This document shows positions 1-64,000 of a stretch of 64,000 nucleotides of DNA, one piece after another. The notes under the pieces were generated by a model. The model had not been told where the DNA came from. It did not search any database and was given only the letters and a program-made list of their open reading frames with translations. Source of the stretch: Moniliella sp. 'wahieum'. Taxonomy: Eukaryota. Within the stretch, counting starts at the first letter, position 1. Each line of letters begins with the position of its first letter. The translations under genes were made by a program, and so were the position numbers. Where the stretch lies: positions 186,001-250,000 of the forward strand of contig RSEE01000015.1 of assembly GCA_003971905.1 (NCBI GenBank), written 5' to 3'.

Positions 1-760
1 TACTGTTGTTGCAACGGCGCCTTCTTCTTGCTTTTGCGTGGCTTGTCCCCCCGCCGTCGAGTCCGCTGGTGGAGCCACTGCCGCCAGGCACGTTCGGCTG
101 CAACTCCTCCTCGCTTTGAATCCACGCGCCCGTCACGCTGTCCCTCCTGCCTGCCGGGGCAGGATTGCGAGCATTTTTGCTGCGAGCAAACCGGTCCTCC
201 TGCTTTTCGGGGGCCAGGTCATCGTCCCAGTCGCGGCCGTTGGGCGCGTTGGGGTCCGTGTTCCACGGCGCGGGGGGCAAGCCGGTAGCCACCGGATGCT
301 CCCGCCTCGTCTCGCCCGACACGGGATCGACCACCACTTCTTCATTTTCCCAGCGCTGGCGGTCGTAATGCGAGGTGCCACCCACCATACCATCGTCGTC
401 GTATCGGCCAGCCCATTGGCGCTTTTGGGCCTTGTCGCGGCGGTAGTCCTTGATCAAGCCGTTGCGTACGGCCCAGGCGGGCGAATGGTTCTTGTTCTTG
501 TTGTTGCGGATGTTTTGGATCCAAAAGTTGTGGATGTGGCCGGGGATGTAGCCGCAGCAGGTGAGGATGACATTGATGAAGAAGTCAAGGCCAATCCCAA
601 AGCGCACGGCGACCGCAAGCGGTGGCAACAGCCAGCCACACAGAATGATCAGACCAGTGTACCAATGGCGGCGCTTCATTGGGTTGGCCGCTCGCTTGCC
701 GCGGCGGTAGTTGACGGTCTGGCGCGTGGGATACGCAGGGGCAGGGCGCCCTTCAGACAT
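1..760 (-). CDS. Pmp3/UPF0057 proteolipid-domain membrane protein with long C-terminal tail (runs off the left edge)
   Basis: Hand translation from ATG at 760: MSEGRPAPAY...ILCGWLLPPLAVAVRFGIGLDFFINVILTCCGYIPGHIHNFWIQNIRNN, matching the Pmp3 signature (LPPLAV...G...INxxLT..GYIPGxIH). Missing from the ORF track because no stop lies inside the window. Confidence 0.85.
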   Translation of the reverse strand, partial: MSEGRPAPAYPTRQTVNYRRGKRAANPMKRRHWYTGLIILCGWLLPPLAVAVRFGIGLDFFINVILTCCGYIPGHIHNFWIQNIRNNKNKNHSPAWAVRNGLIKDYRRDKAQKRQWAGRYDDDGMVGGTSHYDRQRWENEEVVVDPVSGETRREHPVATGLPPAPWNTDPNAPNGRDWDDDLAPEKQEDRFARSKNARNPAPAGRRDSVTGAWIQSEEELQPNVPGGSGSTSGLDGGGTSHAKARRRRRCNNS

Positions 761-1660
761 GGCGGGAAGCGTAGGGGAAGATGGTGGCTGAGGGAAGGTG
801 GGCAGAGCGGAAAAAGATGGGATCGAACGCAGGCTGGCTAAGTTGTCGCAAACTCACATGGTTGCTATCTGCGGGTGGATGTTGTGGCCCAATGGCCACC
901 GGCGCCAAGCTAGGCCTCCGCGGCGCAAGCCCGGCCGCCCTCGGAGCGCATCCACGATCAGAAAAGGTGCCTGGCAGTGCCTGGCAGGGCCCATGCCATG
1001 CGCCCTCGCCTTCTGACACACGCCCCGCACGGGGGGCAGTGCTGGTGCCCAACGGTGGGCAGCCTATCACCCAGCGGCCACACTGCGCTGGTGCAGGCCC
1101 ATGCATCAACTCGGTTTCGGCGATAGTTGACGCGTGATGAACGACGCATGTGCACTCGGCTGCCGCGATGGCAAGGAAGAACGCGTCATCGAGCGCTAAG
1201 ATTGGGGCCGCCAGCTGCGGCCAGGCGCCGGCCTGCACTGCACGGGGCAGTGTCATGCATGTCATACATCATGCATCATGCACCTGCCTGCATGGGCTGC
1301 GCTGGGCTGCGGCAGGCTACGGCCGGGCCTACTGCGGCTGCGCCCCCAGCAGCGGCAGCACGGGGGCAGCCGAGCGCGTGGCTGCGCAGTCCGACCCCCC
1401 GCCGCGTACGCTTCAAGGAAGCTTCAAGATAGATGGAAGGCCTGAAACCAATGGCCCTATTTTAGTCGCCGCAAAGAAAGCGGCACGCCGGCAGCCTTCA
1501 TGCACTTCATGCATCTGTTCGGGCCGACAGCCGAAGGGCGTCGTAGCACGCGCGCCAACGGAAGCCCACTCTCTAGTCTTCCCAGCTGTGTTCTTTGCCA
1601 TAGCAACACGCCAATTGTGGGGCAAACGCAGCCTATGACGCACATGCTCCCCTCCCCTCG

Positions 1661-2672
1661 TCATTTCGTCTGTGTGTTCTGAGCCTCCGCCGCCAGCCAC
1701 CGCGGCAAGTCCTCAACCATCGACGGGCCCTGGGGCGTCCACCCCAGCAGGCGCACCGCCCGTTCGGCGCGGGAAAACGAGTCGGTGCCGAGGACAAAGC
1801 GAATGTAGGGCTGACGCGCCTCTGCCTCCTCCACCGACACATGTTCCACCTCGCTCGTGTCCAGCAGCCCCATCGCATGCCCCACTTTGGCCCCACGCGC
1901 CACATACTCCCCTAACACAATTGCCTCGCTTTGGCCCATGAACATGCCTCCCTCGGGTGCCCAGAGCCCTGTAGGAGTGGACGAATCAGGGCTTGCTGCT
2001 TTCTCGGCCAGACCAAGGTAGATCCGAGCAAGATCTTGGACATGTACTGCCCCCCACCGGTTCGTGCCTTGGTCAATGACAAATGCCTTGCGCTGATCCA
2101 GGGCGGCAGCCCAAAGTGGGTATGTCTCCTTCTTGCTGGGGCCAGTGCCTTGCCCGCACACCACACCGGGAAACACGATCGCTGCTCTCAGCCCCTTTTG
2201 GGCGGCCGAGATGACGAGGTGGTCGACAAAGCTGTGTGGTGCTTCGGGCGGCCGGTCGAGGATACGCTGAACACCGTGCCAGTCATCGTACGCCTCCTGA
2301 CAGGTCGGTGCACCAAACTGGTTGGCAGCTAGCGCCGCTGCTGCCCATGCCAGACCTCCGCTGGTGTGCAAGTACGTCGTCTCGCCTCTTGCCGCACCAC
2401 GAAGCAAAGCCGGGTGCCGACTCGGTCCTCGTCACTGCCAGCAGTGTGGATCACCACCGTGGCTTGTTCCGCCTGGGACTCGAGTGTGGTTGTCGCTGCA
2501 ACGTCGCCAAGGACGGTGCGGACCGTGGGATAGGCCTTCTGAACCATCTGCGCCTTGGTCTCGTCGCGCACCAAAACCGTCACGTCCCAGTCGGGATGGG
2601 TGGCCACAACGAGGGCCAGTACACTACCGCCAATGTACCCCGTGGCGCGCCCGTAAGAAACAGTCGGACCAT
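1661..2672 (-). CDS. NAD(P)-binding Rossmann-fold oxidoreductase (atypical SDR / epimerase-like)
   Basis: MVRLFLTGA|TGYIGGSVL glycine-rich motif, broken by a 2-bp indel near 2645. Also VIHTAG, YLHTSG, PGVVCGQG, WGAVHVQDLARIY and AVRLLGWTP. Second frameshift near 2410. Confidence 0.85.
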
Positions 2673-3951
2673 AGCGTATAGCTTGGGAAAATCGGGCGGG
2701 AGAGAGGCTCAGGCGCTCGGGATCAGATGACTTGGTGCACTGAAGAGAGACTGCGCAAGTGATTTTAACGAGCCCCTCCTCGACATCCAAAGCGATTGGA
2801 GGCGTGGGCAGGCTTCAAGCTTCAAGCTTCAAGCTTCAAAAGCCAAACTCGATGATCGATGTCGATGATCTATGAGGCCTGAAGCCTGCGGTGACTCGGT
2901 GACTTCGATACCACAAGGCAGACCATCAGATATACGACGGTCGATAATCGATAACTAGAACTGGCCGGGAATCGGGTTAGGCCTTAGGTAAGGCCTTAGG
3001 TAGGCACATGGTGCGTAGCGGACGCGTGCGTTGCGTCGTTCCGCCCACGCCTTGCTCGATTCCGCTCTGGGCCCACGGGGTCGGTAAAGGCCAACGGAAA
3101 TGGAGGATGGTGGGGCCGGTGGGGATAGTGATGCAAGTGATGTGCGATCCGCCGTGTGATGCACATGTGATGGATGATGGGTTCAACGCGTTCAGCCTTC
3201 AACTTGAACGTTCAACATTCCTTCGCTGCATTTTCCATCGATCATCTCGGTTCTTGTCCTCTCGTCGACTGCCTTTTTCTCCTGTGACACCACCATCACT
3301 CCCAAGGCCCAAGGCCTAACCCCGCTTCATTCATACCCGCAGCATGGCCTCCTCCTCCCCTTGATCTGGTTGGCTCCGTCTTACTCGTGTCCAAGAGTCT
3401 CTCTCTCGTTCCCGTCATCGCCTCGCGCCGAGCACACCGTCCAAAGGATATATGCGTCCAACAGGGTATATATTGAGCGTTATTGAACGCGTTGATGCCA
3501 AAAACCTTTGATGTGGGCTCGAGAGCGTCCTAGGCTGGGAGACTATTACGCCAGGGTGAGCGAAAGAAGCAAGCGAGCCAAGTTTGAATCCTACCGGTGA
3601 GGCATGTGCATGACCGGATGATCTGAGGGCCTGTTGAGACGTTGAGGCTAACGCTTTTGCCTCAACAGGCAGGTGCCGAGAGGCAATAGAGTTCCGACAG
3701 TGGGGTACAGAACTTACAGAGGCATTATAACGCTGTGATAACAGAGTGTGGTGCAATATAGCACAAGTGGCAGCACATATCAAAGGAGGGAGACTCCGAC
3801 TGCCTGCCAGATACGCTGGACAAGGAGCACGGAAGCATACCATCTCAAGCCACTATATCTTCCTCCTCATCCTCATCCGTCGCCAAGTGTGTGGATTACC
3901 AGCGCCCACTACCCCCATCCCCCTGTGGGCACCCCCACGTTCTCCTCCACC

Positions 3952-5004
3952 ATGTCCTTCACAATCAGACCGTCCTGCCAGCGTCGAACCCGCTGGGCCG
4001 CGCTGGCCACCGCCCTCCTCCTTTCCCCGTTGGTGCAAGGCGCGCTCACAAGCGTCAGTCTCTTCCCCAGCTGGAAGGCAAGCCATGCTGGAGCCAACCT
4101 CTCGGCTGTCCTCTTCCCGAGCTATGCCGAGATCGGGATCGAACCGAGTAACCTGCCTGCCATCGTCGGGACCGATTCCGTCAACCCGCTGACGTATGGA
4201 TGTATGGAGGCACTCCAGAACCTGAGTGGGTCATCCCCTCACGTCCGTATTGGTGGTAATACGGGTGACAATGCGCTGTGGAATTCCTCGGCAGAAGGAT
4301 ATGGGTATAGCACCAACACAGCCGCATCTGCTGGGCCCAGCTCCAGTCTTTACTTTGGCCCTGGCCTCTTCAAGGCCATTGATCGGTTGCCCCGAGATAC
4401 CCCAATCACGTTTGGACTCAATTTGGCCTACTCTGGCTCCGATGCGGTAGAGCGGATTGTAGAGACGGCCAATGCGGCCATGGATCACCTGCACAGAACG
4501 TTGACCTGGTCGGGTTTGAAGTTGGGAACGAGCCCGACTTGTACGTTAGCAATGGCTACCGCAAACCAGGCTACACAAAGCAAATGTACGGGAAGGAGTG
4601 GATCACCCGCGTAAAGGCCATCTATCGGCGCGCTCTCAAGCCCCGGGGCAAGCCGGCTGCCATGTTTGAAGCCGCTGTCACGGCCACGACGGCCAACAAG
4701 AATGGCCACCCCTACCGTGTGGTCAATTTGACCCAGGACACACATGGCGTTGGGTACAATGACAGTATGTTTGTGAAGTCACGATCTGACCTTTTTCGTC
4801 TTCTCCTATCCTAAGCTGTATTACATTAACGTCTCGAATTTCCCCATCACGTCCGACTGGTTGCTCTCTCTTCCCAATACCGTGTCGCAACTGTACGAGT
4901 GGCAACAACAGTCCTACCAGGCGTTGGACATGGGCAAACCCTACTACCTGCGCGAAATGGGTTCGATCGGTCCCGAAGGCATTAAGGGCATCTCCGACAC
5001 ATTC
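3952..5004 (+). pseudogene. Secreted glycoside hydrolase family 79 (beta-glucuronidase-like), 3'-truncated at a retrotransposon junction
   Basis: Signal-peptide-like N-terminus, then HVRIGGNTGD, ITFGLNL, GFEVGNEPDLY (acid/base Glu, after a frameshift near 4500) and YYLREMGS (nucleophile Glu). Homology stops at GISDTF. The expected C-terminal part of the barrel and the beta-sandwich are not seen downstream. Probable short intron or indel at about 4765-4815. Confidence 0.8.
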
Positions 5005-5790
5005 CGCACCACGCGCAGCATGTGCAAGTGCGGCGTCATGTCCTCGCTGGAACACATCATGTCCTGCACCCGCACCCAGGCCAAGTTTGGTGCGTTGCAT
5101 GAGGCAGTGCGGGAGCCCATTCTCCAGCTCCTCCGCTCCATCCCCGACACCCACGTCCACAACGAACCTATGGTGGAGGAAGAGGATGGGACGAGGCGCG
5201 GACGGAAGGCACAGCGCACCGATTACCGCGTGATGGGGCCCGGAGCACTGGGAGGAACCGGAATGGAGGTAGACCACACGCTGCGCGACACGGGATCGCA
5301 GGAGGCGCAGAGCGCGTACCGGCGGGTGGTGCATGAGAGCACTGCGTCGCCTTTGGAACGCCGGGAGAAGGAACTGCTTCGGCTGCTTGAACAAGCAGAA
5401 TGCGACAAGAACGCCAAGTACCAGGGACGCACTCAAGAACCGTTTTTCCCCCTGGTTTTGACGACGCGAGGATACTACGGCACCAAGACGGCGGGCAAGT
5501 TGTTCGCGCATTGGAAGGAGTTGGCTACTAAGTCTCAGTGGAAATGGTTCCTCGCTCGTATGTCAACCACGTTCCTCCGTGTCCACACGCGCTTCCTAGG
5601 GTACGGGACCGGATGGCGTGAGCCGGAGGGTCCTGATATCCTGGCGATCCCCCTGGTCCCTTAATCTTGGTGGCGCTACCAAGTAACCCCCGCAAGATGA
5701 ACGGTTCGGTTTAGACGTAGCGTTCCCCCTGTCCCAGCCTTAAGCTCTGTCAATGATATGAATTCAAAAGGGAGATAAAAAGGGAGATAT
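5005..5790 (+). mobile_element. 5'-truncated non-LTR retrotransposon of the RLE type (CRE-clade-like): zinc knuckle, restriction-like endonuclease and 3' UTR
   Basis: CKCGVMSSLEHIMSC (CCHC knuckle), LHEAVR (RH-D/N-like motif), RTD...EVD (PD..D catalytic acids), ECDKNAKY (E..K..KY) and FFPLVLTTRG. Stop at 5664, followed by a hairpin (5666-5683) and a tandem AAAAGGGAGAT x2 (about 5766-5787). No RT domain is present. Boundaries approximate. Confidence 0.75.
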
Positions 5791-6963
5791 CTTTATTTAT
5801 CTTCTTCACTTGAGCTTCATGCATCAGGACTCCAGGTCTCATCAGGCCCGTGTGCCTGTTTTGGCCCCACACAGCCCTCTCGGGCACGACCGCTATAATC
5901 ACTCTCGTCTTCCTGTGTGCCCGTGCTGCGTGTGCGTGCCCCGAATACTATATTGTTGGGAGATTTCGGACTCTCGCCCGCTTCGTAAAGTCATGGCGCA
6001 CCTGCATCTACTTTTACTTTTTGAGGGGGGGGAGTGGTATGTTATGTTGATCCACAGTCGCTGCTCAATGCGCTTAAGCGGAGCTTCCTTTCATCCGGGT
6101 CCCCTTGCACATTGGCCTCGCTCGACCCTTTCTACGTTATTCTCGTGCTCAAGCTGAAATGGGTTGAACAAGAAGATGAATGTTGTGCATAATGTGTACC
6201 CATACTCTTTTCTCCCTTCCGAGTCGGCATGGGGGTCGCTTCACCATAATAGCTGCGGTCGATTTTGTGCAGATCCTAAGGCTTGCTGATTTGTTCTCTG
6301 CAATGGATCCAAACCCTTCTCCGTCCCCTTCCAAATGATCAGAGCTCTGCTTTACCCACAGCACATCGATGGATCATGATATATACTCCACTTTTTTTCA
6401 CTCACACCGGTACTTGGCTTGCGCAAAATAACAAAATAGATGGACTCCTATCGCAACGTACTTCATCCAAGACTCGAGCACCACTCCCCCGTTCTGGTCT
6501 CCCGCGCAGAATTTGTGATGCATGATAGGGAGGTAGTGGATGCTGCGTTCAGTGAGTATGGGAGTACAATCCCGGCCAGCACACTCTCCCCATCCTTCCT
6601 TTGCCCTTGATCCCATGAGTTAATCCCTTCCAAAAACCTTAATGTAAAGTGTAATGCAACTTGTCATGCGTTTGTATTTCCCCCTTTCCTATTCCACCGT
6701 GTGAGCGCTGAGAGTCTCACATTTGGACCCTTCTGCACTCATCCCAGCATAAAAAACGTACCCCGATTCGATCTCCCTGTCACTTCCTTTGGTTCACTCC
6801 GTAATGGCCCAAAGGCGGTGCCACCAACTTCGTGCTGACTTGGCTTGATAGCATGGGATAAGCCGAGCAAAAACGACACAAAACCCTATCCTTCGTCTTT
6901 GCGCATTTTGTCTCGAGGCCCTGGAAGCAGTCCCTTGAATCGCGTATGGCATACGATGGTCTT

Positions 6964-9908
6964 TTATTCCTCTTCGTCGTCTCTTCGCTCACTGGCTCCC
7001 CCAGGACCGTAGAAGTTCCTTCTCTGCACTTCGCTTGAGACTCAAGTCCTCCAGCAAGACCAGCAAGTCCTCATTCTCCGTCTCGGCCTCTTGGACCTGC
7101 ACTGCCTCACGCAGCAAGAGTTGCAGTCGCTCGATCCGTTCCAACAGAACCGGATCAGGCGAAGGAGAAACAAGTGCTTCTTCCTCTCTTTCTTCCTCCT
7201 CCTCCTCAGACGAAACTTCCTTCTCGTCCGCCGACTCCTCCTCGGCCGCCGCCGTCCCAGCAAGCGGCCAGGCGCAAGTCTGCCCACCTCGTCCCGCAAT
7301 CGCCGGATTTCGGCCGCTGCCCCAGCCGCTCCCATGGCGCGAAGGTGCACCTCGGCCTCGAGCTTGGTTCGAAGGGCGGTTAGATTGGCAATGGCCTCGT
7401 CCTGCTTTCTCTCGGCCTCAACATGGGCTTGACGAGCAGACTGTACTTCAGCACGAAGGAGGTGGAGGGAGGCTCGGCTGGCCTCCAGCCTGGGGGGAAG
7501 GGAGGAAGGTGCGAGCGGCCGTGTGTGGGCCATCAGACTCATCGCCCCTTGCCACCACAGCACAAAAGGCCAATCGAACCATTCCCCACCCCAGTCCGGA
7601 CAGCCGGGAAGAGCGTAGGATAGAGGCAGCGGTCCGGGCGTGGGAAGTGCGCCCCCAGCCGGACGCAGACGGGCAAACGTCACATGATCCCGTAGGAGCG
7701 AACTGATCTGGACCAGTTGAGCCAAGGGCGGGACCACCGCCTTGCTTTCTTCTCCCATGGGAGAGGGGGGAAAAGTGGCGTTCACGCCCAGTGCCAACGC
7801 AGCCAGAGCCGGGAGCAAGTCCTCCTTCTCCAGCATTTGGGTGAGCACGGCCATAAGGTCCGGTGAGAAGGGTAGGGCGTAGTCCCACCCCCATTGCGAG
7901 AGGAGTGTAAGGACGCCCACCTGGGTCCGGGGCGCCGGAGCCTGAAGAAGCAATAACATAAACTCCATGAAGGGGATTCTCTTCACGTCAACTGGTTGGC
8001 CTTCCTTCTCAGGCTGGCTCTCGGAGGGTGACACGGGAAGAACGAGGTTGCGGAGAACATCCTTCGCTTCGTTGGAACCCCTCAGTAGGTGGGAAAGAAT
8101 CTGGCAAGCTCGCAATCCTTGTGCATCCAATTTGCCCGTGGCCAAGACGCTGTGCCAGATGGAGAGGATCTGCCCTTCCTGGCAATAGGAAAGATAAACC
8201 TTCTCCACGTCTGGGTCGAGAGGGTCGATTGGTGCCATTGCATCCCCATTCTCTTCAGGAGGAAGAAGCAAACAGTGAATAAGAGCTTTGCGAAGAGCGA
8301 TGTTCTCCCCCAATCGGTCAAGGAGGCTGAGGAAGGCGACATACAGACCCCAGAGCGCACGTGGGTCCTCTGAGCTCTCTTCCAGCCCGATTGTCAAAAG
8401 GGCATGTAGAAGAGGTGGGATGGCACGGGACTGGACGAAGGACGCCTGCGCTTCCAGACACCCTTCTGCCAGCGTCACGACTACCGCCGCGTGCACACGC
8501 ACGTTCAACGGCGAGTCCAAAAGCAGCGTCCCCACCCAAGGAAGTAAGGTGGCGGCAATGTGCCGTTGGACCTCCAATTTGGTCTCATTGAGCTCCTTCT
8601 CCTTGCCCGTCTCATCATTGGCCAGTTCCGACTTCTCTGAATTGTCCGTCTCCTCCTTGGGTGTTTCCTCCTTGGGTGTTTCCTCCTTGGTTGTCTCCTC
8701 CTTGGTTGTCTCCTCCTTGGTTGTCTCCTCGGTTGTCTCCTCCTTAGTTGTCCCTTCCTTCGGCGTCTCATTGTGAATCTCCTTGGTGGTGGGTTGCAAC
8801 GACTCAGGTTCGGGATCGGCCAGCAAGACCTGCAGCACCCTCAGGCCTGCTTGTGCTGTCACCTCCCCTCCTCGTTCAAGGACAGGCCGGAGAAGGGTGC
8901 CGAGGCGCGCTTGGGAGAAGTACTTGCGTGCGCCCTGAGCACGAGTGAGGATGGCCTCGCAGGATTCGAGCGCGTCCAAATCGGTTTCCCAGGGAAGGGG
9001 GATAGTCTCCCGTGCCTGCGCACGAAGAGAGGAAGCGGAGCAGAACGTCCAATCCGCCCTCGTACAGGGCCAGCTGGGCCAACGGCGCACTGTGTCCGAC
9101 CAACGAAGGCAGCAGCAACAACGTTTCCCCCCGCAAGGCCGCACGTGCATGCACCCCCTGTGGTTCTTCTTCGTCCGGCTCAAATTGCGCTTCGTCTGGA
9201 GAGATGCAATGGAGCAGAACGGCCATTCCACCGCCAAGGGACAGCAGCGCTGCTCCCGTTCGCTCCGGCGCCGAGTGAACCAAAGTGCGAAGAAGCGCAA
9301 GGGAGGCCAGCGCGACGCTAGGCGCGTAATCCAAGTCGGGCGAAACTTGCTGCTCCGAAAGGTGCACCCCGGGTCCGAGCAGCGACAAGGACCAGGCCAA
9401 GCCTTCTTGTTTCAAGAACGCTTCGGCCCGCGCTGGGTCGTCGCACAGCGCAGTCAAGGTATCCAGCAACGCCGTCAACACTTCCCCGCGCGCGCGTTCG
9501 TGTACCGCGCGACGAACTTGACGCATGCGCGCGGCCTGGCGTGCCCGTTGCCGCGCCAGGTCTTCCCCACCGGAGGGGGAGGCTATGTGGCCCATGTCAA
9601 GCGGAGGCAGAGGGGCAGGGGCGGGCAAGGAGGGGGAGGGCGTCGAGGAGTGCGGCCCAGGCATCGGCAGCAACGAGGGCGGGCCGACTGCGAGCGAGGC
9701 TGCGGAGACTGTAGAGGGCGGCGCGGACGTCGGCCAGCGCTTGGTCCTGGTCCAGAGGCGGGGACTGGGACTCGGGCGCGGAGGACTGGGGGTTGGCGTC
9801 GGCGGCGAGGGCGAGGCGGGCGGCGAGGGCGCGGACGGTATCCTGCTCGGTGGTGGGCGGGTGGGCGGCGTGCCAGCGCTGCTGCAGCCACGAGGCGGTG
9901 GTGAGCAT
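6964..9908 (-). CDS. USO1: Uso1/p115 vesicle-tethering protein
   Basis: N-terminal TVRALAARL...DVRAALYSLRSLAR, armadillo-like head (LRGETLLLL, GGLDVLLRFL, ARKYFSQ, ILSHLLRGSNEAKDVL), coiled coil, and C-terminal ENEDLLVLLEDLSLKR...VSE plus acidic tail. Several frameshifts. Confidence 0.8.
8650..8770 (-). repeat. 15-bp coding tandem repeat (ETTKE/ETPKE, about 7-8 units) inside USO1
   Basis: Plus-strand units ctccttggttgtctc / ctccttgggtgtttc, translating to ETPKEGTTKEETTEETTKEETTKEETTKEETPKEETPKEE. Confidence 0.9.
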
Positions 9909-10239
9909 GGGCGCGACGGGGCAGACGGCGGGCAGGCCAACCAGCGGGCGGCGCCTGGCGTGTTGGGGAGCAGCCAAGCAAGTGGAGCAGCCGCCGCGGC
10001 CGGAAGCGGGTGCTGCTTATGTCAGCCCGCACGTGCCGTGCCCTTGGCTGGCGGAGCTGCGGGGCGGAGAGAGTGGCGAGTTGCTACGCGAGTCGATCAG
10101 TTTCGCTACGCAGAACACCAACCAACCCAGGGACCAGCAGGCTGCAACGAGAGCAAGAGCAAGAGTACGAGCATCGGTAACAGTGGCAGTAACAGTAACA
10201 GGGAAACGAATGTCCATCAAAATGTCCTAAGCGTGCGGG

Positions 10240-12013
10240 CTAAGCCGCGACGGCGTCCTCCTTCCCCGCCCCAGGGACATGGGGAGACGAGAGGGATGCA
10301 CCAGGGGAGGAAGGGGCCCGGAGATGGCACGGCGGGAGGCCACGTAGTGTCTCGCCCGGTGCTGAGGCCGGTTCTCGTTCCGGGGGGAGGGGGAGGTATT
10401 TCTCTTGAGCCCATGGCAAAGACGATGACGCGAGAAAAGGCGGGGGAGGAGAGGAGGGAGCTGAGGCCAAAAGCAAACTCGAACCTGAAGCGGAGGCAGA
10501 AGGAGCGGGCAAGTCGGTGTCGGACCAAACGGGAGACAAGGGCGAGTGAAGCGGGTGGAACTCCTCCTCTTGCTCCAGCTCGTCCACCGCCTGACGTGCG
10601 ACCGAGAGAAGGTAGAAAAGATACCAACGCAGAGGAACAGACCGCCGATGCCCATGGCCTCCTTGGCCCAGAGGGTGGTACGCACAACTGGTGCAGCGTC
10701 ATCCGCCGGTGCTGCCGGCGCGGCAAAAGTCTTGGTCATAGCACCCACACCCACATGAATCAACAGCTTGGGGAGGGCTAGCGCTGTGCAGAGGGTGTAC
10801 GTCCTCAATGTCAAGGTGGGAGCGGCGGCCAGAACCGTGTTGAGCAAATTAAAGGGATAAGGGGCAAGGCGGATGAGAAACAGCAAGCGCGGCTGTTTGT
10901 CGATCGCTCGAACAATCTTTTGCAAACCTTGGGATTTGGACAGGAGACGCTGCATCGGCCCCTGGAGTAAGGTACGCGAAGCAAGAAAGATAGCGATGCT
11001 GCCCACGAGCGCACCGACATAAGCTGTGACAAAGCCGGGCCACAAGCCAAAGGTGTAGCCGCTGAGGACGACCAGGGTGGAATAGAGAGGAACGGGGGGG
11101 ATGGTAGTAAGAAAAATCAAGCCGGCCATGGTTGCGTACCCGAACCAGCCCCACTGCGCCAGGGTCTGAGCCAGTCGATCGAGTGTGGAAAACACAAGAG
11201 AGCGATGGGTGAACAGGAAGGCGGTGGAAGTCAGTGAGATGAGGAGCCATATGAAAAAGGGTATGTAGGCGTAGAGCCAGGGCGGGCGCCAAATGCGTTG
11301 GCCGGTAGATGAGTCACGAAATGCGTGATCGGCAGTATCAAAGGTGCGATGCACACCCCGTCCCGCCAGTCTTACAGCCGCGCATGGATGGAAAAGGACC
11401 CAGGCGAGGGAGCGCAGGGACAAGAGGAGAACAGCGAGCAAATGGCCGAGCGGAGCCGTGCGCTGAGCATGGTGGCCCGCGTATGTCCTCTCAGGGGTGG
11501 GGTACCCAGCAAGACGGCCTCAGAGGATCGGCGAGGTGGGCGGACTTGACGTGGGAGGGTAAAACTGTGCCTACTGTAAGCCTGGGACTGTTGTGTGGGG
11601 ACAAAGGGTGGCTCGGGGGGAGGTGAAAAGTATTCCTCAGCAGGGGCCAGAGGAGTGCCGTCGGGGAAGGAGTGGGAGTGCGAGTTAAGGGGAGCGGGGG
11701 AAGAAGAAGGAGGAGGGGCAGGGGAAGAAGGAGGAACGATGGTGTCGAGAGCGGTGGTGGTAGAAGAGGAGCGGGGCGGCACGCTTCTCGCCACTTGGAT
11801 ACTTTGAGTGCGGCGGTGCAGGACGTTGGGGACGGGGCCCTGGCAGGTGGAATAGGAGGGGCCACGGGGGAGACGGGAGGTGGGGCGGTAGCAGGTGGGG
11901 GTGGTGCGACCGTCGAGGCTGTCGCGTGTGGGCAGCAGCTCCGCCTCATCCGGCTCGCTCACCAACGCCGACGCAAACAGAGGCTGCGCCATGCCGACGA
12001 CGGGGCTGTCCAT
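10240..12013 (-). CDS. TVP38/TMEM64 (VTT/DedA, SNARE-associated Golgi) membrane protein
   Basis: IFLTTIPPVPLYSTLVVLSGYTFGLWPGFVTAYVGALVGS...FLIRLAPYPFNLLNTVLA...ALALPKLLIHVGVG, with Pro/Ser-rich N- and C-terminal tails in adjacent frames. Start uncertain (may be near 12168). Confidence 0.85.
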
Positions 12014-13142
12014 CTAGCTGGCAACAGGTCGTGGTTGGAAGCGGGACGTGCCAGGTGGCCAGGCGGCGGGAGAGGCGGATGGTGCTGCGGGGGTGGGAGG
12101 GATGCGCAGGAGGCGCAGGTGGTGGTGATGCGGACGGGGACAATCAAGTCACAGGGCACTGGGGGCATCTCTTTTCCTGCTATATCAGCATCTGCGCTAC
12201 GCCGCACAATCGGCCGAGCGTCGCGAGCTTAGCGAGCTGCGAACAGGTTGCATCCACTGCCCCCCTGCCGCGCATCAGGCGCAGGACGCTCGTTGAACAC
12301 GTTGAACATTGGACGTACGTACTTTGAACGTTGAATATTGAACGTACTTGGTTCAACATTCAACGTTCAACGTTCGCGTTCACCGGTCGCCAAGGACCAA
12401 GTACCGAGGCACAGAGCATAGGACGTCGATTGTATTCCCTGCACCCTGTCGCTTCGCCACCACACCATCACCCCGAGCCCATGCGCTCGCGTCACTAGCG
12501 CCACTCTACTTCTAGTCAAAGTAGCTTCCATCTTCACTCTTCACAAACAGCTTCTGCTCTGGGGGTCGGTTATGCTGTGGGCTGTCCTCTCTCTTTTCTT
12601 TGCCTTCACGCCTGGCTGCTCGCGAGAATGCGCTTCGCATGCAACCCATATGCAGACGGGGGAGGGCATATGTATTGTGCATGATGAGGGGAAAGAAGAG
12701 AGAAAAAAGATAAGAAAAAGAAGAGGAATTGATATGCGGGGGGTGGGCGTGGGGAGAGGGGGGACGAAGAAGGCATGTGGACGCAACTGGTATAGCGAGA
12801 CGCAGTAGCATAGACGTTGCTTTCCCAGTGGAGTGACATGGCGAATCGATGTCCGTGTGTACGATGCAGAGGATTGGAGATGATTGGAGAGGAATAGGGG
12901 TGAGGGTGGATGAGAGGAAAAGTGGAAGAAGCCGGAAAGAGGATGTGGAGAGGGTAATGGGGAAACGGGGTAGTGTTCGATGCGGAGCTCAACCCGTTAC
13001 AGAAACCAAAATAGACGGAGCAAAAGTGAGTGGAGAAGAGAAGGCGAAAAAGTCCAAGATGAATCGCATGATCCACAAGAAAAGAGGCAAAGGGGAAAGT
13101 GAGTCCGCCGCAGTCCGTGATCGGAAAGTGAGGGACCAGGGA

Positions 13143-15009
13143 TCAATGGACCCCAAATACCTCCATCAGACCGGTCAGGTTGGTCGGGGTGCCTAACCCG
13201 CTCACTGCATCCCACCCCTCCGACGCAGCAAAGCCTACCCCACCACAGCCGTAATTTTGCCCGGCCTGCACATCGTACAGCACGCTCGAGTTGGCATACA
13301 GAGTGGGATGAATGTAACCCACCCGACCCAAGCCTGCCGCATGACGCGCATCGTTGATGAGCGAGATGAGGCCAGCCCAGATGGGTGCACTGGCTGAGGT
13401 GCCAAACGCGGTGACGGGGGGCCGCCTTGGATGACGGTGATGGGTGTGCCGATTGCGCTGACGTCCGGGTAACCGCGGCCGGTCTGGTTGGCCTTTTGGG
13501 TGGCAGTGGGAAGAAGAATCTTGTAGTTCTGCAAGGCAGAAGTTTGGTAGGAAGGAGAGGAGAACAAGTTGCTGTACCCACTTCCTGACCAGCTTGCCGC
13601 CCACTCCTCTTCAGCGTCGACGGTGGCGCCGACCGAAAGCACATATGGACATCCGGAGGGGTATGTAGGCAAAAACTTGCCCGATGGGCACGTCGAATTG
13701 CCACTGACCGAATCCACACCGCCATCACCGGCGGCAAATCTGGAACGTCAAACCGATGACGACCATCCTGGTAAGCTGAGTGCCAAGAAGAAACGGGGAC
13801 GGAAGCATAAGAAGGGCGACTTACACGACGGTCGTGCCTTGGGCGGTCAGCTTTTGAATCGTGTTGCACAGGTAGGTTGCCTCGGACGGTGAAAAGGCAG
13901 ATTCAGGCGCGGCAAAGGAGATGCTAATCACACCTGGGTCAAGACTGGGTGTCCAAAACATAGTTGAGCGATTGAGAAAAAGTGGAACCAGACTCGGAAT
14001 AGTAGAGATAGGTGTTGTTCAAGGGATACCCTTGCGCGGCAACCACCATCTGAGTGTCCAACGAACCTTCCAAGCTGGGCTGGCTTGCAGTGTTTGTCCC
14101 GCTCACGCCGTCAATAAGGTGCATGGCGGTTGTGCCGGAGGGCACAAAGGACGAGTACTTAGTCATGTAATCCTGCACGTCGTCCAAATTAATGTTGGAT
14201 CCAGTGTAGCCCATAATGAGCACATCCAGCCCCGAACCACCCTTGGAGGTGTAAGAGGCTGACCCATACAAATGTTGAATGCACCCAGCTTCGATTGCAG
14301 TCCCATTGCTTCCACATCCCGTTGTAGGTTTTCGTGCGGGCAAAACGACAGAGTGCTGAGCTTGCTTCGCCGAAACCTGAGAAGAGACGGGGGGCACGGT
14401 AGTCAAGGCCGGTCGCGTCCAGGAGGGAAAGTTGGTAAGACCGTCAACGTGCTGGACGTAGTCCATGTCGCTGGGAATGGCGAGGGACGTAGTACGAGTG
14501 TACCGGGTAGTTGCCCTACCGCTCTCCTCGTTGGCGGTCGCGGTATACTGGTGGAAGGGGTGGGAGCCAGGAAACAAGCGCTGAGTATGCTCAACGTCCG
14601 TCTTGATCGTAACCCTGTCTTGGTGGGGGCTCCAGACCAGATCCGAAGCTGGAATGCCACTTTGGGCGAGTGCGGCAGAAAGGTGGGCGACATGGGCGGG
14701 CTCAGGGGCGGCGAAGTGGGCGAGCTGGGCAGAAGACAGCCAGCGGCCTTGGCCCTGGCTTGCAATCTCTTCCATGTGGGCAGCGAGTTGGCTAAAGTTG
14801 GCGCCGTGAAGAGAGATGGTGAAGGTGAGAGGTTCATCGTCGGACACGAGCGTTTGGGAGCGCTTCCAATGGGGGGCCAAGGCGGCAGGCGCCTGCAGCA
14901 TACGTGGTGTTGCCGCCCCACGCTGCTGAGGGGCCGCGATGGGCCGGGCAAAGCCAGGGTGGACAGAGACGCATGCGGCCAGCAGGGCCAGCAGGGAGAG
15001 GACGCGCAT
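13143..15009 (-). CDS. Secreted sedolisin / tripeptidyl-peptidase (peptidase S53) with pro-kumamolisin propeptide
   Basis: Signal peptide MRVLSLLALLAAC; EGSLDTQ (ExxxD); ISISFA; AAGDGG; PTYPSGCPYVLSVGAT; GRGYPDVSA; GTSASAPIWAG (catalytic Ser); GWDAVSGLGTP. GT-AG intron at 13740-13824. Several indels. Confidence 0.92.
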
Positions 15010-16255
15010 GAAGCCGAAGGGGCGATGGTGGGAAGGTGGAGGAGGGCGGTGCACCGCGGTAGCAGTGCTGTTGCTGCAGGTGTAGGGTACTGTAGTCGTC
15101 GCACCAAGCAAAGCCCCCCTGTGCTGAGCGGCTGAGGACGGCTACGGGGCTGCTGGAGACGGCGTGCGCATAGCGCTGTGCTCAGCAGACGGCTTGGGCG
15201 GCAGGCGGGCAAAGGCGGAGAAAGGTAAGACAGAGCTGACGCACCACCGTTGTACAATACGACGATGCCTGCCGTGTGGGCAGCAGTAGAACACGGCACC
15301 ACCATCGCCTGTCAGATCTAGACGGAAGAGGGCCACGGCCGCGTGTGTGACACTTGACGGTGACCATATGCTGCCCGAGGGCGGGCCTGCGAGGACAGGC
15401 AGAGGCTCTGCCCCGTAGTGTGCTCTCACTCAAGCTCAACGTACAACATTCGGCTCAGCGCGGTGAGCCTGGCTTGAATCGCATGGGTCACTCACTAGTC
15501 AATCATGAATTAGTCGCGATTGTTGGTGCAGCCACAGCCAGCATCAGCGCTCAGCCAGTGCTCAGCCAGCACGCAGCTCAGCAGCAGCTCCCCTTCTGCC
15601 GTGAGCGCGTGAGCCCCCCTCTATTAGGTCGCATCTGATGGTCTGGAAGGCAATGCCAAAGAGAGGCAATGCGGTCATCGAATCACACCTGTTTTTCTTG
15701 GCGTAATATATCAATGCGTCCGCGCAACATCCATCGGCTACACTTTGGAAGTAGTGTTGTGTGCGTCATCCTCTCTGTCGGGTGGCCACCTCTTCATCGG
15801 CCACTACTAATCACTCCCTTGCTGCGCAGCGCGCGCCCATCCAGTAGTGTCAGCGCGTCAGCGTCACCGTCTGCGCCGAAAGGCCGCGCCGTCAGGCTCA
15901 GGCGCTCAGGTCAGCCGGCCAGGCCGGTCATGCGGTCATCGATCAACGGCAGAGGCACTGTTGCGACGCTGACGCTGACCGTCCTCGATGACATGGCCAG
16001 TGGGTGAATATGAACGGTGAGAATGCGGACATGCCATGGGTCAATGTGACATGGAGGAGCTAGACGGCTGGTGCCGGCTGGCGCAGCCGCTAGGACCTAT
16101 GTCCTCTGCTAGGTCCCTGGGCCCAGGGTCCTCTCCGAACGGCAGTGGGGTAATTAGAAGGAAACGGGCCATATGATGCATTGAGTGACCATGAGTGTCA
16201 TGCCGTGAGCCACTCCATACAATCGTGTGGGGTTTTTGGCATTCCCATATAGTCG

Positions 16256-16330
16256 GTCACCAGTGTCACCAAAGCGTCACCACAACGTCACCGTGGAGTC
16301 ACCACAGCGTCACCACAGCGTCACCACAGC
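16256..16330 (+). repeat. 11-bp minisatellite GTCACCACAGC, about 7 degenerate units
   Basis: gtcaccagt gtcaccaaagc gtcaccacaac gtcaccgtgga gtcaccacagc gtcaccacagc gtcaccacagc. Confidence 0.9.
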
Positions 16331-18881
16331 TTTCTGGCCGGCCCGCCGCGGAAGCCAGCTCCACACACTCCACCGCCAGCCTCTCACTCTGGAGCGGAGC
16401 ACCAATCCACCGTTGTCGCTGTGCTGCCACCGCTTCCTTCTTCTACCGCCAAAACCCACCCGTTTAAGGAACCAGGCGGATCGCCAGAAGATCAGGTCCT
16501 CTGGCAGAGCACGAGGGTACGTGCTGAGCGATCGATGGGTGAGGACGAGGAGTCGGTCAACGGAGAGCGCTCGGAAAGCTGTCGTCCGGTAACGCGAACG
16601 CAAGGATAGCTACCAGCTTCCAATGGGTTAAAGACTAAGAGATTGTCGTCCGTTGAATCCGGGATAGCTACGAGCTTCCAATGGCCAAGGACTTGTGCAA
16701 CAGAGTAAACTGTGCACGAGAGAGAAGGGAACAGTCAGAAATGGCTTCTTATAAGTTCCTGACGCTAATAGTCCAATATTGAGAGCAACAGGGAGAAAAG
16801 GAAAGAGGGGAAGAAGGCGGGAGCGCAGCTAATGCTGCGCACGCACATGTGCGGAAAGTCGAGATGGCTTCCGCTTACCAGTGGCGTGGCCGATGAAGTC
16901 GATGGCCTGTGATGGAAGATCACGCATCCTCTAACACCCTCTGTGGTGCCCGCCATCCGTTCCCATACCCGCCGAGGAAGCGGGTGTGGAAACGGATGAA
17001 CGATGAACGTGTGGTAGACATCCGAGCGGTGAAAACTATTATCTCCATTGAGACTCAGTAGTCAATTCCTTCAATCCATTTCCCAAGCATCTTGCCTGCT
17101 GTCTTGAAGGCATAGTATCCGTTCCAGCAGGCGAAGCAGCTTATACACCTTCGAACAAAATCAGATTACTGTGTTTGTGCACTTTTGATGCTCTGTGCCA
17201 AACCCTTTTCCACAAGGGGAGAGAATGACTCTTGAGTGGTTCCGTCCGGTACTATATTATATATGTACTCGACGTTCTTGTCTTCGCATTCCACTTTTGC
17301 TCGAACAGTGGAGAAGAGAAACAAACTCCTTCTCCCAGTGTTCCGCACATCTCGTTCTTTATGTGATGGAATGATTGATGACCAACAAACTTGGTACGTG
17401 TATATGAAAGAAAGCGCTTTTCCCTTCACAGGCTGGCTCCTCTGGCCTTCGGCCCCGCCTACTGGGGATGACGGAGACATGGAGGCACCCGGATAACGCT
17501 GCCCCCATGATTCTTTCCTTGCCGATACACTGGACCACATGATTCGGTGCTCGATAATTAGATAAAGAAAATGGGGCCGAAAGGGAGGTTTTTCGGGAAG
17601 AGTGTGGTATGCTAAGCTATTTAGCATCGACTGAGAGGCGGTGATAGGCCTCGTGGCGCACCATGTCCTGCTAGACCCGGGCTTGGAAGATGGCAGACGA
17701 GGCCGGTAGAGTGGTAGATGCGGATCCATGCGGCCCCGTTGGGGGTAGAAGCGCCCAATGGGAGGTGCATCGATGTTGGATGAGAAGAGTACCAACATGA
17801 GTGTGCCTCTCCGGCATCGTCGCGGTCATAGCAAGGGGGGTGGGCCATCGGTGCAATGCATGGGATCGCATTGAATGTTGATCGATGATCCCATGCCCAT
17901 GATGCATGATTCTTCACCCTGGCAAGAGACGCGTGGCCATGTGATGGGGTGGTGTTAGCCACATCACGCGCACGTCGTGAGTGCGAGTGTGGAAGGGATG
18001 CGGATGTGATGTGGGGGCTGTGGTGGGACAAGCGATGGGCCGAAGGGGCGTTTCTTATTTGGGACGGGTGGGTGGTGGACAGGACGGTCGAAGGACAAGC
18101 GCACGACGCATTTATCAGCCACCCGCCCCTCTGCACCGCCCCCACCTCCGCCCCCACCTCCGCCCCCACCTCCTCCTCCTCTCCACCCCTCCCAGCGGCC
18201 CGGGATGCGACCACACGCTGGCCGTCGTCGCTCCCGCTCGCCCAGCCGCCCACAGCACCAACAAGCGCCCCGCCCGCCCCCGCACCCACAACGCCCGCCA
18301 CACCGCCGCCACCGCCGCCGTCGTCGTGCCCTTGCCGCGCCCGGTGGATCCGCCTCCACCCCCAGGGGCCCTCCCCCATGGCGTCCCTTGCGTTGTCTCG
18401 AATGGGTGCGGACGCCTATGGCCGCTTGATGAGCTGGCCTGGATCCGAGGCTTGCGGGGCCGCTTGCGTCCTGCCGTCGCCCCGCCATCGCCCCCACACC
18501 CTTCTGGTCCTGTCTTCCCCCTCTACGAACAACGCCAAGCACCGTTCCAAGGCGAATGACACGTCCAGAGAACGGCGACTGACAGCAGCTTTAGCCTACC
18601 GCTGCTTTCGAGCAAGACCGCCTTCACTTTGAACCAATGTCTCCTCGCATCCCCTCTACCCCCTTTCACAGTCGATTGCCACGTGCGCGGCCTGATGATC
18701 AAGACAACAAAGCGTGCACCACGGAAGCGCTCACGCCTTTCCATCTCGGCACGCCTGCTTCCGTTCCGGTGGAGGGAGATGGTGTTCACCCTGATTTTTC
18801 CGTTAGGTGGCCTGAACGGGCTGCCACGCGGCGCCCGGACCGGCGCGAGGTGCAAGTCCAGTCAGTGCTGTTACTGTGCCA

Positions 18882-21569
18882 ATGGAGGTAGAGCAACAGT
18901 CCATCTCGTCCTCTCCTCCCGCTCTCGCCCCTATTTCGCCGGAACAGGTGAAGGATATGTCTGCTTCTCGTCAGATGGAAGGAGACGTGTCCAGGGCGTG
19001 TCTGTTACAGGAGAGCCTGGAATACAGCAACGCCCAACCAGACCCTTCCGAGCCTCAGTCAATGGATCAAGCCCTGATTTGGTCCTCTCCGCCTGTTCTG
19101 GTCCATCCTGCTCTGGAGGATGGACCGGTTTCCGCTGGTTTGGATTCGCTCGGTGGAGAAGAAGCAACCTTGTGTTTTCGGGAAGAGGAGCAGGGGGACA
19201 GGAACCTTCATGTATATCCTACTGAGCATCAAGCGGGTGTGCAGGACCCCACCCTGGATCGCCTCGTGATGGAACAGTCTGACCGCCTCATTCCCGAACA
19301 TCCTCCTCTAGAACTGCTGCCAGTTGAATCCAGCTCGGATGAGCTGGGAGGGGAGCAATTAACGGATCCGGTGCCGGATGTATCTGGTTCAGATCTACTG
19401 GGACGGGAAGAATCCTTGGTGTCGAATGATGGCGATGACAATCGGGCGAGTATCAACGTGCAGCGCCACGCCCCCCAATCCGAGCAAAACCCCGCCCTGT
19501 CCCCCCGCCTCACCTTGGACCACCTGCTGGATCAGTCATCCCACCTCGTTCCGGAACATCCTCCTCTGGAACAGCCACCGGATGAGCTGGGAGGGGAGCA
19601 ATTAACAAATCAGATGCTGGTTGCCTTTGGCTCAGATTTACTGGGAAGGAAGAAACACCATGGCGTCGAGTCACTTGGATGACACCCCAGGGAGCAGCAA
19701 CGTCCAGGAACACATTCCTGAGCACCAGACGGTGGTGCAGGGCCCCACCCTGCCCCCCCTCACCCTGGATCATCCCGTGGAGGACAATCCTCTCATCTCG
19801 CTCTGGACCCCCCTCCTCTGAAACAGCCACCTTATGAAACAAGCTCGGGTAAACTGGGAGGAGAGCAATTGACGAATGAGGTGTCGGTTACATCTCCCTC
19901 AGATCTACTGAGACGGGAAGAGTCCAAGGCGTCGAGTGATTGGGATGAACCCCCGGAGAGCAGCAACTCCCAGGTACACCATCCCGAGGCCGAGGCGGTA
20001 GCGCAAAACCCCACCCCCCCGCCCTCTACTATACTCCGAAACAGGGCCCGTTGACGGATTCAACTAGCTCAAAAGAGCTGGAAGGGTGGAAACCATACCG
20101 CATCTTTTGGAAGCGGAGCAGGGGAACAGCAGTGTCCAGACGAGCTCTTCTAAACCTCTTGCAGTCGTGGAAGAGCCCATCGAATCTCCTTCCCTCGCTC
20201 TCGATCATTCTCCCCTGGAGCAGGCACCGGTTACAACTGACCTGGATGGACTTGGAGAGGAGGAGTTTATAGCTCGTCTCTTGGAAGGGGATCCGGAGGA
20301 ATGCAATCCTCGCATTGGACCTGTTGAACAACAGGTTGGGGAGCAAGAGCTCGTTCTGCCCACCCCTTGCTCCGGGGTCACCCGGCGTGGATTCGATCAT
20401 CTTCCCGGGGGCAGTCGCCAGTTACGACGGACCGGATGAACTGGGTAACTCATGGGTGCAAATCCTAACAGAGGATCCTGGGGAAGTAACAAGAAGAACG
20501 AGCAAAGTCCCAGCACTACTCAGCCTCCTGAACCCTACCAGCGCCACAACCACAACACGCCACCCCCACCACCTCCCAGAAGGAGGGCCACAAAATCTGC
20601 AACCCGTCTCCCCCTCTAAACACTTCTTGGCCCACCCAAAGGGGTGGCCATTCCCATCGCATCGCCTCCAATCCGTCGTACGAAAACAAGGGGCCCGTGA
20701 CGCGCTCGCAGTACGTGAGATTTCTCCACATGATTGTTTGGAGACTTGGGTTGGCTGACTGCTCGGGCTGTCTGGTACAGGTGCCGGTATCATGTGGTTC
20801 AGATCAACACGGCTCACCCAGGACCAGAGGCATTCCTCTTGCCCCAGTGCACACTCTACGCACCTGCTCTCCAGGCCGAGGGGGTGACGGATGCGGGTCC
20901 TGCCTCCAAAGAGCAGCTGGACCGCCGTGTGGATCTTTCCTTGGTCCCACTTTCTGCTGACATTCAGCAGCTCTTGGCTCGCCTTGTCGATCCCTCGATT
21001 ATTCATGAAGTTTATGTGCTGCCCCGCACCCCGGGGGAGGAGGAAGCTGAGGACGTGGCACCACCAACCCAGGCGATCAGTCCCGCCTTGCTTTCGACCG
21101 GCCTATCCTCCCCGCCTTGCCTCGTGCCGATAAGGACCCCGATGACCTGGACTTATCTTCCTCCTATGCCTATCTGGGCGCCCACCGTCTGTTTTCTCCC
21201 GGCACCACAAGCCCCACTCTAACCCCCGGTCCACCTCCGGCGTTTGGTTCGTCTTCCACTGGACCCCAGTCTGTCGCATCCTCCCATTCTGCCTCCCACC
21301 GTGGCCGGCGCAAAAAGACAAAACCGCCGCAATCGGCCGCATCTCCCTCGACGGGCCTCGATTCCTCCCTCTCCATCCAAGAAGGGCCCGGATGGACTAC
21401 TACCACCCTCGCCACCCCATACCCGCGCCATCGACCCCGTGTCCTGCCCGATGCTGAAACGCCTACTGCGGCGCCCCCTTTGCGCATGCGCCTGCGTTCC
21501 CAACGTTTTTCTCCTTCCTCCCGCACCTCCCTCAGCCCGGCTCCTGACCAGGCCCCTTCCTCGTCCTGA
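18882..21569 (+). CDS. Large acidic, mostly disordered hypothetical protein with three internal ~85-aa repeats and a small globular region
   Basis: Consecutive plus-strand ORFs (18876-19682, 19869-20054, 20086-20439, 20315-20758, 20734-21222, 21117-21569) join with single indels. Repeated EHPPLE / DELGGEQLT / SDLLGREES. No family recognised; ends uncertain. Confidence 0.5.
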
Positions 21570-22011
21570 TTCGCCTTGGGCCTGCTGTTTAGGCTGGGCC
21601 CGGGCCTCGCTTCCGTCCCCACCCACAGCGCAGTACTGCCCCCAGGACTGCGCCAGTTTCCTCATGTGGTGATTCGATCTCCATTTTGCACGCGTCAACT
21701 TTCTCAACCCCTTTGAACTATATTCATCCCATCCTGTTGCATATGCCATCATGGTGTGCCTTCCCCCATTTCCCTATCCCCGCCGCTCCCCAACTTCTCC
21801 CCATCCAATTCTCTCTGCAGCCCTGCAATCGATTCGTAGCCGACGCGGATGCAACCGGTGGACGCAGCGGTTGACCACAGGGGAACCGATCAGAACTTTG
21901 GATAAGGTCGTCATCCTGGTCACCAGCCCACCTGATGAGGTCAATCCATCGGGTGCCAGACACAGGCCCCGGACGCAGGGAACGGCGCGGCGAAAAAGTG
22001 CCAAAAATACA

Positions 22012-22098
22012 TGCCTCTTGGCCGAATCGAACGACCGATCTTCTCATTCCAGAATCACAAGATACTAGTGAGATGCTTTACCACTGAGCCAAAGAGGC
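22012..22098 (-). tRNA. tRNA-Thr(AGT) with ~15-nt intron
   Basis: Reverse complement: GCCTCTT TG GCTC AGTGGTAA AGC A TCTCA CT AGT A [tcttgtgattctgga] A TGAGA AGATC GGTCG TTCGATT CGGCC AAGAGGC A. Acceptor, D, anticodon and T arms are recognisable, the intron is at the canonical 37/38 position, and a T-run terminator follows. Confidence 0.93.
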
Positions 22099-22265
22099 TT
22101 ATGGGGAAGCAGATTGCAATTGGAAACCCATGCAGATACTTCAGAGACCGAATCACGTAACGCGCAACTGCCCCGCTTTCTTGGCCACTGGGCGTAGGGA
22201 TCCCGTCGGGGACAACCTTGCGCCTGGCGGGCCCGCCAACTTGGACTGGCGATCGTACTGTGGCC

Positions 22266-23163
22266 ATGTCGAAGGACGCACTGCTACCGGTACCTGGCAG
22301 CGAGTCAAACGGGGAAGGTCGCATTCAGTGCGCCTTCCTCTTTCCTCGCCTCTGGTCAGTCCTGGGCTCGCCATGGCACCTCGTCCGACACCTTTGGGGC
22401 TCCCCCGATACCAGCGCCAACTACGCCAACGCCGTCCACTCGCGCTGTCCATTTTGCCACGTTTCGCCCGAAAAAGGGTTTGCCGTGGTGCTGCAAGACG
22501 AACGGTTCATTGCGTTTCACGATCGTTCCCCGGCCGCGCGCATTCACCTGCTCGTGGTGCCGCGTCAGCACTGGAACAACGTGGTGCACTGGCCAGTGTC
22601 GCACGAGAACGCTGAACGTGTACGTGCGATGCACGCGTTTGGCCAACACGCTTTGCGTATCGCCCGGGCCCAGCGAGCGGACCCAGAAGCTGGACTGCCA
22701 TCGCTGCTGGATTCGCAATCTGGGCCTGACCAGGAGACCGAGGCGGGAGAACGGTTTGGGTTTCATGTACGTTCCATCCCCGGTTGCTGGAAAGAGGATG
22801 TGCCGAAGCCGCAAGGCGGGAAAAAGGACAAAGAGGGACGTTGCTGACATTGATATTGCGTCCGCGGGAACGGGTGGGTTGGAATTCGTTGGGTTGGGTT
22901 GCGTTGGGCAGTTGCCTCCATTTCGTTCGGTCGAGCATACCCACCTCCATTGCCTCGAATTGCCATTCCGCAACCGGTGGCGCGCAGCCAAATACTTTAT
23001 TGTCCCGGACTACCTCAAAGGGTGGGGCTGGTTTTGTACATGGTCCCAGGCGGTGGCGTTGTTGGAACCCCGCCCAGACGGATGTAACGTCCATGCGGGC
23101 TGGAGGGCCATCCAGGAGGGGGCGCAATGTACTTTTGTGGTATTCAAGGTCTTCCTTTCGTAA
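22266..23163 (+). CDS. HIT-family nucleotide hydrolase (HINT3-like)
   Basis: CPFC...FIAFHDRSPAARIHLLVVPRQH...RFGFH|LPPFRSVEHTHLHCL (histidine triad). GT-AG intron at 22767-22911. Confidence 0.88.
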
Positions 23164-23957
23164 AGCACGTATCTGCTCCTTCTTTCTGTAGTCTACTACC
23201 CCGTGGAAACTTTTGCACATTCGCCATGCCCAACAGCAAAAGCAGTTTACCCCATTACAGCTCGGTGCCATTACGGCGTCCACACATCTTCCTTGCCTCC
23301 CTCACGCGTACCTGGGCAACAACAAATTATGACACCTATCAGCCCCATTGCAACTCGACCATCCTGGGGATTTGGACGCAAGAGCAGATTGATGCTAGTT
23401 GGAAACCGATCACTTCCCTTATCCATACTAAAGGGAAGTAGAGTAACAACAATGCAATTGGTGCGGGATTCTATACTAGGCTCAAGCAAGTTCAGAGAAT
23501 CGCCTTACGTATGCCGTTAGGCCTTCGGCGCTTCGGCCACTAGGTGTGCCCTTAGATCTGGACTGCAGCGCGGGCATTTCGCATTTCACGTGACCCGCCC
23601 CCATTCGGGTGCAAGCACGCATTCCGAAGGACGGCGGATACAGCCACGTGGGGGCAGGTGCTCCCTGCGCGCGACACGGAGGACTAGGGTTGTGTACACC
23701 GCCTGGCTGCATGCGGCGGCAGGGGGGCAGCGAGCAGAGGCTGCTCAGCGCAGGCGTTCGATTCAAATTAATAACCCTCCACCACCACGACTGGCGATCC
23801 AGCCCCAGGCTGCACACCCAACCAGTACCCAATAACCCTTGCCCACGCGTACAACCCTACCCCACCACCCGCCATCGTCGCGTCCCCCCGCCTGCAGCTG
23901 CCGCGTTCAACGCCCAACACGCAACGCTCCACGCACAACACCCCCAGCGCGTTGGCC

Positions 23958-26130
23958 ATGACCGACATGCCCGTAGCCACCGCGCCCGACGCGTCCGATC
24001 ATGCGGCCCAGCCCGACCCCCCGCCCAACCTCCCTCCGCCCTCTCCCCCTCCTCCGCCGGCGGGCCATGTGGCCCACGACGCGTCCCCTCCAGACAACGC
24101 GTCGAACCCCGCTCCTCAAGGCGCGTCCGAGCATAACATCGAGGCCGCCGTGCAGGATCAATTCTCTGACCCCCAGTTGGGCCCAGCCCCCGAGCCCCAG
24201 CCTGCGCCTGCGCTTGAGCCGGCGCATGAGCAGCAACCTGAATTCCACGTCAAGCCTGAGGCGCCGCAGCACGTCCCAGCTTGCGCATGGGCATGAGGCC
24301 GAGTCGGTTCCCAAGCCTACCTCCGAACTTGAACCTCATCCCGTTCCTGAACCTGAGCCAGCACCTGAGCCTGAGCCCCAAACCCAAGAGGCTGCGCAAC
24401 CGTACGATCTCAACGTGCAGATGCACCTGGCAGCAGCTGCAGCTGCCGCAGCCGCCGCGGCGGCCGCGGCCGCTGACTCGGGGCAAGATGAAAATCATGC
24501 CAATGAGGTCGGTGTTGCACCTGTGGCTGCCCCCAGTGGCTGGTCTTTCCCCCTGGCTTTGACGTTTTGCAGCAACAGGCCGGAATGGCTGGCTATGGAG
24601 CGCTCCCGCCCAACCCGACACTCTACAATGAGTTGAAGCCTCACCAGGACGCCACCAAGCGTTCTCTTTACAATACTGGTGGCAACACCAATGGCCGCAA
24701 GCCGTGGCAAGCCGAAGAGACCGCAGCGTTGATCGAGTCGATCGAGGAGATTTGTGCGTACAAGCAAGAGTACACTGGAATTCAGCCCTATGCGCTCGTC
24801 CTGCGCTGGCATGGACCTTCAGGCGAGCGCTCCACTTTGCTGGCTGCACGCAACAATATGCAGCTTAAGGACAAGTCGCGCAATGAGCTGTTGCGCCTGA
24901 AACGTGCGGGCAAACCCATTCCCTTTTGGAAGAATATTCTCCACAAGACTCTATGGGTACGTGTTAACTTTTCCGTGATCCATTCTTTGGTCCCCTTTCG
25001 TTTGCACTAACGGTGGTATATACCGGGCAGAATGATGCAGTGGAGGGTGTTATGGTCGAACCCGCGCCAATGGTTCCCTCACTGGAAGAGGCGTTGCAAC
25101 ATGGCTGGCACGCGAGCGACTTCGGTGGACCGGAGCCGAATTCTCGTGGCGTGGCACCCGCAACAGTTCTTCTGGCCGCAGCAGAGGACGTCGGTCCCAG
25201 CGTTCCGACGGCCAAGGGGACGCAGAAGAAGAGCGCACGGTAGATGCGCCATCCCAAGTTCACGACCCGTTGTCGCAGCTTATCCCGCCTCCGCCCCTCC
25301 CAGCCACGGATCCTATGCGCATCTGTCCGAAAAGAAGCGCAAGGGCAAGAAGCGCAAGGCGGATTCGGACGAAATGGGCGCCCGTGCCGGGGAGGATGAA
25401 GCGGCGATGATGCGACAGCAGATGGAGGCCCAAGCTGCTGCGTCCGCTGCAGCCGCAACGCAATTGCATTTGCAGGCCCAGCAAGCTGCTGCTGCCTACA
25501 CGGCTGCGGTCAACGAACATGTGCCTGGCAGACGCAACGCGGGCTCGCAACGCCGTCACAATGCCAAGATCACCCAGTTGCATGCCACGGCCCACCAGAC
25601 GGCCCAGGCGGCGGCCCAGGCCAGTATGCATGCTTGGCAGCTGCATATGCAGCGCTTCATGCCCGACCCATCCCAAGGCCCGTCAGCAGCCGCGATGGCA
25701 GCAGCCCATGCGGCGGCTGGGGGTCAGATGCCGGGCGGGATGGACATGGTACAACTGCAAGCGCAGATGCAACAATATGCTGCCCAGCAACAGGCCGTGC
25801 TGCGGTGGCCAGTGTAGGGGAGCCCCACAAGAAGCGTCGGCATCACAAGCGCAAGCATCGACATTCCGAGCACGCGTCTCCGAATGCCGAGACGAGTCAG
25901 GCTCAGGTTCCTGTCACGTCCGATGGCGCATCCGATTCGACGGCCCAGGCGGCCAACCAGGTGCTGCAATCGTTGGAAACGGGGGCCTGGGGCTTTTCCT
26001 CCCTGGACCCGGCACCGGCACCGCCGATTCCAGCTCCGGAACCAGCGCCGCCTATGCTGCGCCCGAGCCAGCGCCGCCTATGTCAGCGCCGGAACCAGCC
26101 TCGGGCGAGGGTGCAGCACAGGAGGCCTAA
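23958..26130 (+). CDS. Myb/telobox-domain protein (Tbf1/TRF-like telomere-repeat-binding fold) with Pro/Glu- and Gln/Ala-rich flanks
   Basis: RKPWQAEETAALIESIEE...YALVLRWHGPSGERSTLLAARNNMQLKDKSRN resembles the telobox R..VQLKDK(A/W)RN. Probable introns near 24508-24572 and 24957-25030. Basic NLS-like KKRKGKKRK. Confidence 0.72.
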
Positions 26131-26537
26131 CGTCAAAAGCAAGGCATTTCCGATCTGCTTTATCCTGCCCCTTCTAAGTAGATGATCCCTCCAGTCATCC
26201 TTCCCGCCCTCGGACTGCTGCACGGGGTGGAGAGGGGACGGATCGTGTTGTTGTTCATGAATCTATTTGCCTCGATGGTGGTGGTGAATGGTAGCGAGTG
26301 GTGGTGAATGGTGGTGAATATGGTGGTGAATGGTGGCGCAGGCGAGGCGGGGGCGGGGAGGCGGAAATGCACACTAGAGATGCGCATCCATTCCGCCCCG
26401 GTGCGCTCGGGTTAGTAATGGCCCCCGGCACCTGCCCCCCGCGAGATGGAAGCCCAGCCCCGCCTGGTCGAATCTGCCCGGCGCAGGCGGGCGACGGCCA
26501 GCCACCACCCCCACCGCCCCCGCCCTGCCGACGCCCC

Positions 26538-27463
26538 ATGGTGGCCCTTCCTGCCCTCGGTGTCCGCGCTGTCCGCGCCGCGGTGCGTGCTGCGCCCCAG
26601 GTTGCCCCTCGCCTCTCCGCCCGCGCGCTCTCTTCCTCGGTGCGTGTGCTGGCCCAGCCCCCGTACCCCGCCGGCGGTGACCGCGTCAACCCCGACTCGC
26701 CCTTTATCGAGCCCGCCGGCATCAACCCCGCAGAGAAGTACCAGGCAATCAGCCTGCCGCTTCATGACTACGGCGCCTACCTTACGAGCGTGCTGCCCAA
26801 GTTCATCCAGCAATTCACGGTGGTCAAGACGAGTTGACGCTGTACATTGCCCCAGCCAGTGTCACCCCCGTCCTCGAGTTTCTGCGCGACCACACCCAGT
26901 GCCAGTACACCCAGCTTCAGGACCTCACCGCGGTCGACTTCCCTCGCGTTCGCAACGCTTTGAGATTGTCTACCACCTTCTCTCCATCAACTTTAACTCG
27001 CGGATCCGCGTCAAGACGTACGGCGACGAGGTGACACCCATTCCTAGTGCCACTGGTCTTTTCCGTTCGGCGGACTGGATGGAGCGTGAGGTGTATGATC
27101 TGTTTGGCATCTTCTTCGTTGGCCACCCGGACTTGCGTCGCATCATGACCGACTATGGTATGCCCTTTCCTGCCTGGTTCTGGATAGAGTTTTTTTATCT
27201 AACCTCGGTTTGTTCGATGTGCAGGATTTGAGGGCCACCCGCTACGCAAGGATTTCCCTCTGACTGGGTACACCGAGCTGCGGTACGATGAAGAAAAGAA
27301 GCGCGTGGTGCAGGAGCCATTGCAGCTGACCCAAGCGTTCCGCAACTTTGAGGGAACGTCTCCATGGGAGCAGGTGGGCGAGGGCGTGTCGTACCTGCCC
27401 AACGAATACCAGCTGGTTCCGCCGCCCAAGGAGGAGGAGCCACCCAAGGACGCCAAGAAGTGA
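26538..27463 (+). CDS. NDUFS3: NADH:ubiquinone oxidoreductase 30 kDa subunit (NDUFS3/NuoC homologue), mitochondrial precursor
   Basis: Presequence; [93 protein letters not shown]. Intron at 27158-27224. Two single-base deletions. Confidence 0.96.
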
Positions 27464-27696
27464 TTGTTCTTGCTAATGCACCAAAGGATCCAGGTCTAGG
27501 TTCCCTCTCCTATCCCGGGTGCATATTATCATCTCTACCAGCACAATGCAGGACAGGTTGGGAAGTCGTGTGCGCCTCCGTAGTGGCAGACAGGACGGTT
27601 CGACGGTGTTTTTGGATAGGTAGTGAGAGTCATGTTACGGCGGAGACTGACCAAACTCGACGGTGCCGTCAACTGAGTTCGGTCAAAGTCATGCAG

Positions 27697-28444
27697 TTAG
27701 AAGAACTTGATGTACACAATAAACACAAACAGAACCCCAATAGCACCCACTCTGACCGAAAGAAGAAGTGTTAGTATGACGCAGGTCACGCTCCCACCAG
27801 CCTAAGCCCAAAGGATTACGTACGGGGCCCATTTGCGGATCATAGCATCAATGTTGATTTGCGTGCCGATCTCCGATACCTCAGCGACTCATCCCGGAGT
27901 GAGCTCGACATGGTGGACATTTGATCCAAACTGTCCCCGCGCCAGAGAAGGTCCTCCATGTTTTTGGTCATGATGCGTGTTACATCGGCCAGGTCCTCGT
28001 TGAGTTTGTCCAGGTTGCTCGACTTGGCCGATTGGGCGGTGCGGGCATCGGCATAGAGTCGGGTGGTGCGTTGGATAAATGTGTCAAACGCGACAAACGC
28101 ATACGGTCGAAGGGTGCGCTGGGCCACTTGGGGTCCATGCGATTGGCCAAACTCGACAGCCAGCTCGTCGAGGTAGGCGAAGGCCAGCTTCCGCGGATAC
28201 GATTTTTCGCAGATGGCCACATATACTACCGCCGCTGGGTCGGGAGCAGGAGGACGGACAAGGTAATGAAGGGTCATGGCACCGCTTTCGATGCTGCACC
28301 GAGGCTCGCTCCCGGGACCGAGGCGGCGACGACAAGCTTGGCCTGGGCCGCGTACTCGGCGAGCTGGGCCGAGTTCTGGTCATCACTGCTCTGCGCAAGC
28401 GGGAGGCCGTCGCTGACACGCGCGATGAGCGTACCACGCACCAT
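27697..28444 (-). CDS. SEC22: Longin R-SNARE Sec22
   Basis: MVRGTLIARVSDGLPLAQS; ICEKSYPRKLAFAYLDEL; RPYAFVAFDTFIQRT; DVTRIMTKNMEDLLWRGDSLDQMS; C-terminal transmembrane exon after an intron (about 27751-27823). Confidence 0.95.
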
Positions 28445-28716
28445 GCCAGGACAGGGGAGAGGAAGCGGCAATGGTGTGGGGTGCCGCTTCCACGTCGCCC
28501 GGCCCGTGGACTGTGAAGCGCGGGCTGGGGGGCGTCGGGGGCGCCGCGGGCGGGAGATTAGGTAACGTCTCACATCTCAAATTTCACCCTGTCCCAAACC
28601 AGCTATCGCCAGGTGGCAATTGGGGCCCCCGGATGCCCCATGGGTTTATGCTGGCCGCGCAGGCTCGTTTATCGGTCGTCCTGCTTCCACCTCGCCTCTC
28701 CCCCACGTCGGCCAAG

Positions 28717-29750
28717 ATGATGGCATTAGCACTGCGGCACGTTGCCACGTTCTCCTCCGCTCAGGCGCATGCCCAGCGTGCACTATCCCAAGTGCGCAGC
28801 AACCTTCTTCACACGTCGCCTGTGGTGTGCGGACCCGCATCCGGCGCGGCTGGCAGCCAAGGTGGATCAGGGCAAGACGAAGCCACGTCGGACGCGCCTT
28901 GGCTCGGGGCAGGGATCCCTCTCGGTGCCAATACCTTCTCTGGTGCGCCGATCCATTCCGTCACCGGTATGTTCGCTACCGCATACAATGATCCGCTGCG
29001 TCAGGATGATACGGATGACTGGGCCTTTGGCGGTGGCGCCAAGAGCAAGTCGGGCCGCCAGGGGGTAGCGGTAGCAGCGCAGTGGGACTCACCGCCGGGG
29101 TCTTTACTGTGGATGGCACGAATCTGTGGGAGCATCAGGGTCATATCCACGCCTCTCCTCGAGCCCCGGGTGAGGAGGCATCCCTTGCGGCCCACACGTA
29201 CTCAGGACCGACTGGAGGGCGGTCAGTTTCTCCCTTTGATCCTACACCTGGCGTTCCTCGTACCACCCTGGGGGTCCCCGGCTCCGATGGAGAGCGAGTC
29301 GGACATCCTGGGCCAACGCCGGGTACAAAAGCAGAACTCTTCCACCAAGAATGGGACCAAGTAGGTCGACCAGTCTTGTCCCCTTTCCCATTGATTCCGG
29401 CTTCCCCTTGTCCCATTCGTAGCAGTCCAACTGTCCTCACCATATATCACAGCAACCACACTTTCTCATTGTCATCTAGGATTCTTTGTCTCCTGATTCT
29501 GTCGACCTCGCACGGGCCTGTTCCCCCGGAAAACTCTATGGGCCTCCATCCATGGAAGATCCATGACCCAGACCAAACGCCAATGATAAGCGCTGAAAAG
29601 CGGTACACAATTGATCGGGTAATTGCATAGAAGCGCCCTCTCTCGTAGCCGACAGTGTTGGAAAAGAGAAATAGCGCCATGGGTGGTCGTGTTCTGCCTT
29701 TTGATTGGGGTCTTCCGCACCAGCACTGACTACCTGTGCCGCATCTTTTT
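28717..29750 (+). CDS. Hypothetical protein with mitochondrial-presequence-like N-terminus; weak resemblance to mitoribosomal bS21m/Mrp21
   Basis: MMALALRHVATFSS...RALSQVRSNLLHTSPVV presequence pattern; GPTGGRSV and VDLARA segments. Frames are broken and the 3' end is unclear. Confidence 0.3.
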
Positions 29751-31995
29751 TGCACGAGTAGACCAAGGCACATGGCCTACTAAGGCTGGTAGGATTTTGG
29801 CGTCTCGTGGGATCGCAGACTCTCCAGAGGTGAAGCAAGTATTTTCTTTGGTTCTGAGGTCATGAGCCGAATCAAGACAGGTGGTAATGCGACAGTTCAA
29901 TGTTCAAGGTATGATCGGTAAGTGGGAAAAAGAGACGCGAAACATGAAGTTCATGCTAGTATTAGTATAGAGGGAAAGATTGGATTCACCACCCTTGCAA
30001 AGGCTGTAAAGAAGATGGCAATGACTAGGTTTGTTTTCGTCTCTGCTGGACAATGATCTCGGGAAGAACAGTGGCTAACTGTCGCTCGAACACTAGGGAT
30101 GGACCTTTGCCTCATGTCTTTCGGGCCCACGGGCCTTTTGGATAAAGAGATCAGACTCATGACCTATTATCATCGATTAGGCGATCTTTTCCTATATGGA
30201 CTTGGGTGCCTACCGTTTCCACGGATTATGCAGGGACTCAAGGCAATGCCATACCATCATTGAACTGTACTATGCGATGCACACAGCTATAATGAGAAGC
30301 TAGATCCATTTCCGTGAGCTTAAGACACAGGTCTGCTAATGATCGCTCCTTTCACTGCAACGGTGCAGTGGTGCAATCTCTCTCATCCCCAAACAGGACG
30401 CCGGCACACAACTCGTCAGATCCCCAAAAGTCGTTCGTATAGATTAACTGTTTCTCAACCAGCATTACAAGACCATCATACCTTTCGGGCTGATCCTCTC
30501 TTCTCCCATTCATCGCAATGGCCAATAAAACAAAAAGCCGCAGTGCCTAGTGAGAGTCTCAAGATCCTTGATCCCTCTCAGTTCTCACTCTCTCACCTCT
30601 TCCTTTAAAGAAACCAACGATAGTCTTCATCATCCTCACCAATAGTGTTCATGCATCAGTATATGACATCTTGCTTTCGCCACTCATCATCTCCAAGGGC
30701 AATTGTCGGGCCCTGATCGCTCCCGTGTACATCCGCTGTGGCAATAGTCCCATCAATAAAGCAGAGAGTCATGTGGGGTGCTCGTACCGATCATTGACAA
30801 CGGATTAATCGGGTTGTTCTAGGTGGGATGAGCAAAAAGAGTGTGTCACGAGAGACATAAGAAGAATGAGAATGGAAAAGGAGAAGAAACAATCTATATA
30901 CATCTATACGTTCACCTATTTACGTCCATGTACTACCCACCAGAGGTAGCCCACCAGAGGCAGTATATACATCGAGAGGAAAAAAAGAAAGAAGGCTGAG
31001 ATGTGGGAACAGATAGTTCTGGAGCTGTGAATGAAAAAAGGTCTTGCCTTTTTATCTAGTAACTAAGGACTGTATACTATGCATGGTGAAGGCAAAGTGT
31101 TGATGTTGTCAGCAGGCCAGCACCTTTCGGTTTCGCCATCCCCTTCCAAACGTAATGTAGCGTTCGCGGATACACTGAGAGTAGTAGAGTGGTAAGTACA
31201 TGTGAACGTTCAGAGTTCAGATGAACCATCTGATCTCCAATGACAATGTACAGTAAGTTTCTTTCTCTATACTCTCAAACAACGTGTTTTGGTATACAGT
31301 CCTGCTAAAATACAGTACCCGCGTCTTGTCTGGGCAAAGGAAGATCGACTATTGATTGCGTTCCTGTTATACTTTGGGCATTTTTGTCGCATTCCGCTTG
31401 CTCCACAATCGATGCAGTTTCTTCTCCAAACGGTCCATTGCACCCCGGTGTCGTCATCTCTCCTCTCTTGTGTCACATTCCGTTACTCAACCTTGGCCTC
31501 ATCCTCTGTACTAGAGTCCCTCACAAGTATTGTGTGCACTCCTACATCTTTGCCACAGCAAACACGTCCGACCCTATCACATCTCGGCAATCCGTATGCC
31601 TTTTGCTCTGCACCCCCAACACCGCGCTTTCTGTTCTTTTTCCACAACCGGCTCATTGTGAGCATGAGTATATTCCGCACAGCAGAGCACACAAAAGCTT
31701 AGCGCACAAACTTGAGGGTTGGCTCTCGCAAGACCTCTTGCAACGCGCCAAACTTGAAGGCAATGTGACGCTGTGGCAAGGCCTTGCAGCAATAATACAG
31801 CAAAGGTATGCTTGCGTTGGAAGGCGCTAAAAAAACGATAAACGCGTTACTGTTAGAGGGTACTGCTAGGGTTCTCCTGCGCGGCCCTCAATGGATCGGT
31901 GACGCTCGCCTAGCCGAGCGGAAGCGTTCCGCTCGCAGGCCGCGCACGCCCTGCTCGCTCCATCTCCCTTCTCTCTCTCCTTTCTCCTTCCCTTC

Positions 31996-32149
31996 AGACG
32001 TTGCTTGAAGACTTGTGGCTCACCACTTTGCCTTCACGCCTTGTCTGAAGGTACGCCTCTGCTTCCTTTCTTGACCTGTTGCTCCTCACAATGAGACGTT
32101 GCTTGAAGACTTGTGGCTCACCACTTTGCCTTCACGCCTTGTCTGAAGG
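31996..32149 (+). repeat. Two identical 56-bp direct repeats separated by 42 bp
   Basis: agacgttgcttgaagacttgtggctcaccactttgccttcacgccttgtctgaagg at 31996-32051 and 32094-32149. Confidence 0.95.
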
Positions 32150-34786
32150 CTGCTTTGCAGCTGATCCATAGGATCGCGAGTGCTCTCAAGTCGCACTCTA
32201 GCAGTTACACGTTAGACGTTGAACGTTTTGACCTTAAGATCGTTGTTAAAAAGATTTTTTACACCAAAAAATCGCTCGCCCACTCAGTCTAAGTACCACC
32301 CTCAGCTGAGGGCTCAACGAACGCGCTCAACCACTCAACTCCATTGCTGGAGCGGAAGCTCTTCACGCTTCAAGCTTCAAGCTTCAGTAACTACAGTAAC
32401 TCAGTACACTCAGTATATGTTTTCGAGATCACTCTTCGATCTGAATCTGAGATCCGTGCCTCTGTTGAATACGATCGCGCCTCGAGATCTGAGAGCTTGA
32501 AGAGCTTGAGCGCCTGAGCAGACTGGCCTGACAGCTTGAGCGTACTCGATGCAGGACTTGGGCCGGGCAAGGGTGTGGAAGGGTCCAGGAAGTTCAGGTA
32601 CGTTCAACGTTCAACATTCAATTTCAGGCCTTCAGGCCTGGGGCTGGCCTCAAGCTTCACGCTTCAAGCTTCAAGCCTCAAGGCCTGAGGTCTCAGGACT
32701 TGGCGTGTGTGGCATGTGCGATGATCGATAATCGATAAGATGAGCATGTGACATGTGACATGACCTCATCGATCTCAGACCTAACATGTAACGCCTACAA
32801 GGCCGACTATATATGCGCTCTATAGCAGCACATAGCGCAGCATGAGTGCATGATGCATGTGCATGAGCCATGCACTGAGCCTCAGCGCTAAGCCTTAGCG
32901 CTTAGCGCTACTACGCAGGCATAAGACCATTCCTGCATCCTGCATCCTGCATCATTAATCATTAATCATTCCATTTCGCAAGTTTTGGTTGGCCAGTGGG
33001 GAAGGGCAGGGGGTGTACTGGAGGGGCCTGCTCAGAAAACGTTACGCTTTCTTTTTTATCATCACGAGCGAGAATAATCTTATTTTGGCAAAATAGACTG
33101 CTATATCTATAGCAATTGGATCCCTGTGGTGGGGTGGGAGGGCGCATAAGTTTGTCGCTCATGTGGCTTGCAGCTTGTGGCTAAGCGCTAATACACGCTA
33201 CTAGCTACTATTACCTACTAATAGAGGCTACTGTATGGATCACTATAGGGTACGTAGGTTTGGGAGGCAGCTGTATTACGTCCATCGGGGAGAGAAAGGA
33301 GAGGACTGTTGGGGAGACTCCCTCCAGACAAAGCAGAGGGTATAGAGCATAGGGGCAGAGCGGAGAAGGGCACGTACGGCCTGGCCATAAGCCTTAGGTT
33401 AGGCCCTGGGAGCCAGGGAAGCTGGAAGCCGGCCGGAAGGTGATTTCGGTATGGAAAAAAAAAGCAGCATTGTGACATGCGTGACATGTGAGAGAGAGGT
33501 GGCGGAATCTAACGTGTCACAGTAGTTAACGCGTTAGCGTTTAACTATAGGACCGTAAGGACCGTAACGCGTAACGCATAACCGCGTGACCGGTAACCAG
33601 GCGTAACGCGTAACGCGTAAAGTTAACCGCAACCGCGTAACGCGTAGCCTACCGTAACTCGGCACAGGTAGTGCGCTTGGGCGTAGTGCCAATCATTTAT
33701 CAGCGCATCAGCCGTCCGCGCGTCAGCGCTCAGCCGTCCAGCGTCCTGGAGTACGCAGGAGCCGGCCCCGCGCGGCGCCGCACTAGCACGGGGCTGGATG
33801 CATGTCTGAGTGCGGCGTGCACAGCTGCCCCGTCGAGACATCCGCACATGTCCAGCACCAGCAGGCAGGCACCGCCTGGCACCGCAAGCCCCGCGTGCCA
33901 GCACATGGCCAGCCTCTTGCCGAGGTGCTCGCTTCTCTTCTGCAGCGGCTCCTGCACAACACGGTTAAGCGGTTTAACCTGCTTAACGGCAGGAAGTACC
34001 AGCTGTACATAGGTACACCGGACCCTGCGTAATCGACGTAATCGGCGTATCCATGTAGTCGTGACCTGTGACTGGCGTGACTGGTGACCGGGTGACCCAG
34101 GTGACCTCGGTCTTGCGGTGGCCAGGCAGCAGTACACTTGAGCGCCTGAGCGCCTGAAGTTGGAGGGGTCCATCGGACGTCTGAGACGACAAACGACGCC
34201 CTTGGACCAAAAGGGGATGCCCGTCCTGGAGATCGGCATTGGCAAGGCTCCCTGCCGCCACCTCACCGACGCCTGTGCTTCTTCATCGGCCTGCTCCCCT
34301 CTCCTCTCGGCAGGTCTTTCTCCTGTCCTGAACCTCAGGCCTCGTATTCCTCTACCTCATCAGGCCCTTCAATATCTCCTCCCTCTTCCCTCTCAGTTTG
34401 AGTCCATCCCACCTGGTCCAAACACCCACCACCCGTTCCCCCGCCCTTGGGCCTCAGGCCTCACTAGTCAACCCCCATTCTGAACACCCAGTACTAGTTC
34501 GTACTTAGTACCCAGCACTCTGTACTCATCGGACTGATCGGTCACCTGAGCCCGTACACCCCGCTCCCTAGCGTAGGCTTAACTTGTCTGTTGCTTACGA
34601 CTAGTCACTAGTCACTAGCCACTACTACTGGTCATCTGGTCATCCCCCGATATCCATCCGCTCGATCCACCACGTCCCTACCACCGCAAACCGTCACTTA
34701 CCCCGCTTAGCCCCTTCTTGTCCCATTACGGGTTACCGGTTACCCCTAGTAGTCATACTCCCTTGACTTTCCCCGTTCTTCCAATC

Positions 34787-36753
34787 ATGACTTCGTCTGA
34801 TTTTGCTTCCGCGGCTGCGACTGCTCCTCTACCCGAGCCCTCCCTCTTCAGTCAGGCGAGCGTACCCCTCCATTCACCCTCTACCAGTATGACAGCTCGC
34901 AGCCAGTACTTGCCCCTCGCTGCGTCTCCCTCTGGTACAACGTTCCTCTCGCCTTCCTCGGCTCCCTTGGCGCCCGCTCGCGCTGCCTCGTTCGATGTTG
35001 CGCCTCCCCCAAGTTCCCAAGCCCTTCTCACACCCGACTGGACTCCCCCTGGTTTGCCCTCTGTCATCGGCCCAACAGTAAACAATGCACCGTCAGGGCA
35101 GCGCCTCATTACGCCTCCATTCCTCATGCAATCACCTGCGTGCATGTTGCCAACCTTTCCTCTGCCTCTTCCGCCACCTCCCCAGCAGCTTCTTGCTTCT
35201 GCACCACCTCGGCCCCTCATGAACCCACGGGCAAGCTTGTTGGTACTCGGCTCAACTGGTGCGACATGATTTGCCAGACTCTCGCTGAGCTCGCCGAACC
35301 GCACATGGTGGTCCAGGATCTCTTCCTACGCATGTGCCAGCTCTTCCCTGAGATTCGCGAATGGGCTGTGGGTAAAGATTGGGAGGTATGTGCCGTTTCA
35401 TCGTCTTCTCCTTTTTGGGGCAGTATTAGGTCGACTAATTAACAACCTCTTTCCTTTCTCGTCCAGGGTAAAGTTAAAAATCGGATCAAGTCAACGCTGT
35501 CCATCAAAAACGCAGTGTTTACCAAGATTCCGCGACCGTCCCATGTGCCGGGTAAGGGGTCCTGGTGGACTCTTAACCCGGAGGCTCTGGCAGAGTGGCG
35601 CACAGGAAAGAAGGCTGTCGTCGTTCGTGTCCAGCCCGGCCACATTGACGCCTCTCATCGGCCTACGACAACCACAACCCAGGCTTCTATGACAGGAGGG
35701 TCGACGAGGAAGAACCGGAAAGTGCGACAGACCGGGTCTTCACGGTCTCCTGGTTCCAGTCGCGAGTCGAGTATGTCCGTTTCCCGTCCCTTGATCAATA
35801 GCGCTGGCCCTACACCATTGCCCCCTGGACTTGAGCTTCTCGATGAACAACACACTGGGGTGCAACATGTTTATGCCTCCTATGGTCACCTCGCCTATGA
35901 TGCCCGGATCAGCACCTTTGCCAATTACATCCATTCCCTCGCCTGAGATGGCGACAGCTCCACCTTCTTCTACTGTACTGGGTTTGCAATTTGGCCCCCC
36001 CGCTTTCGACACCGTAGCACCAACACACACCACTTCCCCTGATGGGCCCCAACCAACCGGATCTGGGATTCAATAGTGGTCTGTTGACCAGTTGGACACA
36101 TCCATCTACAACGGAAGAGCCTTCTCTAGCTCATTGTCCCCCACAGCAACTGTAAGCATGCCCCCCCTTTCTTCCTCGTCTTGTTTTTTTTATTGAATGT
36201 TTGTCCTTGCTACGTCTCGCAACCTATCTCTCTCTCCAGCCCAACCTATGGGTATAAGATCGTGCTGACCTCACTATTTTTTTATCTTTGCCCTTTCCAG
36301 ATCAGCCGATGCAATTGGCACCAAGCCTACCTTCGTCAACTTGCCTCCTCCAAGTCCAGCTGACTCCCCTGCCCAAAATCGGCTCAACCCCATTCGGGCT
36401 GAGATGGACATTATTTTTGGCTGGTGCGGTGACGACGAAGCACCAAGGGGGGAGGGTGTTGAAGCAAGAGATCCATCGACAGGTGCAACACCCCTTTGGT
36501 GGCAGGCAACGCCGTCGCAAGCGGGCCAGCTGATCGCGACGGTATCCTGAGCCCCACCCCGTCCGACTCAAGTGGTCTTAGTCTACAAACGTCCCCTGAG
36601 GAAAGCAGTGAGGCACCGGAGATGACCGGACGGAGCCTTTCCTTTCTTGGTGTCCCACCGGACGTGGTGTTCGCCCCCATGATGGAGGAGGTGAATGACA
36701 ACAAGCCCTTTGATCCACCTTGGCCTCTCGCTTCCCATCCCGGATTAGCCTAA
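34787..36753 (+). CDS. Forkhead (winged-helix) transcription factor, divergent type
   Basis: LNWCDMICQTLAE...VVQDLFLRMCQLFPEI...WE|GKVKNRIKSTLSIKNAVFTKIPRPSHVPGKGSWWTL. Introns at 35386-35466 and about 36152-36300. Ser/Pro-rich flanks with indels. Confidence 0.82.
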
Positions 36754-37803
36754 GTCCAAGCACGACCTCGACCCATTGCTGATGGACATGGACATGGCAC
36801 CACTCCCTTTTGGGCCTGATTCCCTCCCACTTGCGTGGGTCTAGCAACCCATTCCATGCTGCGCCCCGACCTCCCTACTATAGCCATGCATGCTTTGCCC
36901 TGGCCCGGAGCAAAGAGAGGCTTTCCCTCTTTTCTGATGCCCTTGTTCCGGCTTTTCTCCGAAAGTTCTGATCTTTTGTCCAGTCTGTCTCGTACGTTCT
37001 TCTTGTTTCACGTTGGTTCCTGGTTCTTCTCTCCTATACACCACGAGGGCCTCTTTCTTTCTTATTCGCTGTTGCCGTGGGCAAGCAGCGTTATGTTTGT
37101 TGGTCTCGTTTTGGGTCTGCGACAATGACCTCACTGTTATGGCCTGCACCTTATCATCCTGTCACATATACACCGCACAATGAAAATGTCCGTTGACGTC
37201 GTCATCCACCACTTCTTCCCAGCTTCATGTAGCCACAGGTGCATAGCTAATCGAAAATGCCGGTAACAAGGTTCCGGATAGATATGTGAGGACTACGTAC
37301 GAAATTCAAGGTGGGCAAGGCCCACAAGATTGGGCACCAGAAATTTCGATTAGCCATGTGCATATAAGGGCGAGGGTTTGCTTCATGGTGTGCCACGCCA
37401 TACATTCACCTGCGACTATCAAGGCCCAAGGCTGCATGTCTATGTACACATTGACAAGCACGTCCGGTTACATCACCGTCTTCTTCCAACACCTGACTAC
37501 CTCCATAGGTGAAGAGAATTACCTACACTTTCTGTAAGATGGCTGAGGTGTCCACCGTAACGCTCCTCAGTTTCTGATCCACATCATAAAATGCATCGAT
37601 AGCCCCCCATCTCTCCGTAGTCCGTATGCTTGCGGCTTCTCCCTCTCTGCCCTTTCCCCATTGCTTGCCTAATAGCTTTGGACAGTACGCAACCAGTGCC
37701 ACATGTCACTAATGGTGGTAAAATGTGTTGACATTCATGCTGCAGTGGTGTCATTTTCTGCAGAGGGAATCCAGGCACCGGCCTTCATACCATGCAGGCG
37801 CCT

Positions 37804-38172
37804 TTAGTTGTATCCAAACTGCTGGTAACTCTGGTCTCAGCATGACGCTTGGCCTTCTCCCGATCAACGAAGTCCAGGCCCTTGGTCTCCGCAAGGCGAT
37901 CGACTCCAGCACCGGCCAAACCAGCAAGGATTTCTTTAGCATGGGCATGGTCTTCGGGCTCGCCATTTGTGGCCTTGTGGTCCTCATACGCTGTTCCGCG
38001 TTTTGGTCAGGTGTTGCTTCCCTTATTAGTACACATGAGAACGAGACGTACCCTTCGCAGCGGCAAAGGCGGCAGCACCGCCCAAAACTTCGTGGGAGAG
38101 CTTGGCCTTGTGCTCGTCCGAGCCGTCGTAGTTGTTGACGGTGTCGTAGTGGTCTTGGCCGAAGAAACCCAT
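37804..38172 (-). CDS. CipC-like (DUF3759) small stress/antibiotic-response protein
   Basis: Hand translation: MGFFGQDHYDTVNNYDGSDEHKAKLSHEVLGGAAAFAAAK|intron|EYEDHKATNGEPEDHAHAKEILAGLAGAGVDRLAETKGLDFVDREKAKRHA. Not captured by the ORF track. Confidence 0.88.
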
Positions 38173-39114
38173 GGTGGTTGAGTGGGAGAGAAGAGAAAGA
38201 GACGTAGGAGGTGGTGGTGGTAATGGAGCAACAGCGTACAGGTGTGGTGGGAAGAGAGGAAAGGATTCTGCTGTCTTTTATGCTCCAGCCAGCTGCCGGA
38301 GCGAGCCAAGAGGTACCCCTTAGTAGTTGCTCTACACATCACGACGAGAATCTCCGCCCGCGGACAATGATCCGCGAGCTGTGCAACCCCACATTTCATC
38401 GTTTCGCTCGCCTCCACTCATAGCAACACCAGGCGACAGTACTAACGTATTGTCCCAACGATGGCATGCACTCGAGGAGCGATTGTTGACGTGTGAGGTG
38501 AATCCGGTGAGGCGCGAGGTGGAAGCTGTTATGATTGTGAGTTGAGAGCCGAAGACTGGCCCGTGCACTATACCATGGAGAGAGGTCGTTTTGAGGAAAC
38601 CGAGCGAAAGCCACACCATAGAATGATGTCGCCAACAAGACAAATGGGGTGACATCGTCCAGGGGTTGCTGTCCGACGGGGCTTTGGGAGCGACGGAGAT
38701 GAAATCGCTCGCGAGTACCTAAGGCGAACAGCCAGGCTGTGTGGCAACGGAGAGCAAATTTCCCACTAATTTCCACCACGGAACTAGTCGGACTTTCGTT
38801 ATGGATCGAGCGCGTTTTATCCGACAGCGCGTTAGTAACACTCTTCGATTTGACATTCCAGAAACTATGTTTACGCGTCTACGTGGGAGCCTGTGGAGGG
38901 CGGGCAGTAGGGCATACAATAATAGCATCGCAACGATGAATTTTGAGGGACCGAGTTCAGAAGTGCCCGCTCAGTGAGCGCTCAGCCTGAGCGCTGGCTC
39001 AGACATCGGGGCGATTGCTGCCTCGCATAGTTTACAACTGAAAGAAACTGTTGGCGTTTTGCTAGAGCCCGAGGTCTGAGGTCACAGGGTAGCGACCGGG
39101 ATGCAAATCACCAT

Positions 39115-39542
39115 TTAGGCGTCGATGATGGTGACCTCAACCTCAACACCGGGTTCCAGGTTGAAGCGGGTGATGAGGCGGACATCCTCCGACGTGCCGG
39201 AGAAGTCAATCAGACGCTTGTGAATCTTCATCTCGAAGTGGTCCCAGGTCTTGGAGCCCTCACCACAGGGCGACTTGCGCACAACGTGCGAAAGAACCTT
39301 CGTGGGGAGACGGACGGGGCCCTTAACGGGCAGGCCCTTGTCCTTGGAGCGCGTAACAAGGTCCGTGCAAACTGAAAACAAGGTGTTAGTGTTACTGGGT
39401 AGTATTTCACGTGGCACCAAAGGAGGCGAGACGTACCCTTCTCGAGGTTCTTGAGGTTGCGGCTGGTCAGCGTGATGCGAATCTTGTGCTTCTGAGCCTG
39501 GGTCTGGGCATCGCCCTTGGGGTCCTTGGCGACGTAACTCAT
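39115..39542 (-). CDS. RPS20: 40S ribosomal protein S20 (uS10)
   Basis: [23 protein letters not shown]...[12 protein letters not shown]...[25 protein letters not shown]. One intron (about 39373-39436). Confidence 0.97.
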
Positions 39543-40237
39543 GTCGGAATCAGCGGTGACCAAGAAGACGATCAGGAAAAGCTGGTGGGTGGGGGTAGAA
39601 CATCGCACCAGCATCCCACTTTGACAGGCCGGCAAAAGCTGCGGCGCATTTTCGTTAGGGTTGTGTCATCTGCCGTGTAAATAACCCCGCGCTCTTTGCT
39701 CAAGCTGAAATGTCAGATTGTTTTTCATTTCAGATTTTACTTTTGACAGCACGTGACCGGCGACCGCTAGGTTCTCTGCAGGTTGCCGGTTACCTGTTAC
39801 CGGTTACCCAGGAGACTGGGCTTATGTCAGCCCGCGGCTTGTCGCGTGACGCATGGCGTCACGCGTGAGGGTCTGGGGCACGGGGCATGCTGAGGCGCTG
39901 AGGGGGGGTTAGGCGACGATGTGTGACTTGTCCGGTGACTGTGCGGGGTGTGACGGGTGACGGGTGAGGCTCAGGCTGAGCAGCTGCTGACATGTGACAC
40001 CCAGACCGAGTATGGCTTGAGTCATGCATCATGCATTATGCATCATGCATCAGCATCAGCATCATCCCAGCCAATGTGCGGCTCAGGAATTGCAAGCAGC
40101 AATCGAGCAACCCTTTATCGGCGCCACCGCCGCCACCACCGCCACCGCCGCCACCCCCATCCACTTGTCATTGCCATGAGCGCAGTCGGTGATCTCCCAC
40201 GGCTGCCCCCCCTCTGGCTGCCACAAAGTCTTCTGCT

Positions 40238-42135
40238 ATGTCTCCCGCATCGTCTGCCATGCCTATTGACCAGGCAGCCGCCTCATCCTCCCGCTCCCCC
40301 TGTCCCCATGCCCAACTCCAGCCATCCGGGTCTCACACTGGACTATTCAGCGACAACACGGGGTCTGGTCCTCAGGATGTCCCCGCCGAGATTCCTGGCG
40401 CCGACGTATCGGCCTATTCATCTCCTTCTTCTTCATTGCCTGTTAGCGATTCCTCTTCCGACTCGGATCCCAACGCCCCTGTTGCAGCCAGTTTGACGCA
40501 CCGCACTTCACCAGCATTTGTTGCTCCCTCGGCCGCAGATGCTCCCCATGTGAATCCCAATATGGCCCATAGCCGTTCGCTTCCTCCCACTCCCGTGGAG
40601 GATGGTTTGGCTTCGCTCTCTCCGGACGGCTTGTCACTCAACTCCCCGCTGCGTCTTGTACCAGCCTCTGCCCCCTCGGATGAGACTCGCGCCTTCTCTC
40701 ACTCCAGGCCAAATTCCCTCCATCCAGAGTCGCCCCGCAACGCTGATTCCTCATCTCTCTCTCATTCATATTTGGACTTCGCACCTCCCGCTGAAACCAG
40801 CGCTCCTTGCCCTTCTCCAGGCCCTGCAGGACTGGCCATGTCCGCTCCTCAGGCTACCCAGTCCCAGTCTGAATCGTCCCTTACTCCGAGACCGATCACC
40901 GCAGGAGTGTACCAAGGAGTTCGCTTACATCTACGGCACCTGACTGGACCATTTCGGTACGCTTGCTGGTGTGGATGATGCAGATGCAGGTCGGCGTTCC
41001 TCGCGCTCCCGCCCAGGCCTCAGAGGCCATACCAGCGCCAGCCCTACTCGCCCCCTTGATCCCTCCCCCAGAGTCAGGACAACCTTCCTCTGCATTGCCC
41101 TCGTCTTCGGCTCCTTCTCGTGCCCCATGGTTGGAGGGCCGTGCCACATGGGAGCCCGATTCGGCCACACCCGAGTGCCATTTATGTCATCGTCTTTTCA
41201 CCCTCTTTACTCGGCGGCACCATTGTCGTTCGTGCGGAAGGGTGTGCTGTGCACAGTGCACCCGTCGCCGCGCCATCATCCCTCAGCATCTGATTGTGCT
41301 CCCTCCCAATATGAGTTATGACCCACGCATGGCGAGGCCTCCTGCTGGATCGAACCACTCGCGCAGCATCTCGGTACCGCCTCCTACGCCGTTGCCGCCT
41401 GACGACACCGAGTCTGATCCGGTGCGTGTGCGATGAATGTGCCTTGGTTTTGGGTCAGCAGCACATTGAACAAGGGTCTCATTTTACCCCGGGCGCCCCT
41501 TACTCACTTCCTGGCCCCATGCGGACAACCCCTTTCCCGGCACCAGTGACGGCACGGAGGATCGAGCGTTCCACCAGCTCAAGGAATCCTGATTCGGGAG
41601 AACGCATTGCCTTTTCGCAATATGTTTCCTCTTACTTTTTTGGGTCACCTTCGCCCCTCGTTTCTCGTTCACTTCCCGCGCACGTTCATTCGTCTTCGTC
41701 TGCGCTTCGTCAAGCACCTCCGTCTCGGCCCGGCATGCTCGAGTGCCCAGTGTGCACACTCCCTGTTGCGCCAGTAGGGCAGACTGAGGTGCTGGAGGCA
41801 CACGTGCGAGAGTGCATCGAGTCCCCCACCACTGCACTGTTGGCGGCGAGTGGGATTCGAACCCTACCTCGTACCCAAATGGCGGTGCCCACACCGGCTC
41901 GCCCGCACCCGCATACACACGAGTCGATCTATTCCCGCTACGCGCGAGACAAGTTGGCCGAAGGCAACCACTCTTGGGTGACGAATGCCCAATTTGCATG
42001 GAAGACTTTGAGATCGGCGAAGCGGTGGCACGAATGGCGTGCTTGTGCGTATTCCATGAAACCTGCCTCCAAGGATGGCTGGCTCGTGGTGTTGGCTGTC
42101 CCACTCATCGTCCGCCGTCGCCCACCGTCGACTAA
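40238..42135 (+). CDS. FYVE + C-terminal RING-H2 protein (Pib1-like E3 ubiquitin ligase)
   Basis: WEPD...CHLCHRLFTLFTRRHHCRSCGRVCCAQC...RVCDEC (FYVE); ECPVC...HVREC; ECPICMEDFEIGEAVARMACLCVFHETCLQGWLARGVGCPTH (RING). Start uncertain. Confidence 0.9.
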
Positions 42136-43744
42136 ACTACCTCTTTTGTAGTGGTAGCCGGTGAAGATGGGCTCCTTTTCCTAAATCGCTGGCCACCACG
42201 ACCTGTTCTGATGCCTGCCCATCCTTGAGGAACGCGAAGGTGATAAGAGGGTGAAGGCATGCGGGCACTACCATACACGTACACCTCTACTATACGCATG
42301 ATATATCCTGACCAATTCATGGTAGTTGTTCGCGGGTAGGTGTGATGGGTGGCTCACCCGCTCATCTTCTGTCGTGATATGTGACAGGGGATTTTGTACG
42401 GGGCCGCATGGCGGATGGCGGACCGTGCTAGTGCTCCAATCCTTTCGCGTCATCTCGCCAGCGTCTCATTTGCTGAGTTGTCGAGCAAGAACATTGAGAC
42501 TTCGGCCTTCTCTCCCCTGTGGTGTGGCGACGGCGAGACCAGCGATGAGATCGAGGGCTCTCCCCTCTCCCGGACCTCAAGCAGGCAGTCCGGAGGTGTG
42601 TGATGTAGGGACAGAGTTTACGAGACCGCGGTAGTAGCGTGCTCGTTGAATAAGCACATCAGGAGCACAACCATACCAAAAAGAGGGTAAGCTGAGAAAG
42701 TTATGAAGGGCTCTACTAGAGACAAACGTGGTTTGGGTGTGGTACAGAAATGTATTCATGACCAGGTAGTGGACGGCATTCGAGAGAGGGGATACGTACC
42801 GGGAAGGAGTGAAGCTTGAAGGTAATTGTAGAAAGTTTATCGCATTAGGGCAGAACGAATGGATGTGCACATGACCGCGATATAGGTGAGGGCAGTAGTT
42901 GCTTGACAATTGATACTCGACGCCCGATTCCCACTTAAACGTTAAACCCTGGGGAGGGCAGCAAAGAATAGCAGAAAGAACAGGGAGTCAGCGACCAATT
43001 CCGGTACCATGAAAACAAAGCTCAGTGAGGTAACTATTGTTCTCATTGCCGACTCAACTCTCCGAGGAGAGGAATCAGGCGTGCGAAGAGCTGGGTTAGA
43101 AGTCAGGCGTATCGCCTTTTGTCATCTTGAATGCCAGATGGGATCGGATGTAAACTTACCTGTTTAAGAGGGAGACCAAAGGGAGACAAGAGAGGCGGTC
43201 ACGAGCCGAGCCTTAATGTCGGTAGGATGCTCGTTCGACGTTCTTTGGTAATGACGATGGTGCAGAGCCACAAAACAGCTACCTGCAGCAAAAGTTTCCG
43301 TGTAGAAACGAAGTGCGGAACAGGTATGATAGAACATCAAACTCCGCCTCCGCCTCCACACGCCACATCAAGTATCGAGTCAAGTCATTCACTGGGTCAT
43401 TGACTAGTCAGTTTTAAAGCGGACGTGGAGGGTGGAGTGGAGCGGAGGTGGAAGGGTCGTGCGACGAAGTCATTGGTAACCAGTAACTGGTTCTAGTAAA
43501 GCTAGTAACTAGTACCAGTAACTCTGGTCGGTGTCTCGTCGATATTAAACCTGAGGGGCCTGAGGCCTGAAGCGTTGAAGCAGCTGACCAAGAGCCTCAG
43601 GAGTGACCTCACCCGTGACCGGTGAACGGTGAACGCAACGAACATGAACGTTCAACGTCAACACGCTGAAGTTCAGCGACACCTCTTCAAGCATCCAGCT
43701 GACGCTTCATCGACCGATAGCTTCATTTCTTAGCTTCATACCAA

Positions 43745-43831
43745 CAAGCAACATACGCCGGATGAGCAGGTCAGTTGAGGCGCAGCGTTTCTTTGTCCCA
43801 GCCTGAGCGCTTAAGCTCTGGCAATGATATG
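43745..43831 (+). mobile_element. Short diverged copy of the sequence forming the 3' tail of the RLE retroelement (5680-5760)
   Basis: Hand alignment: gatgaacggttcggtttagacgtagcgttccccctgtcccagcc-------ttaagctctgtcaatgatatg versus gatgagcaggtcagttgaggcgcagcgtttctt-tgtcccagcctgagcgcttaagctctggcaatgatatg. Confidence 0.6.
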
Positions 43832-44006
43832 GCTACAAATACCTAGAGAGGTTGCAGAAACTGGAGAAATCGTTGAACATTTAATTGCTCTGGGCTTTCA
43901 CTCAGGTATCAGCCGTCAAGGGCGGAGATTAGGTCAGAGTGTGGGGAATGCCGGCATCGCCAACCTGAGAGCTGGACGGCTGTCTCTACCCCACCACTCT
44001 GCCACT

Positions 44007-46211
44007 ATGGCTTCCATCGGAGCCCCTCCCAGAGCCGTCGAGGCATTCAACCAGGCCGATTCAAGGTGCGATGCGGATCGGGCGCCACACGCAACCGCTT
44101 TGCATGCTCTGGAAACCACTATGCCCACACGGAAGGATGTCATGGGCGAGAGCCAAGCTGAAACGGAAGTGGAATCCGAATCTGAGACCGAGACCGAGGG
44201 TTACGAGAGAATCTCCGGCCATTGTCTGACCGTGATGTGATTAACTCCCCACGGGAGTCGTAAGGCTGCTATCTATCTTCGCCCCCGTCATTGCCGCGCT
44301 CAATGGGACTGTTCGATTGGCCACATGGACCGCCGGCCCTCATAGCGCTCCGCTGAGTGTGCTCCTTGTTCTGGCGTGGTGGGCAGTGTGCAAGTTCGCG
44401 TACCCTCTGATCCGGTATGCACCGCAAGTTCTACTCCTCGGATCGATCGGGTGGTATTACCTCAAAGCCCACTGGGCCCCACTGCACGGCGCGCCCCCTC
44501 CCAAGCAGATTGGGGACGTGATGGGTAGCAAAAGGGTCATTGTTCGCGGGGCGCAGGAAGATCAGATCATCACTGTGGCCAGTGCCGCGACATTGGCCAC
44601 CACATTGGCTCAGCTGGACGAGCTCGCTGATTTTGCGAGCGCGTTCTATTCGCACTTGATCCGTCCATGCCGCCGCGCAGTCGACTGGTCTGACCCGCAA
44701 GTCACCCTAGCTTTGGCCGTCTTCTTAGTCGTTACGTATCCTCTCTACTTGATCTGTGTGCTCCCATGGAGCTATTTCGGTCCCCCGGATCGCATTCGTC
44801 TTTGTGCCTACCGGCACGCGAGCGACGGAAACCGCGTGTCTCACCTTGTCCTGGGTCTGGCGCCATTATCCTTCTCACCACGGCGGGGAAAGAACATGCA
44901 CTCCATTGGGTCTCGCAGTATGAGAGGGCCGAACAGTTTATTCAACATGCTCGGCCTTTTATTAACACGGCGACGCAGTACTGGGCCATCGTGCATCCCT
45001 ATATTCATGCTTTGAGCAGGCAGGGTATTGCCTGAGCCGAAGTGTAAGCCTCCGAGTGCTCCACACGGTGCATGGGAACGATGCAATCGCTATTCCCATT
45101 GTCCGCCTTTCCCTTTCTTCAGCTTGGACGTGTCGACAGGATTTCTTATTGGGGGGACCCTCGTGCTCACCTGGTGCTCTCCCGTTTTTGTCCTCATCCG
45201 CCATGCCTTGTGGAGCAGTGCCTTTGTCCGCTATGTGACTCGTCGGGTGATATGTGCCTTCACCCTAGGCTATCTGGAGCAGGAGAACATGAAGTACTAC
45301 AATCTGCATGCCATTTTTGTCAAACGGGCGTGCAATGTGGCTGGCCCATTGAAGTCTTCGCACCTGGTTGAGGGGCTGAGCCCGCGGGAACGGCGAGATC
45401 CGTTCCATCTCGACGACCAAGAGCAGCCGAGTGTGGTCATTGGCCCAGTCTTGTCGGAGGGTATTCTCAAGCCCATTTCCGGTATTGGAGGACGGGAGAT
45501 TGAAGAGTTCCGCGATGTGGTTTACCAGTTCTCCATTTTTGAAAACCAAAGGTGGTGGATCGGGTTGGATTGGACCGCGGCGCTCCTACCACAAGAGCGA
45601 GCAAGCTGGTACGTCTTTTTCTACTATTATTCAGTGTGCACTCTGACTCGTTCATTTCTCTAGGTCGGACGAACAAGACAATGTGCGCTTCCTCCATCTT
45701 CCTTTACCCTCCCACAAGCTCAGTTACAACTTAACCCCGTTGGGGTTGGTGGGGTGTACGTCAAGCGCCTTTCTCGCTGGGAGTGGATCGATCCGAGTGG
45801 ACAATCGCCGGGACGGGGTACCTTTCGGCTATGCCGCAATACGCCTCCCATCGAGAATGACGATGGAGCTTCCACTATCACCGGAAGTGTAGCGAGTGGT
45901 CTAGCCGGGCAGGCGGCTACGCTGGCAGGGACCTTGAGCGCCTCGCTCCGAGCTCGGCTGTCAGCCACCAACCTACTTGCCCTGTCCACCTTTGCGCAGA
46001 GGCACCTACATCGGCCCCTGACACTTTGGAAGTCGATGCCGAGGGCTGGCAATATGGCGGCAACAGCTGGGAGAACATGACCCTCCCGCGCAGAAATGGG
46101 CAAGTACACCCGTCGTCGCAAGTGATTCGGCGCGCCGTTTTGGTCGAGGTGGTGCAACGTCAATACTCTCCTTCGCCCGGAGAGATTGAGGCATTACAGA
46201 GTAAACGGTAA
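44007..46211 (+). CDS. Pex23/Pex30-family peroxin (Pex24p integral-membrane region plus dysferlin domain)
   Basis: Hydrophobic segments; YQFSIFENQRWWIGLDWTAALLPQERASW; WEWID; VDAEGWQYG; KYTRRRK...IRRAVLVE. Intron at about 45609-45663. Multiple indels. Confidence 0.85.
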
Positions 46212-46659
46212 TACAAGTGCTGTTCTAATCAAGGTTTTTGGAATCCATTCAACTCATTGTTGTCGGATGCCACCAGTCATCCTTGGTATAGACGCTGTAT
46301 TACATGGTGCAAATGGGCCACAGCGTGGTTGCGGGATGGAGCATATCGAGCTGCCGAGGACAGTCCTGCTGGCAATGACAATGAACTGATGGAAGGTGGC
46401 CGGTGAAAGTGCACTCACTCCGATCATCAGCATATCGAAGCTACCAAATTCCGTGGGGTAAACTTGTTGGCAAACGCAGAAGTCACGTGAGAACCCAACC
46501 CCAACCGCTTGCATCTGTAGCTTGCTGCGGTATACCACGCACGGCCACTGTTCTTCTACAATATTGAGTCGCCCCCAACCCTAACATCATCCGTCTTCCA
46601 CCTTCATCTTCCGCCAAGCCAGGCTAACTTCTTACCAACAACCTCTCTAGTTGACCAAG

Positions 46660-47056
46660 ATGAAGCACGTCGCCGCTTACCTCCTGCTCGTTTCCGGTGG
46701 CAACGCCGCCCCCTCGGCCAAGGACGTCACTTCCCTCCTTGCCACCGTCGGCATTGAGGCTGACGCTGAGCGCCTCGAGAAGGTCGTGGCCGAGCTTTCC
46801 GGCAAGACGTCTCGGAGGTACGTTACCCCTCTCGTCATTGATAGTACCAAGAAGGGAAGACTAATTTATCTTTGCAAAGCTCATTGCCCAGGGCGCCGAG
46901 AAGCTTGCCTCGGTTCCCGCTGGTGGTGCCGTGGCCGCGGCTGCCCCCGCTGCTGGCGCTGCCGCTGCCGGTGATGCCCCCGCCGCTGAGGAGAAGAAGG
47001 AGGAGAAGGAGGAGGAGGAGTCCGACGACGACATGGGCTTTGGTCTCTTCGACTAA
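46660..47056 (+). CDS. RPP2: 60S acidic ribosomal protein P2
   Basis: [23 protein letters not shown]...[20 protein letters not shown], intron, [16 protein letters not shown]...[22 protein letters not shown]. Confidence 0.96.
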
Positions 47057-47536
47057 ACGCAACTCATTTCGTTGCTCATTCCCGCCCCTGCTCTCTCGTT
47101 TCATTTTCCACACCCGGATCGTTGGAGCATCCCAAAAGTTGGTCTATCTGCCCAAGACTGTCTATCGCCTGCATATGCATATCTACGGTATTCGACCTTC
47201 CATCTTCTATTCGGCTTGTAGATTTGGTGAGAGATGATACACAGCTGGGATGGGACTGAGACGAGCAACCTTCACCCTGTTGGGATCGCCAGGAGACCAG
47301 AGCAAATCAGCCAGTGATCCATTCTGTGGAGGCAGTTATTGAATGATCGAAACGATCAACCTTGGGGAGAGAGAATAAACAAGTGGCGAACAAGGTGTGG
47401 CATGTAACGAAAAGCTAGACAAGCAAGGACGGAGAGAGGCGGTGCGCCCATCAGTGGGCTCGAGAGTATACACAACAACAACAAAACCTACAGACGACGA
47501 TTTTGGCAACGCGACTGAGGCGTTTCAGGAGATAGC

Positions 47537-49388
47537 TCAGAGGGAAGGAGCAGTCCGACGAATTGGCATGCTTCCCACAGAGAGGAAACTGAGGATGCCA
47601 CTGAGAGCGTTGCTCACGCCTTGGGCGTTGCTCACCAATGAGTTTACCGTAGAATCGCTCGAGTCACCCACATCGGTCGTTGTGACTGTCGACGGGGTGA
47701 AGATACTAGCGGATGTAAAGTGGGGGTAGGAGTGGGCGTGGGCGTTGGTGTAGAAACAAGGGAGTAGGTAGTAAAGTAAGTAGGCGACGGATTCTGGATT
47801 GTTGTGGTTAGAGGTGGGCTTAATGTCGGAATAGCCGAGAATGGTAAGTGAGGAGGCGCGTATAAAGATGGGCGGACATAAATGAACCCCATTCAACATA
47901 TGAAGAAGCGAACACATGCGATGGGTCAGCATATGTTCTCGTAGATGGATCAGAGCACGGACGTACATGTAAGTAGTGCTAGTTGTAGGACTGGATGGCG
48001 TACTCGCGGTACTGCTGTGAGTGCTGTAAGTCGGTACCGCTGTCACACTATTGGTGCTCATGGTAGTCGAACTTGCTGAGCTGGTTGCACTGCTCGGACT
48101 GCTGGAAGGCGAACTAGAAGCACTGCTGCCATGACCGCTCCCGAACAAGGGACAAATTGGGACAAGCAACATCCAAAGGACATTGCCTACTGAGGTGTGG
48201 AAGCGTACAGCCATGACCGATACCTTTATGTCCAAGTTGACGAGCAACGGGATGGTTCCTGTTTGCTGCTCCAAGGCATGGAAATTCCCACCACGACGAT
48301 CGTAGTAGGATATGGTCTCATGCGAACCAACAAGGACATTCGTGAAACCGGACAAATCCCATCCGCAGTTGTGGGCCACGTCTTGGATTGTTTGCGAATT
48401 GGCAGTCAGGTTTTCTGCAGAGGCCAGTTGAAACTGGACCGGGATGGCGAGCGTGGTGTTAGAGTGCGAGTTGATCTGAAGATTTTTGTCTTGCGAAGTA
48501 CCCAGCACAGCATCTGGTACGTTGCGCTCATAGATAGAAGCGTGCAGGTTCTTTACCTTTACCCCAACTGAGTTGGGATTTGACGCTTGCGTAGACAGTA
48601 GTGTTGAGCATCAATGTTTGATTCTGGATGTACGCGGTAGGCGTCGTGTAGCCTGCTAATCCAATGTTGGGTGGACGAATAAACTGCAGGAACATGAGGC
48701 AAAGAAGAGGATTAGCACTTGTATGAACCAGTCTATGATAGGTGCTTACCACCACAGCGAGCATGACCCCGCAAACAACGCCAATGCCTGCCAAGATCAA
48801 AACACAAAATGCAGTCCTTGTTCACAGGGGAAAACGATGTTAGGAACAGAAAGTAGATAATGGCCGATGCAGTGCGATCAGGACGTACCCGAGAGGGCGA
48901 GTTGTGAGCGTGTCGTCACGGCCACGGGAGTGACCATGGCTCGCATCTGATGTCCAAATGTCCTCTAGGGTGGAACGACTTAATGCGTGTCCAGCCCCAT
49001 AGGCAGCAGCACTGGTATTAGACGTGTTGTCGGCACCACTGGCCAATGGGGAACTGTAACCTCTCTCTCCCATTTCCCGCGGAGGAACAGCAGCATCATG
49101 ATCTCCGTAAACACCGTAGGAGGGCTCAGCCGCCTGCCCAACGGAATGAGTCGCATAGCCATACTGATCTTGGTTGTAAGCGTACTCGGCTGGGGTGAGA
49201 ACATTGCGAAATCGCCTGTTTTGCTGATGTTGGAGCGGGTATTCATATTGGTGCCGACCATATGAATGGCTATTGCTGACGCCGTAGTCGAATTCGTATG
49301 GCCCGGCTGCATCTTCGTCTTCCGCATGCCGACCATACGTGTCATGCGGATCGTAGTCCATGGTCCTGTCGTCGTACGCGTAAGCCAT
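47537..49388 (-). CDS. Single-pass membrane protein with LEA_2-like domain and Ser/Thr-rich tail
   Basis: Tyr/Asp-rich N-terminus; transmembrane ILAGIGVVCGVMLAVV; FIRPPNI; (N)PNSVGVKVKNLHA; NTTLAIPV; HNCG. Several short introns; 3' end uncertain. Confidence 0.55.
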
Positions 49389-50444
49389 GGGGGATAGCAC
49401 AAAAATGTACACGAGAAGCGGACCGTGGATGTTGGAATCTATATGGTGGTACTATTGAAAGAGCCATCCAAAAAGAAGTCGATGGTCATTGGCCTTCTGC
49501 CCCAGAAAGATAGTCACAGTTGGGGGTTGTGGGGAACACAGAAGGCTTGAAGAATCACTGTCTGGCTTTTGTGAGGAGCTCTTCTGCTGGAGGGGTCTCT
49601 CGATCCGAGGGTGTGAATCAAAATCGGGCACACTGAGAGATGTTGTCCCGCGCGGACCATCTACACATGGTATCGCAAGTCATTAATTTCGGAATAACCG
49701 GTAACCGGTAACCCTCGACCATATGTAGGCGAGCGCAGAGGCGGTGGTTGGCGCGCTGGCTGAGCGCTGAGGCTCAGCACTAAGCGCTTGGAGCGGGATA
49801 ATGAGAACCAGACTGTCCGAATCCCTTGAAGATATGTTAATCGTATTCACATGATAAGTGCAAAAGTGCTGGATAAGAGCGCATGTGATGGATGATGAGG
49901 GCTAGACTAACTATGCCGTACAACTATGATCTCATCGACATCACACATGCAGTATATCTCTGGATCGAGTGGTAGGCCGTAGGCCGTATCGCTACAGGCA
50001 TCAACGTTCAACGTTCGAAACGTATATTCAAAACCTGGTGTGTGGATGTGTGTGGATATGAGTGTGTGCGTCCTCTCTACAGGACGTGCCCAAAGCCCTA
50101 ATCTGCCGCATGACAATGACGAATGAGTATAGCCAAGAGGATGCTGATGGCGCTGACGCGCGTACGAAGATATAAGCCTGTTGAAAGCCTGCCATGAGTC
50201 CTTCCCTCGATGGTGATGCAATCGCACTGGTGGTGGTGGTGGTCTAAGCCAATAGCAAGGCCTACAGAGGAACATCAAGCAGCGAGTCGCCACCAGGGGC
50301 TGAGCTGTGGAACAAGGAAAAACAGGAGAGAGAAAACAACGGAACTCGCAGGCCTGAGGAGGAGAACTGAAGGGGCATTGGGCAAAGCACGAGCCACCCG
50401 ATGGCTCAACACTTTTTTCAAAAGCTCTTCAAGTCGTCAAGGAC

Positions 50445-50536
50445 AGATGGAGTGCCCTATGTTAGCTGCACTAATTGGGCTCGCTTGTCGAGATGGAGTG
50501 CCCTATGTTAGCTGCACTAATTGGGCTCGCTTGTCG
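50445..50536 (+). repeat. Perfect 46-bp tandem duplication
   Basis: agatggagtgccctatgttagctgcactaattgggctcgcttgtcg occurs twice, head to tail. Confidence 0.95.
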
Positions 50537-50961
50537 AACATTATAGGGTGGCGCCGCAGAGATTCATTTAGTGCATGCACACAAGACCTTTGTGCGTAGT
50601 AGGCTCGATTCCTTGCATTATAGTGCAACGTCATACATATTCGCCCGTGGTGTCGCCACATTCGCCTGCGGCGTTGTATACGCGTAGGCCATACAAGAGA
50701 AGCAAAACAACTGAAGACCACGCATCATCGATCCATCATCGGGAGATCGGAAAGTAATGCCAGTATCCAGTACCTCTGACGTAATTTTCCGTAAAGTTCG
50801 ACATCTCATTGGCTGGTGCGACATCCGTGCACAGTACAACACTTAGTTCATTAGACCATCCATCAAACGAATCACTTGAAGCTAAGGAGCTTCAACGTCG
50901 CCACCACCACCACCAGCACCATCACGCCTTCTACTATTTTCGCCCCCTGTGCCCCGCCATC

Positions 50962-51487
50962 ATGGATCCTCGCGCATCCTTCCGCTTCAACCACACCATG
51001 ATCCGGGTCAAAGATCCGAAGGCATCGCTCGCATTCTACAAGGACGTGTTGGGCGTGGACCTTTTGCGCGAGTCTGACAACGGACCTTTTGTCCTCTACT
51101 TCTTGGGCTACAAGCATGGGACACAAGAAGCGTCCGTTTTTTCTCGTGAGGCCGTCCTGGAGCTCACCTGGAACAAGGGTACTGAGAAAGAGGAGGGCCA
51201 TATATGTGAACGGCAATGAGCAGGACAAGCAAGGTTTTGGCCACATCTGCATCGCTGTTGACTCGCTCGAGGAGGCTGTCAAGCACTTTGACGCCCATGG
51301 CGTGCGCTTCAAGAAGGTGCGTTTCCATCTCATCCTATACCTCCTTTCCGTTCTCCACCGCCTATGTGTGATCTAACCACGTTCATCTTGCCTACAGCGT
51401 CCGGAGGACGGCCGCATGCGCCACATCGCCTTCATCTACGACCCTGACCTGTACTGGGTCGAGATTGTGGAGGCAAAGCGAAGCTAA
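50962..51487 (+). CDS. GLO1: Lactoylglutathione lyase (glyoxalase I), single-unit form
   Basis: FNHTMIRVKDPKASLAFYKDVLG; VLYFLGY; VLELTWNKGTE; YVNGN...GFGHICIAVD; FKK|RPEDGRMRHIAFIYDPDLYWVEIV. Intron at about 51317-51398. Confidence 0.94.
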
Positions 51488-52667
51488 TCAATTCTCCTTG
51501 AAGCTCAGAGCTCAGAGCTGAGACTCAACGTGAAGAGAAGCAAGGCACGCTTTGTTTTCCCACCCGCCTTCACGTTTAATCCTCAAGAATATGACCACAG
51601 ACTTCTTGATCGAGAACCATGCCAATACCAAGGGTTGGCCCCCCCAGAGCACGATGCCATTGTAACACCTTGACAACCTCACAATACAGTTTCAGAAGAA
51701 CGTGCCGATTAGTTGTATAATGAATCTATTGTAGTCGCAAAAGTTAAACAAGGACATGAGGGATTCACTGATAGCAGCATAATATGCATGCGATTGCCCA
51801 GTGGAGTTCGCTCTCTTCGACGCTATCTCGAAGGGTTGTTCGGTTATTAGGGCCGGTAATTCGAGTTGGCCAACTTGCACAATGTTATCCAAGCCCAGAA
51901 TCTCAAGAAGGTTTCCATCAGCCTTTTTTTATGCTTTTCTGTCAGGCCAGCTAGAGAAGGATGGAGACGTTATGCTATGATCAAGCCGCCTATAAGGGGA
52001 AGAGGAAGGAGCGATGTGTGATCTGTGGGTCAAAAGCACCAGGAGACGGTCATGCATACACAGTGCTCCGTTCACGCTCACTCAAGATGCAGGACACGTT
52101 CCATGCGCTCTTCCGCGCATTATGTTCGGCGGGACTATAAAGGAGGAATGCTCCTCCTCCCTGAGATTGACTTCTGCTAGGAAAAGGCATTCCCGCATCT
52201 GTCGAGACCCTTCGCCGCCGTCCCGACGAGTACGGTTGCGACCGGAATCTGCGTCATTCGGGCTCAGGCTTTTGCAAGGAGCCTACCGCGAGCGGTCGCA
52301 TATGTTGCTGCGCATCATCTCTTCTTCGCCAACGTCTCTGAAGCCTTCTGTGCTCGCTTCAGTCAATTTCGCCACAAGTACATTGCCAAGTACGAATGAT
52401 GTCTCTTGCCCTTGTTGGTTCTGGTTGCCTCCTGTATCTGTAACATTTTGTGATCTGCTCTCCCCACTGAAGTTTTCCCTGTTGTCGGGCTCAGGTCTCA
52501 ATATCTTCGCACCAATATTACCAGTGAGACTCCTTAAACCTCCCACGATTCTGACAATGTTACGAGGGAGCCACTCCTTCCTCCTCTTTCCCCATCTCCC
52601 CCTCTGAGTCTGCATATCCAAGAAACGAATGAGGACGCGTAGTGTGAGAGGGAGAACAAGAATGAAT

Positions 52668-55257
52668 TCAATTGCCCTGCAGCCTACGCATCCGTTCCTC
52701 TGCCGCGCGGGCCCTCTTTTCGCGTTCGATGCGCGCCCGCATGGCGGGGGTGATGGAAGTATCAGCGAGCTGTTGACGCAATGCACGAGGCACCGCAGGT
52801 CCGGGCCCACCCAGCCGATTTGCACGATCGCTGCTAGGCCGGGCCAGAGCTGCTTCCCGGGCTGTAGGAGGCGCCGCTTCCTCCTCCTCATCGTCCGAAG
52901 AGGAAGCCACGACGGTAGTTGCAGCGGCAGCTGCGGCTGCGCGGGCCTTAGCCTTGTCCCGCATTGCGTTGCGGCGTCCTTTGGCTGCCTCAGGACGAAG
53001 CTGGGTCTTGCCTTGGTCCGCCTTGTCCTCCGCAGACAGGGGTACGACGCGTGCCCCGCCAGGACCCATGCCGGCCCAATCCCACCACGTGGGCTGGGAC
53101 GCTTGCATGGTCAAAAATACTTCCTTGACTGCCTTGGAGGTGGCCAAGTCGTAGGCGGTTCGGTGGTTACTCGCAGGTCCAGGCACATCCGTCGTGCCTG
53201 GTTCCACGCCCGTCTCGAGTGCGGGGAGAGTAGGATTGGCTTTGTGCTCAACCAAGAGGGACTCGACTAAATTCGGCAAATCGTTCTCTGCGGCCAACTG
53301 AAGGAGGGTGACCGGGATCAACGTGTGGGGCTTGGTCGCAGCCTTGACCTGCTCTGCCACCCACCACGCGGGCAAGGGAGAATCCACAGTTGCCTCGGGC
53401 GTCTTGGCCTTCTTAGACTTTCCTTGGGGCGAGGCAGTACCTTCGGTAGCGCCATTGTCATCGGCGGGGGGCTCCAGCGTATCCCACTCGTGTTTGGCCA
53501 AGAATCCCATTGCAGCACCTTCTTTGCGCTTGGTTACCATCTCCATAAAACGCTCCCAACGGGCACGACGCGTCTTCTCCTCGGCCGAAATCTCAGCCTT
53601 GACTTTCTTGGGGACGGCGGCGGCGACCTTGCTAGCCTTGGCCTGGGCAGCCAACTTGCGCCGCGTAGCGCGCACCTCAGCCTCATTGGCCGTCTGCTCG
53701 CGTACACGCTGCATCTCCGCGAGCTGGTCCGAGGTGTAGTGGGTAGCACGGACGCGGGTCAGCTCAAAGAAGCATCGAATGCACTCCTCGAGCGTAGGAC
53801 GACGAGTGGCAATCGGCAATGCCGACACACGTCCCTCTGCCCGAGCTGCATCCAAGGGTGACGCCTGGCTCGCCGCCTCCCACGACCACAGCACATCCTT
53901 TGCGGCGCGCATCGAGGCACGGAACCAAATCCGTTCCGAGCGCGCCAACAAGGCGCGCCATCCGGGGAGGTCGAGCAAGTCACGAATTTCCCGCTTCAGC
54001 GCCTCCTCCCCAGCACGACGCAGCTGCGCACCGGCCGATTTGGCAAATTTGCCCGATGCATCTTGCGCGGCCTGTCCGCCTCCTTGTTTGCGACGGGTAG
54101 TGTAGCGATGGAACGTGCGATGGGCCAAGACGACAAGACTGCGTTCGTGTCGTTCCCCGCGCCGCTTGGAGCGGGTCACAGTGACATACGGGTTCAGCAT
54201 CACCACCGTGGCGGCAAAGTGGCCACCGCCCATCATGATGATCGTCCATAGACGCAGGGGAGGATCGGCGGGCAAGAGAGGGGAAGAGATGGTGTCGACA
54301 AAGGCAGTGTCCACTCCCCTGTCCTTGCCCCGCATAGACGTGGAAGAGGAAGAGGAAGAAGAAGAGGTGCTCGAGTCGGATTGGGCTGCAGCTTCTTCCT
54401 CTTGCGCCGTGAGACGCAGCCCGGGAATGAAGCCATGGCCATCCAAAATGGCAAACTGCGCACGCTTTCCTACGTCTTGCACACCGCCTTGGATCCGCTT
54501 GCCGCGGAACGCAGCCCCGACCGAGGTGGGGCCCAGGCGCGGTCCGATTTGGCCGCTACCGAGCCCGGGGGGTAGCGCAGCAGTTGGCCCACGTGCATGT
54601 TGCGCACCATGTACATGGCGTAATCCATCGGGTTGGCTTGCTCGGTCAAATCCTCAAAGAGAGCACGATGAACGCCGATTTGGGTGTCGGCCCATTCCCC
54701 GTTCTCGCCGCCTGCGGACGGCGCAAACCACAGGTGGGCCGCCTCGGTATCGATCAGGCCCCCCTCCGCATCGGGATCCTCGTCGGACGAGGAGAGGGCT
54801 GCGTCACCCGTGGTGGATGCCTCGCCAGCAGGCTTGGCAAGGCCAAGCGAACGAAGAAGGCGCACCACCGGGTCCCATCCAGACGCGTCGTCCCACTCTT
54901 CGTCTTCGTCCTCCATCTCGTCCAGTCGGTCGAGCGCCTGCTCGAAAGGCGCAGCAGCCATGCGCTGCTCGTTGTGCCCCCGCGCAACAAGCAGCGCGTT
55001 GAAGCGGTGCCAGTCCGACTGGTAGTGCAGCCGCTGGTCGCGAGGCGAGGCAAAGGTCGGGGCAGAGGGGCAGGTGGAGCACGAACGGCCTGCGCCCGGA
55101 GTCACGCCGGGCCCAGCGGCGGTGGCGCTGGCGGCAGCGGCGGGAAGGCTCGACTTGACGCGGGGGTCAGGGCATCGCAGGGCTCAAGGCGGGCGACCAG
55201 GTCGGCGGGCAAGTCGAAGGCGTAGAGCGGCGCGGCTGCGAGGGCGGATGTGGACAT
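52668..55257 (-). CDS. VMS1: Vms1/ANKZF1 ribosome-quality-control tRNA endonuclease
   Basis: LYAFDLP; CSTC...QRLHYQSDWHRFN (C2H2); MGGGHFAA; HRTFHRYTTRRKQGGGQ...SAGAQLRRAGE (VLRF1); TRRPTLEE; ankyrin-like region; RIEREKRARAAEERM (VIM-like). Confidence 0.93.
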
Positions 55258-55926
55258 GGTAGGGGCCGGCAGGGGGCGGGCAGGCAGAGCAGACGGACGG
55301 AGGAGGGGCCAGCTGGGCCGGCAGGCGGAGGAGCGGAGGTAGGAGAAGAGTGTGCGGGCACACACAGGGGGCATGGGCCTTTAGAGGCGGGGCGCTGCTC
55401 CAGGCCGAGGGGATGCGCTCTCGCTGGAGCGTTTCTGCGGTGGCGAGGCCGGCTGACTCGACCGACTCAGACGCTGCCGAACGAAGACATGAAAAAGCCG
55501 GCGGTTACGCAGTTACGTGGTTACGTCAGGCTGTCACCCATCTACGTCATACGCACTTGATTCCGCACCCACACCACACTGCACCCACCAAATAGGAGCT
55601 ATGTCAGGCCTCCCTCAGGCCTCAGGCTTGAGAATCGAAACAGCAGCAAAATGCATCGGAAACAAGAGACAGGTTCACATGCGACAAGAGGAGATATACG
55701 AAGGCGATATACAAAGGCGATATACGAAAGCGTTCAGATGAGGGGGCAACCCATCAACAAGGGGACGAGGCGACGGGAGGCCAAGAAGTGATAGCAGGGT
55801 ATCGACCAGGAGGGATAAGCGGGCGAACAGGGGTGGGGAAACAGTCTTGCTTTAAATGGCGAAAAATTAAAAGTTCTTGCAGTAAACGGACATCAGATCA
55901 GTCGTCGACAGAGGGACAAGCCACAG

Positions 55927-58322
55927 TTAGGCCCCCAGAAGGATCGGCGTTTCCTGCCCAGGGAGCCGATCCGCCTGTCCCTGGGCTGGCAGGGGGGTCG
56001 GAGCGGCCGACGCACCTGCCTGGTGGGATGGGCGCGGGATTGAATAGGTATCCACGTCCATAGGGGAAAGGACGGTGCGGGAAGACAAGGCCCGGGCTGC
56101 AGCAGAGGGGTCGACAGCCAACAAGGCAGACGAGGCCAAGTCCCATACCTGTACCACCGCATGTCGAGCAGGGTGGCCATCGACCCGGACGCTGAACAGG
56201 TAGGCTGCGCTGGGCGTCAGGGCCACCGCAGCGCAAGGTCGACCGGGCAGGATGCCGTACAGGCGCTGGAACATGCGATCCTGAGCGGCACGGTAGAGCG
56301 ATAGGCTTAAGTCGGTCGCGGCGGCCTGACCCTCGGCATCGGGGTTGAGGGTAAATTGGCGCACCTTGCCCTTGGGCCCAATGTCTTCCTTCACCGTCCC
56401 AGCCGCCATGGCGCGCAGAGCAGCCAAGGGAGCCGGTGCCAACCCCGATGGCGGCGAGATACCGAGCGCGACGCCCGTCGGGAGACCGAGGCAAACGAAG
56501 GACGCCGCGACAAGGGTTGCATCGAGGGGCGACGCTGCGTCATAGCTAGCGCCAGAGTTGAGGCTGCAGGGCCGGGAGTAGGGGGCGCAGTGGTACGCCC
56601 GGAGGGGGCAGGTGCCAAGGGAAGGGGCGTTGGTGCCGACGGAGGGGGGCAGGCCGAGATAGGCGCAAAGGGGACGGGACAGTTGGTCTTGGGTCCAAAG
56701 GGCCGCTTGGCCGCACTCATATCCAGCACGCGAACTTGGCTGGGACTGACAGCATTTTGATAGTCCACAAGCAGTGTGCGCCCGGTAGAGAGAAACGTAC
56801 AGCCCCCGGCCGTCGCACAGAGATAGCTGAGCGTGGCCTGCCCCAGGCCAGTGAGTTGGCACGCCACCAGACTCGTCATCAGTACCGAAATCCAGCATCG
56901 CCACCAAAGGCGGCGATGGCGCGGACGCTTCGGACCTGTCATCTTCTTCGTCCCCCTCTGCTTTATTAAGGGAACTGAAGAGGGAGGAACAGCCTCGAAT
57001 AATCAGAACCCCACGGCCAGTGGCGATCAAGATCGCATCGTTTGTGGCGTCACGAGCAAAGACAGTATCCAATGGGGTCATGCGACCGACAGGAGGACCT
57101 TGAACAATCCGTGCCTCTGGGGCCATCTCGGACGAGGCAGGGGGCGAATCGAAAACAGCTGCCCAAACGGTAGGGTCGGAACCAAGGAGCGAGCCAGAAG
57201 CAGTGGCTTCTCCAAGGGACCACACCAACTTGGCCGCCTCCCCTTGCTTCTGGGGACGACGGATGACAAAAAGATCATCCCAAGTAGCAGGCGGCCAACC
57301 TTGCCTACCAAAGGGGAGGAGAGTAGCAGAAAGGTAAATATACTGGTCGTCATAGTCAAACGACCGGGGCGTGAAGGTCCCCAGAGCAGGCGAGAGCGTG
57401 TCGGCAACGAGAATGGTATTGGTGCACTCCATGCTCTCCAGGTCCCATTCGACAAACGTTCGCCCCCCGGCCAAGATGGCAGCCGAAGTGGCATGTGTTT
57501 TCAGCATGTTGTGGTAGCTGTGTTCCAGCCCCTCGGGCATGGGAAGTTCCCCTATGTGTACAAAGTAGCCGCGTTGACCAGACGCATCGTGGGCACGGAA
57601 GACGTCGAGTTGGCACGTATCCAAGCCCCAGACATGAGAAGTGAGAATGAACTGATCACCATCCGAGTCAACAGAAGCGACGAGGGGGGAAGTGGGAGCC
57701 TGGTCTGCAGCGGCAGCCAGCGTGTCATTGTCCAGCTGCGCAGGAGGGGCGGGAGGCGGGGCACCCCAGAGAAGCTCTTGGGACTGGGTGTCTACGACCC
57801 AGGCGTCGCCTTGGACACCCGGCACCAACAGGGCCTGGTGGCGGGGTAAGGGAAGGATGTGGCGTTGGAGGCGGTTGCGAGCAATGCACTCACGAAACGT
57901 GGCAACAAGCTCCTCCGACGGGCCTCCAATGGTTGCATCGGAGGGCTGAGGGCCATAGAGCGAGACAACATGACGGACCGCCGGCAACGGAACAGGGACG
58001 CGGGCGTTGCGGGCAAGGCCAGTACCCCACTGGCGGGCTAGGGCGTGGCGGAGGGAAACGAGGGTGCGCCAAGAGCGAACAGAGGCAAAAGCACCGGTCT
58101 CGTCGTGCTCACGGATGCAGGCTTGGGGGCCTTGGGCGGGGGCGGACGGGGGGGGAGGAGGTGGTGGCGCTTGGCGATTTGGTACCAGACAGGCTCGGAC
58201 AGGGCAATGGCGTACCAGGCCTTGGAGACACGAGCAGCAACCGCCACGTCGGCGGGGGACAGCACACCGCAGGCGAACACGTCGCAGGCAACGTCAAAGG
58301 GGAGTGCGCTGAGCACGTCCAT
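55927..58322 (-). CDS. F-box protein with probable beta-propeller-like C-terminal region
   Basis: MDVLSALPFDVACDVF...LSPADVAVAARVSKAWYAIALSEPVWYQI (F-box); FVEWDLES, FDYDDQYIYL and VQVWDL strands. Indels; 3' end approximate. Confidence 0.7.
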
Positions 58323-59973
58323 GGGTCTTGCGAGTGGCGCCGAGAGGCGATGCGGGAGAAAGCAGAGGGAGGGATGTGGACGAGAAAAAGGAAATGTCGA
58401 GAGGCTTGGGGCGCTCTTTTCTTTTATTGCCACCGCAGCCCCGTTGCGCCCAGATTGGGCCGAATTGGGGGATGATCGATGATCGATGATGCATGATGCG
58501 TGATGTATGATGTATGATGTGTGATGCATGATGGGCCCGGCGCTGCCCGGCCTCACCCGACCAGATAACCGGCGGGTGCTGGCTGGCGTCAGTGGGCCAG
58601 TGCCGCTGCATCCACCAACATAAACGCCGAAGCGTGGGCGTGCGTGCGTGGGGCCAGGGCGCAGCAGCCGAGGAGCCGAGGAGCCCCGCCTGGGCCTGTT
58701 CTTGATTCCACACGGTCGCTGGCCCGTCGCAGGCCGCAGCTGGCCCACTGTGGCATCTTCCGCCCGCCGGTCCCAGCCACTGACCAGCCCCCACGCACAG
58801 GTCACCGGTCACACCAGTGCGCTCTAGTGCCCCACCACCGCGCCACCCTCCCCGCCCTTTGGTGCGGCTGAACCCGGCTGAATAGCAGGCCTGAGCGCCT
58901 GAACTGCTGAGCCTCAGCCGCACCGTCCTCCCTCAGTGCCTCAGCGCCTCAGCTGCAGGCTGCACTGGCTCACCGGTCCCAGCCTCGAGCACACAGCGCT
59001 AGCACAGTGCCCCTCCTGCCACGCCACCCGGCAGTCCACCATGCATCATGCATCATGCATCGCCTGCATCAGCATCACGTGGCAACGCAGTGCTCCATCC
59101 GAGTGCTGTCGGTGTTCCCCGCATGTGGGCGGGCGGAATGAGACAAGCTGCGGAGATTATCCATAGCATCGATCATCGATTACTTGATTCTTGCTGGGTC
59201 GCCGGTCGTGTGACACATGTGGCGGGTGGTGGCATGCATGACATGCGACGGTCACGTACAGTGGCTATTCCTTGCCCGCTGTCTCCTTTTGCGCTGAGGA
59301 TCTTGCAGAGTCGGTTGGCCATCATCCAATTCCCCATGCACCCATGCTTCCGATTGCACGCAGACGCTGGGGGCGCTTGTCCTGATCAATCTTGACTCTC
59401 CAACAGTCATCCGGCCCCCACAGCCCCTATGAGCTCTTCGTACCGCTGCAACGACTTGACATCTCCTTCATCAGGCCTCAGCGCCTCAGAAGGCCTCACT
59501 TGAGGCCTTAGTAGTTCTTCTCAGATCTCACTAGTATTAGTCCCTAGTCGTAATAGGTATAAGAGAGAGGGAGAGAGGCTGCGAACCTCTGTCGTGGCGT
59601 ATCAATTTAGAGCCCCCACCACCCATCAGAGGCTATACCTTCGGGGAGAGAGGCAGCAGCCCTGCGGTGTGCCGAAGCCAAAGTCCCCTTATCTGCCGTT
59701 ATATACTCACCTATATGGAATCTCATATCAGCGGGAAAGGGGAGAAAGATCAAACATATAGGTATTTTGTTTTTTTCATGGAGAGGAGAGTGTGTAGCAG
59801 AATGCACCCCCCTCATGTTGGTCCTGATGTGAATGGTCTTCAATCACGAGGCCTGAGAAGGGCTGAAGTTTGTGGGGGGGGGACAATCGAAGCAAAATCA
59901 GGACGGAATCAGACAGGGAGAAGTATGGAGATATCAGAGGCGACGAGACCGGTGGTGTTACAACCCGTTTTTC

Positions 59974-61764
59974 TTAACGGTTCAATCGGCCGCGTCGCCA
60001 GATCAGGGCAGAAGCCAAGATGCAAGCCATAACCGAGCCCCAAGCAGTGACAACGAATGTAGACCGGTAACACTCTGCTCCTTGGAGGCAAACGTCCGAG
60101 CCCGGGGATTGACGCGCATGTTGATCGTACACCCGACCAACACAGCAGATTAAACACATTTCCCGCCACAACCGGTGAGATTTGCAACACCCCCAATTGC
60201 CGCTGAAATGGGCCAGGCCAAAGAATTCGAGCACGAGAGAAGGGCAAAGACCAAACAAGGTGCCATACATCAGCCCCGTCACGCTGCTTAGCATCAGCAG
60301 CATCGGCACCGTCGTGACAACCCCCCGGACGGCTGCAAAGACTTGAGATGTCACTGCCAAGCAGCACACCACAATCAACAACCACACCCGAACGACCCCC
60401 TGACCATGCGCCATGCTGACGGCCCAGTCGGCCAGCACCCCAATCGCAATCCGTCCGACTGCATTGCCAATGGAGATGGCACTGACTTGCTGTGCTTGGA
60501 GGCGGTGTACCTCGGCTTCGCGGCGCGCCCGCTTTTTCCCCTTTTTGAAGAGATGTACGCCTGTCAGAGCCATCACATCTGAAGGTTCCTCCATCAACGA
60601 GATTGTTCCTTCGTTCCCTCCCATCCATGCCTTGGGACGTTTGAGTTCCGACCAAAACAGCGTACGCGTAATGGTTCCCACATTGTTGATCAGCATTAAA
60701 CCAGCTCCGGATAAGAGGGCCATGACAACAAAGAGTAGGATGAAATCCGACTCCAAGAACAGGCGCCAGCCCGATACGGCTGTGCTTGGTTCGGTCTCCG
60801 GATCGTGATGGGCCGTATTGGTGGGAGCCGCTGAATCCATCGTGCCGTAACTTCCTGCGACTTCCATATCGCCAGCAGGCAGGATGGCGTGGTCCTGTCT
60901 CGCCTCTTCGCTAGGAGGATGAGGTGCAGCTGAAACACCCTCCGACCAAGGCAGGGCGCTCATCTCCGATGTGGTGCGTGCGCGGAGGCGAGGCTGATCC
61001 TGATCAGAGCTGTGGGCAACATCGTGCATCGGTCCTTGTTCTACCCCCTCCTGGGAGTTGGAAGGCGGGGTGGCACGAGGGTCTTGATCCGGAGGGTGGA
61101 TACGGACGATGAAGATGCCCGCGAGAAAAGTGAAAAAGGAAATGAGGGCCATGGCGCGTAGGTAGGCACGAGCGCTCTCGGAAAAGAAGGCAGAACTTAG
61201 GGCCGAGTAGAACGCAGCACTCAACCCGAATCCAGCCAACACAATCCCGGTCGCTGTGCCCCGCCGGTTGCCACCCCAAGACTTGGCCTGGACGTTCAAG
61301 CTCGCAGCCAGGGCTCCCGAGTTGCCCAAACCGGTAGAGCAGGAAAACAAGACGGGACCGACAACTTGCCAAGCTCCCACTTGTGGAGAGGGCTCAGCCA
61401 GGGCGATCCCCATGTATGCTTTCGACAGCCGCCCCGGAGCATAGAAGGACAGACCACCGTACCCAAGCGCGACGAGACCCGAAGCGACGAAGAGGGCACC
61501 CGACGGACCGTGCTTGTCAATCCACGTACCCCAAATCGGGCCAGAGAGGTACACGCCCATGTTGCCTGCTAGGCCGATCAGATTGATTTGGGTTGAGGTG
61601 AGGTGCAGGGCCGCTTGAAGTTGGGGGGCGAACGTCGAAAAGGCGTAGTTGCTCCCGGCACTCAGTGCTACGATCGCACCACCCACCAAGGCCGCCAAGC
61701 GGGCCCACTGGTGATTGGCCGGCCGCATCACCTGTACCGTCAATGAACGAGCAAGAGCAGGCAT
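59974..61764 (-). CDS. MFS transporter, nodulin-like / Mch1-type
   Basis: ALSAGSNYAFSTFAPQL...TQINLIGLAGNMGVYLSGPIWGTWIDKHGP; RGTATGIVLAGFGLSA; GAGLMLINNVG; GRIAIGVLAD; FFGLAHFSGNWG. About 12 hydrophobic segments. Confidence 0.92.
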   Translation of the reverse strand: MPALARSLTVQVMRPANHQWARLAALVGGAIVALSAGSNYAFSTFAPQLQAALHLTSTQINLIGLAGNMGVYLSGPIWGTWIDKHGPSGALFVASGLVALGYGGLSFYAPGRLSKAYMGIALAEPSPQVGAWQVVGPVLFSCSTGLGNSGALAASLNVQAKSWGGNRRGTATGIVLAGFGLSAAFYSALSSAFFSESARAYLRAMALISFFTFLAGIFIVRIHPPDQDPRATPPSNSQEGVEQGPMHDVAHSSDQDQPRLRARTTSEMSALPWSEGVSAAPHPPSEEARQDHAILPAGDMEVAGSYGTMDSAAPTNTAHHDPETEPSTAVSGWRLFLESDFILLFVVMALLSGAGLMLINNVGTITRTLFWSELKRPKAWMGGNEGTISLMEEPSDVMALTGVHLFKKGKKRARREAEVHRLQAQQVSAISIGNAVGRIAIGVLADWAVSMAHGQGVVRVWLLIVVCCLAVTSQVFAAVRGVVTTVPMLLMLSSVTGLMYGTLFGLCPSLVLEFFGLAHFSGNWGCCKSHRLWREMCLICCVGRVYDQHARQSPGSDVCLQGAECYRSTFVVTAWGSVMACILASALIWRRGRLNR

Positions 61765-62146
61765 ATTCTCGGTTGCGGGGTTCAAAGGTGGTGTGGGTAC
61801 TGTAGGTCCGGAGCGGGGAACCAAGAGAGAAAAGGACGGTAGGGAGACGCATTGTGTGTGTGTACTAATATATAGGTACGGTTCGTTATTAGGTTCGTTA
61901 TTAAACGCTGGGAATATTTACCTGCTGCCACATGAGGCTGAGTGATGCCGCTCCGCCACATCCCACGCGATCTTGAACTGTGGAGTTGGCTATGACATTA
62001 TCGTGACCCCACACCAGGAACGATACTGTTAATGCAATGCGCCAGTAATGCACCAGTCTAGATGCTTACGGATCGAGTGTTACGTTTAGGCTGAGTACCG
62101 AACCCCAAAGCCGGCAAAGGAAGTGGATCAAGGGGCGCCGCATGGC

Positions 62147-63178
62147 TTACGCAGGCTGATGAGGGCGTAGAGAATTGTAGTGCTCTCCTAGGCCGTAGGC
62201 GGAGCGGTAGTAGGCAATGTAAGCGGGTGGAGAGCTAAACTCTTCCCCAATCTTGAGAGGGGTTGTCTCAGCCTGTACAACGACCATGGGCGTTTGATAG
62301 GCCCGGGACAATGCGAGGATTTCCAACTGACCACCCCACACAGCCGAGTTTTCCACCGCATCGCAGTAGGCTTGGAAAAACTTGGCCGGATCAGTACTAA
62401 TACTAGCGTCGGTAAGACCCGCCAACTTCTCATTTGGATCGATAAAGGGCAAGTACGAATCAGGATCGGCCCGCATGGTGGCAGCAGCGGCCTTGCGGTG
62501 TCCTTGTAGGTCAAGTCAGGGTTCCGGCCAGCCTTGGCAGAGTCCGCTTTGGCTAGCGCGTTGAGCTGGTCGGCGACCGCGGCGTAAAGACAATGCCCAT
62601 CGGCTGGATCTCAATCATGTCCACATTGAGATTCTTGCACTTCCATTCCATCTCCTTCCATTCCCGTTCGGCAGGGTCCATGCCGTTCTTGGCGCGCAGG
62701 TCGGCCACCTCCTTCTCGGCAGCAGCACGGGTCGCCGCCTCCTGCGCCGCACGCTTTTCCAGTCGTTGCTTGGCCTTGGACTTTTTCTTTCCGCTTGGAG
62801 CGCCATGGGAATCTTGCTCACCTTCTACAGCCCCAGTTGGATTGGCCTCTTCGGTGGGAGCAGAGTAATAGGAGGAGAGAAGTAGGTTGGGTAGGCTCCT
62901 GGATGGATCGAACACACGTGAAAGCAAACAAGGTAAGCGGACTGGCAGGGCTGAAGCGGGAGCTGGAAAAGAGGGTGGACGTGATAACGTACCTGGGGAG
63001 GGACGGATGCTGCCCCCTCTGGCTTGTCCTCCTGCGGTTGGGGCTGCGTCTTGCCAGCGTCTAGGGCCGCCAGGAGCTCGTCGGCCAGGTCGAAGCCGGC
63101 GTCCCCGTCCATGTCGGGCAGAGGCGGCAGCTCCTCCTTCTTGGCCTGGCTGGCTTTTTTCTTCCCTTTCTTGGCCAT
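62147..63178 (-). CDS. OTU2: OTU-domain deubiquitinase (Otu2/OTUD6B-like)
   Basis: EIQ(P)DGHCLYAAVADQL after restoring one base; LAAATMRADPDSYLPF; WGGQLEILALS; AYYRSAYGLGEHYNSLRP. Intron at about 62865-62992. Confidence 0.88.
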
Positions 63179-63799
63179 GCTGCACAAAACAAGGAGGCGG
63201 GGCGGGGGGGGGAGGCAATGCGTGCACAGCAGGCCGAATGGCGGGAGGAGAGCTTCTCAATCTGGTGGCCAGTGCTGTTCACCCAGAGGAGCGCGTCTTG
63301 GGAGCACGCACGCTGCTTTGTGCGGCCGCAGAGGCAGGGCCATTTAGAATGCGGGAGTTCGGACGGCAGTTGCAATTTCAATGCGGCCAAGCCAGGTGTC
63401 CTTGTTCCGCGCCTCAGCCATGGGATGTGGATCGATGATCGCAGCGCGGGTGTCCGTTCCGCTCGGGCAGACGCAAACTGCGTGGCTGAGCTCAGCTGCA
63501 GTTCGGCGTTCGGCGTTAAAGCTTCGGACGTAGGGTTGTGCTCGGGCGTGCGCTGGCAGGCCGGGCGGGTTTGGGCCACAAGCGCACAGGCGCGCGTCAC
63601 GCGTCGTACACGTCATGATGCGCGTGTCAGCACGGAGCCCGTCGGCCGCCCGGGGATGGTGATGCAGATGCAGGCCGTCATCGTCATCCGCCATGACGAC
63701 ACCACGCCAGCGTGTCGCCTGCACGTGACGCCTCTTCTCGCCTCGCCTCCTCGCGCCACAGGCACCGGCGAGCGTTCGGCGACGCTGCTGCCTCCATCC

Positions 63800-64000
63800 A
63801 TGTCTGCCTCCGCTGCTCCTGCGGGCAAGCGCGACGGCCTTGCTGCCGCCAGCAAGGACCAGGCCCAGGCAAAGGCAAGGCCACCGCCACCGCCACCGCC
63901 AAGGCCTCCGCCAAGACAGAGATCGCCCCCAAGTTTGCCGACTATGGCTCGGGGGACATGAGCAAGCGCATCGGCCGCGCCAAGGCTGCTGCTGACCTGG
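63800..64000 (+). CDS. 5' end of an unidentified gene running off the window
   Basis: ATG at 63800, MSASAAPAGKRDG..., continuing after an indel as TEIAPKFADYGSGDMSKRIGRAKAAADL. Divergent from OTU2. Confidence 0.4.

Follow-up and report, generated by a model that had tools for sequence, protein, structure and literature searches.

We analyzed a single 64-kb stretch of DNA from Moniliella sp. 'wahieum' (contig RSEE01000015.1, hereafter the window), to which all scar counts refer. Its noncoding DNA is rich in heptameric repeats whose sequence differs from site to site, while a TNA triplet is followed each time by a 4-bp palindrome and a second TNA. Rfam and tRNA scans of the window returned one tRNA-Tyr and nothing bearing on the heptamer arrays. 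The loci, which we treat as candidate scars, are listed below; none of them is assigned a strand.

1128..1280: TGA-CGCG-TGA (1128) and CATCATG x2.3 (1267-1282), between Pmp3-like and NmrA-like genes
Within 1411..1511: CTTCAAG-GAAG-CTTCAAG, with a 4-nt filler that repeats the right target end in inverted form; CTTCATG-CA-CTTCATG, which equally forms a perfect 9-bp tandem
2813..3000: dense cluster in a divergent promoter, with (CTTCAAG)x4, a TGA-TCGA / TGA-GGCC series, a GATAATC pair and GGTTAGG-CCTTAGG; within it, CCTTAGG-TAAGG-CCTTAGG (2982), with a 5-nt inverted filler, is a perfect 12-bp tandem as well
3127..3214: AGTGATG-CA-AGTGATG, TGTGATG-CACA-TGTGATG and the 10-bp perfect palindrome TGAACGTTCA
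5817..6711: three isolated candidate scars (5817, 6516 and 6702) between two convergent ORFs
12292..12376: TGA-ACGT / TGA-ATAT / TGA-ACGT array facing an inverted TCA-ACGT array, with 26-nt arms that are 88% complementary
15492..15945: TCA-CTAG-TCA, CATCAGC-GCTCAGC, CGTGAGC-G-CGTGAGC, GCTCAGG-C-GCTCAGG and TCA-TCGA-TCA, upstream of a sedolisin-like gene
Within 16995..17909: GATGAAC x2 (16995), a simple duplication of a non-palindromic target; GTTGATC-GATGATC and CATGATG-CATGATT (17877-17911)
32312..32970: densest stretch, with more than 15 candidate scars and cores AGCT, ACGT, GGCC, TCGA, CATG, GCGC and TTAA, far upstream of a forkhead gene
33182..33732: TAA-GCGC-TAA, a TGA-CATG series, a decayed (CGTAACG)n array (33563-33646) and TCA-GCGC-TCA
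Within 34028..34744: CGTAATC-GA-CGTAATC; a GGTGACC series with fillers G and CA; TCA-GGCC-TCA-CTAG-TCA; (AGTCACT)x2.7; GGTTACC x2
38973..40065: AGTGAGC-GCTCAGC (N complemented), TGTTACC-GGTTACC, GCTGACA-TGTGACA and (CATCATG)n x6.6, in the divergent RPS20 / FYVE-RING promoter
Within 42808..43654: AGTGAAG-CTTGAAG, CTTAAAC-GTTAAAC and CCTGAGG-GG-CCTGAGG; CCTGAGG-CCTGAAG, GGTGAAC x2 and CATGAAC-GTTCAAC
49693..50016: AATAACC-GGTAACC-GGTAACC, GCTGAGC-GCTGAGG and CATCAAC-GTTCAAC
51503..51516: GCTCAGA x2, a simple duplication
55613..55627: CCTCAGG x2.1, between a Vms1-like gene and the next gene
58471..58533: nine-unit array with constant TGA and spacers TCGA, TCGA, TGCA, TGCG, TGTA, TGTA, TGTG and TGCA
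58800..59530: GGTCACC-GGTCACA, CCTCAGC-G-CCTCAGC, (CATCATG)x3.1, TCA-GGCC-TCA and TCTCAGA-TCTCACT

The nine-unit array at 58471..58533 lies upstream of the likely start methionine of an F-box gene. Every example site that the first-pass annotation had singled out holds an instance within 1 base, and the inverted 10-bp forms that it reported at 3205, 38975 and 43645 were present on checking.

Enrichment and specificity of the TNA-palindrome-TNA grammar

The TNA-palindrome-TNA grammar is real and far from chance. In the window, same-N TNA-4 bp-TNA sequences carried a palindromic spacer in 63 cases and a non-palindromic one in 60, compared with 2.36 (sd 1.37) and 36.1 expected from 100 dinucleotide-preserving shuffles, as anticipated for the palindromic class by the first-pass annotation. 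All of the excess among non-palindromic spacers comes from those that a single change would make palindromic (38 versus 13.9 expected), while those without any complementary pair were found 22 times versus 20.7. Enrichment was limited to a spacer length of 4; the remaining lengths from 2 to 8 were at or near chance, with observed versus expected counts of 4 versus 8.5 and 16 versus 9.8 for lengths 2 and 3, and of 4 versus 2.1, 2 versus 0.45, 0 versus 0.7, and 1 versus 0.18 for lengths 5, 6, 7, and 8. When the 16 classes of the form XNY-palindrome-XNY were compared, TNA alone was enriched (63), the other 15 giving 3-9 instances each. The cores comprise 14 of the 16 possible 4-bp palindromes, in line with the initial estimate of at least ten. 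The paired triplets are direct copies, as the same N was found 63 times, a complementary N 8 times and other combinations 12 times. We also found 43 perfect two-copy arrays with a period of 7 (3.8 expected), 26 of them built on a quasi-palindromic unit centered on TNA, and arrays reach about 7-11 units.

Stop-to-stop ORFs of at least 200 aa, covering 56% of the window, were used as the coding proxy; a GC3-based coding mask left genes and spurious ORFs unseparated, and ORF length was used in its place. Outside these ORFs lie 54 of the 63 instances, which agrees with the scarcity in coding sequence that had been judged by eye.

The grammar is absent from the other fungi sampled. In 880,351 bp of other fungal contigs, taken as a negative control, we counted 49 palindromic and 652 non-palindromic spacers, a palindromic share of 7.0% versus 6.25% by chance. 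The 80 metagenome loci examined served as a negative control only; the best of them matched at 52% over part of the protein, and thus none is close. A limited literature search returned no earlier description of the TNA-palindrome-TNA grammar.

A 7-bp direct duplication with inverted ends at the junction

The unit of the grammar is a 7-bp direct duplication, abTNAcd, and not a palindromic target: on the junction side, one copy carries, in place of its own 2 nt, the reverse complement of the end of the other copy. In all 53 chains, we compared the dinucleotides that precede the first TNA and follow the last with the neighboring palindrome. At least one flank matched fully in 38 chains and neither did in 15, while a single chain lacked any match on either flank, compared with about 32% by chance. 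Exactly one flank matched fully in 28 chains, in which the other flank showed no match 16 times and one match 12 times, where chance predicts 9:6. Given these flank matches, the event is best written as TNAcd + d'c' + TNAcd or its mirror, that is, 5 bp direct and 2 bp inverted. A motif-free search for X5 followed by the reverse complement of its last 2 nt and by X5 again gave 51 cases (3.8 expected), 32 of which start with TNA; the mirror form was found 46 times (4.9 expected).

At the level of 14-mers, the 2-nt replacement type was the most frequent, with 30 cases (16 of type A and 14 of type B, where 0.1-0.2 were expected for each). Plain duplications accounted for 16 palindromic and 7 non-palindromic heptamers, the latter versus 0.12 expected, and the N was complemented in five 14-mers. 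None in the window carried a 1-nt replacement only.

The first-pass annotation had proposed a hairpin-forming transposon with a 7-bp NNTNANN target that is itself a quasi-palindromic heptamer. The first part of this proposal is consistent with the direct 7-bp duplication and the short inverted target ends. The second is not, since only 10 of the 55 inferred non-simple targets are quasi-palindromic and 28 of the 53 chains are one-sided. Thus, the palindrome would be made by repair and would not reflect a target rule, and a palindromic 7-bp target preference was discarded on the same counts and flank statistics. The central N of the targets tracks background TNA usage.

Intact 7-bp duplications also occur with 1-5 inverted "P" nucleotides in between. 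Intact pairs at gaps of 1, 2, 4, and 5 were each 20-50 times more frequent than expected. For TNA-core pairs, we found 7 at gap 1 (0.34 expected), 6 of them with a filler complementing an adjacent target end, and 8 at gap 2 (0.16 expected), 6 of them with a filler identical to the inverted end; one 4-nt and one 5-nt inverted copy were among the fillers at gaps 4 and 5. Fillers were of the P type in 12 of 15 TNA-core cases versus 22 of 90 others. A simple tandem of 8 or 9 bp does not describe 4 of the 7 pairs at gap 1 and 6 of the 8 at gap 2, while the filler cases at 1496, 2890, 2982, 12292, 34630, and 58939 can equally be read as 8-, 9-, or 12-bp tandems, and those at 16275, 16308, 26303, and 26313 lie inside unrelated arrays. 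Two features expected of hAT-type excision footprints were found: a direct duplication of a target of fixed length and P nucleotides, that is, inverted target ends at the junction.

Proposed transposon excision and alternative origins

We consider it probable (roughly 0.65) that the grammar represents accumulated excision scars of a cut-and-paste DNA transposon absent from the window. A direct target duplication with P nucleotides is the classical scar of a hAT-like, flank-hairpinning cut-and-paste transposon (PMC5499845; PMC5873905). The best candidate is a 'hAT7'-like hAT element of the 7-bp-duplication kind.

Insertion of such an element would duplicate a 7-bp target, abTNAcd, in which only the T at position 3 and the A at position 5 are fixed. 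Upon excision, the transposase would seal each flank as a hairpin, as do hAT, Transib, MULE, and RAG enzymes, and host nucleases would open these hairpins a few bases off the tip, so that each target copy would end in a self-complementary overhang formed by its last 2-3 bases. Joining of the overhangs in register, with one strand as the template, would yield abTNAcd-d'c'TNAcd or abTNAb'a'-abTNAcd, a product that is always 14 bp long and holds a 4-bp palindrome between two identical TNA triplets. More rarely, both copies would be kept, either directly abutting or separated by 1-5 inverted (P) bases. Longer arrays may result from fresh insertions into newly made TNA sites, perhaps also from slippage, and point mutation would later erode them. 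Against this reading, a density of about 76 inferred events per 64 kb needs long-lasting activity, and neither flank matches fully in 15 of the 53 chains.

In the window, we found no pair of terminal inverted repeats flanked by a 7-bp NNTNANN duplication; a relaxed filled-site scan returned arrays only and no element, and none of the 268 ORFs of at least 100 aa encodes a transposase domain or any hAT sequence, as the first-pass annotation had indicated for transposases. Because the window holds neither element nor transposase, the transposon is something that we infer, together with the hairpin intermediate and the in-register joining.

Several other ways of producing the junctions were considered and rejected. 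P nucleotides derived from the TNA itself would give T-N'-N'-A spacers, which were not seen. Free joining after trimming of both ends or neither was discarded, as its by-products were not enriched (TNATNA, 30 versus 39 expected; two consecutive palindromes, 1 versus 0.12). Opening of the hairpin at 1 nt from the tip seemed to fit 11 cases, all of which are also of the 2-nt type, and schemes with an offset first nick, worked through on paper, predict d'c'b'a' or d'c'ab spacers and not those observed. The TCA-GGCC-TCA-CTAG-TCA chain at 34454 is not derivable by the simple rule.

A host-encoded nuclease, for example a domesticated transposase, could make recurrent staggered, hairpin-ended 7-bp breaks at TNA that are healed by end joining with no mobile element involved. 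We regard this as unlikely. The direct 7-bp duplication requires fill-in of a staggered cut, while P nucleotides require hairpinned ends abutting the junction, and, reasoning from the described hairpin mechanism, insertion followed by excision yields both most simply. The unusual uniformity of the product, the very high scar density and a 64-kb stretch without element or transposase would suit a host enzyme; however, 64 kb is a small sample of the genome. We know of no host system that makes 7-bp hairpin-ended breaks. If one did operate here, it would be a new endogenous mutational process writing a grammar into intergenic DNA, and the repair of breaks in unconstrained DNA would be a major lineage-specific source of small insertions.

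It is quite improbable that the arrays are microsatellite-like, with slippage expanding heptamers and hairpins favoring quasi-palindromic units. Slippage copies directly and would leave direct repeats of one unit with no motif tied to the period, yet 28 of the 53 chains consist of 5 direct, 2 inverted, and 5 direct nucleotides with an unrelated outer flank, and the fillers are inverted target ends. Nor would it affect the TNA core alone among 16 equivalent classes and a spacer length of 4 alone, in a grammar absent from other fungi. The length of the arrays, up to about 7-11 units, and the 16 plain duplications of palindromic heptamers are what slippage would produce, and existing arrays may well be lengthened by it.

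Selected cis-regulatory or structural promoter elements, such as sites for a dimeric factor, would account for the intergenic clustering, including the 18 instances within the 4.1 kb that lie free of ORFs upstream of the forkhead gene. This explanation is very improbable, as the 14 different cores argue against one shared recognition site, candidate scars also occur between convergent ORFs (5817-6711), many have decayed by single changes, and the flank logic is mutational and not recognitional. Scars of PIF/Harbinger- or IS5-like elements, in which a 3-bp TNA duplication would enclose 2 nt of each inverted terminus (TNA-wx-x'w'-TNA), have the right topology of a direct triplet around an inverted pair and a target resembling the Harbinger TAA/TTA (PMC4423477), but are hardly credible: they predict flanks unrelated to the palindrome and about 32% of chains without a match, a prediction contradicted by the 53 chains (1 without a match, 38 with a fully matching flank), would take at least 14 families with different termini, and leave aside the intact 7-bp duplications with filler.

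Relation to known excision footprints

The transposon reading places the grammar within a described mechanism. Transposases of the hAT, Transib, and MULE groups, like RAG, leave the flanking DNA with hairpin ends, which host enzymes open before end joining produces footprints (PMC5499845). The first-pass annotation had spoken of an undescribed cut-and-repair system; this wording does not hold, as flank hairpins and P-nucleotide footprints belong to this mechanism and hAT families with 7-bp duplications have been published (PMC5499845, PMC5873905, PMC12730594). The grammar is a striking variant of this known process and does not call for a new repair system.

The closest likeness is to footprints of Ac/Ds and other hAT elements in plants, Saccharomyces cerevisiae, and Candida albicans, with a kept target duplication, deletions, and palindromic P nucleotides centered on the junction; their outcome is biased and host-specific, an effect put down to the opening of flank hairpins by host nucleases (PMC5873905; PMC5499845). 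According to the C. albicans study, Ac/Ds footprints combine deletions with palindromic P nucleotides and are strongly biased, two types making up 53 of 128 clones, and where the hairpin is opened depends on the species (PMC5873905). Unlike Ac/Ds, whose duplication is 8 bp, the window has a 7-bp duplication with a T-N-A center, and one product dominates, a 2-3-nt replacement that keeps 14 bp; it is more uniform than the 28 types found among those 128 clones (PMC5873905). If our reading is correct, 64 kb hold about 76 natural scars of excision, all of one kind, whereas elsewhere such scars have been made in the laboratory at one experimental donor site at a time.

In basidiomycetes, 7-bp target duplications were described in 2025 for hAT7 families of rust fungi (Puccinia and Melampsora) and are also known for Kyakuja (KDZ) of Laccaria (PMC12730594). 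The window shares this length with hAT7, here deduced from the scars only; hAT7 was described in Pucciniomycotina, whereas the window belongs to Ustilaginomycotina, and the accessible portion of PMC12730594 gives neither a target consensus nor footprints for hAT7. Kyakuja shares the duplication length as well; it has 5'-CA..TG-3' termini and no inverted repeats, and flank hairpins are not established for it.

Galileo and 1360, insect elements of the P superfamily, also duplicate 7 bp; their consensus is palindromic about an unconstrained central base and has A-N-T at its center, as opposed to T-N-A in the window. P-element excision is not, to our knowledge, known to hairpin the flanks. In V(D)J recombination, Artemis opens the coding-end hairpins off the tip. 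The junctions in the window resemble V(D)J coding joints, in which palindromic P nucleotides arise from hairpin-ended flanks that are opened away from the tip (PMC5499845). Unlike them, V(D)J joints lack a target duplication and are programmed and somatic, not a germ-line mutational record.

If the excision reading holds, a cut-and-paste element that is rare or absent in the vicinity can be a leading contributor of small insertions to a compact fungal genome, and a transposon lineage making 7-bp duplications would have NNTNANN as its target rule. The scars would form a natural data set on the opening and joining of hairpins in this fungus, almost always 2-3 bases off the tip and in register. 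For annotation, arrays that mimic microsatellites or clusters of binding sites would be mutational debris that seeds new palindromic sequence in promoters.

In rice, excision scars have likewise been recognized as a genome-wide source of small indels (PMC4423477). Unlike those in the window, the rice scars are heterogeneous, with 8 of 94 perfect and the rest carrying deletions or filler, and a sister genome is needed to see them (PMC4423477), whereas the scars described here are sufficiently uniform to be legible in one sequence.

Palindromic spacers between TNA triplets

We compared the spacing of TNA triplets in the window with 100 dinucleotide-preserving shuffles. The same TNA was found on either side of four bases 123 times, and the spacer was palindromic in 63 cases; in the shuffles, palindromic spacers averaged 2.36 (sd 1.37) and non-palindromic ones 36. 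TNA pairs parted by 2, 3 or 5 to 8 bases remained at or close to chance. The TNA-palindrome-TNA grammar proposed in the first-pass annotation is thus real, with its excess at a spacer length of 4; all the positions given there were confirmed to within one base, and its claim of at least ten different cores was exceeded, as 14 of the 16 possible 4-bp palindromes were in use. Among the 16 XNY-palindrome-XNY classes, TNA alone was enriched (63 versus 3-9 in the others). Perfect two-copy arrays of period 7 numbered 43 against 3.8 expected, 26 of which had a quasi-palindromic unit with a TNA centre.

Spacers that differ from a palindrome by a single change were also in excess (38 versus 13.9 expected), and those without any complementary pair were not (22 versus 20.7). 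The excess of non-palindromic spacers consists wholly of one-change spacers, that is, of decayed copies. Together, the 123 matches formed 48 clusters spanning 2,152 bp; about 76 events were inferred in the window. We found no description of this grammar in the limited literature searched.

Structure of the duplicated unit

The paired TNA triplets are direct copies, with N identical in 63 pairs, complementary in 8 and otherwise combined in 12, whereas the spacer between them shows inverted symmetry. For all 53 chains (single units or runs of them), we compared the two bases 5' of the first TNA and the two bases 3' of the last TNA with the adjoining palindrome.

Matches of chain flanks to the adjoining palindrome
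Upstream, downstream	Chains
2, 2	10
0, 2	9
2, 0	7
1, 2	6
2, 1	6
1, 1	8
0, 1	5
1, 0	1
0, 0	1

At least one flank continued the palindrome exactly in 38 of the 53 chains. When a single flank matched, the other showed no match in 16 chains and one match in 12, near the random expectation of 9:6. The (0,0) class, which would be the commonest (~32%) if TNA were merely doubled round an arbitrary palindrome, was nearly empty. Therefore, for a target abTNAcd, the elementary event is TNAcd + d'c' + TNAcd or its mirror abTNA + b'a' + abTNA (primes denote complements): a 5-bp direct repeat parted by an inverted copy of its own outer two bases. Searched without a preset motif, X5 + rc(last 2) + X5 occurred at 51 sites versus 3.8 expected, 32 of them starting with TNA, and its mirror form at 46 versus 4.9.

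Classes of 14-mers, each site read as two heptamers
Class	Count
2-nt replacement, mirror types A and B	16 and 14 (0.1-0.2 expected each)
Palindromic heptamer plainly duplicated	16
Non-palindromic heptamer plainly duplicated	7 (0.12 expected)
Central N complemented too	5
Replacement of 1 nt only	0

Intact 7-bp duplications with a TNA core were also found with filler between the copies. At a gap of 1 there were seven (0.34 expected), the filler complementing an adjacent end in six; at a gap of 2 there were eight (0.16 expected), the filler being the exact inverted end in six. Four of the gap-1 and six of the gap-2 cases were not simple 8- or 9-bp tandems, and the rest were ambiguous. Gaps of 4 and 5 yielded clean inverted copies of 4 nt (1411) and 5 nt (2982), the latter equally a perfect 12-bp tandem. 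P-type filler, a short inverted copy of a target end, accompanied 12 of 15 duplications with a TNA core versus 22 of 90 with other cores. Further gap-4 and gap-5 matches (16275, 16308, 26303 and 26313) belonged to unrelated arrays of period 10-12. A few false matches in the filler scan arose from three arrays outside the TNA rule:

16261-16330: tandem array, period 11, CAGCGTCACCA x6.4
26279-26336: tandem array, period 10-12, TGGTGGTGAA
18136-18173: tandem array, period 12, CCGCCCCCACCT x3.2

Perfect two-copy arrays also occurred at period 8 (8 versus about 1 expected) and period 9 (8 versus 0.3). They may be variant scars, several containing a TNA-core heptamer plus 1-2 bases, or could be scars of elements duplicating 8 or 9 bp. 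An intergenic 46-bp perfect tandem duplication at 50445-50537 (2.0 copies, 100% identical), upstream of a glyoxalase-like gene, does not follow the heptamer grammar.

The central N of the targets tracks background TNA usage, and 10 of the 55 non-simple inferred targets were quasi-palindromic. Given the flanks, classes, fillers and targets, the target is thus NNTNANN, and the palindrome arises in healing and is not a need of cutting. The 7-bp NNTNANN target put forward earlier is therefore retained, on the direct 7-bp duplications with a TNA core; the accompanying rule of a quasi-palindromic target heptamer fails on the target count and on the random-like unmatched flanks.

Probable excision scars of a transposon

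Direct duplications of fixed length whose junctions carry inverted copies of their ends are the classical mark of cut-and-paste transposons that hairpin the flanking DNA. We favor such an element, absent from the window and deduced from its scars, at a probability of about 0.65. Flank hairpins are formed by hAT, Transib and MULE elements and by RAG; Artemis and other host enzymes open them, with end joining leaving footprints (PMC5499845, available portion). As described in the available portion of PMC5873905, Ac/Ds footprints in Candida albicans comprise deletions and palindromic P nucleotides and are strongly biased, with 53 of 128 clones from two footprints; the hairpin opening position is species-specific, and the Artemis-related Pso2 is implicated for budding yeast. 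It speaks against our reading that the outcome in the window is more uniform than these published hAT footprints.

In our model, both flank hairpins would be opened 2-3 nt off the tip, giving self-complementary overhangs that would then be joined in register. With opening 3 nt off the tip, the A and T of the TNA core would terminate both overhangs, so that either nick would have paired termini for any target, with a 4-nt mismatched bubble between them. Copying one or the other strand would give two mirror products in equal numbers, at a constant 14 bp; 16 and 14 were observed. A 1-nt replacement would be absent because the overhang ends would be unpaired, and the same pairing would explain the rare 5-nt version with complemented N. 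Given about 76 events over roughly 1,100-1,300 non-coding TNA sites (an estimated number), 12-14% of scars should take a second hit on one of their two TNA, and 8 of 53 chains (15%) were multiple; this rough check supports independent hits recurring at scars. In tension with the model, TNATNA and double-palindrome by-products were not enriched, 15 of 53 chains lacked a fully matching flank, and the chain at 34454 (GGCC, then CTAG) breaks the simple rule.

A host nuclease acting without a mobile element is an unlikely source, as a new mechanism would be needed to produce the hairpins as well as the duplication. Slippage at heptamers prone to form hairpins, less likely still, may have lengthened existing arrays, but the inverted dinucleotides and the TNA-only enrichment are beyond its reach, in agreement with the earlier argument that slippage gives no shared TNA centre with palindromic junctions. 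Selected regulatory arrays are hard to credit, fitting poorly with 14 different cores, with the decay of copies and with scars lying between convergent ORFs. A 3-bp TNA duplication with element termini, the least probable origin, is contradicted by the flank test ((0,0) in 1 of 53 chains against about 32%).

Regarding the favored transposon, we found no inverted termini flanked by a 7-bp NNTNANN duplication in the window, and a relaxed element scan returned the arrays themselves only. Across 268 ORFs (100 aa or longer), no transposase or integrase domain was found, in line with the first-pass annotation. In the available part of PMC12730594, hAT families of Puccinia and Melampsora (hAT7), which group with fungal and Ac-type hAT, make 7-bp duplications, as do Kyakuja elements of Laccaria; we found no target consensus for either in that part or in the supplement listing. 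By analogy, a hAT7-type element is a plausible candidate. The hairpin system can thus not be called undescribed, as it had been, since the chemistry of flank-hairpin excision has been described, as has a hAT lineage with 7-bp duplications (PMC12730594, same part). New are a target centred on T-N-A, a repair product that is nearly deterministic and scars so dense that one sequence reveals the rule.

Genomic setting and lineage

Of the 63 palindromic instances, 54 fell outside the ORFs of 200 aa or more that occupy 56% of the window, bearing out the scarcity in coding sequence previously judged by eye. Their settings were varied: divergent promoters, gaps between convergent ORFs and 3' of genes. 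The window has 58% G+C and ordinary eukaryotic gene content, with Pfam matches to Pmp3, NmrA/epimerase-like, VTT, sedolisin, HIT, the 30-kDa subunit of NADH dehydrogenase, longin SNARE, forkhead, ribosomal protein S20, FYVE/RING, Pex24, glyoxalase, Vms1, F-box, MFS and OTU.

The top named relatives of the Vms1-like ORF were from Ustilaginomycotina (Tilletiaria, Violaceomyces, Ustilago and Malassezia; at most 47% identity), which places the source among the smut-related basidiomycetes. A single unnamed protein matched at 73%; judged by this ORF, the databases searched hold no close named relative. In 80 metagenome loci at Vms1 homologues (mostly from fungi and none closely related; 880,351 bp), 49 palindromic versus 652 non-palindromic spacers were found (7.0%; chance 6.25%), compared to 51% in the window. 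Against this control, the grammar is confined to the source lineage.

Further features of the window were as follows:

1664-2814 (-): NmrA/epimerase-like gene, split into overlapping ORFs 1664-2431 and 2332-2814, indicating an intron or frameshift
7045-9411 (-): 789-aa ORF without a Pfam family; 15/42-bp repeats at 8648-8783 code for T-K-E-E-T-type peptide repeats
12318-12376: opposed heptamer arrays (TGA-ACGT... and ...ACGT-TCA) separated by 7 nt; arms of 26 nt, 88% complementary, with cruciform extrusion possible
22012-22098 (-): tRNA-Tyr (anticodon GTA), the sole Rfam or ARAGORN match; its 87-nt span suggests an intron
29628-40192 (about 10.5 kb): sparse in long ORFs and reduced in G+C (48-53% at 30-34 kb), with a forkhead domain (Pfam, ORF 35443-35943, +) and RPS20 (39118-39549, -); 18 of the 63 motif instances lie in the 4.1 kb on the upstream side of this forkhead gene
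58471-58533: nine-unit array within a long open frame, upstream of the Met directly preceding an F-box domain; probably 5' leader or promoter, not coding

Follow-up and report, generated by a model that had tools for sequence, protein, structure and literature searches.

Does an open reading frame that runs from GH79 sequence into a retrotransposon endonuclease encode a new enzyme, or is it the by-product of a broken gene? The question arises in the window, the 64,000-nucleotide stretch of DNA analysed here (C15:186001-250000, from an assembly of 69.5 Mb in 223 contigs), where a frame open from stop to stop at 4777-5664 on the forward strand passes from GH79 sequence into a CCHC plus RLE domain. 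The reading that we favour, with a probability of about 0.72, is that a retrotransposon inserted behind the GH79 gene in one TPRT step, removed the 3′ half of the gene as a target-site deletion and left a pseudogene from which no fusion protein is expected. The features of the locus are collected in Table 1.

Table 1. Features of the GH79 remnant and the retrotransposon fragment (window coordinates)
Feature	Position	Strand	Remark
GH79 exon 1 remnant, N-terminal part of the barrel	3952..4773	+	97% DNA identity to the twin on C39
2-nt insertion, shifting the frame 12 codons before the acid/base glutamate	4492..4493	+	not in the other three of the four copies
Acid/base Glu codon, NEP motif	4530..4532	+	within frame 4383-4814
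Break point of 81-nt deletion, 3-nt microhomology	4774..4776	+	exon end and donor kept in C39, C64 and C90
3′ remainder of the intron	4777..4815	+	read-through in the exon 1 frame stops at 4812-4814
GH79 exon 2 remnant, nucleophile Glu codon at 4954-4956	4816..5003	+	
3′ end of the retrotransposon ORF, CCHC knuckle and RLE	5004..5664	+	99.6% DNA identity to a long copy over 752 nt
Element 3′ UTR, closed by the type A terminus	5665..5765	+	41 exact type A ends in the assembly, reversed control 0
Element 3′ tail, 12-mer twice in tandem	5766..5789	+	last 3 nt overlap AT-rich host sequence
Further difference of ~74 nt from C39, missing in the window, 4-nt microhomology	5822..5825	.	polarity not assigned

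The first-pass annotation had described one uninterrupted GH79-RLE frame at 4861-5664. The frame is open across the joint, which lies between 5003 and 5004, but its true edge is at 4777 rather than 4861, and its first ATG is at 4930. This frame contains the nucleophile glutamate only, while the signal-peptide-like N-terminus of exon 1 (read by eye) and the first glutamate are in other frames, the ATG frame from 3952 closing at a stop at 4612-4614 and the frame that holds the NEP glutamate spanning 4383-4814. Both glutamates presumably have the catalytic roles described for GH79 enzymes. The supposed single product with signal peptide, both glutamates and endonuclease is thus divided over three separately closed frames because of two nucleotides gained at about 4492 and an 81-nt deletion at about 4776, and neither one frame nor native splicing gives a GH79-RLE protein from the DNA as assembled. 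That the joint itself is in frame is a chance outcome, expected one time in three.

The 2-nt insertion at 4492-4493 may be assembly or consensus noise, since the GH79 copies on C39, C64 and C90 also show frameshifts of 1-2 nt and 163 indels of 1-4 nt separate the twin loci. Frameshifts of the same size occur in all nine long copies of the element, and their frequency suggests an unpolished long-read consensus. The 81-nt deletion is harder to dismiss as noise than the insertion. It took the last eight codons of exon 1 (including QHDY), the intron donor and about 57 of the 100 intron nucleotides, and, among the gaps of the window haplotype relative to C39, it is the sole one polarised as a deletion. 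The motif that was lost, [QSE]HxY, is present in 77 of 79 GH79 homologues. At first this gap resembled a lost intron, as would be left by a template-switch retrocopy in which the 5′ part of a GH79 mRNA was joined to the 3′ end of the element before insertion elsewhere. This retrocopy was rejected and is so improbable as to be negligible, as synteny with C39 extends for kilobases to either side of the locus and the gap takes exon sequence and leaves the 3′ half of the intron.

The identity of the window copy as GH79 is drawn from the intact copies, because the window peptides alone gave no Pfam domain above the cut-off. C39 and the window run colinear for about 19 kb at 93-98%, on either side of the element, and C64 and C90 form a second pair with the gene order of the window and about 74-83% identity in coding parts. 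To judge from these identities, the four loci would represent two haplotypes in each of two subgenomes (window/C39 and C64/C90), as expected of a hybrid or polyploid. C39, C64 and C90 each carry a whole GH79 gene, consisting of exon 1, one intron and an exon 2 with PF16862 (GH79C), and in C39 this domain falls within the part that is missing from the window. The C64 exon homologous to window exon 1 matches solved GH79 enzymes (E 4e-9 to 4e-6), and the NEP and nucleophile motifs of the C64 exons align with those of the solved enzymes; the intact copies therefore carry what is characteristic of the family, a barrel with NEP and nucleophile Glu and a GH79C domain. Their best named homologues are from smut-fungus relatives (Ustilaginomycotina), at 43-53% identity, and the host probably belongs to the Ustilaginomycotina as well. 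Several stretches of 15-236 nt that are present in C39 are missing from the window haplotype, at 1656, 2876-2909, 4776, 5822 and 8699-8739.

The window copy has lost the C-terminal ~247 residues together with GH79C. A working enzyme would hold both glutamates, QHDY and GH79C in a single frame, and the window copy does not; it is a pseudogene, one of four copies at a syntenic locus. Compared with C39, it shows 9 synonymous and 11 non-synonymous differences in 335 codons, too few, and with too much noise, to tell when function was lost. The RLE domain is not a native C-terminus of the gene, because PF16862 is found in all 79 of the listed GH79 homologues and none of them matches the RLE peptide.

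The 786 nt behind the joint, window 5004-5789, form the 3′ end of a non-LTR retrotransposon of ~3.7 kb with a single RT+RLE ORF. A genome search with window 5005-5800 gave 49 matches from the 40 scored of 954 candidates; 40 of these, the window included and all among the best 40 of the 954, cover about 700-796 nt at 94-100%. Exact 22-nt 3′ ends number 110 in the assembly, 41 of type A (that of the window) and 69 of type B, with reversed controls at 0; they are dispersed through the genome, and the shortest copies measure 36 nt, the longest ~3.7 kb. Alignments of nine long copies extend over 2.3-3.7 kb, at 95-99.7%; these copies encode an N-terminus that is rich in proline and has a single zinc knuckle, an RT (RVT_1, E 3.4e-17) and the same C-terminus as the window, in open stretches of 961 aa and 712 aa that are broken by assembly-type frameshifts. 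The 5′ end of the element carries a 28-nt tandem unit repeated 5.4 times. The N-terminal zinc motif is CX2CX4HX4C and not C2H2, the match to zf-C2H2_10 being weak and below the cut-off. The C-terminus holds the CCHC and RH(D/N)...E...(R/K)xD...(D/E) motifs except for an R to L change before H, and in the window peptide the knuckle and RLE residues are C7-C9-H17-C21, H32-E33, E54, R71-T-D73 and E88/D90. The C-terminus of the ORF in the long copy L037 and the window peptide do not differ at any residue; the latter has no private amino-acid change, and its catalytic motif is unchanged. The family thus combines many 5′-truncated copies with a common 3′ end, target-site duplications (TSDs) of variable length and no LTR. 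The first-pass annotation had taken the fragment for the 5′-truncated 3′ end of an RLE-type non-LTR element, with Cnl1 among the examples named, and in this it was right.

The 712-aa protein of L037 found 220 homologues, with PF00078 in all of the 120 listed, and the named species among these 120 were Cryptococcus neoformans (3), Tilletia (3), Wallemia (2) and Cladobotryum (1). The window peptide alone matches 50 of the same 120 (blastp, E 1e-3 or better), and the knuckle and the acidic residues of the RLE are invariant in a 15-row alignment. The best C. neoformans match has 34% identity (E 1.9e-92) and belongs to a set of three RT proteins at 33-34%, recorded as 'hypothetical protein', which we infer to be Cnl1. 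Similarity to these proteins is far above that to R2 proteins, which come first among the PDB matches of the profile (E 1.9e-92 vs 1.8e-22), where the former value is from a single sequence and the latter from a profile and a smaller database. In a tree of 65 RT regions, which held no outgroups, labelled Cnl1 or support values, the family lies among relatives that include the C. neoformans, Tilletia and Wallemia proteins. The family is called Cnl1-like here, on the strength of sequence similarity, because the C. neoformans relatives match and Cnl1 is a CRE-type non-LTR element of that species (PMC7175516). The motif spacing of the element fits the REL pattern given in PMC12857005, apart from L in place of the R before H.

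Several observations were made around copies of the element. A diverged piece resembling the element 3′ end, followed by a related tail, is present at window 43744-43841 and may be a relative that is older or non-autonomous. Directly before or after element copies (L006/L037, L017, L036, L044, L092, L094, L095 and L104-L106) stand short repeat families, at least three in number, that end in TATG and a similar tail and are possible non-autonomous partners; serial insertions at the same site together with short repeats are seen at C33:561021-561520, C66:264597-264919 and C129:121696-122328. Two truncated copies, L004 and L018 (C156:27419-31752), stand head to head about 460 nt apart, and neither site is filled in the twin contig C91. 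ARAGORN reports a tRNA at window 22012-22098 (-), labelled Tyr and probably intron-containing, and one like it is found shortly before the long element copy in L041.

Comparison with C39, where the gene is whole, confirms a truncated insertion accompanied by a host deletion. Relative to C39, the element replaces 832 nt, of which 740 are coding (about 247 codons) and 92 follow the stop, and the lost stretch ends in C39 in an AT-rich TA run. As had been noticed at the outset, the 3′ half of GH79 does not resume, being absent from the rest of the window, and the window copy has no TSD. Displacement of the missing half to another place was rejected, as the assembly holds no near-identical copy besides C39: the search gave 13 matches in all, with 11 of 11 candidates scored, of which the 100% match is the query itself and the next best are 72% and 71%. 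The notion that the element inserted inside the gene needs revision. The element 3′ end, where target priming starts, is 92 nt past the stop and outside the coding region, and priming was not intragenic because this end sits in the AT-rich stretch behind the gene. The fragment has a complete 3′ terminus and a cut 5′ end like other copies, and host sequence resumes at 5787. An 11-mer of its tail opens 6 of the 41 type A ends, and tandem doubling of the tail was seen in 1 of 48 flanks; the doubled 12-mer was considered as a TSD or as filler from nearby DNA and rejected, since it is the type A tail.

Given the noisy consensus, the locus might be an assembly artefact in which a repeat stands in place of unique DNA. 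Three sequencing runs are uninformative on the junction, as one, a DNA run, covers the element only and the other two next to nothing, and spanning reads are accordingly absent from them; in the contigs of the one run, which cover the element alone, normal element sequence continues at 5004. The synteny with C39 nevertheless persists on both sides, the 3′ joint falls exactly at the element terminus and its tail, and the 5′ joint is precise to the base, which makes an artefact very unlikely.

To see how other copies of the family had inserted, filled sites were compared with empty ones. Five pairs, a non-random set in which four were chosen for an absent TSD, showed an 8-nt TSD, a TSD-like overlap of up to 13 nt, a near blunt joint, a loss of 4-7 nt and a loss of about 450-460 nt. 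The last of these is the copy L038 (C40:473843), which compared with the empty allele L046 (C7) has lost its target on the 5′ side. Most copies of the family have no TSD, and TSDs of 8-13 nt accompany some: 6 of 19 longer copies have one of 8-10 nt, and among 20 further copies one of at least 6 nt was found in 3 of the 17 short copies whose 5′ joint could be seen, compared with 22 of 272 in a control of mismatched pairs. Loss of target DNA is among the outcomes described for TPRT (PMC2881922). In the one-step reading, a young Cnl1-like RLE element would have nicked the AT-rich site, 92 nt beyond the GH79 stop, and started reverse transcription from the nick, and the doubled tail looks like a slipped restart of this priming. 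Synthesis of cDNA would have ended after ~790 nt, and the cDNA would then have been joined 832 nt upstream, inside exon 2, with loss of the intervening 3′ half of GH79. The end state is directly visible in the assembly; that these events took place in a single step is the probable reading.

The same end state could have been reached in two steps, if a longer copy with a TSD had inserted behind the gene and a later repair deletion had taken the 5′ part of the element along with the 3′ half of GH79. The window haplotype lacks other stretches of C39 (35, ~236, 81 and ~74 nt), two of them with 3-4 nt of microhomology, and a 4-nt word common to host and element lies 2 nt off the 5′ joint, a near-microhomology, such that a 2-nt consensus error there could hide a microhomology-mediated later deletion. 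As assembled, however, microhomology is absent from the 5′ joint while both other deletions nearby have it, the fragment is 99.6% like long copies and there was therefore little time for a second event, and the copy on C40 shows the same loss on the 5′ side. We consider the two-step history unlikely and retain the single insertion with target-site deletion.

Given that the frame is open across the joint, we also weighed whether a functional or expressed chimera could arise. This would take either an error at the 2-nt insertion together with a cryptic in-frame donor (the GT at 4773, giving a 43-nt intron, or one upstream), or translation from the ATG at 4930, which opens a 244-codon frame through the RLE end and would give a 244-aa stand-alone RLE under the GH79 promoter. 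Nine in-frame GT dinucleotides are present between 4500 and 4790, upstream of the acceptor, that at 4773 being the nearest; the RLE catalytic motif is preserved; and the ATG at 4930-4932 is a substitution private to the window copy, the other three copies having a Thr codon. None of the nine GTs, though, is by eye a good match to the GTRNGT-like donors of the intact copies. The product would be without QHDY, about 247 C-terminal residues and GH79C, and therefore no glycosidase fold is expected, while the signal peptide would route the nuclease away from DNA. The absence of any private amino-acid change in the RLE and of an RLE-like tail from all 79 listed GH79 homologues also speaks against a chimera with a role of its own, which we regard as very unlikely indeed. 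A GH79-RLE fusion would almost certainly be an accident in a broken gene and not a new enzyme, and no such protein is expected from the window copy.

An internal genic site had been considered worthy of note for an element of this kind. It is not, as the family is dispersed and Cnl1 itself inserts into exons and UTRs, with insertions of 180 bp-3.5 kb and TSDs of 0-13 bp (PMC12810828) and at least four genes hit (bioRxiv 2021.08.11.455996). MoTeR, FoTeR and Malassezia elements are reported to associate with telomeres (PMC7367193, PMC12857005, PMC10055393), and CRE elements are described as mostly target-specific (PMC4640811). In the present assembly, 3 of 40 sampled 3′ ends (33 type A, 7 type B) are within 10 kb of a contig end, where about 2.6 are expected by chance (223 contigs, 69.5 Mb), and two tandem TTAGGG units occur in none of 48 element flanks. 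The family is thus not concentrated at telomeres as far as the assembly represents them, which holds only three TTAGGG x5 arrays; the same search gave 43 places in the reversed control, so the telomere unit is weakly established. Most telomeres are probably missing from the assembly, and telomeric arrays of the element could be unseen.

The two 3′ subtypes encode the same RLE protein and have different 11-nt tails (window 5744-5789, L006, L013, L017, L041 and L049-L108). In the few cases at hand, TSDs tend to look like the tail of the copy that they flank (2 of 2 for type A and 4 of 5 for type B, counting one partial 6-mer), and two more type B TSDs among the 20 further copies fit the same resemblance. 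Part of the resemblance is explained by a preference of the endonuclease, because both tails share the shape AA-N4-GAGAT. We tentatively propose, as a possibility that is more doubtful than not, a Cnl1/MoTeR-like family that has left the telomere and spread in the genome interior, with two tail subtypes each inserting at targets like its own tail. If this is true, base pairing between the nicked DNA and the 3′ tail of the RNA partly decides where elements of the clade insert, and mis-joining at the 5′ end deletes hundreds of bases and removes gene copies where the locus exists four times. The literature searched yielded neither a dispersed family of Cnl1-like elements in fungi nor, for this clade, targets that match the tail, a negative that weighs little given the partial coverage of the literature.

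As a chimera, the locus is of little weight: the gene copy is broken, and its joint is in frame by accident. Its value is as a clear case of half a gene lost to a Cnl1-like element, with an empty twin haplotype against which the loss can be read, and the element family, not the fusion, is the better lead. The target specificity of Cnl1 is described as undefined (PMC12810828), and it is hard to read in telomere repeats. Here, at least 110 dispersed copies with empty alleles in one assembly would make target motif, TSD length and deletion rate directly countable.

Among known systems, the element is most readily compared with Cnl1, with which it shares a single ORF with RT and C-terminal CCHC+RLE, a length of ~3.5-3.7 kb, 5′-truncated copies, TSDs of 0-13 bp and insertion into genes (PMC12810828 and bioRxiv 2021.08.11.455996). 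Full-length Cnl1 copies are in subtelomeric arrays, whereas the Moniliella family is dispersed; its N-terminus is a proline-rich tract with a CX2CX4HX4C knuckle, whereas four of seven relatives checked have a C2H2-like finger and none of the seven the knuckle; and RHN has become LHE in the Moniliella family. MoTeR1 and FoTeR of Magnaporthe and Fusarium resemble the element in REL motif spacing (PMC12857005) and in their 5′ tandem repeats, and are set apart, by description, by insertion into telomere repeats and by the telomere motifs that remain at their 3′ ends (PMC7367193). On the host side, the NEP and nucleophile motifs align with those of AcGlcA79A (3vny/5g0m), 7dfq and Ustilaginomycotina GH79 proteins, and PF16862 is present in the intact copies; in contrast to GH79 beta-glucuronidases, the window copy is frameshifted and without QHDY, the splice donor and the C-terminal ~247 residues. 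The arrangement at the joint is that of the target-site deletions described for L1, R2 and other non-LTR elements (PMC2881922), which likewise have an intact 3′ end, a truncated 5′ end, loss of the upstream target and no TSD. The present case differs from these in that the element is of a fungal Cnl1-like family and that the deletions, of 832 and ~460 nt, are read against an empty twin haplotype.
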